From: Bacteroidota bacterium | Lineage (GTDB): Bacteria; Bacteroidota; Bacteroidia; Bacteroidales; FEN-979 | Length of the DNA stretch: 42,183 nt | Assembly: GCA_030706225.1 (NCBI GenBank) | Contig: JAUZOW010000003.1 | Coordinates: forward strand, 1-42,183 | Reading direction: 5' to 3' | Shown: one piece after another, positions 1 to 42,183 of the stretch | How positions within the stretch are numbered: the stretch's first letter is position 1 | Layout of the letters: every line of letters begins with the position of its first letter | Notes under the pieces: model-generated | What the model was told of the DNA's origin: nothing | Seen by the model: only the letters and a program-made list of their open reading frames with translations | Databases searched by the model: none | Position numbers and translations under genes: made by a program

Positions 1-284
1 TCACTAAGGAAATTGGTATGCTGGGAGATCAGTGCGATAGGGTGTTTGGAAGGATCGAAGCTGAAATCTTCAGGGATGACTTCTCCATTGATCCTGATCT
101 GGCGGCCGGATGGAGTATTCCGGTTTGCAAACAGTTCAATGTCATTGATCAATGTCGTCTTACCGCAACCGGTTGGGCCTACTATACTAATAATATCTCC
201 GGGTTTAAGTTCCAGATGCGTAACAAGTTCCGGGGTACCGTCTTTCCCTTTCCCACCGAAAATAGTCAGAGTCTGTATATCCAT
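1..284 (-). CDS. ABC-type ATP-binding protein, N-terminal part (runs off window start; not in ORF track)
   Basis: Manual translation of the - strand from ATG at 284 gives MDIQTLTIFGGKGKDGTPELVTHLELKPGDIISIVGPTGCGKTTLINDIELFAN...IALISQHTNFLS. It has Walker A GPTGCGKT and a Q-loop-like segment, with no stop before the window edge. Confidence 0.85.
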   Translation of the reverse strand, partial: MDIQTLTIFGGKGKDGTPELVTHLELKPGDIISIVGPTGCGKTTLINDIELFANRNTPSGRQIRINGEVIPEDFSFDPSKHPIALISQHTNFLS

Positions 285-298
285 TTTTTATGTTTTTG

Positions 299-338
299 CA
301 AAAATATACATAAAGTCTACCGGGAAAGTGTACATTTG
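299..338. promoter_or_regulatory. Divergent Bacteroidota sigma-A -7 elements (TATTTTTG on - at 299-306; TACATTTG on + at 331-338)
   Basis: Both match TAnnTTTG and point toward the ABC ATPase and the Crp/Fnr gene respectively. Confidence 0.6.
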
Positions 339-383
339 CATAAAACAATATATTCCGGATACTATAATATTTCATATTCCAAT

Positions 384-1097
384 ATGACAGAATTAATAAC
401 GAATGAGCCAAGCCGGAATCTTTTTGATTGCCGGCAATGTGTTTTCAGATTGTTTTCCTTACGATTTATGACGCCTGAAGATTTCGAGTTGATCCGAAGA
501 ACTTCAATTCAATTGTTTTTTGAAAAGGGGGAAACTATCCTGAAACAAGGTGCCACATCTCATCAATTGGTATTTTTGCAGAAAGGTATCGTAAAGTTCA
601 ATTACCAGTATGATTCAATGAAGAATCATCTCATGACTGTTGTTTCCGGACCGAAATTATTGGGAGGTGCAAACCTTTTTTTTAAAAATACGAACATTTT
701 TTCTCTGGTAGCTATGGAACGTTGTGAAGTTTGCCTGATCGACAGCAAAGCGATAAGATCGGTTGCCCGCCGCCATGGTGATTATGTTCTGGCATTATGT
801 GAACAAACGTCCGATATGTTCCAGGCTGCCATATTCAATTTCATCAGTATGGCGCATAAGCAGGTAAATGGAAGGATCGCAGATATCCTGATTTATTTAT
901 GGGAGAATGTTTACAAATGGAAGCCGGATGATTTTGTGATCTCGAGGAAAGAAATCGCTGAGTTTGCTGCCTGTTCTCATGAAAATGTAATCAACACTCT
1001 TTCAAAATTTAATAAAGAAGGAATCATTACCCTGGAAGGGAAAAAGATACGGATCAATGAGTTTAATAAGTTACTTGAAATAAGCAAAAGAGGATGA
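384..1097 (+). CDS. Crp/Fnr family transcriptional regulator with N-terminal CxxC
   Basis: cNMP-binding-like region (FEKGETILKQG...FLQKGIVK) and C-terminal HTH (ISRKEIAEFAACSHENVINTLSKF). Start moved from 18 to ATG 384 because the upstream part overlaps the opposite-strand ABC gene and the promoter. Confidence 0.9.
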   Translation: MTELITNEPSRNLFDCRQCVFRLFSLRFMTPEDFELIRRTSIQLFFEKGETILKQGATSHQLVFLQKGIVKFNYQYDSMKNHLMTVVSGPKLLGGANLFFKNTNIFSLVAMERCEVCLIDSKAIRSVARRHGDYVLALCEQTSDMFQAAIFNFISMAHKQVNGRIADILIYLWENVYKWKPDDFVISRKEIAEFAACSHENVINTLSKFNKEGIITLEGKKIRINEFNKLLEISKRG

Positions 1098-1507
1098 TGA
1101 TATTATCAAAAAAGACCCAGTATGCCATGCTGGCTCTTACCAAGCTGACAAAGGAATACGGAAAGGGAGCCGTATTATCGGGAGATATTGCCAGAAGTGA
1201 AAATATACCCCAGCGGTTTCTGGAAAATATCCTTCAGGAAATGAAAAAACTGGGAATTGTCGGAAGTCGTCAGGGAAAGTCAGGCGGTTATTTCCTGATG
1301 CATGACCCCAAAGATATTAAGCTGGTAACCATAATCCGGCATTTCGAAGGTACGATTGCCATGATGCACTGTATTTCCGAAAAAGCTTACCAACCCTGTG
1401 AATTCTGTAAGGATGAAGAGTCCTGCAAAATTCGGAAAGTATTCAAGAAAATAAGGGACAATACTTACGAAATCCTGGAAGATACCAACCTTATGTCATT
1501 GGTATGA
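1094..1507 (+). CDS. Rrf2 family transcriptional regulator (Cys-rich, possibly Fe-S binding)
   Basis: LSKKTQYAMLAL...IPQRFLENIL...GSRQGKSGGY motif and C-terminal CISEKAYQPCEFCKDEESC. ATGA overlap with the Crp gene. Confidence 0.92.
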   Translation: MMILSKKTQYAMLALTKLTKEYGKGAVLSGDIARSENIPQRFLENILQEMKKLGIVGSRQGKSGGYFLMHDPKDIKLVTIIRHFEGTIAMMHCISEKAYQPCEFCKDEESCKIRKVFKKIRDNTYEILEDTNLMSLV

Positions 1508-1569
1508 TATCATTTATAATCTGCAACCTGCAATTTTCTGACTGACTATTCTATTTTTAACTCATCAAA

Positions 1570-1938
1570 ATGAAAGGACTTTATACTATCGGATTATTGT
1601 TTATTTCCAACTCATTCATGACTATTGCCTGGTACGGACATCTTAAGTTCAAAGAGTTGGGTTGGTTTCAGAACTGGGGATTGCCGGCGATTATTCTTTT
1701 AAGCTGGGGCATCGCACTTTTCGAATACATGTTTCAGGTGCCTGCCAACCGGATCGGCTTTCACGAAAACGGAGGTCCGTTCAATCTCTGGCAGCTGAAA
1801 GTCATTCAGGAAGTGATTACGCTGATTGTTTTTTCTGCCTTTACTTTGCTGGTCTTCAAAAATGAGACTTTCCGTTGGAACCATTTCGTCGGCTTTTGCT
1901 TCCTGGTTCTGGCTGTCTATTTTATTTTTAAAGATTAA
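1570..1938 (+). CDS. DMT family small membrane protein (DUF486-like)
   Basis: SNSFMTIAWYGHLK, SWGIALFEYMFQVPANRIG and QLKVIQEVITL motifs; hydrophobic helices. Confidence 0.85.
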   Translation: MKGLYTIGLLFISNSFMTIAWYGHLKFKELGWFQNWGLPAIILLSWGIALFEYMFQVPANRIGFHENGGPFNLWQLKVIQEVITLIVFSAFTLLVFKNETFRWNHFVGFCFLVLAVYFIFKD

Positions 1939-1951
1939 GAAAAGAAAAATG

Positions 1952-1970
1952 CTTTGCCGGAAAGGCAGGG
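1952..1970. terminator. Possible hairpin terminator between convergent genes
   Basis: ctttgcc-ggaaa-ggcaggg stem-loop with A-rich sequence to its left. Confidence 0.35.
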
Positions 1971-1992
1971 GAATTCATTGTGGTCAGGTGAA

Positions 1993-3636
1993 TCATTGAT
2001 AAAGATACCTTTTGATTTTCATAGTAGCTGTCTTTTCAAAAGGATCAGACTGAACCAATACGAGCTGGAGTTGTGAGAATTTGTTTACACGGCGATTGAC
2101 ATAACGCTGAAGCTCAATCCTTAACTGTTCAATGGTCATTTCTACAAAATTCATGAAGTCATTCTGTAAATGGCTGTAATTTTCTTCAATTTCTGCCCGG
2201 TTAAACTGAACCAGGGCAACCAGTTTTCCTTCTTGTTCAATTACCAGAGAATCACTAACATGCTGGAAATTATTAATTACGGATTCAATTTCTTCAGGGT
2301 AAATATTTTCTCCACCTGAAAGTACAATCATATTTTTAAGCCGTCCTTTGATGTAGAGGTACCCATCTTCATCAAGTACTCCTAAATCTCCGGTTTTCAG
2401 CCAGCCTTCGGGAGTGATAATTTCAGAAGTAAGTTCAGGGTCTTTATAATACCCCCGCATCACATTCGAACCTCTCGCCCAGATTTCACCTTCACCGCTG
2501 ATTTTATCCGGGTTATTTATTTTCAGTTCAGTATCTTCTAAGGCCGGTCCGGTAGATTGTAACCGGAAATGTTGCGGATTGTAACCGGCAAGTAATGGAG
2601 AAGCTTCGGTCATTCCATAACCGATAGCATAGGGAAAACGGGCCTCGATCAGGAATTGTTCAACATTCTGGTTCAGTTTGGCGCCTCCTATCCCAAAAAA
2701 ATGAAGCTCACCTCCAAATGTTTTCATAAGCTTTTTCCCAGCCAAAAGGTTCAATTTCTTCCGGAAAAAAGGAACACGAATCAAGTAACGCAAGAAAAAA
2801 TTACGTTCAAATTTGGGTTGGATACTTTTCCGGTAAATCTTTTCAATAATTAAAGGTACAGACAATAAAACAGTCGGTCTGACCTCCTGAAGAACAGGCA
2901 TGAGAATAGAGGATGAAGGAGCTTTTCCGAGATAATAAATACAAGCCCCTTTGATCATAGGTAAGATCATACCGAGTGTATTCTCATAAGTGTGTGATAA
3001 AGGAAGAATGGAAAGAAAACGATCCCGCTCGGTAACTAACTGGATATGATCCCCTTTTATTGCCGTAAAACAAATATTCTTATGCGTGAGCATAACCCCT
3101 TTAGATTTACCCATAGTCCCGGATGTATAAATGATTGCGGCAAGGTCTTCTTCTTTAACCGGGTACTCTTTAGCAGGACGGCCCTCGGGAGAATATTTGA
3201 TACCCGGATCTGCACCATGATAAATCGAAAAATCTTCAATCCGGATTATAATCATCGAATCTGCAACGGGTAGATTCTTAATCTTTTCAAGCAGAGAACG
3301 GGAAGCAAAGAGAATTTTCGGATCTGCGTGAAGAAGGATTGTTTCTATTTCCCTGGAGTTAAAATCCGGTAATACCGGAACTACAATGCTTCCTGAAAAG
3401 GCAATGGCATAATAAGTAATAGCCCAGTTGGGCATATTGCTGCTCAGGATGGCTACCCGGTCACCCGGCTTAAGTCCGAGTTTTTCAAGAAAACCCATGA
3501 CCGCCCTGATTTTTAGGTCAAGGTCGTTGTAGGTAAAGGGTGTTTCCCCTACCATGGCCATGGCATTGCGTGTACTATGTTTACTGACTGTTTGTGCAAA
3601 AAGTGCAGGAAGTGTCAGCAGGGAGGAATTCTTCAT
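1993..3636 (-). CDS. Long-chain fatty acid-CoA ligase (AMP-binding enzyme)
   Basis: YTSGTMGKSKG P-loop, GYGMTE, KTGDLG and GENIYPEEIE motifs. Confidence 0.92.
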   Translation of the reverse strand: MKNSSLLTLPALFAQTVSKHSTRNAMAMVGETPFTYNDLDLKIRAVMGFLEKLGLKPGDRVAILSSNMPNWAITYYAIAFSGSIVVPVLPDFNSREIETILLHADPKILFASRSLLEKIKNLPVADSMIIIRIEDFSIYHGADPGIKYSPEGRPAKEYPVKEEDLAAIIYTSGTMGKSKGVMLTHKNICFTAIKGDHIQLVTERDRFLSILPLSHTYENTLGMILPMIKGACIYYLGKAPSSSILMPVLQEVRPTVLLSVPLIIEKIYRKSIQPKFERNFFLRYLIRVPFFRKKLNLLAGKKLMKTFGGELHFFGIGGAKLNQNVEQFLIEARFPYAIGYGMTEASPLLAGYNPQHFRLQSTGPALEDTELKINNPDKISGEGEIWARGSNVMRGYYKDPELTSEIITPEGWLKTGDLGVLDEDGYLYIKGRLKNMIVLSGGENIYPEEIESVINNFQHVSDSLVIEQEGKLVALVQFNRAEIEENYSHLQNDFMNFVEMTIEQLRIELQRYVNRRVNKFSQLQLVLVQSDPFEKTATMKIKRYLYQ

Positions 3637-3653
3637 TCAAAGGAATAAGATTA

Positions 3654-3661
3654 CAAAGATA
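3654..3661 (-). promoter_or_regulatory. -7 promoter element TATCTTTG for the acyl-CoA ligase
   Basis: Exact TAnnTTTG match about 17 nt upstream of the ATG. Confidence 0.55.
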
Positions 3662-3737
3662 CGATAATTAATTATATCAATTTTTCATTGATCATAAGGC
3701 CTTTTCCGTTGAAAGAGTTATGGATTATATACGAATG

Positions 3738-5495
3738 TCAATTTCTGAGTAATACGAATGATCCTGAATAAACCCGGAACCGCTTCTCTACTTCATCGTA
3801 AAATGAGATCCTATATGCATAAGTACCTTCAGGACAGGAAGTTCCTTTAAAATTTCCATCCCATCCATCAGATGAGTCATGAGTTATAAAAATTTGTTCG
3901 CCAAAACGGTTAAATATCAGCATAGTATATTGATAAACGCCGTACAAAACCGGTCTGAATACATCATTCAGCCCATCTCCATCAGGAGTAAAAGCTGTGG
4001 GAACAAAAAAACGGAATTCAGCCCGGATTATCACAGTCGAAGAGGCTGTATCAGAGCAACCTGCACTGTTTCCAACGATTTCCCTAACCGTATATGTGCC
4101 TGCTGAAGAATAATCATGCTGTGTAACCAAACAATCATTTATAGTTCCGTCTCCCCAGTCGATGGAGCAGGTTGCTCCTCCTGTGCTTTTATCACTAAAG
4201 GTTACGGTCGGATGAAAAATGGAAGTATCTGTCGGGCTGATCGTAAAATCAGCATGAGGGACAGGTACCAGGGTGACATTAATGGGAAGGGAAGCTGTAT
4301 CCTTGCACCCCATGGGTGTAGATACGATCAACCGGGTATTATATGTACCTGATTGACTGTAGATATGAGAAGGGTTTTGAAGGGTTGAAGTACCGCCGTC
4401 ACCGAAATTCCATTCATAATTCAACATGCTGATTGACACTGTACTGTCGATGAATTCAATCGGTTCATTGGCACAAACGGTTGGGGTAACTACTCCATAT
4501 TTTGCATCCGGTACATTAACAATAATAATAGAGATGACATTAGATTCAACGCGACATTTTTGATAAGGGAAATTTGCCATTTCTCCTGCTGCCAGCCGAA
4601 ATGAATAAGTTCCCGACGGCAAATTATCCAACAGCACAGAAATACTGAGTAGTGTATCTCCCGGCATATTTTGCCAGGTTCCGTTTATAACTTCCTGCCA
4701 TTGGAAATGAGGATAATTGTAACCCGCAGAGACAGAAGCTTCAAAATGAAGAGTATCTTCTGTCCCTTTGCATATGGTATCGGTTTGATCCGATGATTCT
4801 GTGACTTTTGCAAATATATCTGGTCCGCAAGGTCGGAATGTGATATCATCCAGGGCAATATCGTTGGCCGGAGCGCCTCCGGCACTGTTGTTTCGCATGA
4901 CAACGACCACTGTACTGACATTTTCAGGAGTGGAAAAGTAAAACCCGTACTGTTTCCAGACTGCACTGGACTGAAGAGGGATAGAGCCAGTCGTATAGCT
5001 GTTTAGCAGAGTACCATCCGTTTTTTCTATCATAAAAGTAATGTTGGGAGGGCTGTTATCCTGTGATTTTAACAAATTCAGAACCCATGCGGCAAACTCA
5101 TAGACGGTTCCAGGGCATAGACCCGTAATCGTGTTTTTGTAAAAATAATCCGTCAGGGAAATACTTGCATTCACAACCATCATATACCCGCCGGAATTTC
5201 CTGTATGATCTGTAGTCGACCACCAAATGGAACCTGAACCGGCTGTAGAATTTTCAATGGTATAACTGCCATCCATAGGGAAATCATCTGTTGAATAGGT
5301 ATAGCTGGTTTGACCGGAAGGCAAAGCCCCGCCATGGACACTGGTTCCGGATCCAAAATCGATATCGACAATAGGATCTCCCAGACTTCCCTGACAAAGC
5401 TGTGAATAAGAATCCCGCGGAGTCAGCAGAATACAAAAAAGAACCGGCAGAAGGAATCTGCCGGTGATGCAACATAACCCATTATCCTTCAACAC
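3738..5495 (-). CDS. T9SS-secreted protein with PKD domains and type B (gliding motility-associated, CHU_C-like) C-terminal domain
   Basis: Signal-peptide-like N-terminus, PKD signatures WNFGDG and IDWGDG, and C-terminal FVPTAFTPDGDGLNDVF...IFNRFGE...GWDG...GTYAY...GSFVLLR. Confidence 0.88.
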   Translation of the reverse strand: MLKDNGLCCITGRFLLPVLFCILLTPRDSYSQLCQGSLGDPIVDIDFGSGTSVHGGALPSGQTSYTYSTDDFPMDGSYTIENSTAGSGSIWWSTTDHTGNSGGYMMVVNASISLTDYFYKNTITGLCPGTVYEFAAWVLNLLKSQDNSPPNITFMIEKTDGTLLNSYTTGSIPLQSSAVWKQYGFYFSTPENVSTVVVVMRNNSAGGAPANDIALDDITFRPCGPDIFAKVTESSDQTDTICKGTEDTLHFEASVSAGYNYPHFQWQEVINGTWQNMPGDTLLSISVLLDNLPSGTYSFRLAAGEMANFPYQKCRVESNVISIIIVNVPDAKYGVVTPTVCANEPIEFIDSTVSISMLNYEWNFGDGGTSTLQNPSHIYSQSGTYNTRLIVSTPMGCKDTASLPINVTLVPVPHADFTISPTDTSIFHPTVTFSDKSTGGATCSIDWGDGTINDCLVTQHDYSSAGTYTVREIVGNSAGCSDTASSTVIIRAEFRFFVPTAFTPDGDGLNDVFRPVLYGVYQYTMLIFNRFGEQIFITHDSSDGWDGNFKGTSCPEGTYAYRISFYDEVEKRFRVYSGSFVLLRN

Positions 5496-5614
5496 GGATA
5501 TGCATTAAATCTTTAAATAAAAGTAGTGCATAACAATGGGGACCAGGATTAAAATAGATGAATGAACAGATTCCGTCGGTAAATAGCAAAATATCAGTCC
5601 TGCATCCAGGAGTT

Positions 5615-6548
5615 TCACGAACTGCGAATGACATTTCTTCTGATATTCGGCAATTTCCTTGAGAAAGCCAATGCCCCAAGGATACATGAAAAGCCACCAA
5701 TCATTATAGTATAGGGAGCACCGATCAGTTCTGCCAGCTCGCCGGCAAGGATGCTTCCGAAAGGGGCAGTACCCATAAATGCCATGGTATAGAAGCTCAT
5801 AACACGACCTCGCTTATCATTATCCGACAGCGTTTGAAGCATCGTATTGCTGGATGCCATCTGAAGCATCATTCCAAGTCCTGTGATCACTAGTATGCCA
5901 AGAGAGAGATAGAATGACCTGGAAAAGGAAAAGCAAAGGAGCCCTATCCCAAAAACACCTGCTGCAAGCGGAATGATTTTCATCAATCCCAGTACACTTT
6001 TCCGGGATGCAAGATACAGAGCGCCTGCCAATGCACCAAGTCCGGTCGCGCCAATAAGGAAACCGAAGGTATGTGAGCCGCCGTGAAGAACTTCTTTTGC
6101 GAAGACCGGCATTAGTACGGTATAAGGCATTCCCATCAAACTGACCAGGGCAAGGAGAAGGATAATATATTTGAGCGGTACATATCCCAATACATAGGAA
6201 AATCCTTCTTTCATGTCTTTCAATACACTGGTCTCTTTCCGTATTTTGTTCTGTGGAGGGATTCTCATCATCAGAAGAGAAATGATCACGAAAATATAAC
6301 TGATGCCATTAATCAGAAAACAGATTCCTTCCCCGGTGAGGAGCGATCAGAAAAGTAGGGATCTGTCCGGCAAATCCAACGATACCAAGCATCAGCGCAG
6401 ATCCGGTCAAATGATACACCAGCCAGGGAGTTGCAATCCGCTGGATCCAGGTTCCGATCAGAGAAATACCCTGTCCGCCGAAGAAAAGCCTATAGTTTCG
6501 GTACTTTAACGATCGGAAAGTGACCTTAAGGCCAAAATCGGATTTCAT
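5615..6548 (-). pseudogene. MFS transporter disrupted by an internal deletion and frameshift near 6340
   Basis: The N-terminus from ATG 6548 (MKSDFGLKVTFRSLKYRNYRLFFGGQGISLIGTWIQRIATPWLVYHLTGSA...LIAP) joins out of frame to LTGEGICFLINGISY and the C-terminal half. The region carrying MFS motif A and several N-domain helices is missing. Confidence 0.8.
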
Positions 6549-6681
6549 CTTTATTAATCCACGGGTTTGAATAATGAGTCTGCAAAAATACCAAGAAAGG
6601 ATATTGAAAATCGAAAAGTAAAAGAAGGATGAGGAAATCATATAAAATTTTAATTTTACATAAACAAACAACCCGGTCCAT

Positions 6682-8472
6682 ACGAAAACCTATCAAATAG
6701 CGATAATTCTTTTTTTGTGTTTATTTCCTTTTTCTCACCAGACAAGGGCTGCAGAATCTTTTTCATTTTTAGAAAAAGCCCGGGTTTACTATAAAAAAGA
6801 GATATCTTCTCTCCCTCTTGAGATCCGGGGAAATGCGGCTATTGACTCTCTTTTGACCGGAACGGATCATAATAAAGATTTTACCCATGCATTCAATACA
6901 TCCTGGAAGATTGGCCTTTATCTCCTGGAAAAAGGGGAACATGGGGATGCACTCGATATCTTTTCGGATATCCGTCAGTATATGAATGCTAAAGGGCTGC
7001 ATTCGAAAGAAGACAAGCATAAAATGTCATCATTGCTGAATGTTATCGGAGCCATTTATGAAGAAAGCGGACTTTGGAATGAAGCCCTTGATCTTTATAT
7101 GAATTCTCTCCGGATTTGTGAGGAGATAGGTTTCGATGAAGGGAAAGCCAGGGTATATAACAACATCGGAAAGCTTTATTTTGGACGGAACGAACTGGAT
7201 AAAGCAGAACTTCTCTTTAATAAAGCGATATCCATTAATACAAAGCTGAAAATAAAACCGGAACTGTTTACCAATTATAATAATCTGGCAGGGATTTATA
7301 AGCTCCGCCATAATCCGAAAAAAGCGCTGGAATATGCATTGATTGCCATGAACCAGCTGGATATATCGAAAGATCTTTACAATCTGTCTATTGTTTATCT
7401 GAATCTTGGTAATATTTACCAGGATTTGGGAACCTATTCCCTTGCGTTGACTTATTATCAGCAAGCTGCTGAAATTCAGCAGAAAAAATCTTACATGATC
7501 AACCTTCTCAGGGCATATCTGAACATGGGTTCTTTGTACGAGAATATGAATAACATGGATTCTGCCAATTCCTGTTTTGCAAGAACCCTGCAGCTGGCAG
7601 AAGTCATCGGAAACCCAACCCAGGAGCTGGAAGCGCTTCTTGCTGCAGCTAAGTATTATAAAAGACATGGAGATACGAAAAAATCAAATGAATGTTTTTC
7701 AAGGTATGTCACATTGAACGATTCCCTGGTGTCACTGAACAGCCTGACCAAAATGGAGCAGATCCAGGCGGTATATGAGGTAATCAACAAGGAAAAGGAT
7801 AATAAAATCCTGCAACAGAAAATAAATCTTCAACAGCTTGCTATTGAAAGAGTCAGGATATTTCTTGGCGGAGTGACAATCATTGCTGTATTACTGTTGT
7901 TGTATCTTTTTAATTTAAGGAGAAACCGGCAAAGGGAAAGATCAAAGAACGAGTTGATTGCAAAACAAACCGAGCTTCTCCATCAGAAAGAGAAGGAGAT
8001 GTTGCTTAGCAAGGAACAAAGACTTACTCAGGAAATCGATTATAAGAATCGCCAGCTTACTTCTTATGTTTTGCATTTATCGAGGAATAATGAATTTATC
8101 TCTAAATTATCCCAGGAACTGAAGCAGATGCTGCTTACGATAAACCCCCGGGAAAAAGAAAAATCCGAAAAGATCCGGAATATATTATCGGAGATGCAGC
8201 AGTACTCAACAGGGCCAAATTGGGAACAATTCCGGCTTTATTTTGAGGAGGTACATCAATCTTTTGAAAAAAATCTGACGACTGCTTTCCCTGATCTTTC
8301 TCCCAACGATAAAAAGATCTGTGCATTACTCAAACTGGGCTTATCTACCAAGGATATCGCTTCCATAACTTTCCGGGAACTCAGGAGTGTCGAATCAGCC
8401 AGAAACCGGTTACGAAAAAAAATGGGACTTGCTCCGGATGTAAATCTTTACACTTATCTTTCGCAATTTTAA
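6682..8472 (+). CDS. TPR-repeat, membrane-anchored LuxR-type HTH regulator (one-component sensor)
   Basis: Multiple TPRs (ARVYNNIGKLY, YNNLAGIY, YLNLGNIY), one TM helix (IFLGGVTIIAVLLLLYLF), a coiled coil and a C-terminal HTH (LSPNDKKICALLKLGLSTKDIA...SVESARNRLRKKM). Start uncertain: TTG 6715 in the track, or ACG 6682. Confidence 0.85.
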   Translation, partial: TKTYQIAIILFLCLFPFSHQTRAAESFSFLEKARVYYKKEISSLPLEIRGNAAIDSLLTGTDHNKDFTHAFNTSWKIGLYLLEKGEHGDALDIFSDIRQYMNAKGLHSKEDKHKMSSLLNVIGAIYEESGLWNEALDLYMNSLRICEEIGFDEGKARVYNNIGKLYFGRNELDKAELLFNKAISINTKLKIKPELFTNYNNLAGIYKLRHNPKKALEYALIAMNQLDISKDLYNLSIVYLNLGNIYQDLGTYSLALTYYQQAAEIQQKKSYMINLLRAYLNMGSLYENMNNMDSANSCFARTLQLAEVIGNPTQELEALLAAAKYYKRHGDTKKSNECFSRYVTLNDSLVSLNSLTKMEQIQAVYEVINKEKDNKILQQKINLQQLAIERVRIFLGGVTIIAVLLLLYLFNLRRNRQRERSKNELIAKQTELLHQKEKEMLLSKEQRLTQEIDYKNRQLTSYVLHLSRNNEFISKLSQELKQMLLTINPREKEKSEKIRNILSEMQQYSTGPNWEQFRLYFEEVHQSFEKNLTTAFPDLSPNDKKICALLKLGLSTKDIASITFRELRSVESARNRLRKKMGLAPDVNLYTYLSQF

Positions 8473-8499
8473 ACACTGGATATCAATCAGATACTAATT

Positions 8500-8552
8500 T
8501 TGCAGTAGTAAAATATACGGGATTATTCTGCTTGCAGTAGTAAGGATAAGGG
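8500..8552 (+). repeat. Direct repeat TTGCAGTAGTAA x2 (8500-8511, 8532-8543), each followed by ATA(C/A)GGGA; putative operator
   Basis: Exact 12-bp repeat with 32-bp period between the TPR-LuxR gene and the T9SS cargo gene. Confidence 0.6.
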
Positions 8553-8645
8553 ACGATATTAGGGGTTCTTGTTTCCATAACGTAATTTTATATAAAATAA
8601 TCTCACATAGGTATATTGTTTTATCATTTAAACAACGGAAATACA

Positions 8646-11600
8646 ATGAAAATAAGAAATTTTTTATGTATGCTGGCACTGGTTGTGCCGGGATTGTTTT
8701 ATGCTGAATTCGTTCATGCACAATGGAATACAAATACTTACGTCAACCTGATGATTTCTTCCTTATCCGATGATGATCAGCAATCCATAGCTACCACAGA
8801 TGGCAAAACATGGATCGCTTTTTACAGTCAGAATGGTAGTGACTATAATATGAGGGCACAATTGATCGATGCAAACGGAAATAAAATGCTGGGAACGGAT
8901 GGGATGCTTGTAAGCAGCCAGCCTACGGGATCAGCGACCTTTGTTTTTAATGTATGCATTGATGCCTCCAATAACCTGATCATTGCATGCCAGGATGAAC
9001 GTTCGGGAGGAGATCAGGCAGTGTTGTACAAAATTTCCCAATCCGGTACCCATTTATGGAGTTCTTCGGGTGTAATTCTGGGATCCGGTCTTGCTCCTTA
9101 TCCTGCTGTTTTATCGACAGGTGAAGTGGTTGTGGCCTGGAATGAGAGCAACAGCAATACGTTAAATATTCAGAAAATAACTACTTCCGGAACGCTTGCC
9201 TGGTCTACTCCGGTTCAGGTCATGGTCGGAACATCGACAACAACCCGCGGGCAAATTTTTCCCTGTACAGGCGGGAAGTTCAGTATGGTATTCCAGAAAA
9301 GAAGTTATGGGATCTCCACGACACTTTATGCCCAGATGTTTGATAACAACGGAACTTCCCAGTATACTGCAGTTCAGATATGTAATGAAACTACCAGCGG
9401 CGCCCGGTATTATTCAATTACAGGAGAAGGGGATGTTACCTATTTCGGATATTACAGTTCATCAAGCAATCGATTTAACTCCTACATTCAGCGCATTAAT
9501 GCCGACGGGAGTCTTCCCTGGGGAATAAACGGATCTCATTTCAATACAAGTACCAGCTCCGGCGACAATTACCAGGTAGAGACCAATATCGCGCAAACCA
9601 ATGGCTCTTCCTATATATGGGCAGTTGCCACTTTTTGTGATCCGAATCAGACCATTTATGGCGTTTATGTGCAGAAATTTATCAAAACAACCGGAGCACG
9701 GCAATTTACCGATCAGGGGAAAGTGGTTTATGCCGTCAGTGCCAATTGTGACAGGCAGGAAGGAGATATTGCCCTGGTTTCGGATACTCCAATGTTCATG
9801 AGTTATGATGTCTCGGAAAAGATCTATGCAACCCGTTTGGATGCTTCAGGAAATTTCGTCTGGAATCCATTCAGGGTTGAAATCAGTTCGACCACAGCCA
9901 CTGCTTCGGTCCCGAAAATGAGATACGGATTTACTCCCGACGGGCCTAACCGCTGTGCCGGCGTCTGGACGGAAAACAGAGGTTCCGGCTATAGAGGTTA
10001 TGCACAGGGAATTACCATAGGAGGACTTATCGGCCTTCACGTAGCTACCCAGAATAATGTTCCGCCTGTTATTTCTACATCCGGGGGAACGCTACAAATG
10101 GTCGATACAATAATCCCGGCAACCGCCAGCCAGAGCGTTACATGGAGCATTGTTCCCGGAACAGGACAGGCATCTATCAACACGACCGGTTTGGTTACTG
10201 CCATTTCCAACGGCACAGTATGGGCTAAAGCTGTGGCTGTACAGGATGTTACATTGAAAGATTCCCTGATGATCACAATCTCAAATCAGAGTTCCCCTCT
10301 CGTCACAACTACTGCAGCTACCAATATCGGACTTTACACTGCTACAGTCAACGGGACTGTCAACGCCAATAATTTCACCTGTACGGTGACGTTTGACTGG
10401 GGACTTACCACATCATATGGAAATACAGCAACTGCAACCCCACCGACAGTCACCGGAAATACCGTTGTACCGGTGCTTGCAAACCTTTCAGGACTAACAA
10501 CGAATACGGTGTATCATTTCCGGTGTAAGGCCACAAACTCCTACGGGACTACTTACGGACAGGACCTGACTTTTACGACTGCCTGCATTCCGGTGGGCGC
10601 TGCAGGACCGATAACCGGGCCGGCCAGTGTCTGTGCCAACTCGACAGGTAAAGTATATTCTGTCGATTCAGTATCCAACGCGACTTCCTATCTCTGGACA
10701 CTCCCATCCGGAGCATATATTACCAACGGACAAAATACACGGACCATTACCGTTACTTTCGGCGCTGTTTCCGGCAACATTTCTGTCTCCGGATCCAACG
10801 GATGCAATAGTGGCACATCCTCTTCCCTTGCTGTCACAGTGATTCCATCACCTGTACCGACGATAACCGGACCGAATTCCGCTTGCGTAAGCACGAATGC
10901 TGTCACCTATTCTACGGAAGCAGGAATGAACAGCTATGCATGGACAATCTCTTCCGGAGGAACGATCATTTCAGGCACCGGTACCAATCAGATTTCTGTT
11001 CAATGGACGGCGGCAGGATCTCAGTCGCTCACAGTGACCTATGCTTCTCCGGAAGGATGTACACCGTTTGCTCCCGCTTTTCTGGGAGTTACGGTAAATG
11101 CGGTTCCGGATCCGGCCGGAGCTGTTACAGGCCTTTCAACCGTATGTGCGGGACAGCAAGGAGTGGTATATTCCATTGATTCAGTTGCCAATGCGATAAG
11201 CTATGTCTGGAATGTTCCTACCGGAGGAACCATCGCTACCGGACAGGGCACCAGCTCAATTACCGTGAATTATGCTAATACTGCAACATCCGGTAATGTC
11301 ACCGTTTATGCTTCCAATTCCTGCGGCGACGGCCAGTCATCTTCCATGCCGGTTTCAGTTAACCCGATACCTCCTGCACCGGTAATCACTCTGAATTACA
11401 TGACGATACTGTCCAGCAATACTGCCACAGGAAATCAATGGTACAAAGACGGCTCTGCTATAACCGGAGCGACAGGACAGACCTGGAATTGTCAGCTAAC
11501 CGGTAACGGCTGGTACTGGGATGTTGTTTCACTGGAAGGTTGTTCGTCAGATACTTCGAATAATATTTATGTGATTGTCGAAGGAATCGGAAATTACCCG

Positions 11601-11855
11601 GAAAATACTTTCAGTATTTATCCGAATCCAAGTAACGGAAGGTTCTTCATTCTTGGAAACGGAAGTATTTCAGGGAATTTCGATATGTATGTGATAAATT
11701 CAATCGGAGCAAAAGTTTATTCCGCGAAGGATATAAATATCAACCGCCGGACACCGGCCACTATAGATCTGAGTTCTCTCACAACAGGACTCTATTCGGT
11801 CATTCTGCAGAACAACAATATCTGGATTATTAAGAAGGTTCTAATAGAAAAATAG
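8646..11855 (+). CDS. Large T9SS type A cargo protein with Ig-like (Big_2/FN3/PKD-like) domains
   Basis: Signal peptide MKIRNFLCMLALVVPGLFYAEFVHA from ATG 8646, Thr/Ser/Gly-rich Ig-like repeats (GPITGPASVC...WTLPSG-type) and CTD IYPNPSNG...GLYSVIL...KKVLIEK. Confidence 0.88.
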   Translation: MKIRNFLCMLALVVPGLFYAEFVHAQWNTNTYVNLMISSLSDDDQQSIATTDGKTWIAFYSQNGSDYNMRAQLIDANGNKMLGTDGMLVSSQPTGSATFVFNVCIDASNNLIIACQDERSGGDQAVLYKISQSGTHLWSSSGVILGSGLAPYPAVLSTGEVVVAWNESNSNTLNIQKITTSGTLAWSTPVQVMVGTSTTTRGQIFPCTGGKFSMVFQKRSYGISTTLYAQMFDNNGTSQYTAVQICNETTSGARYYSITGEGDVTYFGYYSSSSNRFNSYIQRINADGSLPWGINGSHFNTSTSSGDNYQVETNIAQTNGSSYIWAVATFCDPNQTIYGVYVQKFIKTTGARQFTDQGKVVYAVSANCDRQEGDIALVSDTPMFMSYDVSEKIYATRLDASGNFVWNPFRVEISSTTATASVPKMRYGFTPDGPNRCAGVWTENRGSGYRGYAQGITIGGLIGLHVATQNNVPPVISTSGGTLQMVDTIIPATASQSVTWSIVPGTGQASINTTGLVTAISNGTVWAKAVAVQDVTLKDSLMITISNQSSPLVTTTAATNIGLYTATVNGTVNANNFTCTVTFDWGLTTSYGNTATATPPTVTGNTVVPVLANLSGLTTNTVYHFRCKATNSYGTTYGQDLTFTTACIPVGAAGPITGPASVCANSTGKVYSVDSVSNATSYLWTLPSGAYITNGQNTRTITVTFGAVSGNISVSGSNGCNSGTSSSLAVTVIPSPVPTITGPNSACVSTNAVTYSTEAGMNSYAWTISSGGTIISGTGTNQISVQWTAAGSQSLTVTYASPEGCTPFAPAFLGVTVNAVPDPAGAVTGLSTVCAGQQGVVYSIDSVANAISYVWNVPTGGTIATGQGTSSITVNYANTATSGNVTVYASNSCGDGQSSSMPVSVNPIPPAPVITLNYMTILSSNTATGNQWYKDGSAITGATGQTWNCQLTGNGWYWDVVSLEGCSSDTSNNIYVIVEGIGNYPENTFSIYPNPSNGRFFILGNGSISGNFDMYVINSIGAKVYSAKDININRRTPATIDLSSLTTGLYSVILQNNNIWIIKKVLIEK

Positions 11856-11900
11856 CTGCAGAGATTTCCGGAACAGGAAAATATTGCGATAATCCGGATT

Positions 11901-11975
11901 TTTCCGGCGTTCGTTGCCAGATTTCCGGCGTTTAATAAGTCGCTGATTTTTTTTCAAAACCGGGTTATATTTTTG
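11901..11975 (+). promoter_or_regulatory. LytTR-type direct repeat (TTTCCGGCGTT at 11901 and 11922, 21-bp period) plus -7 element TATTTTTG (11968-11975)
   Basis: Exact 11-bp direct repeat two helical turns apart, the geometry known for LytTR sites, upstream of a consensus TAnnTTTG. Confidence 0.65.
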
Positions 11976-11997
11976 TTCCTGTTTCACAGATTAATAA

Positions 11998-12111
11998 ATT
12001 ATCTCTGCCCTAGTTGCTGCATTATCATCTCTTCCACTGTCCCGGAAAATTAGGGGGGTTCATTAGCTCTATTAAAAGAGGGGAGGAACACCGGGGCAGG
12101 GCAGAGATAAT
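11998..12111 (+). ncRNA. Candidate structured ncRNA, copy 1 (family not recognised)
   Basis: 14-bp closing stem 11998-12011/12098-12111 and inner stem GTCCCGG 12039-12045/CCGGGGC 12091-12097 (U-G wobble favours the + strand). Sequence blocks are shared with 17030-17130; promoter upstream and terminator downstream. Confidence 0.7.
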
Positions 12112-12150
12112 CGATTTAAATTCCTCATTTTCCTTGTTTGTTATTTTGTC

Positions 12151-12183
12151 CCGTCACCAGAAAGGTGACGGAGCTTTTTATTT
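12151..12183 (+). terminator. Rho-independent terminator
   Basis: CCGTCACC-agaaa-GGTGACGG followed by agcTTTTTATTT. Confidence 0.75.
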
Positions 12184-12318
12184 AAACAGAAGAAAATCTG
12201 ATAAATGGGCATTTCTTCTTCCGGAATTTTACACAAAAGTGTAATGTTTCTGTAGACAAATGATACGCTGGCAGGCATTTTCAGGCTGATTAACTTTATC
12301 GCTCCTAAACCTTCTTGA

Positions 12319-13176
12319 ATGGATACCGAAAGTTTAATAGCCCAAATATATTCCCGGAAGCCTGAAAAAAAAACATCCTGCATCATGATTGATGATGAGG
12401 AATCAGCAAAGGAATCCTTTAAGGAAATCATAAGAGAATATTTTACAGATCGGCTTGTACTTCTTGGAACTGCCGGGTCCGTTAAGGATGGAGTAAACCT
12501 GGTCCGACATTACAACCCGGACATTATTTTCCTTAATATTGAACTACCGATAGAATGTGGATTTAAGCTGTTTAATTATTTCCCTGATTGTTCTTTTGAA
12601 GTCATCTTTACCACTTCTTTCAAACATTATACCATTGAAGCCATTAAATACTCTCCGATAGACTACCTTCTGAAACCCATCGATTATTTGGATCTGAAAA
12701 ATGTAATGGACCGGTATGAAAAAAAAATGCGGGATTATTCGGTTCGTCTGAAATTAGAAAAGCTCCTTTCAAACCTTTCTGCCGGAGCTGATATTAATCA
12801 GAAAGTAGCTCTTCCAATAACAGATGGATTTCAGATGGAAAAGATCAATGATATCATGTATTGCGAGGGAGATCTTAACTATTCCAGGATCCACACATCC
12901 GATGAACGAGTGTTCGTCGTTTCCCGGACGCTGAAAGAGATTGAAGGAATGCTGGATACTCCGTATTTCTTCCGTATCCATAAATCGTATCTTATCAACA
13001 TGAATTATGTTAAAATGTATTCCCGAAACGATAGCTATGGCATTTTCCTTGAAAATAATGAATGGCTGCCTGTTTCTACCCGTAGAAAAGATGAGTTTGT
13101 AACGGTTCTGACAAACTGGAGAAATAATATGGTGGGGAGAACGGGTAATGTCATGCATTCCTTGAATCATCATTGA
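12319..13176 (+). CDS. LytTR family response regulator with atypical receiver (phospho-acceptor Asp replaced by Asn)
   Basis: REC motifs IDDE, PDIIFLNIELP, DYLLKP and LytTR motifs SRTLKEIE, FFRIHKSYLINM, LPVSTRRK. Confidence 0.9.
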   Translation: MDTESLIAQIYSRKPEKKTSCIMIDDEESAKESFKEIIREYFTDRLVLLGTAGSVKDGVNLVRHYNPDIIFLNIELPIECGFKLFNYFPDCSFEVIFTTSFKHYTIEAIKYSPIDYLLKPIDYLDLKNVMDRYEKKMRDYSVRLKLEKLLSNLSAGADINQKVALPITDGFQMEKINDIMYCEGDLNYSRIHTSDERVFVVSRTLKEIEGMLDTPYFFRIHKSYLINMNYVKMYSRNDSYGIFLENNEWLPVSTRRKDEFVTVLTNWRNNMVGRTGNVMHSLNHH

Positions 13177-13388
13177 TCCCTGTTCCGGAAAAATTTCTTT
13201 GCCATACGGTTTCCCTGTTTCATGATAAATACCTGAATTTTTCTGTAACGAATCCATACTGAATTGAGGGTATTGAATTATATTTACATCACATTGCCTG
13301 AAATGAAGAAATACGGGTTCCGGTACATATAGGTAAAAAAATCACCCCGGCAGGGGAAACAGTATATTAATCATCAAAAACAAACATC

Positions 13389-14090
13389 ATGAAAAAGTAT
13401 GCTGCAGAGTTTATCGGAACCTTTTGCCTGGTATTTTTTGGCTGTGGTTCTGCAGTGATTGCCGGAATAACCGGTACCGGACCGAGTGGGATCGGATTAT
13501 TGGGCATCGCCATTGCTTTTGGTTTTGCTGTAGTTGCTATGGCATATGCTATCGGCAACATTTCGGGTTGTCATATCAATCCTGCTGTTACAATCGGAGT
13601 CCTTGCAGCCGGGAAAATGAGCTGGAAGGATGCAATCTTCTATATCATCGGCCAATGCCTTGGAGCAATCCTTGGTTCGGCTGTACTTTATCTCATTGTA
13701 TCTGGACGGCCAGGCTTTACAATGACTGAATGGGGACTTGGCTCCAATGGATGGGGACCCGGATATAACGGAGAATTCACGACAGTGAGCGCTTTTGTTA
13801 TTGAAACGGTCATGACCTTTATCTTCATTTTTGTAATTCTTGCCACTACTTCAAAAACCGGGAACACTACAATGGCCGGATTAGCCATTGGGGTCACACT
13901 GATGCTTATTCATCTTGTCACTATCCCGGTAACCGGTACATCCGTAAACCCTGCCCGTAGTCTTGGACCTGCTATCTTTGCCGGTGGAAATGCACTCGCT
14001 CAGCTCTGGCTGTTCATTCTTGCTCCCATCCTTGGCGCCTTAATAGCTGCCCTGGTTTGGAAAACAGGGTTTGAAAACGAAAAGAAATAA
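13389..14090 (+). CDS. aqpZ: Aquaporin Z (MIP family)
   Basis: AEFIGTF, ISGCHINPAVT and GTSVNPARS (two NPA motifs). Confidence 0.92.
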   Translation: MKKYAAEFIGTFCLVFFGCGSAVIAGITGTGPSGIGLLGIAIAFGFAVVAMAYAIGNISGCHINPAVTIGVLAAGKMSWKDAIFYIIGQCLGAILGSAVLYLIVSGRPGFTMTEWGLGSNGWGPGYNGEFTTVSAFVIETVMTFIFIFVILATTSKTGNTTMAGLAIGVTLMLIHLVTIPVTGTSVNPARSLGPAIFAGGNALAQLWLFILAPILGALIAALVWKTGFENEKK

Positions 14091-14111
14091 CCATTAAATG
14101 GGGAAGGACCT

Positions 14112-17030
14112 ATGAAAAAAACTTTTAAAATCATCGGAATTTTCTTTGCTGTTGTTCTCGTATTGTTCCTTTTTTTAGTTCTTTCCCCTTTTATTTTCAG
14201 GGAGAAATTTTCTGAAATAGTTAAAAATACCGCCAATAAATCCCTAAAGACGGAAATGAACTATTCGAAACTGGATATTTCATTTTTACGCCATTTCCCC
14301 AATCTTACCATTTCACTGGAAGATTTCTCCCTGAAATCTTCGGCTCCCTTTTCAAGAGACACCCTCATCAGTGCCCGGGAGATTTCCTTCGGCATTAACC
14401 TGGCCAGCATTTTCCATGGGCCTGTCCGGATCGATAAAGTTTATTTAAACCGTGGACGTATTGTTCTGAAATACAATGAAAAAGGTGCATCGAATTTTGA
14501 TGTGGTCAGATCTTCTTCAGATACTGTAAAAACTGCTCAAACAACTCCTGCCGGGATTGCTAATATAAAAATTGAGCATATTATTGTATCCAAAACCAAC
14601 CTGATCTACAGCGACCCTTACATTCCAATGGAGATTAAAGTGCAGGGCCTCAATTACAGTGGGAAATGCGATATCACGCAGGACATCCTTCACCTGAAAT
14701 CAAGAGTGAGGATTGATTCCATTTCCGTCAGGTATGACCAGTATCAAATTGTCAGGTCAAAGCCGGTCAAGGCTAACCTGACTACCAGTATCAACCTGAA
14801 TTCTTTCGATATGAAATTTGAAAAGAATGATCTTCATATCAAGGATATTCCTTTTGAATTCCGGGGGGAATTTAATTTCCGGAAAGGCGGATACGCGTTT
14901 TCGTTATCCCTTTATTCGACAATGGGGGATGAATATCTGGGAGGGTATCTCTGGCTGATCAGCGAAAAAAACCTTTGGATCTATGTCAAAGCCGGAGCTA
15001 AGGCTAACCTTGAAAACTGGGCGAAGGGATTTGGAATTCGTGATGTTGATCTGAAAGGACTCTTTACCCTGAAAGTAGATGCTGAAGGAGAATATATTAC
15101 CGGACAAAATCCCGAAAGCAGAAAACCAGATACCATCCCTCTGAGCATTCCTAAATTCAGTGTGTCTTCTGATCTGAAGAACGGATATCTTCATTTCAGA
15201 AAAGTTCCGCAGGCAATTTCTAACATTTCCTTCAACCTGACTGCATCCTGTTCCAATAACGATTACCGTACCGTAAACCTGCAATTGGAAAATCTTAAAG
15301 CCCGGTTCCTGAAAAACCAGATAGATGGCTATATCCGGGTTAATGGAATGGATCAGTTGCCTGTGGATGCCAGGGTGACTACTCATCTCGACCTCTCCGA
15401 ATTAAAGCAGGTCGTCCCGCTTGACAGCATGGATGTCAAGGGAATTCTGGATCTGGATCTTTCGGTAAAAGGCAATTATGCTCCGGAGAAGAAGTTGTTT
15501 CCACTTGCCAAGGTGAATATTGGACTTCAGAACGGATCGGTTCTCACAAAATATTACCCCCATCCGGTGGAGGATATCCAGGCTTCGGCAATACTTATCA
15601 ATCAGACAGGGAAGCTGGCAGATACCAAAATCAATCTTGATCCCCTTTCCTTCCGTTTTGAAGGGAATCCATTTGAAATCCATGCAAATCTTTCAAATCC
15701 TGAGAATCTGGATTATGCCGTAACGGCAAATGGATCCATAGATGTCGCAAGTATTTATAAAGTTTTTTCCCGGGAAGGAATGGATTTGAAAGGCTTTATA
15801 GCTGCCGACCTGAACCTGAAAGGACGCCAGAGTGATGCAATGGCCGGCCGGTATGAAAAATTGCACAACACAGGCAAACTGGTACTTCGTGATATTGCTT
15901 TTACTTCTGAATTTCTTCCCAAACCCTTTGTTGTAAAATCGGGGATATTCCGTTTTGAGAACGATAAGATTTGGTTTGACAAGTTTGTAAGCCGGTATGG
16001 AAATTCCGATCTGACCATGAACGGCCATCTGTTCAATGTACTGAATTACCTGCTGGTTCCCAAACAAAAGCTAAAAGGGAGCTTCGACCTGCATTCCGGA
16101 TATCTGGTAGTGGATGAATTTTTAGCTCCGGAAACGACAACATCGACGGCTCCGAAATCTGCCTCGTCATCTGAAGCAAAGAATGCATCTCAGGCTCCGG
16201 AGGGAGTTATTGTAATCCCGGATGATCTGGAGATCGGATTGAAAGCGGATGTTGGGAGGATAAGTTTTCAGAAACTGAATATTAAAGATCTGGATGCAGC
16301 GGTGGAAGTCAGAGATGGGATATTACATCTCAAATCCATGAGTTTCGATGTGATCGGTTGCAAGGTTAATATGGATGCTACTTACGGAAGTATCACTCCG
16401 GTGAGTGCCTATTTTGATTTTCATGTCAAAGCGGAAGATTTTGATATTAAAAAAGCATACGATGAAATTGAACTTTTCCGGAACCTGACCACTGCGGCCG
16501 GGAAATGTGAAGGGACCGTTTCTCTGGATTATTCACTTAAGGGGAAACTGAAAAGTGGGATGGAACCCATTTATCCGTCTCTTGACGGCGGAGGAACCCT
16601 TTCCCTGAAAAAAGTAAAAGTAATGGGCTTAAAGCTTTTTACTCAAATGAGCAAAAACCTGGATCGGGAAAAGATCAATAATCCGGATCTTTCCAAAGTG
16701 GAAATAAAAACCACGATCAAAAATAATGTCATTTCCGTTGAAAAAACAAAATTGAAATTCGCCGGTTTTCGTTTTAAAGTGTCAGGGGAGACTAATTTTA
16801 ACGGAAGCCTGAACCTTAAAGCCCGGTTGGGGTTACCGCCTCTCGGTATTTTCGGGATTCCTATCCGGATCCTTGGGACACAGGATAAGCCAAAATTTAA
16901 ATACGGTCGGGGAAATAATGATGAATCGGTAGAAGAAACGCAATATTCTGATACCATTCCTGCAGATGTACTTCAAAAGATTAAAAATGTTAAAGAAGAA
17001 GATCTGAAAGATGAAACGCCTGAAAAATAA
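14112..17030 (+). CDS. AsmA family / AsmA-like C-terminal region protein
   Basis: N-terminal membrane anchor, FLRHFPNLTISL motif and a long beta-rich body typical of Bacteroidota AsmA-like proteins. Confidence 0.8.
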   Translation: MKKTFKIIGIFFAVVLVLFLFLVLSPFIFREKFSEIVKNTANKSLKTEMNYSKLDISFLRHFPNLTISLEDFSLKSSAPFSRDTLISAREISFGINLASIFHGPVRIDKVYLNRGRIVLKYNEKGASNFDVVRSSSDTVKTAQTTPAGIANIKIEHIIVSKTNLIYSDPYIPMEIKVQGLNYSGKCDITQDILHLKSRVRIDSISVRYDQYQIVRSKPVKANLTTSINLNSFDMKFEKNDLHIKDIPFEFRGEFNFRKGGYAFSLSLYSTMGDEYLGGYLWLISEKNLWIYVKAGAKANLENWAKGFGIRDVDLKGLFTLKVDAEGEYITGQNPESRKPDTIPLSIPKFSVSSDLKNGYLHFRKVPQAISNISFNLTASCSNNDYRTVNLQLENLKARFLKNQIDGYIRVNGMDQLPVDARVTTHLDLSELKQVVPLDSMDVKGILDLDLSVKGNYAPEKKLFPLAKVNIGLQNGSVLTKYYPHPVEDIQASAILINQTGKLADTKINLDPLSFRFEGNPFEIHANLSNPENLDYAVTANGSIDVASIYKVFSREGMDLKGFIAADLNLKGRQSDAMAGRYEKLHNTGKLVLRDIAFTSEFLPKPFVVKSGIFRFENDKIWFDKFVSRYGNSDLTMNGHLFNVLNYLLVPKQKLKGSFDLHSGYLVVDEFLAPETTTSTAPKSASSSEAKNASQAPEGVIVIPDDLEIGLKADVGRISFQKLNIKDLDAAVEVRDGILHLKSMSFDVIGCKVNMDATYGSITPVSAYFDFHVKAEDFDIKKAYDEIELFRNLTTAAGKCEGTVSLDYSLKGKLKSGMEPIYPSLDGGGTLSLKKVKVMGLKLFTQMSKNLDREKINNPDLSKVEIKTTIKNNVISVEKTKLKFAGFRFKVSGETNFNGSLNLKARLGLPPLGIFGIPIRILGTQDKPKFKYGRGNNDESVEETQYSDTIPADVLQKIKNVKEEDLKDETPEK

Positions 17031-17130
17031 ATCTCTGCCTGTCCCGGCTCCCCTCCCCATTTGCAGAACCTGATTGTCTTGTGAAGCCGGGACTTATGGA
17101 AGAGTTGTCAAATTGTTTGAGGCAGAGATT
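17030..17130 (-). ncRNA. Candidate structured ncRNA, copy 2 (homolog of 11998-12111, opposite strand)
   Basis: The reverse complement reads aATCTCTGCCt..CTCTTCCA..GTCCCGG..GGTTC..GGGGAGG..CCGGGAC-aGGCAGAGATt. It has an 11-bp closing stem and an 11-bp inner stem whose U-G pair forms only on the - strand. Confidence 0.68.
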
Positions 17131-17337
17131 CTTTTTTGAAATTTTTAAAAATTATTTTTAAAAATTAAAAGTCGGAAAATATTTTACAAGGATTCTCAAA
17201 TATTCATTATTTCGATGGAAACCATTAAAATTGTTCAATATAGATTCAATTTTCTTTAGGAATTTTGTATTATTGCTTAAAAAGAATTAAAATGTTGGTC
17301 AATTATTATTTTTTTTTAGGAAGAAAATTGATTTGCC

Positions 17338-18120
17338 ATGGGGGAGAAAATATTGAAAGTGATCCTGATCGATGATGAACCTCAGGCGATTTCAGTCCTT
17401 GAACAAATACTACTCAATTATCCTCGTTTAAAAATATGCGGAAAAATTACAGATCCCGGAATAGCGATGTCGGTGATCCGGGATATCAAGCCTGACTTGG
17501 TTTTTCTTGATATTGAAATGCCTGGGAAAGATGGATTTGAGATTCTTAAGGAAATCAATGACCTGGGGTTGAATCCGTGGATTATTTTTGTGACAGCCTT
17601 TGATCAGTTTGCAATTCGTGCTCTCCGTTCGGCAGCCTTTGATTATCTTTTAAAGCCTGTTGACCTCGAGGAACTGGATAATGCTATAGTCAGGCTTTTC
17701 CGGATGCTTAGCGGAAATTCCCCGGAAAATGATGATAATCCCCTTTCTGAAAAAACAAAAAAATTGATCGTTGAAACAACGGGGCACGGGAAAATAAAAA
17801 TTTCAACCGGTAACGGATTTATATTCCTGAGGCCTGAGGATATTTTCTATATTCTTGCAGATTGGAATTATTCCGAAATCTATTATAGCCAGTATCATCA
17901 CGATATTGTGACGACCAATCTGGGATCCATTTGGAAAATGCTCCCCTCCGGGTCATTTTTCCGGATAACCCGGTCTCTCATCGTCAACCTGAAATATCTT
18001 TCCAAAGTCAACCGGAAAAAGAGGCAGATAATAATTAACAAAGACGGAGATGAATGCTCATTTACAATTCCTCTTTTGAATCTTCGCAAGATGGAGCGTT
18101 TTCTGGATTCTAACCATTAA
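17338..18120 (+). CDS. LytTR family response regulator (canonical receiver)
   Basis: IDDE, PDLVFLDIEMP, FVTAFDQFA, DYLLKP and LytTR FFRITRSLIVNL. Confidence 0.92.
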   Translation: MGEKILKVILIDDEPQAISVLEQILLNYPRLKICGKITDPGIAMSVIRDIKPDLVFLDIEMPGKDGFEILKEINDLGLNPWIIFVTAFDQFAIRALRSAAFDYLLKPVDLEELDNAIVRLFRMLSGNSPENDDNPLSEKTKKLIVETTGHGKIKISTGNGFIFLRPEDIFYILADWNYSEIYYSQYHHDIVTTNLGSIWKMLPSGSFFRITRSLIVNLKYLSKVNRKKRQIIINKDGDECSFTIPLLNLRKMERFLDSNH

Positions 18121-19219
18121 TATACCCGGGAACCTTGATTTTTTCTTTTCCTTTCAATCCCGAAATTACCTGAATATTGATTCCGTCAGATAGACCTGTC
18201 CGGATGTATCGTTTCTCAAATTTCTGAGGTGCTGTTTCCACTTCTACATAAGAAGAATCTCCTTCGAATTGCAATAAGCTTTCCTTGATAGCCATTACCT
18301 TTTCAACCCGCTGCAGAACGATATCTGCATTAGCGCTGTATCCTGCCCGAATAAACTGGTCGGGCTTCAGATTTACATCGGCTTTGATTTCAAACTGAAC
18401 AGCTCCGTTTTCAAGGACTCCTTTGGGGGCAATATAATTTAATGTCGCCTTAAAAGTATCATTTTCAATTGCGCCTACCGTAAGCATCAGGTTCATGCCG
18501 GGTTTAAGTTTACCGACCTCTGTTTCATCCAGTTTACCGTCGAAGATCATATCTCCGACATCTGCCACGGAAGCAATGGTAGTTCCTGCATTAAAATTAT
18601 TGGTTTCGATCACATTACTACCAACTTTAACCGGAACGTCGAGGATCATACCTGCAATTGTTGACCGGATCAGAGTATTCGTGGTTTTTCCCGATTTTTT
18701 ATTTACTCCTTCCCGGATCAGTTCCAGGTTAGCTTCAGCTGCATCCACTTCCTGGCTTGCATTGCGGTAAGCAATCTGTGACTGTTGGTATTCAGATTCC
18801 GGAACAACACCCTGTTTGAAAAGCTTTTCTTCCCGGGAATAATTCATTTTAGCATCGTCATATGCTATCTTTGCCTTATCAAGCCTTGCTTCTGCATTGT
18901 TAAGGTTTACCAGGTCAGGAATGATTCGGATTCTGGCAATGACATCACCGGTTTTTACTCTCTTTCCGGCTTCCACATATACTTCTTCCACGATCCCGGA
19001 TACCTGCGGCTTGATTTCGATTTCTTTCCGGGGAATGATCGATCCGGTAGCCACTGTTTTCTTGACAATATCTGTAACAAATGGGGTTTCAGTTCTGAAA
19101 ACGACCGGTTTTTCTTTCGATTTATTATAAAGATAGAAGATGGTCACAATAAAAATCAACAGGATCAGTACCAGGATGACTATCCTGATGATCTTTTTTA
19201 ATTTACTTTTCTGACTCAT
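18110..19219 (-). CDS. Efflux periplasmic adaptor subunit (MacA-like membrane fusion protein)
   Basis: N-terminal TM, ATGSIIPRKEIEIKPQVSG lipoyl-like motif, alpha-hairpin and TGLSDG C-terminus. Confidence 0.9.
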   Translation of the reverse strand: MSQKSKLKKIIRIVILVLILLIFIVTIFYLYNKSKEKPVVFRTETPFVTDIVKKTVATGSIIPRKEIEIKPQVSGIVEEVYVEAGKRVKTGDVIARIRIIPDLVNLNNAEARLDKAKIAYDDAKMNYSREEKLFKQGVVPESEYQQSQIAYRNASQEVDAAEANLELIREGVNKKSGKTTNTLIRSTIAGMILDVPVKVGSNVIETNNFNAGTTIASVADVGDMIFDGKLDETEVGKLKPGMNLMLTVGAIENDTFKATLNYIAPKGVLENGAVQFEIKADVNLKPDQFIRAGYSANADIVLQRVEKVMAIKESLLQFEGDSSYVEVETAPQKFEKRYIRTGLSDGINIQVISGLKGKEKIKVPGYING

Positions 19220-19244
19220 GAAGTGATCTCCTTTTCATTAGATT

Positions 19245-20507
19245 TTATTCATATCGTAGTGCATCAATAGGTTTAATGGCAACAGCCCGGCGTGCAGGTA
19301 TGAAACCGGCCAAAGCTCCGGAAAAGATCAGGATGATTAAAGCGGTCACAGCCACCCGGAAATTAATGCCCGGGTGAAGGAACATCTCGGTTGAAGCTCC
19401 TGATTTCTCAAGCAGGTAATTAATCAATTCCAGAACAGATACTCCCAGAGATAGTCCGATATAGCCGGCAAATGTGGTCAGGACGATCGATTCGGTAATG
19501 ATCTGGGAGATAATGGTATACGGAGAAGCGCCAATAGCTCGCTGGATCCCGATTTCCTTTGTCCGCTCCTTGACGACTACCAGCATGATATTGGAAACGC
19601 CGATCACACCGGCCAGAAGGGTCCCGATACCCACGATCCAGACCAGAACGGCAATGCCCAGAAAAAGACCTACCATTTTCTTGTACTCCACTTCCAGATT
19701 GAAATGGCCGATGGCACGGTCATCCTGTGGAGCGATCGAATGGTTCTTCTTGAGAATCCGGATGGCTTTGTCCTCCACAACAGCTACCGGGATGCCTTCT
19801 TTGGAGGTAATATTAAAAAAGCCGATGGCATCTCCGTAATTAAATGTCTTTTGCATCGTGGTGAAAGGCATGAATATATTGCTGTTGTCACGGATTGCCG
19901 ATTCCCCGGTTCGTTTGGATTTAAAAAGCCCTACAACTTCAAAATAAACTCCCTGTATCTGGATATATTTACCGATCGGGTTTTCTCCTTTCACAAAAAG
20001 AACTTCAAGAACACGGTTACCAATGACCACGACCTTTCGTTTCTCCTTGATATCCATTTCGTTAATGAAACGGCCTTTAAGAATATTAACAGGATCGATG
20101 AGGTTGTACACCGGGTAATCGCCAAAGATGTTAAATGCTCCGGATTTCAGTCCACGGATCACATTGCTGCTTCCGTTATATCCCCCGACATTCGTACGGG
20201 GAGCCAGGTATTTTATTTCAGGGATTGCAGCATGCAATGCATCTATATCATTGTTCTGGAAATTAAATTGCCTGCCTCGTGTAAAACCTTTATACGGTAA
20301 GGAAGTCTGTTGAGCCCACATAAAAACGCTGTTGGTCGCCATATCCCCGAAATTCTGAGATATTCCGTTTTCAAGACCTTTTCCCGACCCCATCATGATC
20401 ACCAGCATGAAGATACCCCAGAACACGCCAAAAGCGGTAAGAAATGTCCGGAGCTTATTCTTGCTCAGTACATGATAAATCTCCTGCCAGCGATCAAGGT
20501 CAAACAT
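19245..20507 (-). CDS. ABC transporter permease (MacB/FtsX family)
   Basis: [44 protein letters not shown] and PIDALRYE. Confidence 0.92.
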   Translation of the reverse strand: MFDLDRWQEIYHVLSKNKLRTFLTAFGVFWGIFMLVIMMGSGKGLENGISQNFGDMATNSVFMWAQQTSLPYKGFTRGRQFNFQNNDIDALHAAIPEIKYLAPRTNVGGYNGSSNVIRGLKSGAFNIFGDYPVYNLIDPVNILKGRFINEMDIKEKRKVVVIGNRVLEVLFVKGENPIGKYIQIQGVYFEVVGLFKSKRTGESAIRDNSNIFMPFTTMQKTFNYGDAIGFFNITSKEGIPVAVVEDKAIRILKKNHSIAPQDDRAIGHFNLEVEYKKMVGLFLGIAVLVWIVGIGTLLAGVIGVSNIMLVVVKERTKEIGIQRAIGASPYTIISQIITESIVLTTFAGYIGLSLGVSVLELINYLLEKSGASTEMFLHPGINFRVAVTALIILIFSGALAGFIPARRAVAIKPIDALRYE

Positions 20508-20552
20508 TTTCTTTGATTCTAGGAATTATTAAATCGTAAATCGTAATTCAAA

Positions 20553-21791
20553 TCATTCATCTCTCAATGCTTCTACCGGTTTAACTCTGGCTGCGCTCAT
20601 AGCCGGGAACAGTCCTGCAAGAACTCCTGCTACAATCAGTAAAATGGTTGCTCCGAGTGCAATTCCCAGGTCGGCCTGCGGATTTTTAAAGAAATCGAAA
20701 GGTGGCATTTTGATGCTGATCAGTTCGAGCAGCCCGACTCCCAGCACAAGCCCGACATAACCGGAAAACCCGGTGATCAGGATCGCTTCGCGGAGGACCA
20801 ATGATACAATTGAGTATGGAGTAGCCCCGAGCGCTTTTCTAACGCCGATTTCCTTGGTTCTTTCCTTAACCGATATCATCATGATATTGCTTACCCCGAC
20901 CACACCGGCTATGATCGTTCCGATGCCAATAATCCAGATAAAAAGCCGGATTCCGGCAAACAAAGAATTGAAACGTCTTACATCTTCACTTTTATTCATT
21001 ACATCAATGGCCCGTTTATCGCCCGGATCAAAAGTATGTTCACGCGCCAGCGTGAAAGTCGCCTTCTTCAGCATCGCATCGGCTTGTTCCGGCGTTGCAG
21101 TTCCTGTAGTAAATGAAATCTGGTTGATTACATTCTGGCTGAAGAAAATCCGTTGAGCAGTGCTGATCGGGAGATAAATCCTTCGCTGTTCGTAATCATC
21201 CCGGCCGAAATCACGAAAAACTCCGACAACTTTGAACAAAACACCCTTGATGTTGATATATTTCCCCAGAGCGACCGTATCGGAGCCTTTGAACAGAGCT
21301 GATTTAACCTTTTCGCCTATGGCCGCTACCTTCCTGTTTTCCCGGATATCTATTTCATTCAGAAACCTTCCCTGAATCATCTTCACTTCTTTGATAAAAC
21401 CATAATCAGGATGACAGGGGGAAATAAAAAAGGAACCATACTCTTGTTTATAGGAAACCAGCTCGTTTCCCAGGAAAAGACGGGCGGAAATATGGTCATA
21501 GCCTTTGACCGCATGCCGGATCAGGTTATAATCCTGATTGGTAAACTTAATCTCCCGTCCGGCCTGCAATCCCTTGTATTGAAGGCTGGTCATACCGTTG
21601 CTGATCCAGATTCCGTTGAGAGCGCCTCCCCTGAATTGTTCCCTGACTCCGTTTTCCAATCCGTTCCCTGATCCCAGCAATATGATCAGCATAAAGATTC
21701 ACCATGCTACGCTGAATCCCGTCAGGAAAGTACGCAACTTGTTCTTCTGAACGGTACTCAGGATCTCCTGCCAGATATCGAAGTTGTACAT
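20553..21791 (-). pseudogene. ABC transporter permease (MacB/FtsX family) with in-frame TGA at codon 31 (21699-21701)
   Basis: ATG 21791 gives [39 protein letters not shown], where the paralog has W-G-I-F-M. The rest is intact through VEALRDE. Confidence 0.75.
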
Positions 21792-21807
21792 TGATTGGAT
21801 GATCCTT

Positions 21808-22482
21808 TTAATTTTTAATGATGTCAGTAATCATACCATCGGTGATGTGAATGATGCGATGAGTTCTTGCAGAAATATCATGTTCATGAGTGACGATCAC
21901 CACTGTGATTCCGGAATTATTGATTTCTTCAAAAAGATCCATCATTTCCATAGAAGTCACCGAATCGAGAGCACCGGTTGGCTCGTCGGCAAGAATCACT
22001 TTAGGCTTTGTGATCAGTGCCCGGGCAATAGCAATTCTCTGTTTCTGTCCTCCTGAAAGTTCTGAAGGAAGATGGAAAGCCCAATCCTTAAGCCCCAGCC
22101 GATCGAGATATTCCATTGCGATCAGATTCCTTTTTTTTCTGCCGATTTTCTGATAATATAATGGCAAGGCGACGTTTTCCATTGCATTTTTAAAAGATAT
22201 CAGGTTAAATGACTGAAAAACGAAACCCAGCATCTGATTCCTTAACCGCGCAGCTTTTTTTTCATTAAGGTTGAATATCTTTGAGCCGTTAAGAGAATAT
22301 TCGCCTTTGTCATAATTATCAAGGATTCCCAGTATGTTTAGGAGAGTGGATTTTCCTGACCCGGATGCACCCATAATCGATATCATTTCCCCTTCTGCAA
22401 TATCAAGGTCGATACCTTTCAATACGTGTAACCGATTTTCACCGGTAATATAGGATTTATGAATGTCCCGGATATGTATCAT
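21808..22482 (-). CDS. ABC transporter ATP-binding protein (MacB/LolD type)
   Basis: [28 protein letters not shown] and VTHE. Confidence 0.95.
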
Positions 22483-22506
22483 AGAAATTTTCCCTAAAAT
22501 TGAACA

Positions 22507-22535
22507 TTAGACTATTTAAAATTGAATTTGTTACA
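22507..22535 (-). promoter_or_regulatory. Putative ECF-sigma promoter TGTAAC-N17-GTCTAA for the ABC efflux operon
   Basis: The - strand reads TGTAAC aaattcaattttaaata GTCTAA, ending 24 nt before the ATG. It resembles ECF -35 AAC / -10 GTC(T)A promoters. Confidence 0.5.
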
Positions 22536-22686
22536 GAATCACATACAAATTTCATCATGATTTCATGTGAAAGATAATAAAATCTGTTAAACTTCCGTAA
22601 AAATCGATAAAAGAAAAAGATACCGGGTTGAAATCCGGTAATGTGGTAGTTTGAAAATCCCCGTTTCAGGGAATGACTTTTGAAAA

Positions 22687-23781
22687 TTAAGCTTTTTTCA
22701 GGATTTCTCTTTTATTTCTGTAATAATCAATAGTTCTCCGGATGGCTTCTTCCTGTGGATATTTTACACGAAAACCGAAATCCTCAGCTGCCTTTTCTGA
22801 AGAAAAGGTAAAATCATTACAAAGATAGATCATTGAAAACCTGTTCAATTTCAGGTTGATTTCCCGTCCGGGCTTTAATGAATGGGTAAACCTATCGAAA
22901 ATATTTCTCAACACCCGGGTCATACGGAATGGAACCCATAGGTTTATGGACCATATACGGTATCCTGCTTCTCGGATTATGTGGTCGAAAAATTGAAAAT
23001 AATTCATTCCGGGACCATCGGTTATGAAATAGATATTTCCTGCCGGTCTGGTATTACCTTTCCACAATTCGGAAGCAGCCTGAATATGAGCAAAAGCGAC
23101 ATTTTCAACATAGACTTGCTGGCATTTCACCGTTGCTTTTCCCATCCGGGTATAAAATCCTGAACGGGCGGTTTCCAACAGTGATGCCATATGATAAGGA
23201 TCTGCTTCTCCATAAATGAAAGAAGGGCGAAGAATCATAGTATAAAGTGCAGGTTTGTTTTCGTTATCGATGCAACCATTCGCATCTGTAACCATTTTCT
23301 CTGCTTTTTCCTTGCTTTTACCGTACATACCGGGATGCTTTTCCGGATATGGGCAGGATTCGTCGATATCTTTCAACGGGATGCCTCCGTAAACAGCTTC
23401 CTGTGAGCTGGTATATATAAGATACTTTACTCCTGCCGCTTTGCAGGCTCTGATAACGTTTTCCGTGCCTTTTACATTGGTTTGCCAGATCTCCTCATCC
23501 GTGTATTGCCCGCAATCTCTTTTGGAAGCCAGATGAATGACAATATCAATACTACGGCATGCATCCTCCACTGCCTCATAATCCCTGACATCTCCCCGGA
23601 TTGTCGTCAGTCCGTTTATTTCCGGATTGGTCTCTTCCCGTTTGTCAAATAATTTCAACGAAGCAACTTTCAACGGCGAATCCTCTGCCGTAAGCTGCTT
23701 TACTATCACTCTGCCTAAAAATCCCGAACTACCGGTGATAAGTACAGAAGGAAATTGATTATGCAAGGTTTGATCCTTCAT
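22687..23781 (-). CDS. NAD-dependent epimerase/dehydratase, 3-beta-HSD-like extended SDR
   Basis: ITGSSGFLG Rossmann motif, YTSS, YGKSK catalytic YxxxK, RPSFIYG and VYVENVA. Confidence 0.88.
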   Translation of the reverse strand: MKDQTLHNQFPSVLITGSSGFLGRVIVKQLTAEDSPLKVASLKLFDKREETNPEINGLTTIRGDVRDYEAVEDACRSIDIVIHLASKRDCGQYTDEEIWQTNVKGTENVIRACKAAGVKYLIYTSSQEAVYGGIPLKDIDESCPYPEKHPGMYGKSKEKAEKMVTDANGCIDNENKPALYTMILRPSFIYGEADPYHMASLLETARSGFYTRMGKATVKCQQVYVENVAFAHIQAASELWKGNTRPAGNIYFITDGPGMNYFQFFDHIIREAGYRIWSINLWVPFRMTRVLRNIFDRFTHSLKPGREINLKLNRFSMIYLCNDFTFSSEKAAEDFGFRVKYPQEEAIRRTIDYYRNKREILKKA

Positions 23782-23802
23782 TACCCATTCATTTTACCGG
23801 CG

Positions 23803-23810
23803 CAAAAATA
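23803..23810 (-). promoter_or_regulatory. -7 element TATTTTTG for the SDR gene
   Basis: Exact TAnnTTTG match about 21 nt upstream of the ATG. Confidence 0.55.
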
Positions 23811-23814
23811 CTAT

Positions 23815-23849
23815 AAAAAAAGCCCTCCTGAAAATTAATTGAGGAGGGC
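23815..23849 (-). terminator. Terminator-like hairpin oriented on the - strand
   Basis: GCCCTCCT/AGGAGGGC 8-bp stem (23822-23849) followed on the - strand by T7. Confidence 0.55.
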
Positions 23850-23955
23850 GGAAGATCAATGGGTCAAATGTCGGGCAACCTGTCAAAAAGTTACGGTTTT
23901 ACCGATATTTTTTACTGGTTCGCGATGAGTTTATTGAATTTTTTTAGAATTGTTT

Positions 23956-23963
23956 TACTTTTG
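23956..23963 (+). promoter_or_regulatory. -7 element TACTTTTG for the T9SS cargo gene
   Basis: Exact TAnnTTTG match about 50 nt upstream of ATG 24015. Confidence 0.6.
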
Positions 23964-24014
23964 CGAATAGAGAAGTCACACATTTCATTCTTCCTTTATT
24001 ACAAAAAATAGCAA

Positions 24015-27000
24015 ATGAATAAAGCATTATTTCTCGTATGCATGATGCTTTTATGCACCGGCATTACCTATAGCCAGAACTCTGATTTAAAACCTAAGGT
24101 TGTAAAACCTGTCTATTTTGATGTATCGCCTCCGTTAAGCGAAATAGCCAGATCTCTCCGTGCAACACCATCAACTTCCTGGAAAGATGGGGTTGTTAAA
24201 AATCATTTCGATCAGCGACAGAATAATAATGCCGTTGTCGTCGATAAGGTTGAACAACAGTCTTATCCTGAATCACCTCTGGTATCAACCGACCAGAATT
24301 TTGACGGAAATACCAATACAGAAGGGTATGTCCCTCCCGATACAGATGGTGATGTCAGCACGAATTATTACTTCCAGGTCGTAAACTGCCATTATTCCAT
24401 TTACAGTAAAACCGGTTCATTACTTCTGGGTCCTGTGGAAAACAGTGCCGTATGGAATGGGATGCCCAATAATTCCAACGATGGCGATGCAGTGGTCATT
24501 TACGACAGCCAGGCTGATCGATGGGTTTTTACCCAGTTTTCATTGCCGAATTATCCTGACGGACCATTTTATCAAATGATAGCCATTTCCCAGACCAATA
24601 ATCCGCTGGGTTCCTGGTACCGTTATGAATATTCGTTCTCAGATATGAACGATTACCCCAAATTTGGAATTTGGCCTGACGGATATTACATGTCGGCCAA
24701 CCGCTTTTCTGCAGGATCGTTTAATTATGCGGGTACAGCAGTTTATGCCTATAACCGGTCCCTGATGCTTATCGGGGATTCAACCGCACAACAGGTTTCC
24801 TTTACTTTATCCTCCTCCGATCCGGCTTTTGGATTTCTTCCGGCAGATTGTGACGGTTCATTTCCTGCTTCCGGTACCCCTGAATATTTTGCTTACATAA
24901 ATAAAAATACATACAATCTAAGGGTTTATCAATTCCATGTCGACTGGACTACAACTTCGAATTCCACTTTCGGGAGCTACCAGGATATTTCTGTTTCTTC
25001 TTTTAATACTACTACTTCACAAAACTATATTCCCCAGCAGGGAACCAGTGTTAAGCTGGATCCGATTGAAGATCGTTTGATGTACCGGATGCAGTACAGA
25101 TCCTTCTCGGATCATAAATCCATGGTCGTTTGTCATAATGTAAATAATACATCCGGCGTTACCGGGGTTCGTTGGTACGAACTCAGAAATACCGGATCGA
25201 CATGGACTAAATACCAGGAAGGAACATATAACCCGGGCGACGGTGCATATCGTTGGATGGGAAGTATTGCCATGGATGCCAACGGTGATATTGCTCTGGG
25301 ATATTCAAAATCAAGTTCCGGTATGTACCCTTCCGTCTATTTTACGGGAAGATTAAGCACGGATGCTCTCAATACAATGACTGTAACCGAAAGTGTGATC
25401 CAGAACGGATCAGGATATCAGAGTTCCAGTTCTCACCGCTGGGGTGATTACAGCGCAATGACCATTGATCCCTCTTCGTCTAATACTTTCTGGTATACTC
25501 AGGAATATATTCAAACTACAGGTCAGGCTAACTGGAAAACCCGTATTGCTTCATTTCATCTGGGAACTGCCGGCGTTCCGCTGTCGGTTACTGCAACGGC
25601 GAATCCTGCAGTCTGTAATCCCGGAGCTGCAGTTCAGCTAAGCACTACGGCTTCCGGAGGAACGGGTTCCTATACCTATTCCTGGTCCTCAAATCCTGCC
25701 GGATTTACTTCCACTTCTCAAAATCCTGTGGCTTATCCGTTAATCAATACAACCTATTCCGTTCTGGTCACCGACGGTGCTTCCTCAGGCACAGGAAGCT
25801 GTTCCGTCACCGTAAACATGAGTGCGACAGCGACAGCTACACCTTCCGTGATCAACCCGGGCAGCAATTCACAACTGAGTGTGTCCGTCCAGGGAGGAAG
25901 CGGTGTTTATACCTATTCCTGGACGTCAATTCCTGCAGGATTTACGTCAACTTCTGCCAATCCGGTGGTTTCACCAGCAATGAATACAAGCTATTATGTG
26001 ACAGTAAGTGATGGCTCTCAAACAGTGAATGCTTCATGTATCGTAACGGTCAACATGACAGTTAACCCTACTGCAACACCTTCTGCGATTAACGTGGGAA
26101 GCAGCTCTCAGCTGAGCGCCAATGTTCTGGGAGGTTCCGGTAACTACACATACTCCTGGACTTCCGTTCCGGCCGGATTCACTTCGACCGGTGCAAGTCC
26201 TGTCGTAACACCTTCCGTAACAACAGTCTATACCGTTGCCGTTAACGATGGTACCCATCTCATGTCGGGTTCCTGCACCGTTTCCGTAAATTTGGCCGTG
26301 AATGCTTCCGCAAACCCATCCTCAATTAATTTGGGAGGAACATCCCAGTTAAGTTCGGTTGCACAGGGAGGGAGCGGAACATTTACTTACTCGTGGGTGT
26401 CCACTCCTGCAGGATTTACATCGAACCAACAGAATCCCGTAGTATCTCCGACAGTAAGCACAATGTACACAGTAACAGCCAACGATGGCTCGCAAAACCA
26501 GAGCGCATCTGCAAATGTCCTGGTCAACATGACGGTAAACGTAACGGCAACGCCTTCCACGATCAATGCCGGACAAAGTTCACAATTAAATACAACGGTC
26601 ACCGGAGGAAGCGGAACCTATACCTATTCCTGGGTATCCAACCCGGCAGGGTTTGCATCCTCCAGCCCCAATCCGGTAGTAACCCCGACGGTCAACACTA
26701 TTTATACGGTTACGGTTAATGACGGTACTTTGAATGCAAACGGCAGCGCAACGGTTAATGTCAATCTTTCATCTTCAGCCAGTGCATCACCTTCTTCCAT
26801 CTGTGCAGGAGATTCGACACAACTTAGCGCAAATGCAATGGGAGGATCTGGTAATTATACCTATAGCTGGACTTCAACACCTTCGGGATTTACTTCAACG
26901 CAGGCAAATCCGGTCGTTACCCCGTCAGCTACGACAACTTATACCGTTCAGGTCATCGACGGTTCCAATACTACCAATAGCATGACGACAGTGTATGTAA

Positions 27001-27554
27001 CGGCTCTTCCGGTGGTGAATGCCGGTTCCGATACCATCGTTTGCAAGGATGTCGTCAAAATGCCTGTATATGGTACCGCTTCGAACCAGTCTTCAGTAAC
27101 CTGGACTACTTCAGGCGACGGAACATTCCAGAATCCGACCTTGCTGAGTACGTATTATTATCCCGGCGCAAATGACCGGAATAGCTCTTCGGTTACTTTA
27201 ACACTGACGGCTCATCCGAATACACCCTGCTCGTCGAACATCTCAGATAACAAAGTAGTAACCATTGATGCATGTACCGGAATCTCTCATGTTTCCGGTA
27301 ATGATTTCGGAGTTTCCGTTCTGCCGAATCCATCCCGGGGGCTCTTTATGGTTTCTATTACCGGCGTGGCATCAGGAACCCTTCACCTGACGGTTTATAA
27401 TGCCAATGGGCAAATGGTTTATTCAGAAGATGTGAATTCAACCGGGAATATTACCGAAAAAAATATGGACCTTGTCTCATTTTCCAAAGGGGTCTACCTG
27501 CTTAAAGTGGAAGCAGGAGATAAAGAAAGGACAGTAAGGGTTGTAATCGATTAA
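24015..27554 (+). CDS. T9SS type A cargo protein with six 79-aa Ig-like repeats
   Basis: Signal peptide, N-terminal domain with PPDTDGDV, DYPKFGIWPDGYY and RWGDYS, repeats GG(T/S)GxYTYSW, and CTD LPNPSRG...GVYLLKV...VRVVID. Confidence 0.88.
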   Translation: MNKALFLVCMMLLCTGITYSQNSDLKPKVVKPVYFDVSPPLSEIARSLRATPSTSWKDGVVKNHFDQRQNNNAVVVDKVEQQSYPESPLVSTDQNFDGNTNTEGYVPPDTDGDVSTNYYFQVVNCHYSIYSKTGSLLLGPVENSAVWNGMPNNSNDGDAVVIYDSQADRWVFTQFSLPNYPDGPFYQMIAISQTNNPLGSWYRYEYSFSDMNDYPKFGIWPDGYYMSANRFSAGSFNYAGTAVYAYNRSLMLIGDSTAQQVSFTLSSSDPAFGFLPADCDGSFPASGTPEYFAYINKNTYNLRVYQFHVDWTTTSNSTFGSYQDISVSSFNTTTSQNYIPQQGTSVKLDPIEDRLMYRMQYRSFSDHKSMVVCHNVNNTSGVTGVRWYELRNTGSTWTKYQEGTYNPGDGAYRWMGSIAMDANGDIALGYSKSSSGMYPSVYFTGRLSTDALNTMTVTESVIQNGSGYQSSSSHRWGDYSAMTIDPSSSNTFWYTQEYIQTTGQANWKTRIASFHLGTAGVPLSVTATANPAVCNPGAAVQLSTTASGGTGSYTYSWSSNPAGFTSTSQNPVAYPLINTTYSVLVTDGASSGTGSCSVTVNMSATATATPSVINPGSNSQLSVSVQGGSGVYTYSWTSIPAGFTSTSANPVVSPAMNTSYYVTVSDGSQTVNASCIVTVNMTVNPTATPSAINVGSSSQLSANVLGGSGNYTYSWTSVPAGFTSTGASPVVTPSVTTVYTVAVNDGTHLMSGSCTVSVNLAVNASANPSSINLGGTSQLSSVAQGGSGTFTYSWVSTPAGFTSNQQNPVVSPTVSTMYTVTANDGSQNQSASANVLVNMTVNVTATPSTINAGQSSQLNTTVTGGSGTYTYSWVSNPAGFASSSPNPVVTPTVNTIYTVTVNDGTLNANGSATVNVNLSSSASASPSSICAGDSTQLSANAMGGSGNYTYSWTSTPSGFTSTQANPVVTPSATTTYTVQVIDGSNTTNSMTTVYVTALPVVNAGSDTIVCKDVVKMPVYGTASNQSSVTWTTSGDGTFQNPTLLSTYYYPGANDRNSSSVTLTLTAHPNTPCSSNISDNKVVTIDACTGISHVSGNDFGVSVLPNPSRGLFMVSITGVASGTLHLTVYNANGQMVYSEDVNSTGNITEKNMDLVSFSKGVYLLKVEAGDKERTVRVVID
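25580..27000 (+). repeat. Six tandem intragenic repeats with exact 237-nt period (boundaries approximate)
   Basis: The GG codons of the GGxGxYTYSW motif fall at 25656, 25893, 26130, 26367, 26604 and 26841. Confidence 0.9.
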
Positions 27555-27569
27555 AGTAATCCAGGATAT

Positions 27570-27609
27570 AAAAAAGCTGCTTGTGATTTTTTACAGGCAG
27601 CTTTTTTTT
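27570..27609. terminator. Bidirectional Rho-independent terminator
   Basis: aaaaaaGCTGCTTGT-gatttttt-ACAGGCAGCtttttttt between convergent genes. Confidence 0.85.
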
Positions 27610-27615
27610 GATCTT

Positions 27616-28578
27616 TTAGCGGTTGTTCTTTTCCAGAAAATTCAAAAGGATTAAATTGAATTTTTCGGGATGAGTTTCCATCGGGGAATGCCTGCATTCC
27701 GGAATAATTTTCAGTGTGGAACCCGGGACAGTTTTATTCAGCAGTTTTCCTGTTCTTAAATAGATAGTCCGGTCTTTTTTCCCCCAGATAATGAGAACAT
27801 CCGATCCCTTCAGGTTTTGGGCATCAAGCGTGACAATTTCCTTTGAATAAGCGAACATATTTATGATGGATTCTGCTGTTCCGGGAATTTGTAAAGGTTT
27901 CAGATAATTTTCGACAATATTTGAATCGGGAGGATACCCGTATACCTGGCGATATGCCCTCCGGATGTTTTTATAGGTGATCATATTTTTCTTCATATAT
28001 GAAACCAGAGTTTTATTGATCCCTTTCATTTTAGTTGCTGTAATGAAGGCTCCCTTGATATTATGGTTATGAATGAATACCATTCCATCCACAATGGTCA
28101 GGCTTTTTGTCCGTGAGGGCTCCATCAGCGCCATAGCTTCCGCAACTCCGCCTCCCATGGAATGACCAACAATATTCCATCTCAGTGTGTCATGTTCATC
28201 AATTTGCCGTAACATATCCCAGAGGATTCGGGCCCGGTTACTGTGTGACTGGTTAATCAGGTTCCGGCTGCTGTAACCGAATCCCGGTAGATCTACAATG
28301 ACTACCTTATAGCCTGAAGCCACAAGAGTATCGATATTGTTTCGCCAGTTAAAAGTTGAACCGCAAAAACCGTGAATGAAAAGGACTTTTCCTTTATATA
28401 CTGACATATCGGGCTTCACTACCCGGTAATGAAGAATAACCGAATCGATTTTCATAAAACGGCTGTCCGGATAGATGCTTCCGTTTTCAGGGATTTTATC
28501 TTCCTGATGAAAGGAAAATGGAAATGCAGAAATGGATAACAACCATAATCCCGAAAGAACAAGAACTAATTTTTTCAT
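27616..28578 (-). CDS. Alpha/beta fold hydrolase with signal peptide
   Basis: FIHGF, VDLPGFG, nucleophile GHSMGG, and WGKKD / HSP acid and His positions. Confidence 0.9.
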   Translation of the reverse strand: MKKLVLVLSGLWLLSISAFPFSFHQEDKIPENGSIYPDSRFMKIDSVILHYRVVKPDMSVYKGKVLFIHGFCGSTFNWRNNIDTLVASGYKVVIVDLPGFGYSSRNLINQSHSNRARILWDMLRQIDEHDTLRWNIVGHSMGGGVAEAMALMEPSRTKSLTIVDGMVFIHNHNIKGAFITATKMKGINKTLVSYMKKNMITYKNIRRAYRQVYGYPPDSNIVENYLKPLQIPGTAESIINMFAYSKEIVTLDAQNLKGSDVLIIWGKKDRTIYLRTGKLLNKTVPGSTLKIIPECRHSPMETHPEKFNLILLNFLEKNNR

Positions 28579-28594
28579 AAATAACGAGTTATTC

Positions 28595-31213
28595 TTACTG
28601 GCTGATTTTCAATAGCTCGTAAGCAGGTTTTAACTCCGGGTTGCTGAAGACTGCTTTCCCGATCATATCAAGTAATTCCGGCCAGGAAGTGGTAAATTGC
28701 TTCAGGGTTTCTGCGGCAGCAGAAGGGTCATAAGTCATTTTCAGACCCGTTTGCGCCATCTTTACTACGTTATCGTTGGAAAACTTCGATTTATCCCAGT
28801 TATGAACTGCAAGTATCTTTGCAAAAGTCATCAACCGTTCAAACTTTCCTTTGGCTTCCGACAACATCCGGTAATCATTTCCCTGGAATGTAATCGCGAT
28901 CTCATTCTTTGTATCTGTGCTCAGCGGTCCGGTCAGAAGAATAGTGGCTACTTCATTGCCATTATAATTCCAGGTTCCGGGTTGCATTTCCGAAGAGAAG
29001 GGAAGTATCTTTCCATTGACCATTACGGACTGAGGCGGGAAAGTGCAGGGAAACCGCATTTCATAGGAACGTTTTGTGATCATTCCCTGAAAATGGCCGT
29101 TAACCGGTTCAATAACAAGTGTTATGGTATTATTATCATTTGTATTAAAATGGACAGGCGTTACGGCATAAGCACCCGACTTGAAATTATTGTTATCCCC
29201 TTCGTCTTCATAAATCTTGCAATTTCCTGAAGGGCCCGGGAAAACGGAAAGGATCAGCGGATCCGGCTGGGCTTCCGTCAGCCGGGAAACCTGCCGTTGC
29301 ATAGGGATAATGGATCCGGCTTTCACATAAACCGGTATATCGTTGAGGGTGAACGGTCTTTCAACCACTCGGCCTCCCTTGATAGGGGTACCGGTGAACC
29401 ATTCAAACCAGTTTCCTTCAGGGAGCCAGATCTTTTGCATCAGGAACAGGCTGTCGGTTCCGATTGGTCTGACGACAGGCGCAACCAGCATATCGTTCCC
29501 AAACATATATTCATCGTGGAATGTATAAGCATTTTCTTCTTCCGGGTACTCGTAATAAAGAGGATGGATGAGAGATATGCCGGTTTCATAAGCATTATGT
29601 GCATTTGTGTAAATATATGGAACCAGGGCATAGCGCCACAGGTAGGCATTACGCATTGGCTCATAATATTCAGGGGCATAAGCCCAGATCCTGCGTTCGA
29701 TGGTAGAATTTTTTGTGCAGTGCGTGCGCAGGATAGGACTGAAAGCTCCCCATTGCAGCCAACGTGTATATAGCTCAGGACTGCGGATTCCCTGCTGGTG
29801 TCCACCGATATCATGGCTCCAGTAGCCATATCCGACATTGGCTGCCGTCAGTGTGAAATAAGGTTGATATTCCAGTGATTTCCAGGTAATGTATGTGTCG
29901 CCTGAAAAGCCGATCTGATACCGGTGGTTTCCCAATCCTCCGTAACGGTGGAAAAGCAGGGGACGGCTTTTCCCCATCCGGTCCATATCGCTGAAGAAGA
30001 CATAATTCAGGTAAAATGTAGGATTGACTCCCTTGATTTTGGTTTGACCCCATTGCTGCCAGTCGAGCCACCAAAAATCAATGCCCTCCTTTTGCATCGG
30101 ATGCATGATGATATCCATGTAATTCCGGGCGAAGGTTTTATCGGTAATATCGAAGGGAACATATTTTTTAGAAGCCGGGTCGATTCCCATGGCTTTTGCC
30201 ATGGCTTCATAGCAGGCTTCATGAGGCTGGATACCGGAAGCAGGATGAAGGTTCAGGGCTGTTTTCAGATGTTGTTTCCCGGTCCAGTCAAGGAATTGCT
30301 TCGGGTCGGGGAAATAGTTTTTATTCCAGGTCAGGCCGGTCCAACCGGAGGATTCGCCAGCCTGATCGGTCTGGAGCTTGCCATCCTTGTAAAATTCAGG
30401 CAGAGAGGTAATATGCCAGTCCATATCGACGATCAGTACATCTAATGGAATTTGATGCGAAGCAAAATCTGCAACCAGATCCCGGAGTTCCTGGTCAGTA
30501 TATTCCCAGTATCTTGACCACCAGGCGCCAAAGGCAAATCTTGGGGGAAAAGCAATATTTCCGGAGATTTCCGTAAAATCGGCTAATGCGGTTTTGTAAT
30601 CAAACCCATAACCAAAGAAGTACCAGTCCTGGCATTCTTTTTTAGATCTTTCCATAACCCATGGCCAATCGCTGTTATCGAACAGGGGTCGTTCGGAATC
30701 GTCAACCAACGCCCAACCGTCGCGCGAGATGATTCCTTTGTCGAGTTGTAAGGATCCTTTATCTCCATATTGCCGGGTATCTCCGTCGCATCCATCCAGT
30801 GTTCGCGTTGTTCCCCTAAGGTTTCCGTTATCGGGCATTCCGGGTGACCATTTTACTTCTTTCCCGTTCATCCGGAAGGAAATGGAGAGGTTATCCGGTG
30901 TGAATTTTCCGGAACCGCTTTTATAACGGATCATCAGTTTTCCGGTTTGGATTTCGAGCCAGCCGTTCTTCAGCGATTTCGTGTAAGGAGGAACCGGTAG
31001 CTTACGGTTGATGAAGGTCAGTGAGGCATGGTCTTCGAATTTCCTGTCGGACGACCATTCCATTCGTATTGTCTGAGGGGTCAGGATGGTAAATCTTACT
31101 TTTCCGTCGATGACGATTGCTGCCGGATCAGCCACCGGATCGGACGGCAGGGCATGAAACGGGGAAAAAGCGGCCGGAATAAATGCCAGCAACGCAAGGA
31201 TATGCTTTTTCAT
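28595..31213 (-). CDS. Glycoside hydrolase family 31 (exported), GH31_u1-like
   Basis: PPRFAFGAWWSRY, DMDWH, WWLDWQQ nucleophile region, FSGD, WSHDIGG, RWLQWGAFSPILRTH, and YEDEG leading into the C-terminal beta domains. Confidence 0.9.
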   Translation of the reverse strand: MKKHILALLAFIPAAFSPFHALPSDPVADPAAIVIDGKVRFTILTPQTIRMEWSSDRKFEDHASLTFINRKLPVPPYTKSLKNGWLEIQTGKLMIRYKSGSGKFTPDNLSISFRMNGKEVKWSPGMPDNGNLRGTTRTLDGCDGDTRQYGDKGSLQLDKGIISRDGWALVDDSERPLFDNSDWPWVMERSKKECQDWYFFGYGFDYKTALADFTEISGNIAFPPRFAFGAWWSRYWEYTDQELRDLVADFASHQIPLDVLIVDMDWHITSLPEFYKDGKLQTDQAGESSGWTGLTWNKNYFPDPKQFLDWTGKQHLKTALNLHPASGIQPHEACYEAMAKAMGIDPASKKYVPFDITDKTFARNYMDIIMHPMQKEGIDFWWLDWQQWGQTKIKGVNPTFYLNYVFFSDMDRMGKSRPLLFHRYGGLGNHRYQIGFSGDTYITWKSLEYQPYFTLTAANVGYGYWSHDIGGHQQGIRSPELYTRWLQWGAFSPILRTHCTKNSTIERRIWAYAPEYYEPMRNAYLWRYALVPYIYTNAHNAYETGISLIHPLYYEYPEEENAYTFHDEYMFGNDMLVAPVVRPIGTDSLFLMQKIWLPEGNWFEWFTGTPIKGGRVVERPFTLNDIPVYVKAGSIIPMQRQVSRLTEAQPDPLILSVFPGPSGNCKIYEDEGDNNNFKSGAYAVTPVHFNTNDNNTITLVIEPVNGHFQGMITKRSYEMRFPCTFPPQSVMVNGKILPFSSEMQPGTWNYNGNEVATILLTGPLSTDTKNEIAITFQGNDYRMLSEAKGKFERLMTFAKILAVHNWDKSKFSNDNVVKMAQTGLKMTYDPSAAAETLKQFTTSWPELLDMIGKAVFSNPELKPAYELLKISQ

Positions 31214-31237
31214 GGCTGGATTATTAAATCATTCACT

Positions 31238-31257
31238 CAAATTTATTATTAAATTTG
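31238..31257. promoter_or_regulatory. Back-to-back divergent -7 elements CAAATTTA-ttat-TAAATTTG
   Basis: TAAATTTG on both strands in the 63-bp gap between the divergent GH31 and zinc-ribbon genes. Confidence 0.55.
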
Positions 31258-31276
31258 GTTTTTAAAAAGATTCCTT

Positions 31277-31927
31277 ATGGCTAATAATATGAAATTCGGG
31301 GATAATTATTCCGATATAAGTACCGATACTGCTTTTCAGTTTGAATTCCGCTGTGAATGCTGCGGTACGGCATACCGGTCAACTGCAAAAGCATATATTA
31401 CAGGACGAGCATCCCAGCTACTGGGTGCTGCCGGTTCACTTTTCGGGGGTTTTTTGGGAAGTGTCTCATCTGTTGGGAATACTGTAAAAGATGCTGCCTG
31501 GAAAAAGGCGCATGATAAGGCTTTTCAGGAAGCAATTGAAGAGATGACACCGATGTTTATCCAGTGTCCTCATTGCCATGCATGGGTTTGCAGAGAACAA
31601 TGCCTGAATACCCGGAAAGGGCTTTGCAAGAATTGCGCTCCCGATCTGGGTGTGGAAATGTCGTATGCCCAATCCATGAAATCGGTTGAAGAAATTCACG
31701 AACATGCTGCCATGGCTGAGGAAGATAAGAAGCTGGGTGTCGAAAACTGGAGGTCAAATATACGGGCTACATGTCCGAAGTGCAATGCTCCCCTGGCAAG
31801 CAATGCTAAATTTTGCCCGGAATGCGGGGCCCCGCTGAAGCAGGAAGATAAATGTCCTCATTGCGGGACAAAAGTGACACCGGGAGCTAAATTTTGCCCG
31901 GAATGTGGAGGAAAGATCAATGGATAG
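31277..31927 (+). CDS. Zinc-ribbon (double zinc ribbon) domain protein
   Basis: Multiple CxxC pairs and AKFCPECG twice at the C-terminus. Confidence 0.85.
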   Translation: MANNMKFGDNYSDISTDTAFQFEFRCECCGTAYRSTAKAYITGRASQLLGAAGSLFGGFLGSVSSVGNTVKDAAWKKAHDKAFQEAIEEMTPMFIQCPHCHAWVCREQCLNTRKGLCKNCAPDLGVEMSYAQSMKSVEEIHEHAAMAEEDKKLGVENWRSNIRATCPKCNAPLASNAKFCPECGAPLKQEDKCPHCGTKVTPGAKFCPECGGKING

Positions 31928-33518
31928 AAAGCACATAAACAAAGTATATCAGCCGCTGGTATTTGCTCTTGTTTTGCTGGCGGGAATTTTTCTTGGATTT
32001 TTTCTGGCCAGGGAAGGAAAGCTTGGAAACCTTAAAAAGCAGGACAAGCTGAAGGAAGTTATTAATTATGTCAAAAAGAATTATGTGGATTCGGTTTCCA
32101 CGGAGGAGCTGACCGAAAAAGCAATTACCGGTATGCTTCAGGGACTGGATCCGCATTCGGTTTATATTTCAGCAGCCGAGTTTCATGATTACAACGATCC
32201 CTTACTGGGAAGCTTTGAAGGGATTGGTGTTGAGTTCCGCATCGAGAGAGATACCGTTACAGTGATCACCCCGGTTCCCGGCGGTCCTTCCGAAAAGATC
32301 GGAATTCGGGCGGGTGACCGGATCGTGAAAGTAAACGGGAAAACTATTGCCGGTGTCAAGATTACCAACCGGGATGTCATGAAACAATTGAAAGGCCCGA
32401 AAGACACGAAAGTTACGCTGACAATCTTCCGAAGAGGAGCCGGCGGATTGCTGACTTTTACCGTTACCCGTGATGTGATTCCGACATATAGCCTGGATAT
32501 CGCTTATATGGTCGATAAGAATATCGGCTATATCCGGCTGAATAATTTTGCTGAAACTACATCCAAGGAAATCAATAAAGCTCTGAATGACCTGAAATCA
32601 AAAGGGATGAAAAAGCTGATCCTTGATTTGCGAGGTAATGGCGGAGGTTTCCTGAAAGCAGCTATTGATGTCGCCGATCAATTTATTCCAAATGATGCGA
32701 AGATCGTTTATACACAGGGAAAACATCATTCGAAGGAAGAGTTTTTTGCCACCTCTACCGGTTTGTTTATGCACGGCGACCTGGTTATCCTGATTGACGA
32801 GTATTCCGCCTCAGCCAGTGAAATCGTTGCCGGTGCAATTCAGGATAACGACCGGGGACTGATCATTGGAAGACGTTCATTCGGGAAAGGATTGGTACAG
32901 GAACAGCTGGACCTGAAAGATGGCAGTGCAATCCGACTTACAGTCGCACGGTATTATACCCCGACCGGACGATGCATTCAGCGGCCCTATGCTAATGGCA
33001 CCGATGACTATTACAATGAAGCTTACCGGCGGCTATTGTCGGGCGAACTGGACAGCCGTGACAGCATAAAACTGCCGGATTCCCTGAAATACAAGACCCC
33101 GAAAGGAAAGATCGTTTATGGTGGCGGTGGCATCATGCCGGATATTTTTGTTCCGATTGAAAAGGATTCCATGGATAAATATTATATCGCCCTTGTCAAT
33201 AAAGGTCTTATTTTCCAGTTTGCCTTCGATTACACCGATAAGTATCGCGACATGCTTAACCATTATAGGAATTTTGCATCTTTCGACCGGAATTTTCAGA
33301 TCACGGATAATATCTTCAGGGAACTCATTGCCTATTGTGAGAAGAACGGAGTTAAGAGGAACATAAAGGAAACTCCGGAAGGTGACAGAAAAATCAAAGT
33401 TCTGCTGAAAGCATATATTGGCCGGAATGTTCTTGACAATGACGGGTTTTATCCTTACCTGAACACAATCGACCCGGTATTCCTGAAAGCAGTTGAAACA
33501 TTGAGCCATCATAAGTAG
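31920..33518 (+). CDS. S41 family C-terminal processing peptidase (PDZ + peptidase)
   Basis: LDPHSVY, FEGIG PDZ motif, DLRGNGGG, SASASEIVAGAIQD and FGKGLVQ. Start set at ATG 31920. Confidence 0.93.
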   Translation: MDRKHINKVYQPLVFALVLLAGIFLGFFLAREGKLGNLKKQDKLKEVINYVKKNYVDSVSTEELTEKAITGMLQGLDPHSVYISAAEFHDYNDPLLGSFEGIGVEFRIERDTVTVITPVPGGPSEKIGIRAGDRIVKVNGKTIAGVKITNRDVMKQLKGPKDTKVTLTIFRRGAGGLLTFTVTRDVIPTYSLDIAYMVDKNIGYIRLNNFAETTSKEINKALNDLKSKGMKKLILDLRGNGGGFLKAAIDVADQFIPNDAKIVYTQGKHHSKEEFFATSTGLFMHGDLVILIDEYSASASEIVAGAIQDNDRGLIIGRRSFGKGLVQEQLDLKDGSAIRLTVARYYTPTGRCIQRPYANGTDDYYNEAYRRLLSGELDSRDSIKLPDSLKYKTPKGKIVYGGGGIMPDIFVPIEKDSMDKYYIALVNKGLIFQFAFDYTDKYRDMLNHYRNFASFDRNFQITDNIFRELIAYCEKNGVKRNIKETPEGDRKIKVLLKAYIGRNVLDNDGFYPYLNTIDPVFLKAVETLSHHK

Positions 33519-33561
33519 AACAGAAAGAAATTTAGTTATTAACCAATAAAAGACAACGGTT

Positions 33562-34137
33562 ATGATACACGAACTTCCTTCATTGCCCTATGCATTGAAT
33601 GCATTGGAGCCTTATATCTCTATGCGTACGCTGGAGTTTCATTATGGAAAGCATCATCAGGCTTATGTGACGAACCTGAACAAGCTGATCGTGGGTACGG
33701 AGTTTGAAAACGCTTCACTGGAAGACATTATCCGGAAAGCTATCGGCGGTATTTTCAATAACGGGGCTCAGGTATGGAATCATACTTTTTATTGGAATTG
33801 TATGAACCCGACAGGGGGAGGAGAACCTACAGGAAAACTGGCAGATGCCATTAAAAAGCAATTCGGGTCCTTCGCTGAATTCAAAGACAAATTTTCCAAT
33901 GCGGGTGCAACGCTTTTCGGTTCAGGCTGGGTCTGGCTGGTGAAAAACCCTGACAATTCCCTGGAGATTATCCAGGAAAGTAATGCCGGAAATCCTTTAA
34001 GGAACGGGAAAACTCCGCTTTTGACCTGCGATGTGTGGGAACATGCTTATTACCTGGATAAACAAAATGCTCGGCCTGCTTACATTGCCGACTTCTGGAA
34101 TCTCGTTAATTGGGATGCTGTAGGGGGAAGATTATAA
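33562..34137 (+). CDS. sodB: Fe/Mn superoxide dismutase (Fe-type signature)
   Basis: [24 protein letters not shown] and DVWEHAYY. Confidence 0.93.
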
Positions 34138-34334
34138 AACCTACTCTTCTGCTTGTACATTGCCCTAACGGAAAATTTCAAATTTTCTTTGCCCAAAATT
34201 TGAAAGTAATATAATTATGTTTATTTTGCGATGAATTTGATACTGGCATTGTATTGCTATCCATAGGTGTTGTTTGGAAATCTTATGGGTAACTATCTGT
34301 AATAGCTGTATATTATTGTTTTTAAAATAAATCA

Positions 34335-35096
34335 ATGTTATCTTGTGTTCTGATTGATGATGAACAGGATTCATTAATCGCACTGAAAAAGCTTCTCGTA
34401 AATTTTACATATGTTCCGGTCAGAATAGTTGGGGAAGCCACTAACCTTGATAATGGAATCCAACTGATAAAAGACACTCTCCCTGATATTGTCTTTTTAG
34501 ATATTAATATGCCGGGTAAAAACGGTATGGATATCTATAAATACTTTGACAACCCACAATTCAAGGTTGTTTTCATTACAGAATACAGTCAGTTTGCCAT
34601 TGAAGCAATAAAGAAATCAGCTTCAGATTATTTACTGAAACCGGTGAATTTTATCGAGCTTAATGAATCCATAAAAAGAATTTCTGCTCAGTTTAAGTGG
34701 GAACAACACCAGCGGGAAGTGGAAAATAAAGAGAATTTGATTAATGTGCCTGAAATGGAAGGGAAAAACGTGGTTCTTAATGTGGAGCATGGATTTTTAA
34801 TCGAAAATACTAAAAATATTGAGTACTGCTATGCTGACCAGTCCTATTCTGTTATTGTAACCTGTACTGGCAAGAAAATCCTGGTTACAAAACCGCTTAA
34901 ATACCTTGAAAAACTGTTTCCTGCCAATCAATTTTACAGAACACATAAATCCTATCTTGTTAATATCTATTATATTAGAAGGTATGTCAAATCGGATGAG
35001 AATTACCTTCTTCTCAGAAGCGGAATAAAAATTCCTGTTTCGGTAAGAAAGAGTTCAGGAATTGACGGAGAAATCAAAAAGCTTTTTGAAGGTTGA
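34335..35096 (+). CDS. LytTR family response regulator
   Basis: IDDE, PDIVFLDINMP, DYLLKP and LytTR FYRTHKSYLVNI, IPVSVRK. Confidence 0.9.
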   Translation: MLSCVLIDDEQDSLIALKKLLVNFTYVPVRIVGEATNLDNGIQLIKDTLPDIVFLDINMPGKNGMDIYKYFDNPQFKVVFITEYSQFAIEAIKKSASDYLLKPVNFIELNESIKRISAQFKWEQHQREVENKENLINVPEMEGKNVVLNVEHGFLIENTKNIEYCYADQSYSVIVTCTGKKILVTKPLKYLEKLFPANQFYRTHKSYLVNIYYIRRYVKSDENYLLLRSGIKIPVSVRKSSGIDGEIKKLFEG

Positions 35097-35174
35097 ACCT
35101 ACTCAACACGATCAATCACACAGATATTCACTTCCTGGCATTCATTGGTCTGTTTTCCAAAGAACCCCTTCCTG

Positions 35175-35957
35175 TCAACCCGGAATCTGTGGCATTTCTA
35201 CGGTAATCCAGGGAGTATCGTAGTCAAACTTCCAGACCTCTGTACCGCTGTCATCGTAAAAAATAACCAGGCAATGCAACCATCCTTCGGGAGTAGTCTC
35301 CGTAACCGACATGTGTTCAAAACGATGGTATGGAACAGTATTCCCTCCACTGTTCTCATAAAGTGCCCAGTACCAATCATAAGTCCCCGCTCCGGTCGAC
35401 GGATTCCAGTCTGTAAAATAGATCCGCCACTCCCATTTTGATATATCATTATATCCTGAATTATGGATCTCCCAGATGCTGCTGCCATCGTACAACGTTT
35501 TATTGTTCTTTGTTTTTTTAATGTACGTCGTCGTGATCTTGTTCTCAAAACTTCCGTCACCACCAGAATAGGACATATCCATAATGTATTGAACCGTGTC
35601 CCCTAAGTATAATTTTTCGTAATAGGTATAACCTCCGCTGGTATAATACCGGTAATACCATCCGGTAGCATCCGGTCCGGACCAGTTTGGATTGTCAAGC
35701 GCTGATTTTGGGCCCAGCAATAAACCCCCTTCATTGTTCGGGAAAAAGAAATTATGGCCCGAATCGGCAGCAACAATAATAGAGTTCATCAAAAAGCTCT
35801 GCATCTGGGAGGAAATAACGGTTCCACCATTTGCAGCAGCATTCAGGGTCTCTTTTGACACAGTTTGGGATTCCTTTTGCTCTTCCTTTTTTTTACAGGA
35901 GAAAAGAATCAAAATACAAAAAGGTATGAGCAGGATGTAAAAACATTTTGTTCTCAT
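35175..35957 (-). CDS. Hypothetical surface lipoprotein
   Basis: MRTKCFYILLIPFCILILFSC lipobox followed by KKKEEQKE, resembling a lipoprotein export signal. The TTG at 35990 lies inside a TATATTTG -7 element (35988-35995), so the start is set at 35957. Confidence 0.7.
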   Translation of the reverse strand: MRTKCFYILLIPFCILILFSCKKKEEQKESQTVSKETLNAAANGGTVISSQMQSFLMNSIIVAADSGHNFFFPNNEGGLLLGPKSALDNPNWSGPDATGWYYRYYTSGGYTYYEKLYLGDTVQYIMDMSYSGGDGSFENKITTTYIKKTKNNKTLYDGSSIWEIHNSGYNDISKWEWRIYFTDWNPSTGAGTYDWYWALYENSGGNTVPYHRFEHMSVTETTPEGWLHCLVIFYDDSGTEVWKFDYDTPWITVEMPQIPG

Positions 35958-36085
35958 AATGCAGTGATTAAGAAACATGTGGAAGAACAAATATAAGTTA
36001 ATAAATCCCTTAAATCAAGAATTTATCATAAGATTTTCAATAAGATAGCACGGCTCCTGAAAAATTTTTACAGCGTCTTTAAATA

Positions 36086-36103
36086 TATCGTATATTTGCG
36101 ATA
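36086..36103 (+). promoter_or_regulatory. Putative ArsR operator palindrome TATCG-N8-CGATA enclosing the -7 element TATATTTG
   Basis: Inverted repeat overlapping the promoter 10 nt upstream of the arsR ATG, consistent with autorepression. Confidence 0.6.
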
Positions 36104-36113
36104 AACAATTAAT

Positions 36114-36455
36114 ATGGCCTACAGAAGTACAAACTATAAAGAAGACGAGGTTCAACTCGCCCAATTTGCTAAGGCTTTGAGCCATCCTGCCCGAATTGCC
36201 ATCCTTAAACTGCTAGCCTCAATGGATACCTGCTTTTGCGGTGAAATTGTAGAAGAACTTCCCATTGCACAGGCTACTGTATCGCAACATTTGAAAGAGC
36301 TCAAAGACGCTGGCCTTATTCAGGGATGCATTGAGCCTCCCAAGATCAGATACTGCATTGAACGGGAAAACTGGAAAAAAGCCCAGGAACTGTTCCTGGA
36401 TTTCTGGCAACAATCTTATTTATCAGAATCAAAAAATAAAAGTCATGATCATTAA
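36114..36455 (+). CDS. arsR: ArsR/SmtB family transcriptional repressor
   Basis: AKALSHPARIAIL, TCFCGEI, AQATVSQHLKELKDAGLI and YCI. Confidence 0.9.
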   Translation: MAYRSTNYKEDEVQLAQFAKALSHPARIAILKLLASMDTCFCGEIVEELPIAQATVSQHLKELKDAGLIQGCIEPPKIRYCIERENWKKAQELFLDFWQQSYLSESKNKSHDH

Positions 36456-36696
36456 AATTCTTGGTACAGGTTGCTCTAATTGCAGAACATTGGAAAGTCA
36501 CACGAAACAGGCAGTCGCTGAACTCGGAAATGCTATTGAAGTCGTTAAAGAAGAAAACATTACGAAAATTCTTGAATATAAGGTGATGCGAACACCCGCT
36601 CTTGTATTTGACGAAAAAGTTGTGATGAGCGGAAAAGTTCTTTCTGTCCCGGAAATCAAAAATCTTATTCATCAATACTTTGAACCATCCATTTAA
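36445..36696 (+). CDS. Small thioredoxin-like redox-active disulfide protein (MTH895/ArsE-like)
   Basis: IKILGTGCSNC and VMRTPALV motifs. Start moved to ATG 36445. Confidence 0.85.
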   Translation: MIIKILGTGCSNCRTLESHTKQAVAELGNAIEVVKEENITKILEYKVMRTPALVFDEKVVMSGKVLSVPEIKNLIHQYFEPSI

Positions 36697-36707
36697 AAGC
36701 ATATTTC

Positions 36708-37115
36708 ATGAAAAGAAAATTTTTAATATCAGTGATCCTGACCTGCCTTTTTACTTCAGGACTGATGGCTCAGCATCCATCTAAAACATTGGAAATATTA
36801 TACTTTCATGCGACAAGAAGATGTCCCACCTGCCTGGCTATTGAGCAAAATACCCGGAAAACTCTGGATACCTATTTCTCAGATCAATTAAAGACAGGAA
36901 CCATCAAGCTGAAAGTCATAAATGTTGATGAAGGGAAGAATAAAGCCCTTGCTGAGAGATATGAGGCAACAGGATCCGCCCTGATCCTTGCCAGGTTCAC
37001 CAATGGGAAAGAAAGCAAGAATGATCTGACTGATTTTGCATTTTCTTATGCACGGAATAATCCGGAGAAATTTATCAAAGAGCTGAAGGATAAAATCAAC
37101 AAACTTTTAAAATAG
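36708..37115 (+). CDS. ArsF-family thioredoxin-like exported protein
   Basis: Signal peptide, YFHATRRCPTC motif and operon context. Confidence 0.75.
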   Translation: MKRKFLISVILTCLFTSGLMAQHPSKTLEILYFHATRRCPTCLAIEQNTRKTLDTYFSDQLKTGTIKLKVINVDEGKNKALAERYEATGSALILARFTNGKESKNDLTDFAFSYARNNPEKFIKELKDKINKLLK

Positions 37116-37120
37116 GTGTC

Positions 37121-37834
37121 ATGGATATTCTGCAGAACATGCTGGATTCTACGCAAGTTCCAATACTCTCTGCGTTTATTCTTGGGATTATGACTGCAAT
37201 CAGCCCATGTCCTCTGGCCACTAACATTACGGCTACTGCTTACATCAGTAAGGAAATTGAGAACAAAAGAGTAGTGTTCCTCAACGGATTAATTTATACA
37301 GTTGGCAGGGCTTTCAGCTACACTGCACTGGGATTTATCTTATTCCTTGGAGCAAGCAAGTTCCATATCGCCAGGTTCCTCCAATCAAATGGAGAGAAAT
37401 ACATAGGAATTCTCTTATTTATCATTGGAATTCTGATGCTGGATTTTATCAATTTTGGAAAATTTTCTTTGGATAATCTGACGGATAATCTTATCCGGAA
37501 ACTGAAACTGAGCAGTTTTTGGGGTTCGTTTTTCCTGGGATGTATCTTCGCTTTGGCATTTTGCCCGTACAGCGGAGTACTTTATTTTGGGATGTTGATC
37601 CCCCTGACGCTGACCAGTAAATTCGGCATTCTGTTACCTGCGGTTTTCGCTGTCGCTACAGGATTACCCGTTGTCATTATCGCTTATATCATTGCATTCA
37701 GCGTTTCTTCTGTAGGGAACTTTTACAACCGGATAAAGGTTTTTGAATTATGGTTCAGGAGAATTGTCGCCGGAATATTCATTCTTGGCGGAATTTATTT
37801 CATTCTTATCTATTTTGTAAAGCTGCCTGTTTAA
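37121..37834 (+). CDS. ArsG-family (DsbD/CcdA-like) membrane protein, putative organoarsenical efflux permease
   Basis: AISPCPLATNI and ALAFCPYSG motifs; multiple TM helices. Confidence 0.8.
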   Translation: MDILQNMLDSTQVPILSAFILGIMTAISPCPLATNITATAYISKEIENKRVVFLNGLIYTVGRAFSYTALGFILFLGASKFHIARFLQSNGEKYIGILLFIIGILMLDFINFGKFSLDNLTDNLIRKLKLSSFWGSFFLGCIFALAFCPYSGVLYFGMLIPLTLTSKFGILLPAVFAVATGLPVVIIAYIIAFSVSSVGNFYNRIKVFELWFRRIVAGIFILGGIYFILIYFVKLPV

Positions 37835-37844
37835 AATTTAAAAT

Positions 37845-38009
37845 ATGTCTGAATTCTTCAATAATTGTCGTCTGAAAATCGAAGGTATCCCATATCCTCT
37901 TCCCGGGGAAGTGCCTGAATTGTTGAAAAAAGGGGCTATTATTGTGGATCTCCGTGAAGAAGTCGAAACAGAGATACGGGCATTTGGCATCGAAAAAATA
38001 AAATATTAA
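37845..38009 (+). pseudogene. Truncated rhodanese-like gene remnant (54 aa)
   Basis: MSEFFNNCRLKIEGIPYPLPGEVPELLKKGAIIVDLREEVETEIRAFGIEKIKY*. GAIIVDLRE matches the rhodanese N-terminal strand; the catalytic half is absent. Confidence 0.55.
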
Positions 38010-38030
38010 TCTGATAAAAAATAATGAGTC

Positions 38031-38837
38031 ATGAAAATTCGAAAGAAAGACATCAAAGAAATTGTCAAAGAAAAATATAGCCGGATAGCACAACAAACCA
38101 AAAAAGAGAATGAGACCTCCTGTTGTGGTTCGGGTGGTTGCTGTGAGGTTGACTATACAATTTTCAGTGAAAATTATGAAAAGATTAAGGGATATAATCC
38201 CGACGCTGACCTTGGGCTAGGATGTGGAATACCTACCCAGTTTGCCGGGATTAAAAAAGGAGATACCGTACTGGATCTGGGTTCCGGAGCCGGAAATGAT
38301 TGCTTTATAGCTCGTGCCATTGTTGGTGAAACCGGGAAAGTTATGGGGCTGGATTTCAGTGAGACCATGCTGGAAAAGGCAAGAGAAAACGTAAAAAAAC
38401 TTGGTTTTACCAATGTTGAATTCGTAAAAGGAGACATTGAAGAAATGCCGGTACCTTCTGATGCTATAGATGTAGTGGTAAGCAATTGTGTTCTCAATCT
38501 TGTTCCGGACAAGAAAAAAGCTTTTTCGGAAATTTACCGTGTATTGAAAAAGAATGGCCGGTTCAGCATTTCCGATGTGGTAATAAAGGGAATATTGCCC
38601 AGAGGTTTGAAGGATGATGCGGTCATGTATGCCGGTTGTGTATCCGGTGCCATTCCAAAGGAAGAATATATTGAAATCATTCGCCAATCGGGATTTAAAA
38701 GTGCAATCGTAAATAAAGAAAAAGAAATTGATCTGCCTGAAGAGCTATTACGGAAGTACCTTAATGAAAGTGAGATGAGCGAGTTTAAGAACAAGAGTAC
38801 CGGGATTTTCAGCATAACAGTAACTGCAAGTAAATAA
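38031..38837 (+). CDS. arsM: Arsenite S-adenosylmethionine methyltransferase
   Basis: N-terminal SCCGSGGCC, LGLGCG, VLDLGSGAGND SAM motif, and SNCVLNL and GCVSGA conserved cysteines. Confidence 0.9.
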   Translation: MKIRKKDIKEIVKEKYSRIAQQTKKENETSCCGSGGCCEVDYTIFSENYEKIKGYNPDADLGLGCGIPTQFAGIKKGDTVLDLGSGAGNDCFIARAIVGETGKVMGLDFSETMLEKARENVKKLGFTNVEFVKGDIEEMPVPSDAIDVVVSNCVLNLVPDKKKAFSEIYRVLKKNGRFSISDVVIKGILPRGLKDDAVMYAGCVSGAIPKEEYIEIIRQSGFKSAIVNKEKEIDLPEELLRKYLNESEMSEFKNKSTGIFSITVTASK

Positions 38838-38878
38838 GGTTTAAAAAGAAATATTTTTCTAATGAAATGATCTGAACA

Positions 38879-39577
38879 ATGAAAAGCAAAACAGGTTGTC
38901 TGATTTGTGGGGAAGAACTGGTTTACCAGACGGATTACAAAACAATGGAGTGCTATTATTGTAAAAAGACTTTTCAGTCAAATGTCAGCTGTATTAACAA
39001 CCATTTCGTATGCGACCATTGTCATGCTCAGTCAGGGATGGATTTAATAGAAACGTATTGTCTGAATTCAAAATCAGTAAATCCGGCTGATATGGCGACA
39101 GAAATCATGCATAGTGATAAAATAAGTATGCATGGTCCCGAACATCATTTCCTGGTTCCGGCAGTTCTGATATCTGCTTATTGTAATGCGACCGGTGATG
39201 ATACCAGGCTGGAAAAACTCAGGATCGCAAGAAAACGGGCGGAAAAGATACCGGGTGGATTTTGCGGTACTCATGGAAACTGTGGAGCCGGAGTTGGAAC
39301 AGGGATTTTTATCAGCATTATCACGAAATCTACTCCTCTTTCCAAAGAAGAATGGAGACTGAGTAACCTTATCACGGGAAGAAGCCTGATTTCCATTGCC
39401 AATCATGGAGGTCCCCGGTGCTGTAAAAGGGATGTATATCTTGCATTGGAAGAAGCTGTCAGATTCGTAAAAGAGAAATTCAATGTCGGATTAGAGTCTT
39501 CAAAGATCCATTGCCGGTTTTCAAAATTTAACAAGGAATGTTTGAAGGAAGAGTGTTTATTCTTTGCCGGATGCTAG
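38879..39577 (+). CDS. Cys-rich DUF5714-like protein
   Basis: N-terminal CxxC clusters, MHGPEHHFLVPA, PGGFCG..GNCGA and GGPRCCKR. Confidence 0.75.
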   Translation: MKSKTGCLICGEELVYQTDYKTMECYYCKKTFQSNVSCINNHFVCDHCHAQSGMDLIETYCLNSKSVNPADMATEIMHSDKISMHGPEHHFLVPAVLISAYCNATGDDTRLEKLRIARKRAEKIPGGFCGTHGNCGAGVGTGIFISIITKSTPLSKEEWRLSNLITGRSLISIANHGGPRCCKRDVYLALEEAVRFVKEKFNVGLESSKIHCRFSKFNKECLKEECLFFAGC

Positions 39578-39645
39578 AGTCTTAATAAAAATCGTAAATC
39601 GATGATTATATTTACATCTTCAAACGATATAGAAATATTTTAACT

Positions 39646-41010
39646 ATGACAACAATTACTGAAGCCCAACGAGCCTTTTTTAACACCAACCAGACCAAGA
39701 GTATTGAATTCAGAATAAATCAATTAAAAAAACTGAAATCGGTTTTACAGGAGAATGAACAAAAGCTTAACAAGGCCATTGAGGAGGATTTCAGTAAATC
39801 GGCATTTGATAATTATTCCTGCGAGTTGGGCCTTTTGTATATGGAAATAGATGAAGCCATAAAAAAGATAAGGAAGTGGGCTGAATTTAAAAGAGTAAGG
39901 ACCAACCTGGTCAATTTCCCTGCAAAGAGTTATATCATCCCTGAACCCCTGGGCGTTTCATTGATCATAGGGGCCTGGAATTATCCGTATCAATTATCGG
40001 TTGGCCCGGCCATTGCCGCGATTGCAGCCGGAAACACCGTGGTTTTAAAGCCCAGTGAATTGCCAGTACATACGAGCAAAATCCTGGCGGAAATTATCAA
40101 CCGGAACTTCGATCCATCCTTTTTTAAGGTAGTTGAAGGCGGCGTATCTGAAACCGAAGGATTGCTTAAGCAACGGTTTGACAAGATTTTCTTTACTGGC
40201 AGTGTTAACGTTGGTCGTATCGTGTATGAAGCGGCTGCAAAGCATTTGACCCCGGTAACCCTGGAAATGGGAGGGAAGAGCCCTGCTTTTATTCTGGATG
40301 ACAGGAACATGGAGATGTATGTGAAACGTCTGATGTGGGCTAAGTTTCTGAATGCCGGGCAAACCTGTATTGCTCCCGACTATGTCCTGGTTCATCAGTC
40401 CTTAAAACAAAAATTTCTTGACCTGGCTGTTGCAGAGATCAAAAGAGAAAAATACTCCATTGAAAATCAGAATTATGTTCAGATCATCAATGAGAAAAAC
40501 ATGAACCGGATCCGGAAGATGATCGATGGAGCTCAGGTTGTTTGCGGCGGCTCTTTCGATTTGCAGAAAAGGATCATCGAACCTACACTTCTCGAGAATA
40601 TTGGTTTCGACGATCCCATAATGAAGGAAGAGATCTTCGGACCTGTGTTACCGGTCATTTCTTTTAATTTGCTGGATGATGTCATTACAGAAGTGAAAAA
40701 GCGGGAAAAACCCCTTTCCTGTTATGTATTCACACAAAACAAACGGATAAAAGATAAAATCCTCCATGAGATCTCTTTCGGCGGAGGTGCAGTGAATGAT
40801 GCCGTGATGCACATTTCCAATAACAAACTGCCTTTTGGAGGGGTTGGCGAAAGCGGGATCGGCTCTTATCACGGAGAGTACGGTTTCAAAGCTTTTTCGC
40901 ACTATAAAAGCATTTTAGAAAAACCAACCTGGTTTGAATCCGGTTTGAAGTACTTTCCTCACAATGCCCAAAAACTGAAAATTATGAAGTGGATGTTAGG
41001 GCTAAGGTAA
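39646..41010 (+). CDS. Aldehyde dehydrogenase (class 3 / fatty aldehyde type)
   Basis: WNYP, LKPSE, FTGS, LEMGGKSP, GQTCIAPDY, EEIFGP and PFGGVG. Confidence 0.93.
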   Translation: MTTITEAQRAFFNTNQTKSIEFRINQLKKLKSVLQENEQKLNKAIEEDFSKSAFDNYSCELGLLYMEIDEAIKKIRKWAEFKRVRTNLVNFPAKSYIIPEPLGVSLIIGAWNYPYQLSVGPAIAAIAAGNTVVLKPSELPVHTSKILAEIINRNFDPSFFKVVEGGVSETEGLLKQRFDKIFFTGSVNVGRIVYEAAAKHLTPVTLEMGGKSPAFILDDRNMEMYVKRLMWAKFLNAGQTCIAPDYVLVHQSLKQKFLDLAVAEIKREKYSIENQNYVQIINEKNMNRIRKMIDGAQVVCGGSFDLQKRIIEPTLLENIGFDDPIMKEEIFGPVLPVISFNLLDDVITEVKKREKPLSCYVFTQNKRIKDKILHEISFGGGAVNDAVMHISNNKLPFGGVGESGIGSYHGEYGFKAFSHYKSILEKPTWFESGLKYFPHNAQKLKIMKWMLGLR

Positions 41011-41032
41011 ACGATTTCTGTAACCCCATCCC

Positions 41033-41055
41033 GTCATTTCGAGCGAAGGGAGAAA
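41033..41055. repeat. REP-like palindromic element (GTCATTTCGAGCGAAGGGAGAAA)
   Basis: Resembles the GTCATTTCGAGCG...GAGAAATCT class of intergenic repeats I recall from Bacteroidota. Only one copy is present here. Confidence 0.35.
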
Positions 41056-41106
41056 ACTCAAACAAAAAAAGTAACTTTGATATAACATAATAAGATATGG
41101 AACATT

Positions 41107-42120
41107 ATGAAAGAAGAACAAAAAGGGGAGATCCTGATATACCAGTCGGAAGAAGGCAGCACTAAAATTGAGGTGCGCCTCCAAAATGAAAATATTTGGC
41201 TGTCACAACAGCAAATGTCGGAGCTTTATCAATCATCCAGAACCAATGTGGTTGAGCACATCAAACACATTTACGAAGAGGGTGAATTAGAAGAAAGCCC
41301 AACCTGTCGGAATTTCCGACAGGTTCAGATGGAGGGTAGCCGTAGTGTGGAAAGAGAAATTCCCTTCTATAACCTCGATATGATAATATCCCTTGGGTAT
41401 CGAATCAAATCGAATATTGCCACAAAATTTCGAATCTGGGCCACCGAACGCATAAAAGAATACATTGTAAAAGGTTTTACAATGGACGATGAACGCCTTA
41501 AACAAATAGGTGGTGGCGGCTACTGGTACGAGTTGCTTAACCGTATCCGCGATATACGTTCGTCAGAAAAGGTCTTATACCGACAAGTACTCGATTTATA
41601 TGCTACCAGCGTGGATTATGATCCTAACACACCCGAATCGCTTGAATTCTTTAAAATAGTACAAAATAAGCTGCATTATGCTGCACACAGTCATACCGCA
41701 GCCGAAGTCATATACCAGCGGGCCGATAGCGACAAACCATTTATGGGGCTAACTGTTTTTCCGGGCGAACAACCCACTTCAAAAGATGTTACGGTTGCTA
41801 AAAATTATTTAAACGCCAATGAGTTGAAAATCCTGAATAATTTGGTGTCCGGATATTTCGACTTCGCTGAAATTCAGGCCATGAAACGCAAGCCAATGTA
41901 TATGAGCGATTACATTAAACAATTGGATAATATTCTGTCGTCCACAGGCGAAAAGCTATTACCCAATGCCGGAAGCGTAAGCCATGAACAGGCTCTGGCT
42001 AAAGCTAAGGCTGAATTTAAAAAATACCAGGCTAAAACGCTATCGCCGGTCGAAAAGGACTACTTGAAAAGCATAAAATTATTACAGAAAAAGATCGGCA
42101 AGAAAGGAAGCAAGAAATGA
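41107..42120 (+). CDS. RhuM family (virulence RhuM-like DNA-binding) protein
   Basis: IWLSQQQMSELY, YNLDMIISLGYRIKS, FRIWAT, RIRDIRSSEK, VQNKLHYA and AKNYL. Preceded by a TAACTTTG -7 element (41072-41079). Confidence 0.88.
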   Translation: MKEEQKGEILIYQSEEGSTKIEVRLQNENIWLSQQQMSELYQSSRTNVVEHIKHIYEEGELEESPTCRNFRQVQMEGSRSVEREIPFYNLDMIISLGYRIKSNIATKFRIWATERIKEYIVKGFTMDDERLKQIGGGGYWYELLNRIRDIRSSEKVLYRQVLDLYATSVDYDPNTPESLEFFKIVQNKLHYAAHSHTAAEVIYQRADSDKPFMGLTVFPGEQPTSKDVTVAKNYLNANELKILNNLVSGYFDFAEIQAMKRKPMYMSDYIKQLDNILSSTGEKLLPNAGSVSHEQALAKAKAEFKKYQAKTLSPVEKDYLKSIKLLQKKIGKKGSKK

Positions 42121-42183
42121 TCAAAATAGAAATTCATCGAAACTGGACGATTATTAAGATGGTCTTTTGAACTACTCATTCCA

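Follow-up and report, generated by a model that had tools for sequence, protein, structure and literature searches.

A candidate LytTR-box-driven small-RNA family beside orphan LytTR regulators in an uncultured Bacteroidota genome

A structured element of approximately 100 nt occurs in exactly three copies in the genome assembly (2.66 Mb, fragmented into 241 contigs) of an uncultured Bacteroidota organism without close relatives in the databases, and two of the copies stand behind predicted LytTR boxes and a promoter. The elements are interpreted, with confidence that is about evenly balanced, as a family of small RNAs that would be driven from LytTR boxes in a manner resembling AgrA-RNAIII, in a genome whose orphan regulators arose by kinase loss. 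The window (the whole stretch of DNA analysed, 42,183 nucleotides) carries three regulator genes:

12319-13176, + strand: LytTR1, REC+LytTR (PF00072 + PF04397), phospho-acceptor replaced by Asn, aquaporin gene next and no kinase
17338-18120, + strand: LytTR2, REC+LytTR (PF00072 + PF04397), acceptor Asp kept, cognate kinase missing
34335-35096, + strand: LytTR3, REC+LytTR (PF00072 + PF04397), acceptor Asp kept, no neighbouring kinase, element or boxes

The curated cut-offs of both the REC (PF00072) and the LytTR (PF04397) models were passed by all three, in agreement with the first-pass annotation, which had placed three LytTR regulators without adjacent kinases in this stretch. Neither His_kinase nor HATPase_c was found among the 33 window ORFs, and the window contig holds none of the genome's six PF06580 matches and none of its 27 HATPase_c matches. 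A genome-wide count gave eight LytTR genes, six PF06580 matches and three copies of the element; for five of the eight LytTR genes a PF06580 gene is found at a distance of about 1 kb, and the window trio are the only ones without a neighbouring LytS-type kinase. The earlier picture of kinase-uncoupled regulators is supported for these three. The receiver motif is FLNI in LytTR1 and F(L/I)DI in the other seven LytTR proteins of the genome, which bears out the earlier call of one non-phosphorylatable regulator, and the acceptor Asp is retained by all 14 LytTR1 orthologues. Asn at the acceptor position usually leaves a receiver inactive, and LytTR1 may therefore be unable to activate anything.

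In relatives, kinases are kept beside most orthologues of LytTR1 and LytTR2. A propeller histidine kinase gene lies downstream of the LytTR1 orthologue at 13 of 14 loci, and a kinase of about 700 aa lies upstream of the LytTR2 orthologue at 8 of 13, seven of these loci having a preceding kinase ORF of at least 476 aa and the eighth one of 733 aa that ends 267 nt upstream. No counterpart of the orthologues' kinases was found in this genome above 37 % identity, although a PF06580 kinase on contig C33 (minus strand) and a propeller fragment on C117 extend past their contig ends; the closest matches here to the kinases of the LytTR2 orthologues are other kinases, at 24-33 % identity. Among 89 family genomes, LytTR3 has one orthologue, partial and 60 % identical, followed by the LytTR1 orthologues at 35-38 %. 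Because the orthologues still have the kinases, the orphan status is attributed to loss and not to expansion: comparison with relatives indicates that the window regulators became orphans by loss of kinase genes in a small genome. The LytTR complement had been described as expanded, and its eight genes fall within the 4-14 counted across 24 family genomes. Co-duplication of small RNAs with LytTR paralogs had also been proposed and is not supported, either by the regulators themselves, which are approximately 30 % identical to one another and each have their own orthologues in other genera, or by the RNA copies, which share identical 9-nt stem arms, with one copy in inverted orientation and another lacking a LytTR gene nearby. 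Around asmA, the gene upstream of the second element copy, aquaporin-asmA order is kept at 5 of 29 family loci and no LytTR gene occurs within the 1.5-kb flanks at any of the 29.

The element copies and the signals around them are as follows:

11886-11939, + strand: three direct-repeat boxes with a 21-nt period (11886-11897, weak; 11907-11918; 11928-11939)
11968-11975, + strand: -7 element TATTTTTG, fitting TAnnTTTG, 28 nt past the last box
12001-12108, + strand: element copy 1, with P1, CU-rich CTCTTCC and P2; 108 bits with model R2
12151-12181, + strand: intrinsic-terminator-like hairpin and T-run, 8-bp stem with 6 GC pairs, tail AGCTTTTTAT
17031-17129, - strand: element copy 2, in the opposite orientation to copy 1, without LytTR1-type boxes; 86.3 bits with model R2
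C179:6134-6186, strand of copy 3: tandem direct-repeat boxes, period about 21 nt
G000:C179:6244-6348, same strand as its boxes: element copy 3, on another contig, without a LytTR neighbour

The count of three rests on pattern searches and on covariance model R2 (86-108 bits); a model trained on just copies 1 and 2, R1, recovers copy 3 with E = 0.006 in 47 kb, and copy 3 is a diverged pattern match with 2 mismatches. The element lies 209-211 nt upstream of both LytTR1 and LytTR2, so the earlier statement that two regulators are flanked by the same RNA motif stands, but copies 1 and 2 are inverted relative to each other (aligned in opposite orientations, their interiors give z = 3.4, reached by 1 of 1000 shuffles, and z = -1.5 in the same orientation), the arrangement relative to LytTR1 and LytTR2 therefore differs, and the third copy is without a LytTR neighbour. 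In copy 1, outer stem P1 is formed by ATCTCTGCCC and GGGCAGAGAT and inner stem P2 by GTCCCGG and CCGGGGC, with CTCTTCC unpaired. All ten P1 pairs are kept in the three copies, with three pairs changed on both sides, a covariation drawn from n = 3 copies of one assembly; P2 (GTCCCGG...CCGGGRC) is invariant, and a CAGG linker and the CU-rich stretch are also common to the copies. The ends of copies 1 and 2 are identical and their interiors have diverged. The fold of copy 1 on the + strand has z = -2.4 and that of copy 3 has z = -3.24 on + versus -1.25 on -, the box-proximal strand being favoured by its G-U pairs. In the minimum-energy fold of every copy the CU-rich stretch stays single-stranded, and no ATG was seen by eye on the sense strand of copies 1 and 3. 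Pseudoknot pairing of the CU-rich stretch with a G-rich run in the P2 loop was feasible in copies 1 and 2 and was dropped, as copy 3 has no G-run.

Each copy lies 1-146 nt downstream of a gene end, copy 2 only 1 nt past the asmA stop codon, where T-runs flank it on both sides. A U-tract follows the hairpin of copy 2 on both strands and that of copy 3 on the + strand. Copy 1 is followed by AATCGATTTAAATT and not by a U-tract; its separate terminator-like hairpin lies 43 nt past the element, with another 138 nt to the LytTR1 start codon. Copy 3 sits alone between convergent QueG-like and UbiX-like genes, with no protein gene downstream on its own strand for about 3 kb, and the gap between the pair is 251 nt here and about -1 to 107 nt in 15 relatives, for which reason the box-element module on C179 is regarded as an insertion. 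As to the copies generally, a terminator role would also fit their position just past gene 3' ends and the U-tracts of copies 2 and 3; copy 2, boxless and inverted, sits poorly with a small-RNA reading.

No convincing relative of the element was recovered elsewhere. The window gave no Rfam 15 matches at gathering thresholds, and the surroundings of the three copies gave chance-level matches only (E = 1.6-4.9). BLAST of copy 1 against 60 relatives returned two 19-nt chance matches, in a search that was equally blind to copies 2 and 3. Exact patterns searched in two public collections (genome and metagenome contigs) found 8 and 12 loci, mostly from unrelated GC-rich taxa (47-73 % GC), and none of the 20 continues into the closing stem arm. 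The P2 pattern gave six single matches in 400 order genomes against nine for the reversed control; with one mismatch allowed it was too noisy, matching 82 of 89 family genomes, and among the 150 matches listed the two without mismatches both read as coding. Model R2 gave ten weak matches in the 89 family genomes (21.8-26.9 bits), without boxes and mostly coding as read, and the element was absent downstream of asmA in all 11 readable regions of relatives.

The boxes were scored with a matrix hand-picked from the regions upstream of LytTR1 orthologues, from which the sites of this genome were excluded. The two best tandem sites genome-wide, C179:6154 (23.8) and C165:11907 (22.3), precede copies 3 and 1 by 90 and 94 nt, respectively, and within the top 15 tandem sites only these two fall outside ORFs of at least 120 aa. 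Upstream of copy 1 the 10-mer TTCCGGCGTT at 11902 is repeated without a mismatch 21 nt further on, at 11923, and 11886-11939 is the predicted binding site of a LytTR1-type regulator. TAnnTTTG is the -7 promoter consensus of Bacteroidota; the match at copy 3, TATTTTAG, is one position off it. At both copies the -7 element follows the boxes by 28 nt and the structured element begins another 19-22 nt on, so that copies 1 and 3 are predicted RNA genes behind boxes and a promoter, ending in a terminator or a U-tract. Tandem scores of at least 11.4 were obtained upstream of LytTR1 orthologues at 10 of 14 loci, where the last box and the -7 element are separated by 27-28 nt in five and by 47-49 nt in four more, the latter being one box period longer because the best pair there is boxes 1-2; in related genera this promoter lies directly before the regulator-kinase operon. 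At copy 2 the best tandem score was -2.7 (200 nt upstream, own strand), and the upstream regions of the relatives' seven kinase-regulator operons, read for LytTR2 boxes, offered no defensible motif.

LytTR-like boxes had been reported before both the RNA and a T9SS cargo gene; they stand before the RNA at two of the three copies, as the genome's best two sites, and are not tandem at the cargo gene. Upstream of that gene, at 24015, the 12-mer ACGGTTTTACCG at 23893 scores 5.9 bits, its partner position 21 nt downstream scores -17.5, and the site is not among the 135 genome-wide tandem sites scoring at least 12. A crude duplex scan, which yields candidate targets only, showed no enrichment of predicted RNA-target pairing at T9SS genes, and with 85 T9SS-tail matches in 2.66 Mb the two in this stretch are expected by chance. 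Control of T9SS surface proteins by a LytTR-RNA network, as proposed in the earlier hypothesis, is thus not supported.

The preferred reading runs as follows. The small genome has lost the kinase genes of the three window regulators, and LytTR1 has additionally lost its acceptor Asp. The box-promoter module of LytTR1 is present twice, each time followed by a structured element of about 105 nt: at 11886-12181 as module, element and terminator ahead of LytTR1, and on C179 as module, element and U-tract between two convergent housekeeping genes. From a LytTR-activated promoter the element would give rise to a small RNA, roughly 130-200 nt long, with a closing stem and an inner hairpin. Its CU-rich stretch would be exposed and may base-pair with purine-rich translation-start regions; the boxes would be bound by LytTR1 (or LytTR3). 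Copy 2 lacks such boxes and lies in a region shared with LytTR2. A bolder version, which we hold only tentatively and consider doubtful, has the receiver-dead, kinase-less LytTR rewired to a direct regulon made up entirely of the paralogous small RNAs, one of them in its own leader as feedback or attenuator, forming an independently evolved RNAIII-like arm in Bacteroidota, with the remaining RNA, copy 2, wired to LytTR2 via a shared divergent control region.

It is unlikely that the elements are dispersed terminator or insulator hairpins, acting on DNA or nascent RNA without function in trans, with boxes that only autoregulate LytTR1. Copy 2 would then terminate asmA, copy 3 would serve the QueG-like/UbiX-like pair and copy 1 would block read-through from the T9SS cargo gene, and the location of all copies 1-146 nt past gene ends, the T-runs directly after copies 2 (both strands) and 3 (+ strand) and the long GC-rich stems in AT-rich spacers all suit such a role. 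However, copies 1 and 3 have boxes and a -7 element, spaced as in the orthologue promoters, between the upstream stop and the hairpin, and the boxes of copy 3 have no protein gene on their strand for about 3 kb. For this convergent pair, spacers of about -1 to 107 nt suffice in relatives; copy 1 depends on a distinct canonical terminator 43 nt further on, and a shared P2, CAGG linker and CU-rich stretch would be unexpected of unrelated terminators.

That copy 1 is instead a cis-acting leader (attenuator or ligand sensor) gating read-through into LytTR1 in place of kinase input, the other copies being decayed or unrelated, seems quite improbable, even though promoter, structured element, terminator and gene follow one another at 11968-12319 as in a classic attenuator and LytTR1, having neither kinase nor acceptor Asp, needs another input. 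Copy 3 stands behind the same kind of boxes and promoter with no gene downstream, copy 2 points away from LytTR2, no alternative anti-terminator pairing was identified, and a -7-like TAACTTTA 20 nt ahead of the LytTR1 start codon could provide that gene with a promoter of its own. Very unlikely is an origin as relics of a miniature inverted-repeat mobile element, with P1 as terminal inverted repeats; insertion close to boxes and LytTR genes would then reflect chance or a preferred target. Such an element would account for the identical ends and diverged interiors of copies 1 and 2, for the insertion of copy 3 and its surroundings relative to 15 relatives and for the parting of an ancestral promoter from its gene by copy 1. 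Against it, there are only three copies, the inverted ends are equally the P1 stem, no target-site duplication was seen in the flanks of the three copies, the searches of 89 family genomes, 400 order genomes and two collections brought up no related element, the G-U pairs make the fold strand-specific, and the C179 insert extends beyond the hairpin to boxes and promoter.

The small-RNA reading has a counterpart in Firmicutes. Sites of AgrA consist of 9-bp repeats with a 12-13-bp spacer. In AgrA-P3-RNAIII of Staphylococcus aureus, a LytTR-family response regulator binds direct repeats ahead of a promoter from which a regulatory RNA is made, and boxes of the same kind also serve the regulator's own operon (PMC3673130). 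The likeness to this system, and to the related VirR/VirS-VR-RNA and FasA-FasX, lies in predicted boxes before both an RNA and a regulator operon. The present case differs from AgrA-RNAIII in its phylum, its T9SS genes, its TAnnTTTG-type promoter, the lack of a peptide signal or kinase, the Asn at the acceptor and an RNA without similarity to RNAIII or any Rfam family; in place of one long RNAIII there are three short paralogous copies of a predicted RNA. LytTR regulators described as working without an adjacent histidine kinase are CdtR of Clostridioides difficile and HdrR/BrsR of Streptococcus mutans, the latter having no receiver domain and being held by a membrane inhibitor (PMC4944984, PMC6193735). 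No partner gene of this type lies beside the three regulators here, whose orphan state, unlike that of CdtR and HdrR/BrsR, can be followed back to ancestral regulator-kinase operons from which the kinase was lost. In Bacteroides, paralogous small-RNA families such as FopS and GibS combine a -7-type promoter with an intrinsic terminator and an exposed seed; the element shares this predicted layout and has no sequence or Rfam relation to them.

Virulence systems of Firmicutes (agr, VirRS, Fas) include LytTR regulators whose action runs through a regulatory RNA, and the literature searched describes no such link in Bacteroidota. The reach of the finding is modest, as it concerns one uncultured organism with a fragmented genome and no close database relatives, and control of T9SS surface proteins, the unsupported part of the earlier hypothesis, would have mattered most. 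If the RNAs are real, they would form a compact regulon of two promoters and three RNAs, and would represent a two-component system outliving its kinase, in which the regulator keeps an autoregulated promoter that has been copied before small RNAs.

Annotation of the window was by Pfam scans of 33 ORFs, and the neighbourhood of the three LytTR genes is ordinary.

Genes of the window
3738-5495: CHU_C-type sorting domain protein
8616-11855: T9SS C-terminal sorting domain protein
12319-13176, + strand: LytTR1, REC+LytTR response regulator (Pfam)
13389-14090: aquaporin gene, next after LytTR1
14112-17030: AsmA-family gene, downstream of LytTR1, beyond the aquaporin gene
17338-18120, + strand: LytTR2, REC+LytTR response regulator (Pfam)
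18110-22482, - strand: HlyD/FtsX/FtsX/ABC export cluster, convergent with LytTR2
24015-27554: T9SS C-terminal sorting domain protein
34335-35096, + strand: LytTR3, REC+LytTR response regulator (Pfam)

Two adjacent ORFs of 224 and 120 aa at 5615-6671 (-) both match MFS_3 (profile positions 194-399 and 5-62) and look like a single transporter gene, split or without its middle part. The SprB-repeat T9SS cargo gene contains six tandem 237-nt (79-aa) repeats at 25656-26943, 62-78 % identical to the first copy. The adjacent FtsX/MacB permease genes are paralogues, and share a 94-nt stretch (19549-19642 and 20845-20938) that is 73 % identical. An ArsR-type HTH regulator, a DsbD_2 membrane protein, a SAM methyltransferase and DUF5714 are clustered at 36114-39577 in what looks like a metalloid-resistance-type operon. 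The ORFs at 35175-35990 (-, 271 aa), which by reading of the sequence starts with a lipoprotein-like signal, and 36708-37115 (+, 135 aa) had no Pfam match at E <= 0.001.

The first-pass annotation had noted three LytTR regulators with no kinase beside them, and this was borne out, as no His_kinase or HATPase_c domain was found by the Pfam scan of the 33 window ORFs. The assembly, which includes the window as contig C165, totals 2.66 Mb over 241 contigs, is 99 % complete as judged by marker genes, and contains 8 LytTR, 6 LytS-type His_kinase and 27 HATPase_c matches. A PF06580 kinase is located about 1 kb away on the same strand for five of the 8 LytTR genes, and those lacking one are exactly the three in the window. 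One PF06580 kinase, on contig C33 (-), has no visible partner regulator because its ORF extends past the contig end. A propeller fragment on C117 likewise abuts an assembly gap, and a cognate kinase may yet survive at one of these two sites. Twenty-four genomes of the same family carry 4-14 LytTR genes each, and the 8 found here therefore do not represent the expansion that had been proposed.

The three window regulators are orphans through kinase loss. In 13 of 14 LytTR1 orthologue loci (43-58 % identical proteins of the family's other genera, treated as orthologues) the next ORF carries Reg_prop repeats and/or Y_Y_Y, His_kinase and HATPase_c domains, and in the remaining locus the sequence stops about 300 nt past the regulator; in this genome the aquaporin gene occupies the kinase position. 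The best matches of these LytTR1-linked kinases to this genome are repeat matches of only 23-37 % identity, and its three Reg_prop ORFs comprise one that is T9SS-tailed, a fragment adjoining a T9SS-tailed gene, and a 1016-aa ORF with no regulator adjacent. Among 13 LytTR2 orthologue loci (45-54 % identical), a kinase ORF of at least 476 aa precedes the regulator in seven, and an eighth has a 733-aa kinase ORF ending 267 nt upstream; the kinase ORF measures 702-733 aa in all seven loci examined with extended flanks. These kinases match this genome at 24-33 % identity at best, to other kinases. Upstream DNA at two further LytTR2 loci of relatives, L088 and L091, contains apparent short in-frame remnants of kinase C-terminus/His_kinase motifs (by eye), which suggests that the kinase was lost from the LytTR2-type regulator more than once in the family. 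In another relative (L141, G001:C1) a second kinase of the same type has its C-terminus within the 260 nt that precede the start of the LytTR2-type kinase, so the kinases there are in tandem. Among 89 family genomes a single, partial orthologue of LytTR3 was found, at 60 % identity, and the next best hits are LytTR1 orthologues at 35-38 %. Pairwise identity among the three regulators is about 30 %, and they are therefore old paralogues.

One of the regulators had been called non-phosphorylatable, and an eight-protein alignment agrees for LytTR1, with Asn replacing the acceptor Asp (DIIFLNIELP, against F(L/I)DI in the other seven). Asp is kept at this column in all 14 orthologues, so the Asn is a recent, lineage-specific change.

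The sequences ATCTCTGCC and GGCAGAGAT flank 81-90 nt in the intergenic regions upstream of both LytTR1 and LytTR2. A shared RNA motif does precede both genes, as first described, but its copies are inverted relative to each other.

Copies of the element and associated terminator
12001-12108, + strand: element copy 1, from shared end sequences and alignment
17031-17129, - strand: element copy 2, inverted versus copy 1, abutting the asmA stop codon and facing away from LytTR2
C179:6244-6348: element copy 3, from a covariance model of copies 1 and 2
12151-12181: canonical terminator, between copy 1 and LytTR1

The interiors of copies 1 and 2 align only with one copy reverse-complemented, at z = 3.4, a value that a single shuffle in 1000 attained; with both copies read in the same direction z falls to -1.5, hence the inversion. 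The two-copy covariance model detected copy 3 at E = 0.006 (47 kb searched). The 10-bp outer closing stem, P1, is paired in all three copies with three pairs altered on both sides, the inner stem, P2, is invariant (GTCCCGG / CCGGGRC, then CAGG), and all share a CU-rich stretch, CTCTTCC or CTTCTCC, that is left unpaired. Owing to G-U pairs the fold is better on one strand for copy 3 (z = -3.24 on +, -1.25 on -) and copy 2 (-4.41 on -, -3.93 on +); copy 1 is the exception (-2.40 on +, -3.78 on -). None of the copies matched Rfam, and no homologue was found outside this genome in the relatives or collections searched, where genus g1 is represented by this genome alone. Copies 1 and 2 end 209-211 nt before the next LytTR start codon (12108-12319 and 17129-17338), a position unlikely to arise by chance in two of three copies; the spacers are of unrelated sequence and the flanking copies mutually inverted. 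A LytTR neighbour is present at these two and absent at copy 3, between QueG-like and UbiX-like genes. Co-duplication with the LytTR paralogues is contradicted, since the regulators diverged before the family's genera and the stem arms of copies 1 and 2 are still identical.

Upstream of copy 1, TTCCGGCGTT is present twice, exactly 21 nt apart. Regions upstream of LytTR1 orthologues contain, by eye, two or three direct repeats RCGKTnAWT with a 20-22-nt period, the final one often ending in ATAAG. A 12-column matrix was built from 21 such sites, hand-picked by eye from relatives with this genome excluded, and both strands of the whole genome were scanned for pairs spaced 20-22 nt. The best tandem sites genome-wide were C179:6154 (23.8 bits), 90 nt upstream of copy 3, and C165:11907 (22.3 bits), 94 nt upstream of copy 1, both on the element's strand. 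The other 13 of the 15 highest-scoring sites all lie within ORFs of at least 120 aa. The main safeguard for a hand-picked matrix is that it independently led to copy 3, then still unrecognised. In the orthologue promoters a -7 element, TAnnTTTG, is located 27-28 nt past the last box end and about 17 nt ahead of the start codon. Here the distance from the last box is 28 nt both to TATTTTTG (11968-11975) at copy 1 and to TATTTTAG at copy 3, and the element, instead of a gene, follows.

Dispersed terminator hairpins are an unlikely explanation of the element. Copy 2 has no LytTR1-type boxes (best score -2.7) and directly follows asmA, as a terminator of that gene would; copy 1 has a separate terminator downstream, and the copy 3 unit terminates in TTTCTTTATTTT. 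That copy 1 is an attenuator leader of LytTR1 is distinctly improbable, though the layout would suit one. The boxes are followed by the -7 element, a 25-nt spacer, the element, a 42-nt spacer, the terminator and, 137 nt on, the LytTR1 start codon, with a -7-like TAACTTTA 20 nt before that codon. The copy 3 unit lies between the QueG-like gene and the convergent UbiX-like gene, a pair also convergent in 15 relatives with an aligned-end gap of about -1 to 107 nt versus 251 nt here; boxes, promoter and element together are therefore an insertion, and there is no other product for them to express. A mobile-element relic is very unlikely; the three-copy covariance model gave exactly three matches genome-wide at E <= 1, the known copies.

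LytTR-like boxes had been placed before both the RNA and a T9SS cargo gene. They precede element copies 1 and 3, but the cargo gene at 24015 has a single moderate box-like 12-mer (5.9 bits) with no box partner (partner position -17.5). The three CU-rich regions were also scanned for pairing with the stretch from -40 to +20 around each of 2092 crudely called ORF starts. Pairing was worse for the 47 T9SS-tailed genes than for the remaining starts (one-sided p = 0.99-1.0), and the two window cargo genes ranked 1688-2089 of 2092. The genome's 2.66 Mb contain 85 Por_Secre_tail matches, or roughly one every 31 kb, so that two in this stretch are to be expected. Lacking tandem boxes and pairing enrichment, and with tail genes common genome-wide, the suggested sRNA control of T9SS surface proteins was not upheld. 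The strongest predicted CU-rich duplexes fall on purine-rich start regions, e.g. GGAAGAGATGAT, at G000:C146:1467 (-), C198:8078 (+), C178:7476 (-) and C4:9079 (+), with crude gene starts; these targets are leads only. The C146 gene, a top candidate match for both copies 2 and 3, has an N-terminus that looks like cytochrome bd subunit II.

All evidence is computational and from one fragmented genome. The boxes are predicted to be read by LytTR1, as the orthologue of regulators carrying these boxes, and LytTR3, its nearest paralogue, may be an alternative reader. The box-promoter-element arrangement, known here from sequence only, is parallel in design to AgrA-P3-RNAIII, VirRS-VR-RNA and FasA-FasX (PMC3673130). 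In the simplest account, a LytTR1-type autoregulatory promoter would now drive a putative small structured RNA at two places, as one stand-alone gene on C179 and as one in front of LytTR1.

Follow-up and report, generated by a model that had tools for sequence, protein, structure and literature searches.

A nested-hairpin element in two diverged copies beside LytTR regulator genes of a Bacteroidota genome: a candidate small structured RNA

Introduction

A 42,183-nt stretch of a Bacteroidota draft genome (assembly GCA_030706225.1, contig JAUZOW010000003.1; hereafter the window) contains two intergenic elements, each beside a gene for a LytTR response regulator, which a first-pass annotation had proposed to be diverged copies of a novel structured RNA. 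The locus raises the question of whether the pair is best explained as RNA, as a palindromic DNA repeat or as a terminator. The best reading is a tentative one, a lineage-specific pair of small structured RNAs tied to the LytTR regulators, to which we assign a probability of roughly 0.4. As RNA, the element would represent an unrecorded class of pseudoknotted small RNA linked to Bacteroidota LytTR regulators, and would provide a concrete regulator-RNA pair in a phylum that has many such regulators, often kinase-less and little investigated; as a DNA repeat or terminator, it would be an intergenic palindrome of an ordinary kind, specific to its lineage. For now the element is a clearly defined candidate rather than a discovery, with all the evidence coming from two sequences of a single draft genome.

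Two diverged copies of a nested-hairpin element

Reading of the sequence revealed six blocks in the same order in both copies (Table 1), with 46 of 47 positions identical, including all 29 of the interior block positions, and confirmed every block and spacer length given in the first-pass annotation. The linkers of the two copies differ through insertions and deletions, and the two long ones align no better than shuffled sequence, with 94% and 80% of 2000 shuffles scoring at least as high as the real alignment, in keeping with the claim that the blocks are kept and the linkers are not. The identity of the blocks beside randomised linkers indicates that the blocks are constrained, and that the duplication is old rather than recent. 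One proposed block did not hold up: GGTTC lies at different offsets in loops of 34 and 28 nt, where a shared 5-mer is expected by chance. On sequence grounds, the element is real and under sequence constraint.

Each copy is bounded by perfect terminal inverted repeats, of 14 bp in copy 1 and 11 bp in copy 2. No ORF is conserved across the copies, the small ORFs that overlap them not being common to both, and the differences in linker length are non-multiples of 3. The G+C content of the elements is 47-49%, within 600-nt stretches of 35-39% G+C, and no compositional island was found around them.

Table 1 Positions of the element, its parts and neighbouring features in the window
Feature	Position	Strand	Details
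Copy 1	11998-12111	+	Nested-hairpin element; sequence reading
Copy 1 closing helix, 14 bp	11998-12011 with 12098-12111	+	ATTATCTCTGCCCT with AGGGCAGAGATAAT
Copy 1 block	12029-12036	+	CTCTTCCA
Copy 1 inner helix, 7 bp	12039-12045 with 12091-12097	+	GTCCCGG with CCGGGGC; one U-G pair
Copy 1 GGTTC	12057-12061	+	
Copy 1 block	12080-12086	+	GGGGAGG
Copy 2	17030-17131	-	Second nested-hairpin element; sequence reading
Copy 2 closing helix, 11 bp	17130-17120 with 17040-17030	-	AATCTCTGCCT with AGGCAGAGATT
Copy 2 block	17104-17097	-	CTCTTCCA
Copy 2 inner helix	17093-17087 with 17047-17041	-	GTCCCGG with CCGGGAC
Copy 2 GGTTC	17070-17066	-	
Copy 2 block	17058-17052	-	GGGGAGG
PKD/T9SS protein gene	8616-11855	+	Copy 1 starts 142 nt past its stop codon
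Direct repeat, 11 bp	11901 and 11922 (11901-11932)	+	TTTCCGGCGTT; 21-bp period
-7 box	11968-11975	+	TATTTTTG; exact TAnnTTTG match, 22 nt before copy 1
Intrinsic terminator	12151-12180	+	8-bp stem (6 G-C), 5-nt loop, T-run; begins 39 nt after copy 1
RR1, REC + LytTR response regulator	12319-13176	+	Pfam: LytTR 5.3e-21, Response_reg 1.1e-09
AsmA-family protein gene	14112-17030	+	TAA stop 17028-17030 overlaps last base of copy 2
RR2, REC + LytTR response regulator	17338-18120	+	Pfam

Predicted fold and choice between RNA and DNA

Both copies, with a core of ~105-114 nt, are predicted to form a closing helix of 11-14 bp, enclosing an inner helix of 7 bp and a 5' internal loop of 26-28 nt. This outer and inner architecture, which matches the fold described in the first-pass annotation, is the minimum-energy fold of copy 2 and lies 1.1 kcal/mol above the minimum for copy 1, with fold z-scores of -2.4 and -4.7 for the two copies. 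MAFFT misaligned the copies, and a covariance-model alignment was used instead. In the structure-guided alignment, 98% of cells pair in the proposed structure, whereas shifting the partners by 1-3 columns leaves 44-57% paired.

The sole two conserved unpaired blocks, CUCUUC and GGGGAG, can form six of six RNA pairs, two of them G-U. The predicted duplex energy is -7.0 kcal/mol on the strand named in the first-pass annotation versus -2.9 kcal/mol on the opposite strand, so the pseudoknot pairing suggested there is possible on the named strand only. The U-G pair in the inner helix of copy 1 favours the same strand. Together, this complementarity and the U-G pair weakly favour RNA over DNA, and they are the only evidence that does so.

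Two-sided changes between the copies number three in these two sequences, all within the outer helix, and consist of CCC/GGG versus CC/GG and a flanking T-A versus A-T pair. The compensated indel described earlier is therefore real, but compensation extends to no other stem: the inner helix carries a single U-A/U-G change, and the pseudoknot is invariant at six of six pairs. Covariation scores were matched or beaten by 58 of 500 shuffles, two sequences being too few to reach significance, and the claim of selection on an RNA fold was not substantiated. The stems are kept in sequence, with no compensatory change in the inner helix or pseudoknot, and such stems fit a DNA-recognised element equally well.

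A DNA-level palindromic repeat would be either what remains of a small non-autonomous mobile element or a protein site (for a recombinase, or for a regulator of the response regulator genes). Its terminal inverted repeats and subterminal blocks would then be recognised in either orientation, as DNA in double-stranded or hairpin form. We regard this explanation as somewhat unlikely. It would account for the stems being kept in sequence rather than through compensation, and for the related heptamers CTCTGCC, CTCTTCC and the complements of GGGGAGG and GGCAGAG, which occur two per side of the element. It fits less well with CTCTTC and GGGGAG, which match at 4 of 6 positions as a DNA inverted repeat versus 6 of 6 as RNA, and with the randomised linkers, which imply an old duplication followed by selection and not a recent insertion.

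Gene context and orientation

The genes around the element all lie on the + strand, in the order PKD/T9SS protein, copy 1, terminator, RR1, aquaporin, AsmA-family protein, copy 2 and RR2. Both copies are 5' of REC-LytTR genes, as the first-pass annotation had recognised, with copy 2 read on the strand opposite RR2. RR2 is 30% identical to RR1 by BLASTP, and full-length REC-LytTR matches number eight in the genome, three of them in the window. A domain screen of 33 of the 34 window ORFs of at least 90 aa found no histidine kinase domain. Other features of the window, namely T9SS sorting domains, SprB and CHU_C, are Bacteroidota-like.

The element interior is opposite in orientation, relative to the flanking genes, between the two copies. 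Despite this inversion, the conserved outer block stands 210 nt before the regulator ATG at copy 1 and 208 nt before it at copy 2, and the sequences in between (12108-12319 and 17129-17338) are unrelated to each other. The near-equal spacing looks independent of orientation, and may be a coincidence. The flipped interior is not predicted by the RNA reading and counts against it; a palindromic repeat accommodates it, its symmetrical outer repeat keeping its place before each regulator.

The same arrangement would suit a small inverton, in which the outer repeats of 9-14 bp are crossover sites, the interior of about 85 bp flips and the two loci were assembled in opposite states; each regulator gene would then have a structured RNA, or else its complement, within its leader. 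Bacteroidota commonly have phase-variable invertons, and here a short segment flanked by perfect inverted repeats occurs in opposite orientations at equivalent positions. We nevertheless consider an inverton very improbable, since no invertase was found in the window, the two loci differ in sequence, so that their opposite orientations are not two states of one locus, and no conserved promoter box lies inside: the linkers differ, and TAnnTTTG is absent from both copies.

In other genera of the family, RR2 relatives (45-54% identity; loci L106-L118) are preceded by a gene that reads, from translated motifs, as a histidine kinase; here its place is taken by the AsmA-family gene together with copy 2. 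If the preceding gene is a kinase, RR2 would be a genuine orphan whose locus has been rearranged, and such a rearrangement is a point in favour of the palindromic repeat. Upstream of RR2 relatives at 29 loci, perfect inverted repeats with arms of 9-13 bp, spaced ~100 nt, proved a false lead, lying inside the upstream gene; they appear to come from the codons of the kinase N and G1 boxes. The regions upstream of RR1 relatives, also at 29 loci, are mostly short intergenic stretches and contain no nested hairpin of this design. At one of these, in another genus (L140, 973-1096), there are two copies, spaced 87 nt, of a palindromic unit of ~36 nt, CCCCTCTCC..GGAGAGGGG with a GGGGGTGAGGT tail, which looks like a REP-type unit unrelated to the element.

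None of 11 AsmA orthologs in family genomes has a LytTR gene or a similar hairpin downstream. The adjacency of aquaporin and AsmA-family genes is kept in just one other genus, and no empty insertion site was definable from the comparison of AsmA synteny. A transposon spanning 11998-17131, with the copies as its inverted ends, was rejected, with no transposase and no flanking duplication found and with a cargo that would include the aquaporin-AsmA pair syntenic in another genus.

Three further observations concern the window itself. The 5' part of the AsmA-family gene contains a perfect 14-bp inverted repeat (TTTCAGGGAGAAAT; 14195-14336), whose arms are separated by 106 nt and extend to 18 nt at 94%. 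Adjacent ORFs of 224 and 120 aa at 5615-6671 (-) match the MFS_3 profile at 194-399 and 5-62, and look like a single transporter gene interrupted by a frameshift or a stop codon. At the far end, 41107-42120 (+) encodes a RhuM-family protein (Pfam E 1.9e-108); RhuM-family genes often mark mobile or phage-related islands.

Copy number and distribution

The pattern ATCTCTGCC-N60-130-GGCAGAGAT occurs at exactly these two sites in the 2,657,491 bases of the genome, a 2.66-Mb draft in 241 contigs, and the reversed control gave no match. An nhmmer search of the same genome returned only copies 1 and 2 (E 2e-29 and 4e-23), with the next best match at E 3.2, and its 128 other perfect inverted repeats (at least 11 bp, 70-150 nt span) include no comparable family. 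At neither copy was a target-site duplication detected, the flanks not being direct repeats on reading of the sequence. The genome therefore holds two copies without duplications, and not the hundreds of copies with target-site duplications that the first-pass annotation had named as evidence against its interpretation. For a palindromic mobile repeat, the lack of any third copy, even a degenerate one, is unfavourable, as are the missing target-site duplications and the absence of transposase, recombinase or invertase domains from 33 screened window ORFs, a screen that distant invertases may have escaped.

Two covariance models were built. The first, from copy 1 alone with the sequence given twice (R1), scored copy 1 at 154 bits and copy 2 at 26.9 bits, with an E value of 1.6e-4 in the window. 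The second (R2) was made from both copies, with copy 2 aligned by structure through R1, and scored them at 129.8 and 108.3 bits. A match of 20.9 bits elsewhere in the genome (C205) was rejected as a homolog after its alignment was read.

Searches with R2, of the kind that the first-pass annotation had proposed for Bacteroidota genomes, yielded no credible homolog in 89 other genomes of the family, none of the same genus, or in 150 genomes of the order. The sub-threshold family matches G105 and G019 (23.5 and 22.3 bits; E 0.29 and 0.46) were rejected, the blocks being absent from both. The single sub-threshold match in the order (G199, 22.8 bits, E 0.45) agrees with a linker and block of copy 1 at 20 of 22 positions but lies antisense within an ORF, which looks like an ECF sigma factor gene, and was likewise rejected. 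The 3' half of the element, with up to 3 mismatches allowed, gave two chance-like matches and no credible one in 400 genomes of the class. Exact block patterns were found in 24 stretches of GTDB species-representative genomes, 33 of JGI metagenomes and 6 viral contigs, none of them real: no pattern match from these collections scores with R2, and CCGGG follows GGGGAGG within 16 nt in none of the 33 metagenome matches.

That the element is present just twice, at sites separated by 5 kb within a single genome, with no further copy or credible match in the collections searched, argues against the RNA reading. Absence from all related genomes searched is what a recently arrived palindromic repeat would show; plasmid and phage records gave no BLAST match to the element, which speaks against such a repeat.

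The element also appears to belong to no known RNA family. A covariance-model search of the whole window against Rfam 15 at gathering thresholds gave no match, in agreement with the first-pass annotation. Below threshold, the top score was 18.9 bits around copy 1 (gathering threshold 44) and 23.3 bits around copy 2 (gathering threshold 80), and the sub-threshold models around the copies were all eukaryotic snoRNA or miRNA, or unrelated sRNA. ARAGORN found no tRNA or tmRNA in the window. Three further candidates were set aside on their general features: an HDV-like ribozyme (the 3' linker has no shared C, and there is no P4-like hairpin), an integron attC site (no symmetric spacers of the R/L-box kind) and a sigma-54 promoter with upstream activator site (GG-N10-GC is absent between the elements and the genes). 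Literature searches on LytTR-linked RNA motifs and on candidate structured RNAs of Bacteroidetes turned up no such motif. The supplementary motif lists of such surveys may include one, though published structured-RNA motifs of this type are usually deposited in Rfam.

Promoter-like and terminator signals

Copy 1 is preceded by an exact match to TAnnTTTG, which we take to be the Bacteroidota -7 promoter consensus, and is followed by an intrinsic terminator that folds as a separate hairpin in 11982-12182. TAnnTTTG has 32 matches in the window, a total no higher than in shuffles, and comparison with the ORF map places boxes at 8495, 3654, 23803, 23956, 31238, 31250 and 41072 just upstream of genes. 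The direct repeat TTTCCGGCGTT ends 36 nt before the -7 box of copy 1, with its proximal unit centred ~55 nt upstream of the presumed start site. This 11-mer occurs six times in the genome and in tandem only at 11901/11922, and by analogy it is a possible, putative LytTR-type activator site. The heptamer TTTCCGG is found three times, at 11865, 11901 and 11922, the latter two within the direct repeat; on contig C33, a further REC-LytTR gene has a single 11-mer ~470 nt upstream.

No equivalent direct repeat was found for copy 2. On its strand, 17133-17337 contains no exact -7 box, and two TAATTTTT near-matches lie in an A+T-rich stretch. In the same region, TAATTTTTAAAAA occurs twice in tandem (17141-17167, -), 15-28 nt upstream of copy 2, each unit one mismatch from TAnnTTTG. 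Copy 2 is flanked by an A-run and a T-run, which gives a hairpin followed by a U-run on either strand.

The latter feature raises the alternative that the elements are long-hairpin intrinsic terminators that close the AsmA-family and PKD/T9SS genes and insulate the regulators, copy 2 acting bidirectionally and the interior having no separate role. Copy 2, flanked by T-runs and lying against a stop codon, could be no more than a terminator, and this counts against the RNA reading: its closing helix begins at the AsmA stop, with TCTTTTTTG after it on the + strand and TTTATTTTT after it on the - strand. Both copies, moreover, lie 3' of a long + strand gene and have strong closing helices. As an account of the pair, termination is decidedly unlikely, given that copy 1 has no T-run on either strand, stands 142 nt past the upstream stop codon and has its own canonical terminator 39 nt downstream. 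Nor would it explain why the interior blocks are identical at 29 of 29 positions when the linkers around them are randomised, and none of the 128 other perfect inverted repeats in the genome forms a family like this one.

Discussion

The first-pass interpretation is, overall, partly supported. In the small-RNA reading that we prefer, copies 1 and 2 would be paralogous genes for a lineage-restricted structured RNA, encoded on the strands originally proposed. The loop block CUCUUC would pair with GGGGAG just 5' of the 3' strand of the inner helix, forming an H-type pseudoknot; alternatively, the two blocks may be exposed recognition sequences. The copy 1 RNA is predicted to start from the -7 box at 11968-11975 and to end at the terminator at 12151-12180, giving a transcript of ~200 nt, and partial read-through into RR1 would make it a leader as well. 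The copy 2 RNA would be shorter and divergent from RR2, ending at the U-run past the closing helix. A LytTR regulator may drive at least copy 1 through the direct repeat with 21-bp spacing, so that a regulator and a neighbouring RNA effector would be coupled as are AgrA and the P3 transcript RNAIII. The blocks, helices and strand asymmetry, and the signals around copy 1, are observed; transcription, the pseudoknot and LytTR control are the parts of this scheme that we infer.

An extended form of this proposal is that kinase-less LytTR regulators are each paired with their own pseudoknotted RNA, activated via direct repeats and serving as effector or feedback arm, an agr/RNAIII-like logic that would have arisen independently outside Firmicutes. 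We hold this to be quite improbable. In a bolder variant, the outer repeats would let the RNA cassette flip, producing a phase-variable circuit.

Comparison with known systems

Bacterial miniature inverted-repeat elements such as Correia/NEMIS, ERIC and RUP are intergenic sequences of ~100 bp that form long hairpins and can terminate transcription; their copies number from tens to hundreds, and target-site duplications are frequent. The element resembles them in its length of ~100 bp, its intergenic position and its terminal inverted repeats, and differs in having two copies, no duplication, and interiors that diverge outside short blocks. With the invertons of Bacteroidota, as generally known, it shares short inverted repeats that flank a segment of ~85 bp upstream of genes, with the copies in opposite orientation; unlike invertons, it has no internal promoter box and no nearby invertase.

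Small riboswitch aptamers and other RNAs with an H-type pseudoknot inside a closing helix share with the predicted fold the order a-b-a'-b', a first loop of 4-5 nt and a third loop of 5 nt, and copy 1 has, like pseudoknotted riboswitches, a terminator and then a gene downstream. The variable middle loop of 28-34 nt is unusual, no Rfam family matches and covariation is not significant. Copy 2, in contrast to a riboswitch, has no downstream gene on its strand, and the context shared by the copies consists of regulators only, with no ligand-related genes.

For the agr system of Staphylococcus aureus, PMC4227749 describes a pair of direct repeats, centred near -60 at both the P2 and the P3 promoter, as bound by AgrA, with P3 making the regulatory RNA RNAIII. 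The element has no sequence or structural relation to RNAIII, as judged by the absence of an Rfam match, and unlike agr the locus has no kinase and no peptide-signal genes, carries two candidate RNA copies, one per regulator, and belongs to a different phylum. The likeness lies in the arrangement. Here too a LytTR-type regulator gene adjoins a structured-RNA gene, in this case a candidate one. As PMC4227749 describes for agr P3, a pair of direct repeats precedes the promoter, the nearer one at around -55 to -60, and copy 1, by its putative promoter and repeats ~21 bp apart, has the layout expected of a LytTR-activated gene of the agr P3 type.

Follow-up and report, generated by a model that had tools for sequence, protein, structure and literature searches.

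LytTR response regulators are best known from quorum sensing in Gram-positive bacteria, where one of them drives the regulatory RNA RNAIII, a molecule of about 500 nt. In PMC4227749, the agr P2-P3 region is represented by a 214-bp probe, and the proximal direct repeat of AgrA is centred near −60. Here, we describe a folded element of about 105 bases that occurs twice, in opposite orientations, in the genome of a Bacteroidota bacterium, both copies lying in a stretch of 42,183 nucleotides that was analysed as a whole (the window). In our reading, this lineage-restricted element with its two copies, of which the one on the minus strand is referred to as copy 2, is most likely a small RNA gene, with a probability of roughly 0.4. 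This reading is favoured because the other copy (copy 1) carries, on the predicted strand, a promoter box without mismatch, direct repeats in the style of LytTR sites and a terminator. The features of both loci are collected in Table 1.

Table 1. Features of the two copies of the element and of the neighbouring genes (positions in the window; P1 and P2, outer and inner helices).
Feature	Position	Strand	Basis
Perfect direct repeat pair TTTCCGGCGTT (11 bp each, period 21 bp), 5' of the promoter box of copy 1	11901..11932	+	repeat search
Exact TAnnTTTG −7 box (TATTTTTG), 23 nt before copy 1 P1	11968..11975	+	motif search
Copy 1, whole	11996..12116	+	block pattern, covariance model
Copy 1 P1	11998-12009 with 12100-12111	+	fold
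Copy 1 block CUCUUCCA	12029-12036	+	identical to copy 2
Copy 1 P2	12037-12045 with 12091-12099	+	fold
Copy 1 block GGGGAGG	12080-12086	+	block comparison
Terminator-like hairpin CCGUCACC/GGUGACGG then UUUUUAUUU, ~40 nt after copy 1	12151..12183	+	terminator scan
LytTR-1, orphan LytTR response-regulator gene downstream of copy 1	12319..13176	+	Pfam
AsmA-family gene (asmA), stop TAA at 17028-17030 abutting the element	14112..17030	+	PF05170, E 2.3e-17
U-rich tail UUAUUUUUC, complement of the last asmA codons GAA AAA TAA	17022..17030	-	sequence
Copy 2, whole covariance-model match	17023..17134	-	R1 28.9 bits, E 1.8e-5; R2 116.4 bits
Copy 2 P1 3' strand AGGCAGAGAUUU, last two bases being the complement of the asmA stop codon	17029..17040	-	sequence
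Copy 2 AGGCAGAGAU	17040-17031	-	sequence
Copy 2 P2 3' strand AGCCGGGAC	17041..17049	-	sequence and fold
Copy 2 conserved block GGGGAGG, in the P2 loop	17052..17058	-	block comparison with copy 1
Copy 2 P2 5' strand GUCCCGGCU	17085..17093	-	pairs with AGCCGGGAC at 17041-17049
Copy 2 block CUCUUCCA, conserved and unpaired (nested fold)	17097..17104	-	identical in copy 1
Copy 2 P1 5' strand (G)AAUCUCUGCCU	17120..17131	-	pairs with 17029-17040: 11 Watson-Crick pairs and one G-U
Copy 2 AAUCUCUGCCU	17130-17120	-	sequence
Run UCUUUUUUGAAAUUUUU directly after the helix, terminator-like end for asmA	17130..17146	+	sequence; plus-strand fold
AT-rich spacer from the element to the LytTR-2 gene, 209 nt, 19% GC	17129..17337	.	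composition
LytTR-2, orphan response-regulator gene (Response_reg and LytTR)	17338..18120	+	ORF and Pfam

The copy 2 locus was examined with two covariance models, one built from copy 1 alone on the plus strand (R1) and one built from both copies (R2). R1 matched copy 2 on the minus strand at the score given in Table 1, with no plus-strand match listed at 17023-17134, and R2 gave 116.4 bits on the minus strand against 18.8 bits on the plus strand. The assignment of copy 2 to the minus strand is thus not arbitrary. The combined block pattern was found at just two places in the 2.66-Mb genome, which are copies 1 and 2, and CTCTTCCA...GGGGAGG did not turn up in dinucleotide-shuffled versions of the window. 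The resemblance between the two copies exceeds chance. A BLAST search of copy 2 against its own genome returned words of 13-16 nt only, copy 1 being too diverged to be found in this way.

These results bear on a first-pass annotation of the window, which had proposed a second ncRNA copy on the minus strand, heading away from the LytTR gene at 17338 across a very AT-rich spacer of 207 bp. It is a true second copy, its direction is as described, and the spacer measures 206-208 nt when counted from the helix ends. Also borne out were its descriptions of the end of the element, which coincides with the asmA stop codon and bears a U-rich tail (UUAUUUUU), and of the upstream region, where the minus strand contains no exact TAnnTTTG and only TAATTTTT variants, at 17167-17160 and 17154-17147. 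On the plus strand, the same spacer contains −7 boxes with one mismatch at 17268-17275 and 17307-17314. The annotation had further excluded a role of copy 2 as a 5' leader, and we agree, since what lies 3' of copy 2 is only the antisense of the asmA 3' end and no downstream gene.

The genome encodes eight LytTR genes, five with a histidine kinase gene directly upstream and three orphans, the third of which is at 34335-35096. Both copies of the element lie in the intergenic region upstream of an orphan LytTR regulator, so that the linkage to LytTR genes claimed in the first-pass annotation holds within this genome; the copies are 5 kb apart and hence do not represent independent samples of that linkage. 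The co-inheritance suggested in that annotation would call for further genomes carrying the element, and none of those searched contained it. No kinase or peptide genes were found beside LytTR-1 and LytTR-2. Between the LytTR-proximal end of the element and the ATG lie 211 nt at copy 1 and 209 nt at copy 2, a near-equal distance that hints at a position fixed at the DNA level. Copy 1 runs in the same direction as LytTR-1 and copy 2 is divergent from LytTR-2; each copy is downstream of a plus-strand gene, copy 1 being within a 463-nt gap that follows a T9SS/PKD gene. A recent segmental duplication was considered and rejected, as LytTR-1 and LytTR-2 are 30% identical (69/230) and the spacers do not align.

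Six blocks shared by the two copies are identical at 45 of their 47 positions, against 21 of 75 positions (28%) outside them, and outside the conserved parts the copies have diverged to random-level identity. Both copies form the same two nested helices, in which 98.1% of 53 cells are paired and three pairs are changed on both sides. The closing helix P1 is AUCUCUGCC/GGCAGAGAU in both, and the inner helix P2 (GUCCCGG/CCGGGNC) stacks directly on the 3' strand of P1. Of the two invariant blocks, CUCUUCCA belongs to the 5' joining strand and GGGGAGG lies at the 3' end of the loop of P2, giving in each copy the order P1, about 18 nt, CUCUUCCA, 3-4 nt, P2, loop, GGGGAGG, 4 nt, and the 3' strands of P2 and P1. 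The minus-strand fold of copy 2 reaches −39.7 kcal/mol (z −4.7), and none of 200 shuffled sequences was as stable; its plus-strand fold reaches −37.7 kcal/mol (z −4.1), and copy 1 has a z of −2.2. P1 and P2 include two G-U pairs, both on the proposed strand.

With two sequences, and with an alignment fitted to the structure, covariation was not significant, 58 of 500 shuffles giving values at least as high. The cores of the helices show sequence identity and not covariation, and it could equally well be the DNA sequence itself that is recognised. The layout is asymmetric in both copies, a feature compatible with a unit that depends on its own strand, for instance an RNA gene; an asymmetry that is kept while the orientation to the neighbouring gene varies is the pattern expected of an independent gene. 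A pseudoknot between CUCUUCC and GGGGAGG gained no support: six pairs are possible, two of them G-U, yet shuffled loops did at least as well in 879 of 1000 cases for copy 1 and in 136 of 1000 for copy 2. A small open reading frame within the element was rejected, as gaps of 3, 1, 4, 2, and 1 columns between the copies break any reading frame. The element is intergenic and non-coding, with indels between the copies that are not multiples of three.

Copy 1 is flanked by candidate transcription signals. TAnnTTTG is a real promoter signal in this genome, where it peaks 40 to 21 nt before start codons (201 occurrences vs about 12 expected, 1496 ORFs), and the box that precedes copy 1 is the sole exact −7 box in 11856-12318. 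No second pair of direct repeats as clean as the one upstream of it occurs in the genome, and the terminator-like hairpin consists of 8 bp, six of them G-C pairs, followed by a U run. Upstream of copy 2, neither an exact −7 box nor LytTR-type repeats were detected, the repeat search having covered repeats of at least 9 bp with at most one mismatch and a spacing of 17-24 bp, with words of at least eight A/T dropped. No exact TAnnTTTG was found inside either element on either strand. No U run follows P1 of copy 1, and P1 of copy 2, whose stem encloses about 80 nt, was not listed by the terminator scan. By our own reading, the segment 12141-12152 resembles the 5' strand of copy 1 P1 and may pair with its 3' strand at 10 of 12 positions; it overlaps the copy 1 terminator by 2 nt.

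If the element is a small RNA gene, each copy would be transcribed on the strand that reads CUCUUCCA...GGGGAGG. The copy 1 RNA would start at the TAnnTTTG promoter preceded by the LytTR-type repeats and stop at the hairpin terminator, giving about 200 nt. The copy 2 RNA would start in the AT-rich spacer that also precedes the divergent LytTR-2 gene, and its end would be formed by its P1 helix and the U tail on the asmA stop codon, giving about 110-125 nt; on the opposite strand, the same helix would probably also terminate asmA. Because no gene lies downstream of copy 2, we propose that the RNA may have its targets outside its own transcript, reached by pairing or by protein binding via the two invariant blocks, and that it may either be produced under the orphan LytTR regulators as an output or modulate them. 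A trans-acting RNA had also been suggested in the first-pass annotation: copy 2 is indeed real, on the minus strand and without a gene downstream, but sites complementary to the two seeds named there, CUCUUCCA and GGGGAGG, were not in excess at start codons (6 vs 5.8 expected, and 5 vs 6.3 expected). It is conceivable, although doubtful, that the two copies represent a new lineage-specific class of structured RNA partnering orphan LytTR regulators, in which a LytTR-activated promoter would produce a P1/P2 small RNA with two invariant blocks as the effector or feedback arm of kinase-less regulators, a functional analogue of agr RNAIII outside the Firmicutes.

The distribution of the element was analysed by sequence and structure searches. 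Rfam 15 gave no match at gathering score over the whole window; around copy 2, six matches at E up to 10 were all far below gathering and corresponded to eukaryotic snoRNA or lncRNA models or to the enterobacterial small RNA STnc370, and ten matches around copy 1 were also all below gathering. In the same family, 89 other genomes did not contain the exact block pattern, and R1 reached a best E of 0.109 over them. Among 150 genomes of the order, none was matched by R2 at E up to 0.1, and over 150 genomes of the class the model matched one 43-nt hairpin (E 0.0125) that we take as spurious. With laxer filters, R2 reached a best E of 0.07 over 39 relatives, and the four weak matches inspected were all devoid of the blocks, two of them looking like coding sequence by eye. 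One of these weak matches, located in the genome of the window itself upstream of a kinase-LytTR operon (C213:10919-11022), contained none of the blocks and was rejected.

Loci encoding relatives of the two regulators were searched with R2 with its filters off. The element was not found at 26 loci of LytTR-2 relatives (35-54% identity; best E 0.13, simple hairpins) or at 24 loci of LytTR-1 relatives (37-58% identity; best E 0.4), and synteny was of no help, since these loci share no neighbouring genes with the window. The block pattern occurred at 50 loci in metagenome_contigs, all in DNA of 52-73% GC and with no closing helix in the flanks inspected, which we regard as chance matches, and at none in viral_contigs. 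A pattern of P1, CUCUUCCA, and UCCCGG occurred at 30 loci from many phyla in genome_contigs and was likewise discarded, as R2 matched none of them at the pattern site; its sole match among these loci (E 0.078) was elsewhere in one of them (L100). An integron attC site was considered and set aside, as the boxes and spacing of the element do not seem to fit one. A literature search for LytTR-linked small RNAs in Bacteroidetes, or for a LytTR-linked covarying RNA motif, returned nothing relevant. Taken from these searches, the element is probably confined to this lineage.

Several other explanations could account for part of these observations. The conservation of the helix cores in sequence, beyond what pairing requires, would be expected of an orientation-independent DNA site at a fixed distance upstream of orphan LytTR genes, where a protein would recognise ATCTCTGCC/GGCAGAGAT together with GTCCCGG/CCGGGAC, or an extruded cruciform, and so affect the LytTR promoters. 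P1 is palindromic, so that both loci show GGCAGAGAT on their plus strand, at 211 and 209 nt upstream of the LytTR ATG, and in this genome the element is found beside LytTR genes only. However, the centre-to-centre distance between the two halves of the outer repeat is 99 bp in one copy and 91 bp in the other, and helical phase is lost; the inner CTCTTCCA and GGGGAGG are not mirror images, an asymmetry kept in both copies; and LytTR domains bind direct repeats (PMC4227749) and are not known to bind distant inverted repeats. The matching distance was moreover noticed post hoc, that of copy 2 being forced by the abutting asmA gene, and we regard a DNA site as unlikely, though as a serious rival. 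Quite unlikely, but likewise a serious rival, is that copy 2 is simply the intrinsic terminator or 3' UTR structure of asmA on the plus strand, and copy 1 a similar stable structure, with a transcript-ending or insulating function and no role in trans. Plus-strand P1 does begin one base past the asmA stop, and the UCUUUUUUG after it is a U run superior to that of the minus strand, the plus-strand fold of copy 2 is stable, and both copies are 3' of a plus-strand gene. A terminator has no need of invariant unpaired blocks and of an inner helix of fixed sequence, though, and the asymmetric layout is kept in copies used in opposite orientations; copy 1, with no U run after P1, has a separate terminator. 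Termination of asmA is in any case compatible with an RNA gene, as the helix could end both transcripts.

The order at copy 1 (promoter, element, terminator, gene) is that of a cis-acting leader of the riboswitch or attenuator type for LytTR-1, with the only exact −7 box of the region preceding the element, a terminator between the element and LytTR-1, and a segment that may pair with the P1 3' strand at 10 of 12 positions. Copy 2 would then be an inverted duplicate which, if acting at all, would do so in antisense to, or convergently with, the asmA 3' end. This is improbable, given that copy 2 keeps every block intact with no gene downstream, that the overlap with the terminator is just 2 nt, and that neither conservation in the other taxa searched nor a match to an Rfam family was found. 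Equally improbable in our judgement is a decayed small mobile or repeated element resembling a MITE or REP, or a 5-kb segment (12108-17030) of which the copies would be the inverted ends, with no present function. The palindromic ends, the two inverted copies 5 kb apart, and the occurrence in one genome among those searched would suit such an origin, but there are just two copies with 28% identity outside the blocks, and decay would not spare six blocks so perfectly; the flanks carry no target-site duplication, and neither a transposase nor a recombinase was detected by Pfam among the 28 ORFs of at least 150 aa. The small RNA gene remains our preferred reading. Were the element a small RNA linked to LytTR genes, the pairing of such a regulator with an RNA would have an independent example in a very different phylum, and the element would offer a handle on the role of orphan, kinase-less LytTR regulators; its present value is that of a well-delimited candidate from a single genome for a transcript check, rather than a biological finding.

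Compared with described systems, copy 1 shows the 5' UTR position and direction of a riboswitch or attenuator and copy 2 does not, and the covarying structure across taxa that characterises such leaders has no counterpart here, no homologue having been found in the 89 family, 150 order, and 150 class genomes. MITE or REP elements are present in many copies alike over their full length, with target-site duplications, whereas the element has two copies with different flanks. Inverted repeats are present as in Bacteroidales-type invertible promoters, but with no exact TAnnTTTG inside either element and no recombinase in the 28 ORFs. Copy 2 resembles bidirectional intrinsic terminators in having a U-rich run after P1 on both strands, at the end of asmA; it differs in that about 80 nt, including a second helix and unpaired invariant blocks, lie within the helix, that no convergent gene is present, and that copy 1 has no U runs. 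Copy 1 resembles the lineage-specific small RNAs of Bacteroidota in its exact TAnnTTTG box, stable structured body, and hairpin terminator on one strand, although the element matches no family described in Rfam 15.

The agr P2/P3 region of Staphylococcus aureus differs from these loci in its host, a Firmicute rather than a T9SS-bearing Bacteroidota-type bacterium, in its RNA, since the element has no sequence or structure match to RNAIII and its predicted RNA of about 110-200 nt is shorter than RNAIII, and in its gene content, the kinase and peptide genes of agr having no equivalent beside LytTR-1 and LytTR-2; copy 2 also has no recognisable direct repeats. At copy 1, the promoter-proximal repeat is centred some 54 nt upstream of the inferred start, compared with the proximal AgrA repeat near −60 in PMC4227749. 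At copy 2 alone, and as a matter of geometry only, a LytTR gene and a putative RNA gene diverge across a spacer of about 207 nt (206-209 nt), as they do in agr.

BLAST did not connect the two copies of the element, copy 1 (11996-12116, plus strand) and copy 2 (17023-17134, minus strand). R1, a covariance model of copy 1 only whose structure was supplied as an outer closing helix (P1) and an inner helix (P2), matched 17023-17134 on the minus strand (28.9 bits, E = 1.8e-5) and listed no plus-strand match at that locus, bearing out the strand given to copy 2 by the first-pass annotation. The combined block pattern had only two sites in the genome, which were the two copies. Their structural alignment was identical in 66 of 122 columns with a very uneven spread, namely 45 of 47 positions in six blocks versus 21 of 75 elsewhere. 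Because identity is concentrated in this way, the comparison points to selection on the blocks and would disfavor a recent duplication. The 30% identity (69/230) of the proteins encoded by the adjacent orphan regulator genes, LytTR-1 and LytTR-2, and the absence of any alignment between the spacers of the two loci agree with this view. The element is very probably under selection rather than the product of chance resemblance.

Features of the two element loci and their surroundings
Feature	Position	Strand	Sequence or remark
T9SS/PKD gene	8616-11855		5' of copy 1
Gap between T9SS/PKD gene and LytTR-1			463 nt, holds copy 1
Two perfect 11-bp direct repeats	11901-11932	+	TTTCCGGCGTT, 21-bp period, 5' of the TATTTTTG box
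Copy 1, exact -7 box	11968-11975	+	TATTTTTG, 23 nt 5' of P1
Copy 1, terminator hairpin	12151-12171	+	8 pairs (6 G-C), then UUUUUAUUU; ~40 nt past P1
LytTR-1, LytTR regulator gene	12319-13176		
asmA, AsmA-family gene	14112-17030	+	
Gap between asmA and LytTR-2			307 nt
Copy 2, helix-closed element	17131-17029	-	
Copy 2, P1 5' strand		-	(G)AAUCUCUGCCU
Copy 2, joining strand		-	26 nt, terminal part CUCUUCCAUAA
Copy 2, P2 5' strand		-	GUCCCGGCU
Copy 2, P2 loop		-	~33 nt, terminal part GGGGAGGGG
Copy 2, P2 3' strand		-	AGCCGGGAC
Copy 2, P1 3' strand		-	AGGCAGAGAUUU, immediately after P2 3' strand
Copy 2, 3' end with tail		-	AGGCAGAGAU-UUAUUUUUC overall
LytTR-2, response-regulator gene	17338-18120	+	Response_reg and LytTR domains
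HlyD/FtsX/FtsX/ABC set	near copy 2	-	convergent
Six blocks common to both copies			AUCUCUGCC, (A)NCUCUUCCA, GUCCCGG, GGGGAGG, CCGGG, GCAGAGAU

A nested P1/P2 fold was common to both copies, with predicted energies of -39.7 kcal/mol for copy 2 on the minus strand (z = -4.7) and -39.8 kcal/mol for copy 1 on the plus strand (z = -2.2; 6 of 200 shuffles as stable). Of 53 cells in the alignment of the two copies, 98.1% paired. Three pairs, at the P1 and P2 outer ends, had changes on both sides, and one pair was U-G in one copy and U-A in the other. Such covariation is without statistical weight, coming from two sequences in an alignment fitted to the structure, and 58 of 500 shuffles reached its values. 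The sequence of the helix cores is the same in both copies, which makes them neutral on pairing, for or against. The two G-U pairs of P1 and P2 both fall on the strand proposed earlier, a weak hint in its favor. CUCUUCC and GGGGAGG could form six pairs, a potential pseudoknot, which was not counted as supported since shuffling the same segments gave equal or better duplexes 879 times in 1000 for copy 1 and 136 times in 1000 for copy 2.

The spacer upstream of LytTR-2, described from the sequence as very AT-rich and about 207 nt long, measured 206-209 nt depending on the choice of helix end, with 19% GC. As also stated there, an exact TAnnTTTG motif (the -7 box) was absent upstream of copy 2 on the minus strand, where TAATTTTT occurs at 17167-17160 and 17154-17147, and the copy does end at the asmA stop codon with a U-rich tail. 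Copy 2 cannot be a 5' leader, again as stated there, since only asmA antisense lies downstream on the minus strand. The suggested seeds found no such agreement: their complements were not enriched near start codons in a comparison of low power (CUCUUCCA, 6 versus 5.8 expected; GGGGAGG, 5 versus 6.3). The broader proposal of a trans-acting, co-inherited sRNA is a plausible one, though it draws on a single genome and two sequences. Adjoining the 5' end of copy 2, two tandem copies of a palindrome made up of A and T only, AATTTTTAAAAATT, lie at 17140-17167; within the divergent spacer they may represent a binding site or an UP-like element. Just 3' of the tail, within the final asmA codons, TTTCAGGCGTT (17015-17025, minus strand) differs by one mismatch from the direct-repeat word of copy 1; it may be due to chance, as about 130 one-mismatch sites exist in the genome.

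Relatives were sought in collections that may omit records of this genome or a very near one, and in which this genome was the only member of its genus. The exact block pattern was absent from 89 other genomes of the family, in which R1 also found no relative (best E = 0.109). R2, the two-copy covariance model, found none in 150 genomes of the order, in 150 of the class (one 43-nt hairpin was judged spurious), or in 39 close relatives under laxer filters (four of the weak matches were inspected and rejected). A metagenome pattern scan returned 50 matches, all in GC-rich DNA and all judged to be chance; none of the 30 loci from a second pattern in a genome collection matched R2 at the pattern site, and a viral scan gave no match. 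With filters off, the element was not found next to 26 LytTR-2 relatives or 24 LytTR-1 relatives. Within the genome, a weak R2 match (G000:C213:10919-11022, minus strand; locus L124, 1501-1604; 21.2 bits, genome-wide E = 0.085) lay between a kinase-LytTR operon and rpoN, in the gap from which the two diverge. This match was judged spurious, its helix being partly P1-like (CUCUGU/ACAGAG) and the other blocks all absent. Rfam 15 gave nothing at gathering score over the whole window and only sub-threshold noise around the two copies, and full-text literature searches returned nothing relevant.

The draft genome comprises 2.66 Mb in 241 contigs, the window being contig C165. Its T9SS-sorted, SprB-repeat and CHU_C/PKD proteins indicate a Bacteroidota-type organism. 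Six tandem 237-nt repeats (25656-26943; 79 aa apiece, 62-78% identical to the first) fall within the gene of a T9SS-sorted SprB-repeat protein (24015-27554, 1179 aa). An MFS ORF of 224 aa (5615-6289, minus strand) aligns with only part of the MFS_3 profile (positions 194-399 of 524) and may be a truncated gene or have a wrongly placed start. At 12273-12287 (plus strand), 32 nt before the LytTR-1 start, TGGCAGGCATTTTCA bears a loose resemblance to the sigma-54 -24/-12 promoter consensus; sigma-54 is encoded on contig C213.

Five of the eight LytTR genes in the genome have a LytS-type histidine kinase homologue directly upstream. The three others all lie in the window (12319-13176, 17338-18120 and 34335-35096), and none of them has such a homologue within these 42 kb. 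The element is present in the gap upstream of two of these three, a striking association within this genome, although copies this close together (5 kb) are not independent.

The best evidence on strand and gene comes from copy 1, which has the -7 box, the terminator hairpin and the direct repeats on its plus strand. The opposite strand there lacks both an upstream box and a U run, and the sense strand is therefore most likely that on which the order is CUCUUCCA...GGGGAGG. It follows that copy 2 lies on the minus strand and runs away from LytTR-2. Both copies keep one asymmetric layout and are opposite in orientation relative to the neighboring gene, as would be expected of an independent transcription unit.

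Our main reading, to which we give a probability of about 0.4, is that the element is a candidate small RNA gene. The RNA would be transcribed independently from the strand proposed for it and act beyond its own transcript, as part of the circuits to which the orphan LytTR regulators belong. At copy 2 its end would be set by P1 and the U tail, which probably also terminate asmA on the other strand. Such a small RNA gene would be of an ordinary kind and of modest interest pending evidence of transcription; as a candidate it is well delimited and unannotated. A DNA-level site is somewhat unlikely; the best argument for such an orientation-independent role is the similar distance from the LytTR-proximal end to the ATG, 211 nt for copy 1 and 209 nt for copy 2, a match noticed after the fact. 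P1 being palindromic, this end reads GGCAGAGAU on the plus strand at either locus.

In copy 2, the tail and the last two pairs of P1 are formed by the complement of the closing asmA codons with the stop (GAA AAA TAA, 17022-17030). An asmA terminator or transcript-end structure is an unlikely account of the element. A reading in which copy 1 is a leader and copy 2 an inverted duplicate is very unlikely. Decayed repeat or segment ends are equally improbable.

The TAnnTTTG motif is meaningful in this organism, with 201 occurrences at -40 to -21 (a 20-nt bin) against about 12 expected among 1496 ORFs of at least 200 aa. The TTTCCGGCGTT repeats, some 35 nt 5' of the TATTTTTG box of copy 1, are the sole clean pair of their kind in the genome, the promoter-proximal one being centered about 54 nt before the inferred transcript start. 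They are arranged as LytTR binding sites typically are, and we regard them as a putative site. According to PMC4227749, AgrA binds pairs of direct repeats, the proximal one centered near -60 of the divergent P2/P3 promoters; the repeats and box of copy 1 would match the layout reported for such LytTR-activated promoters.
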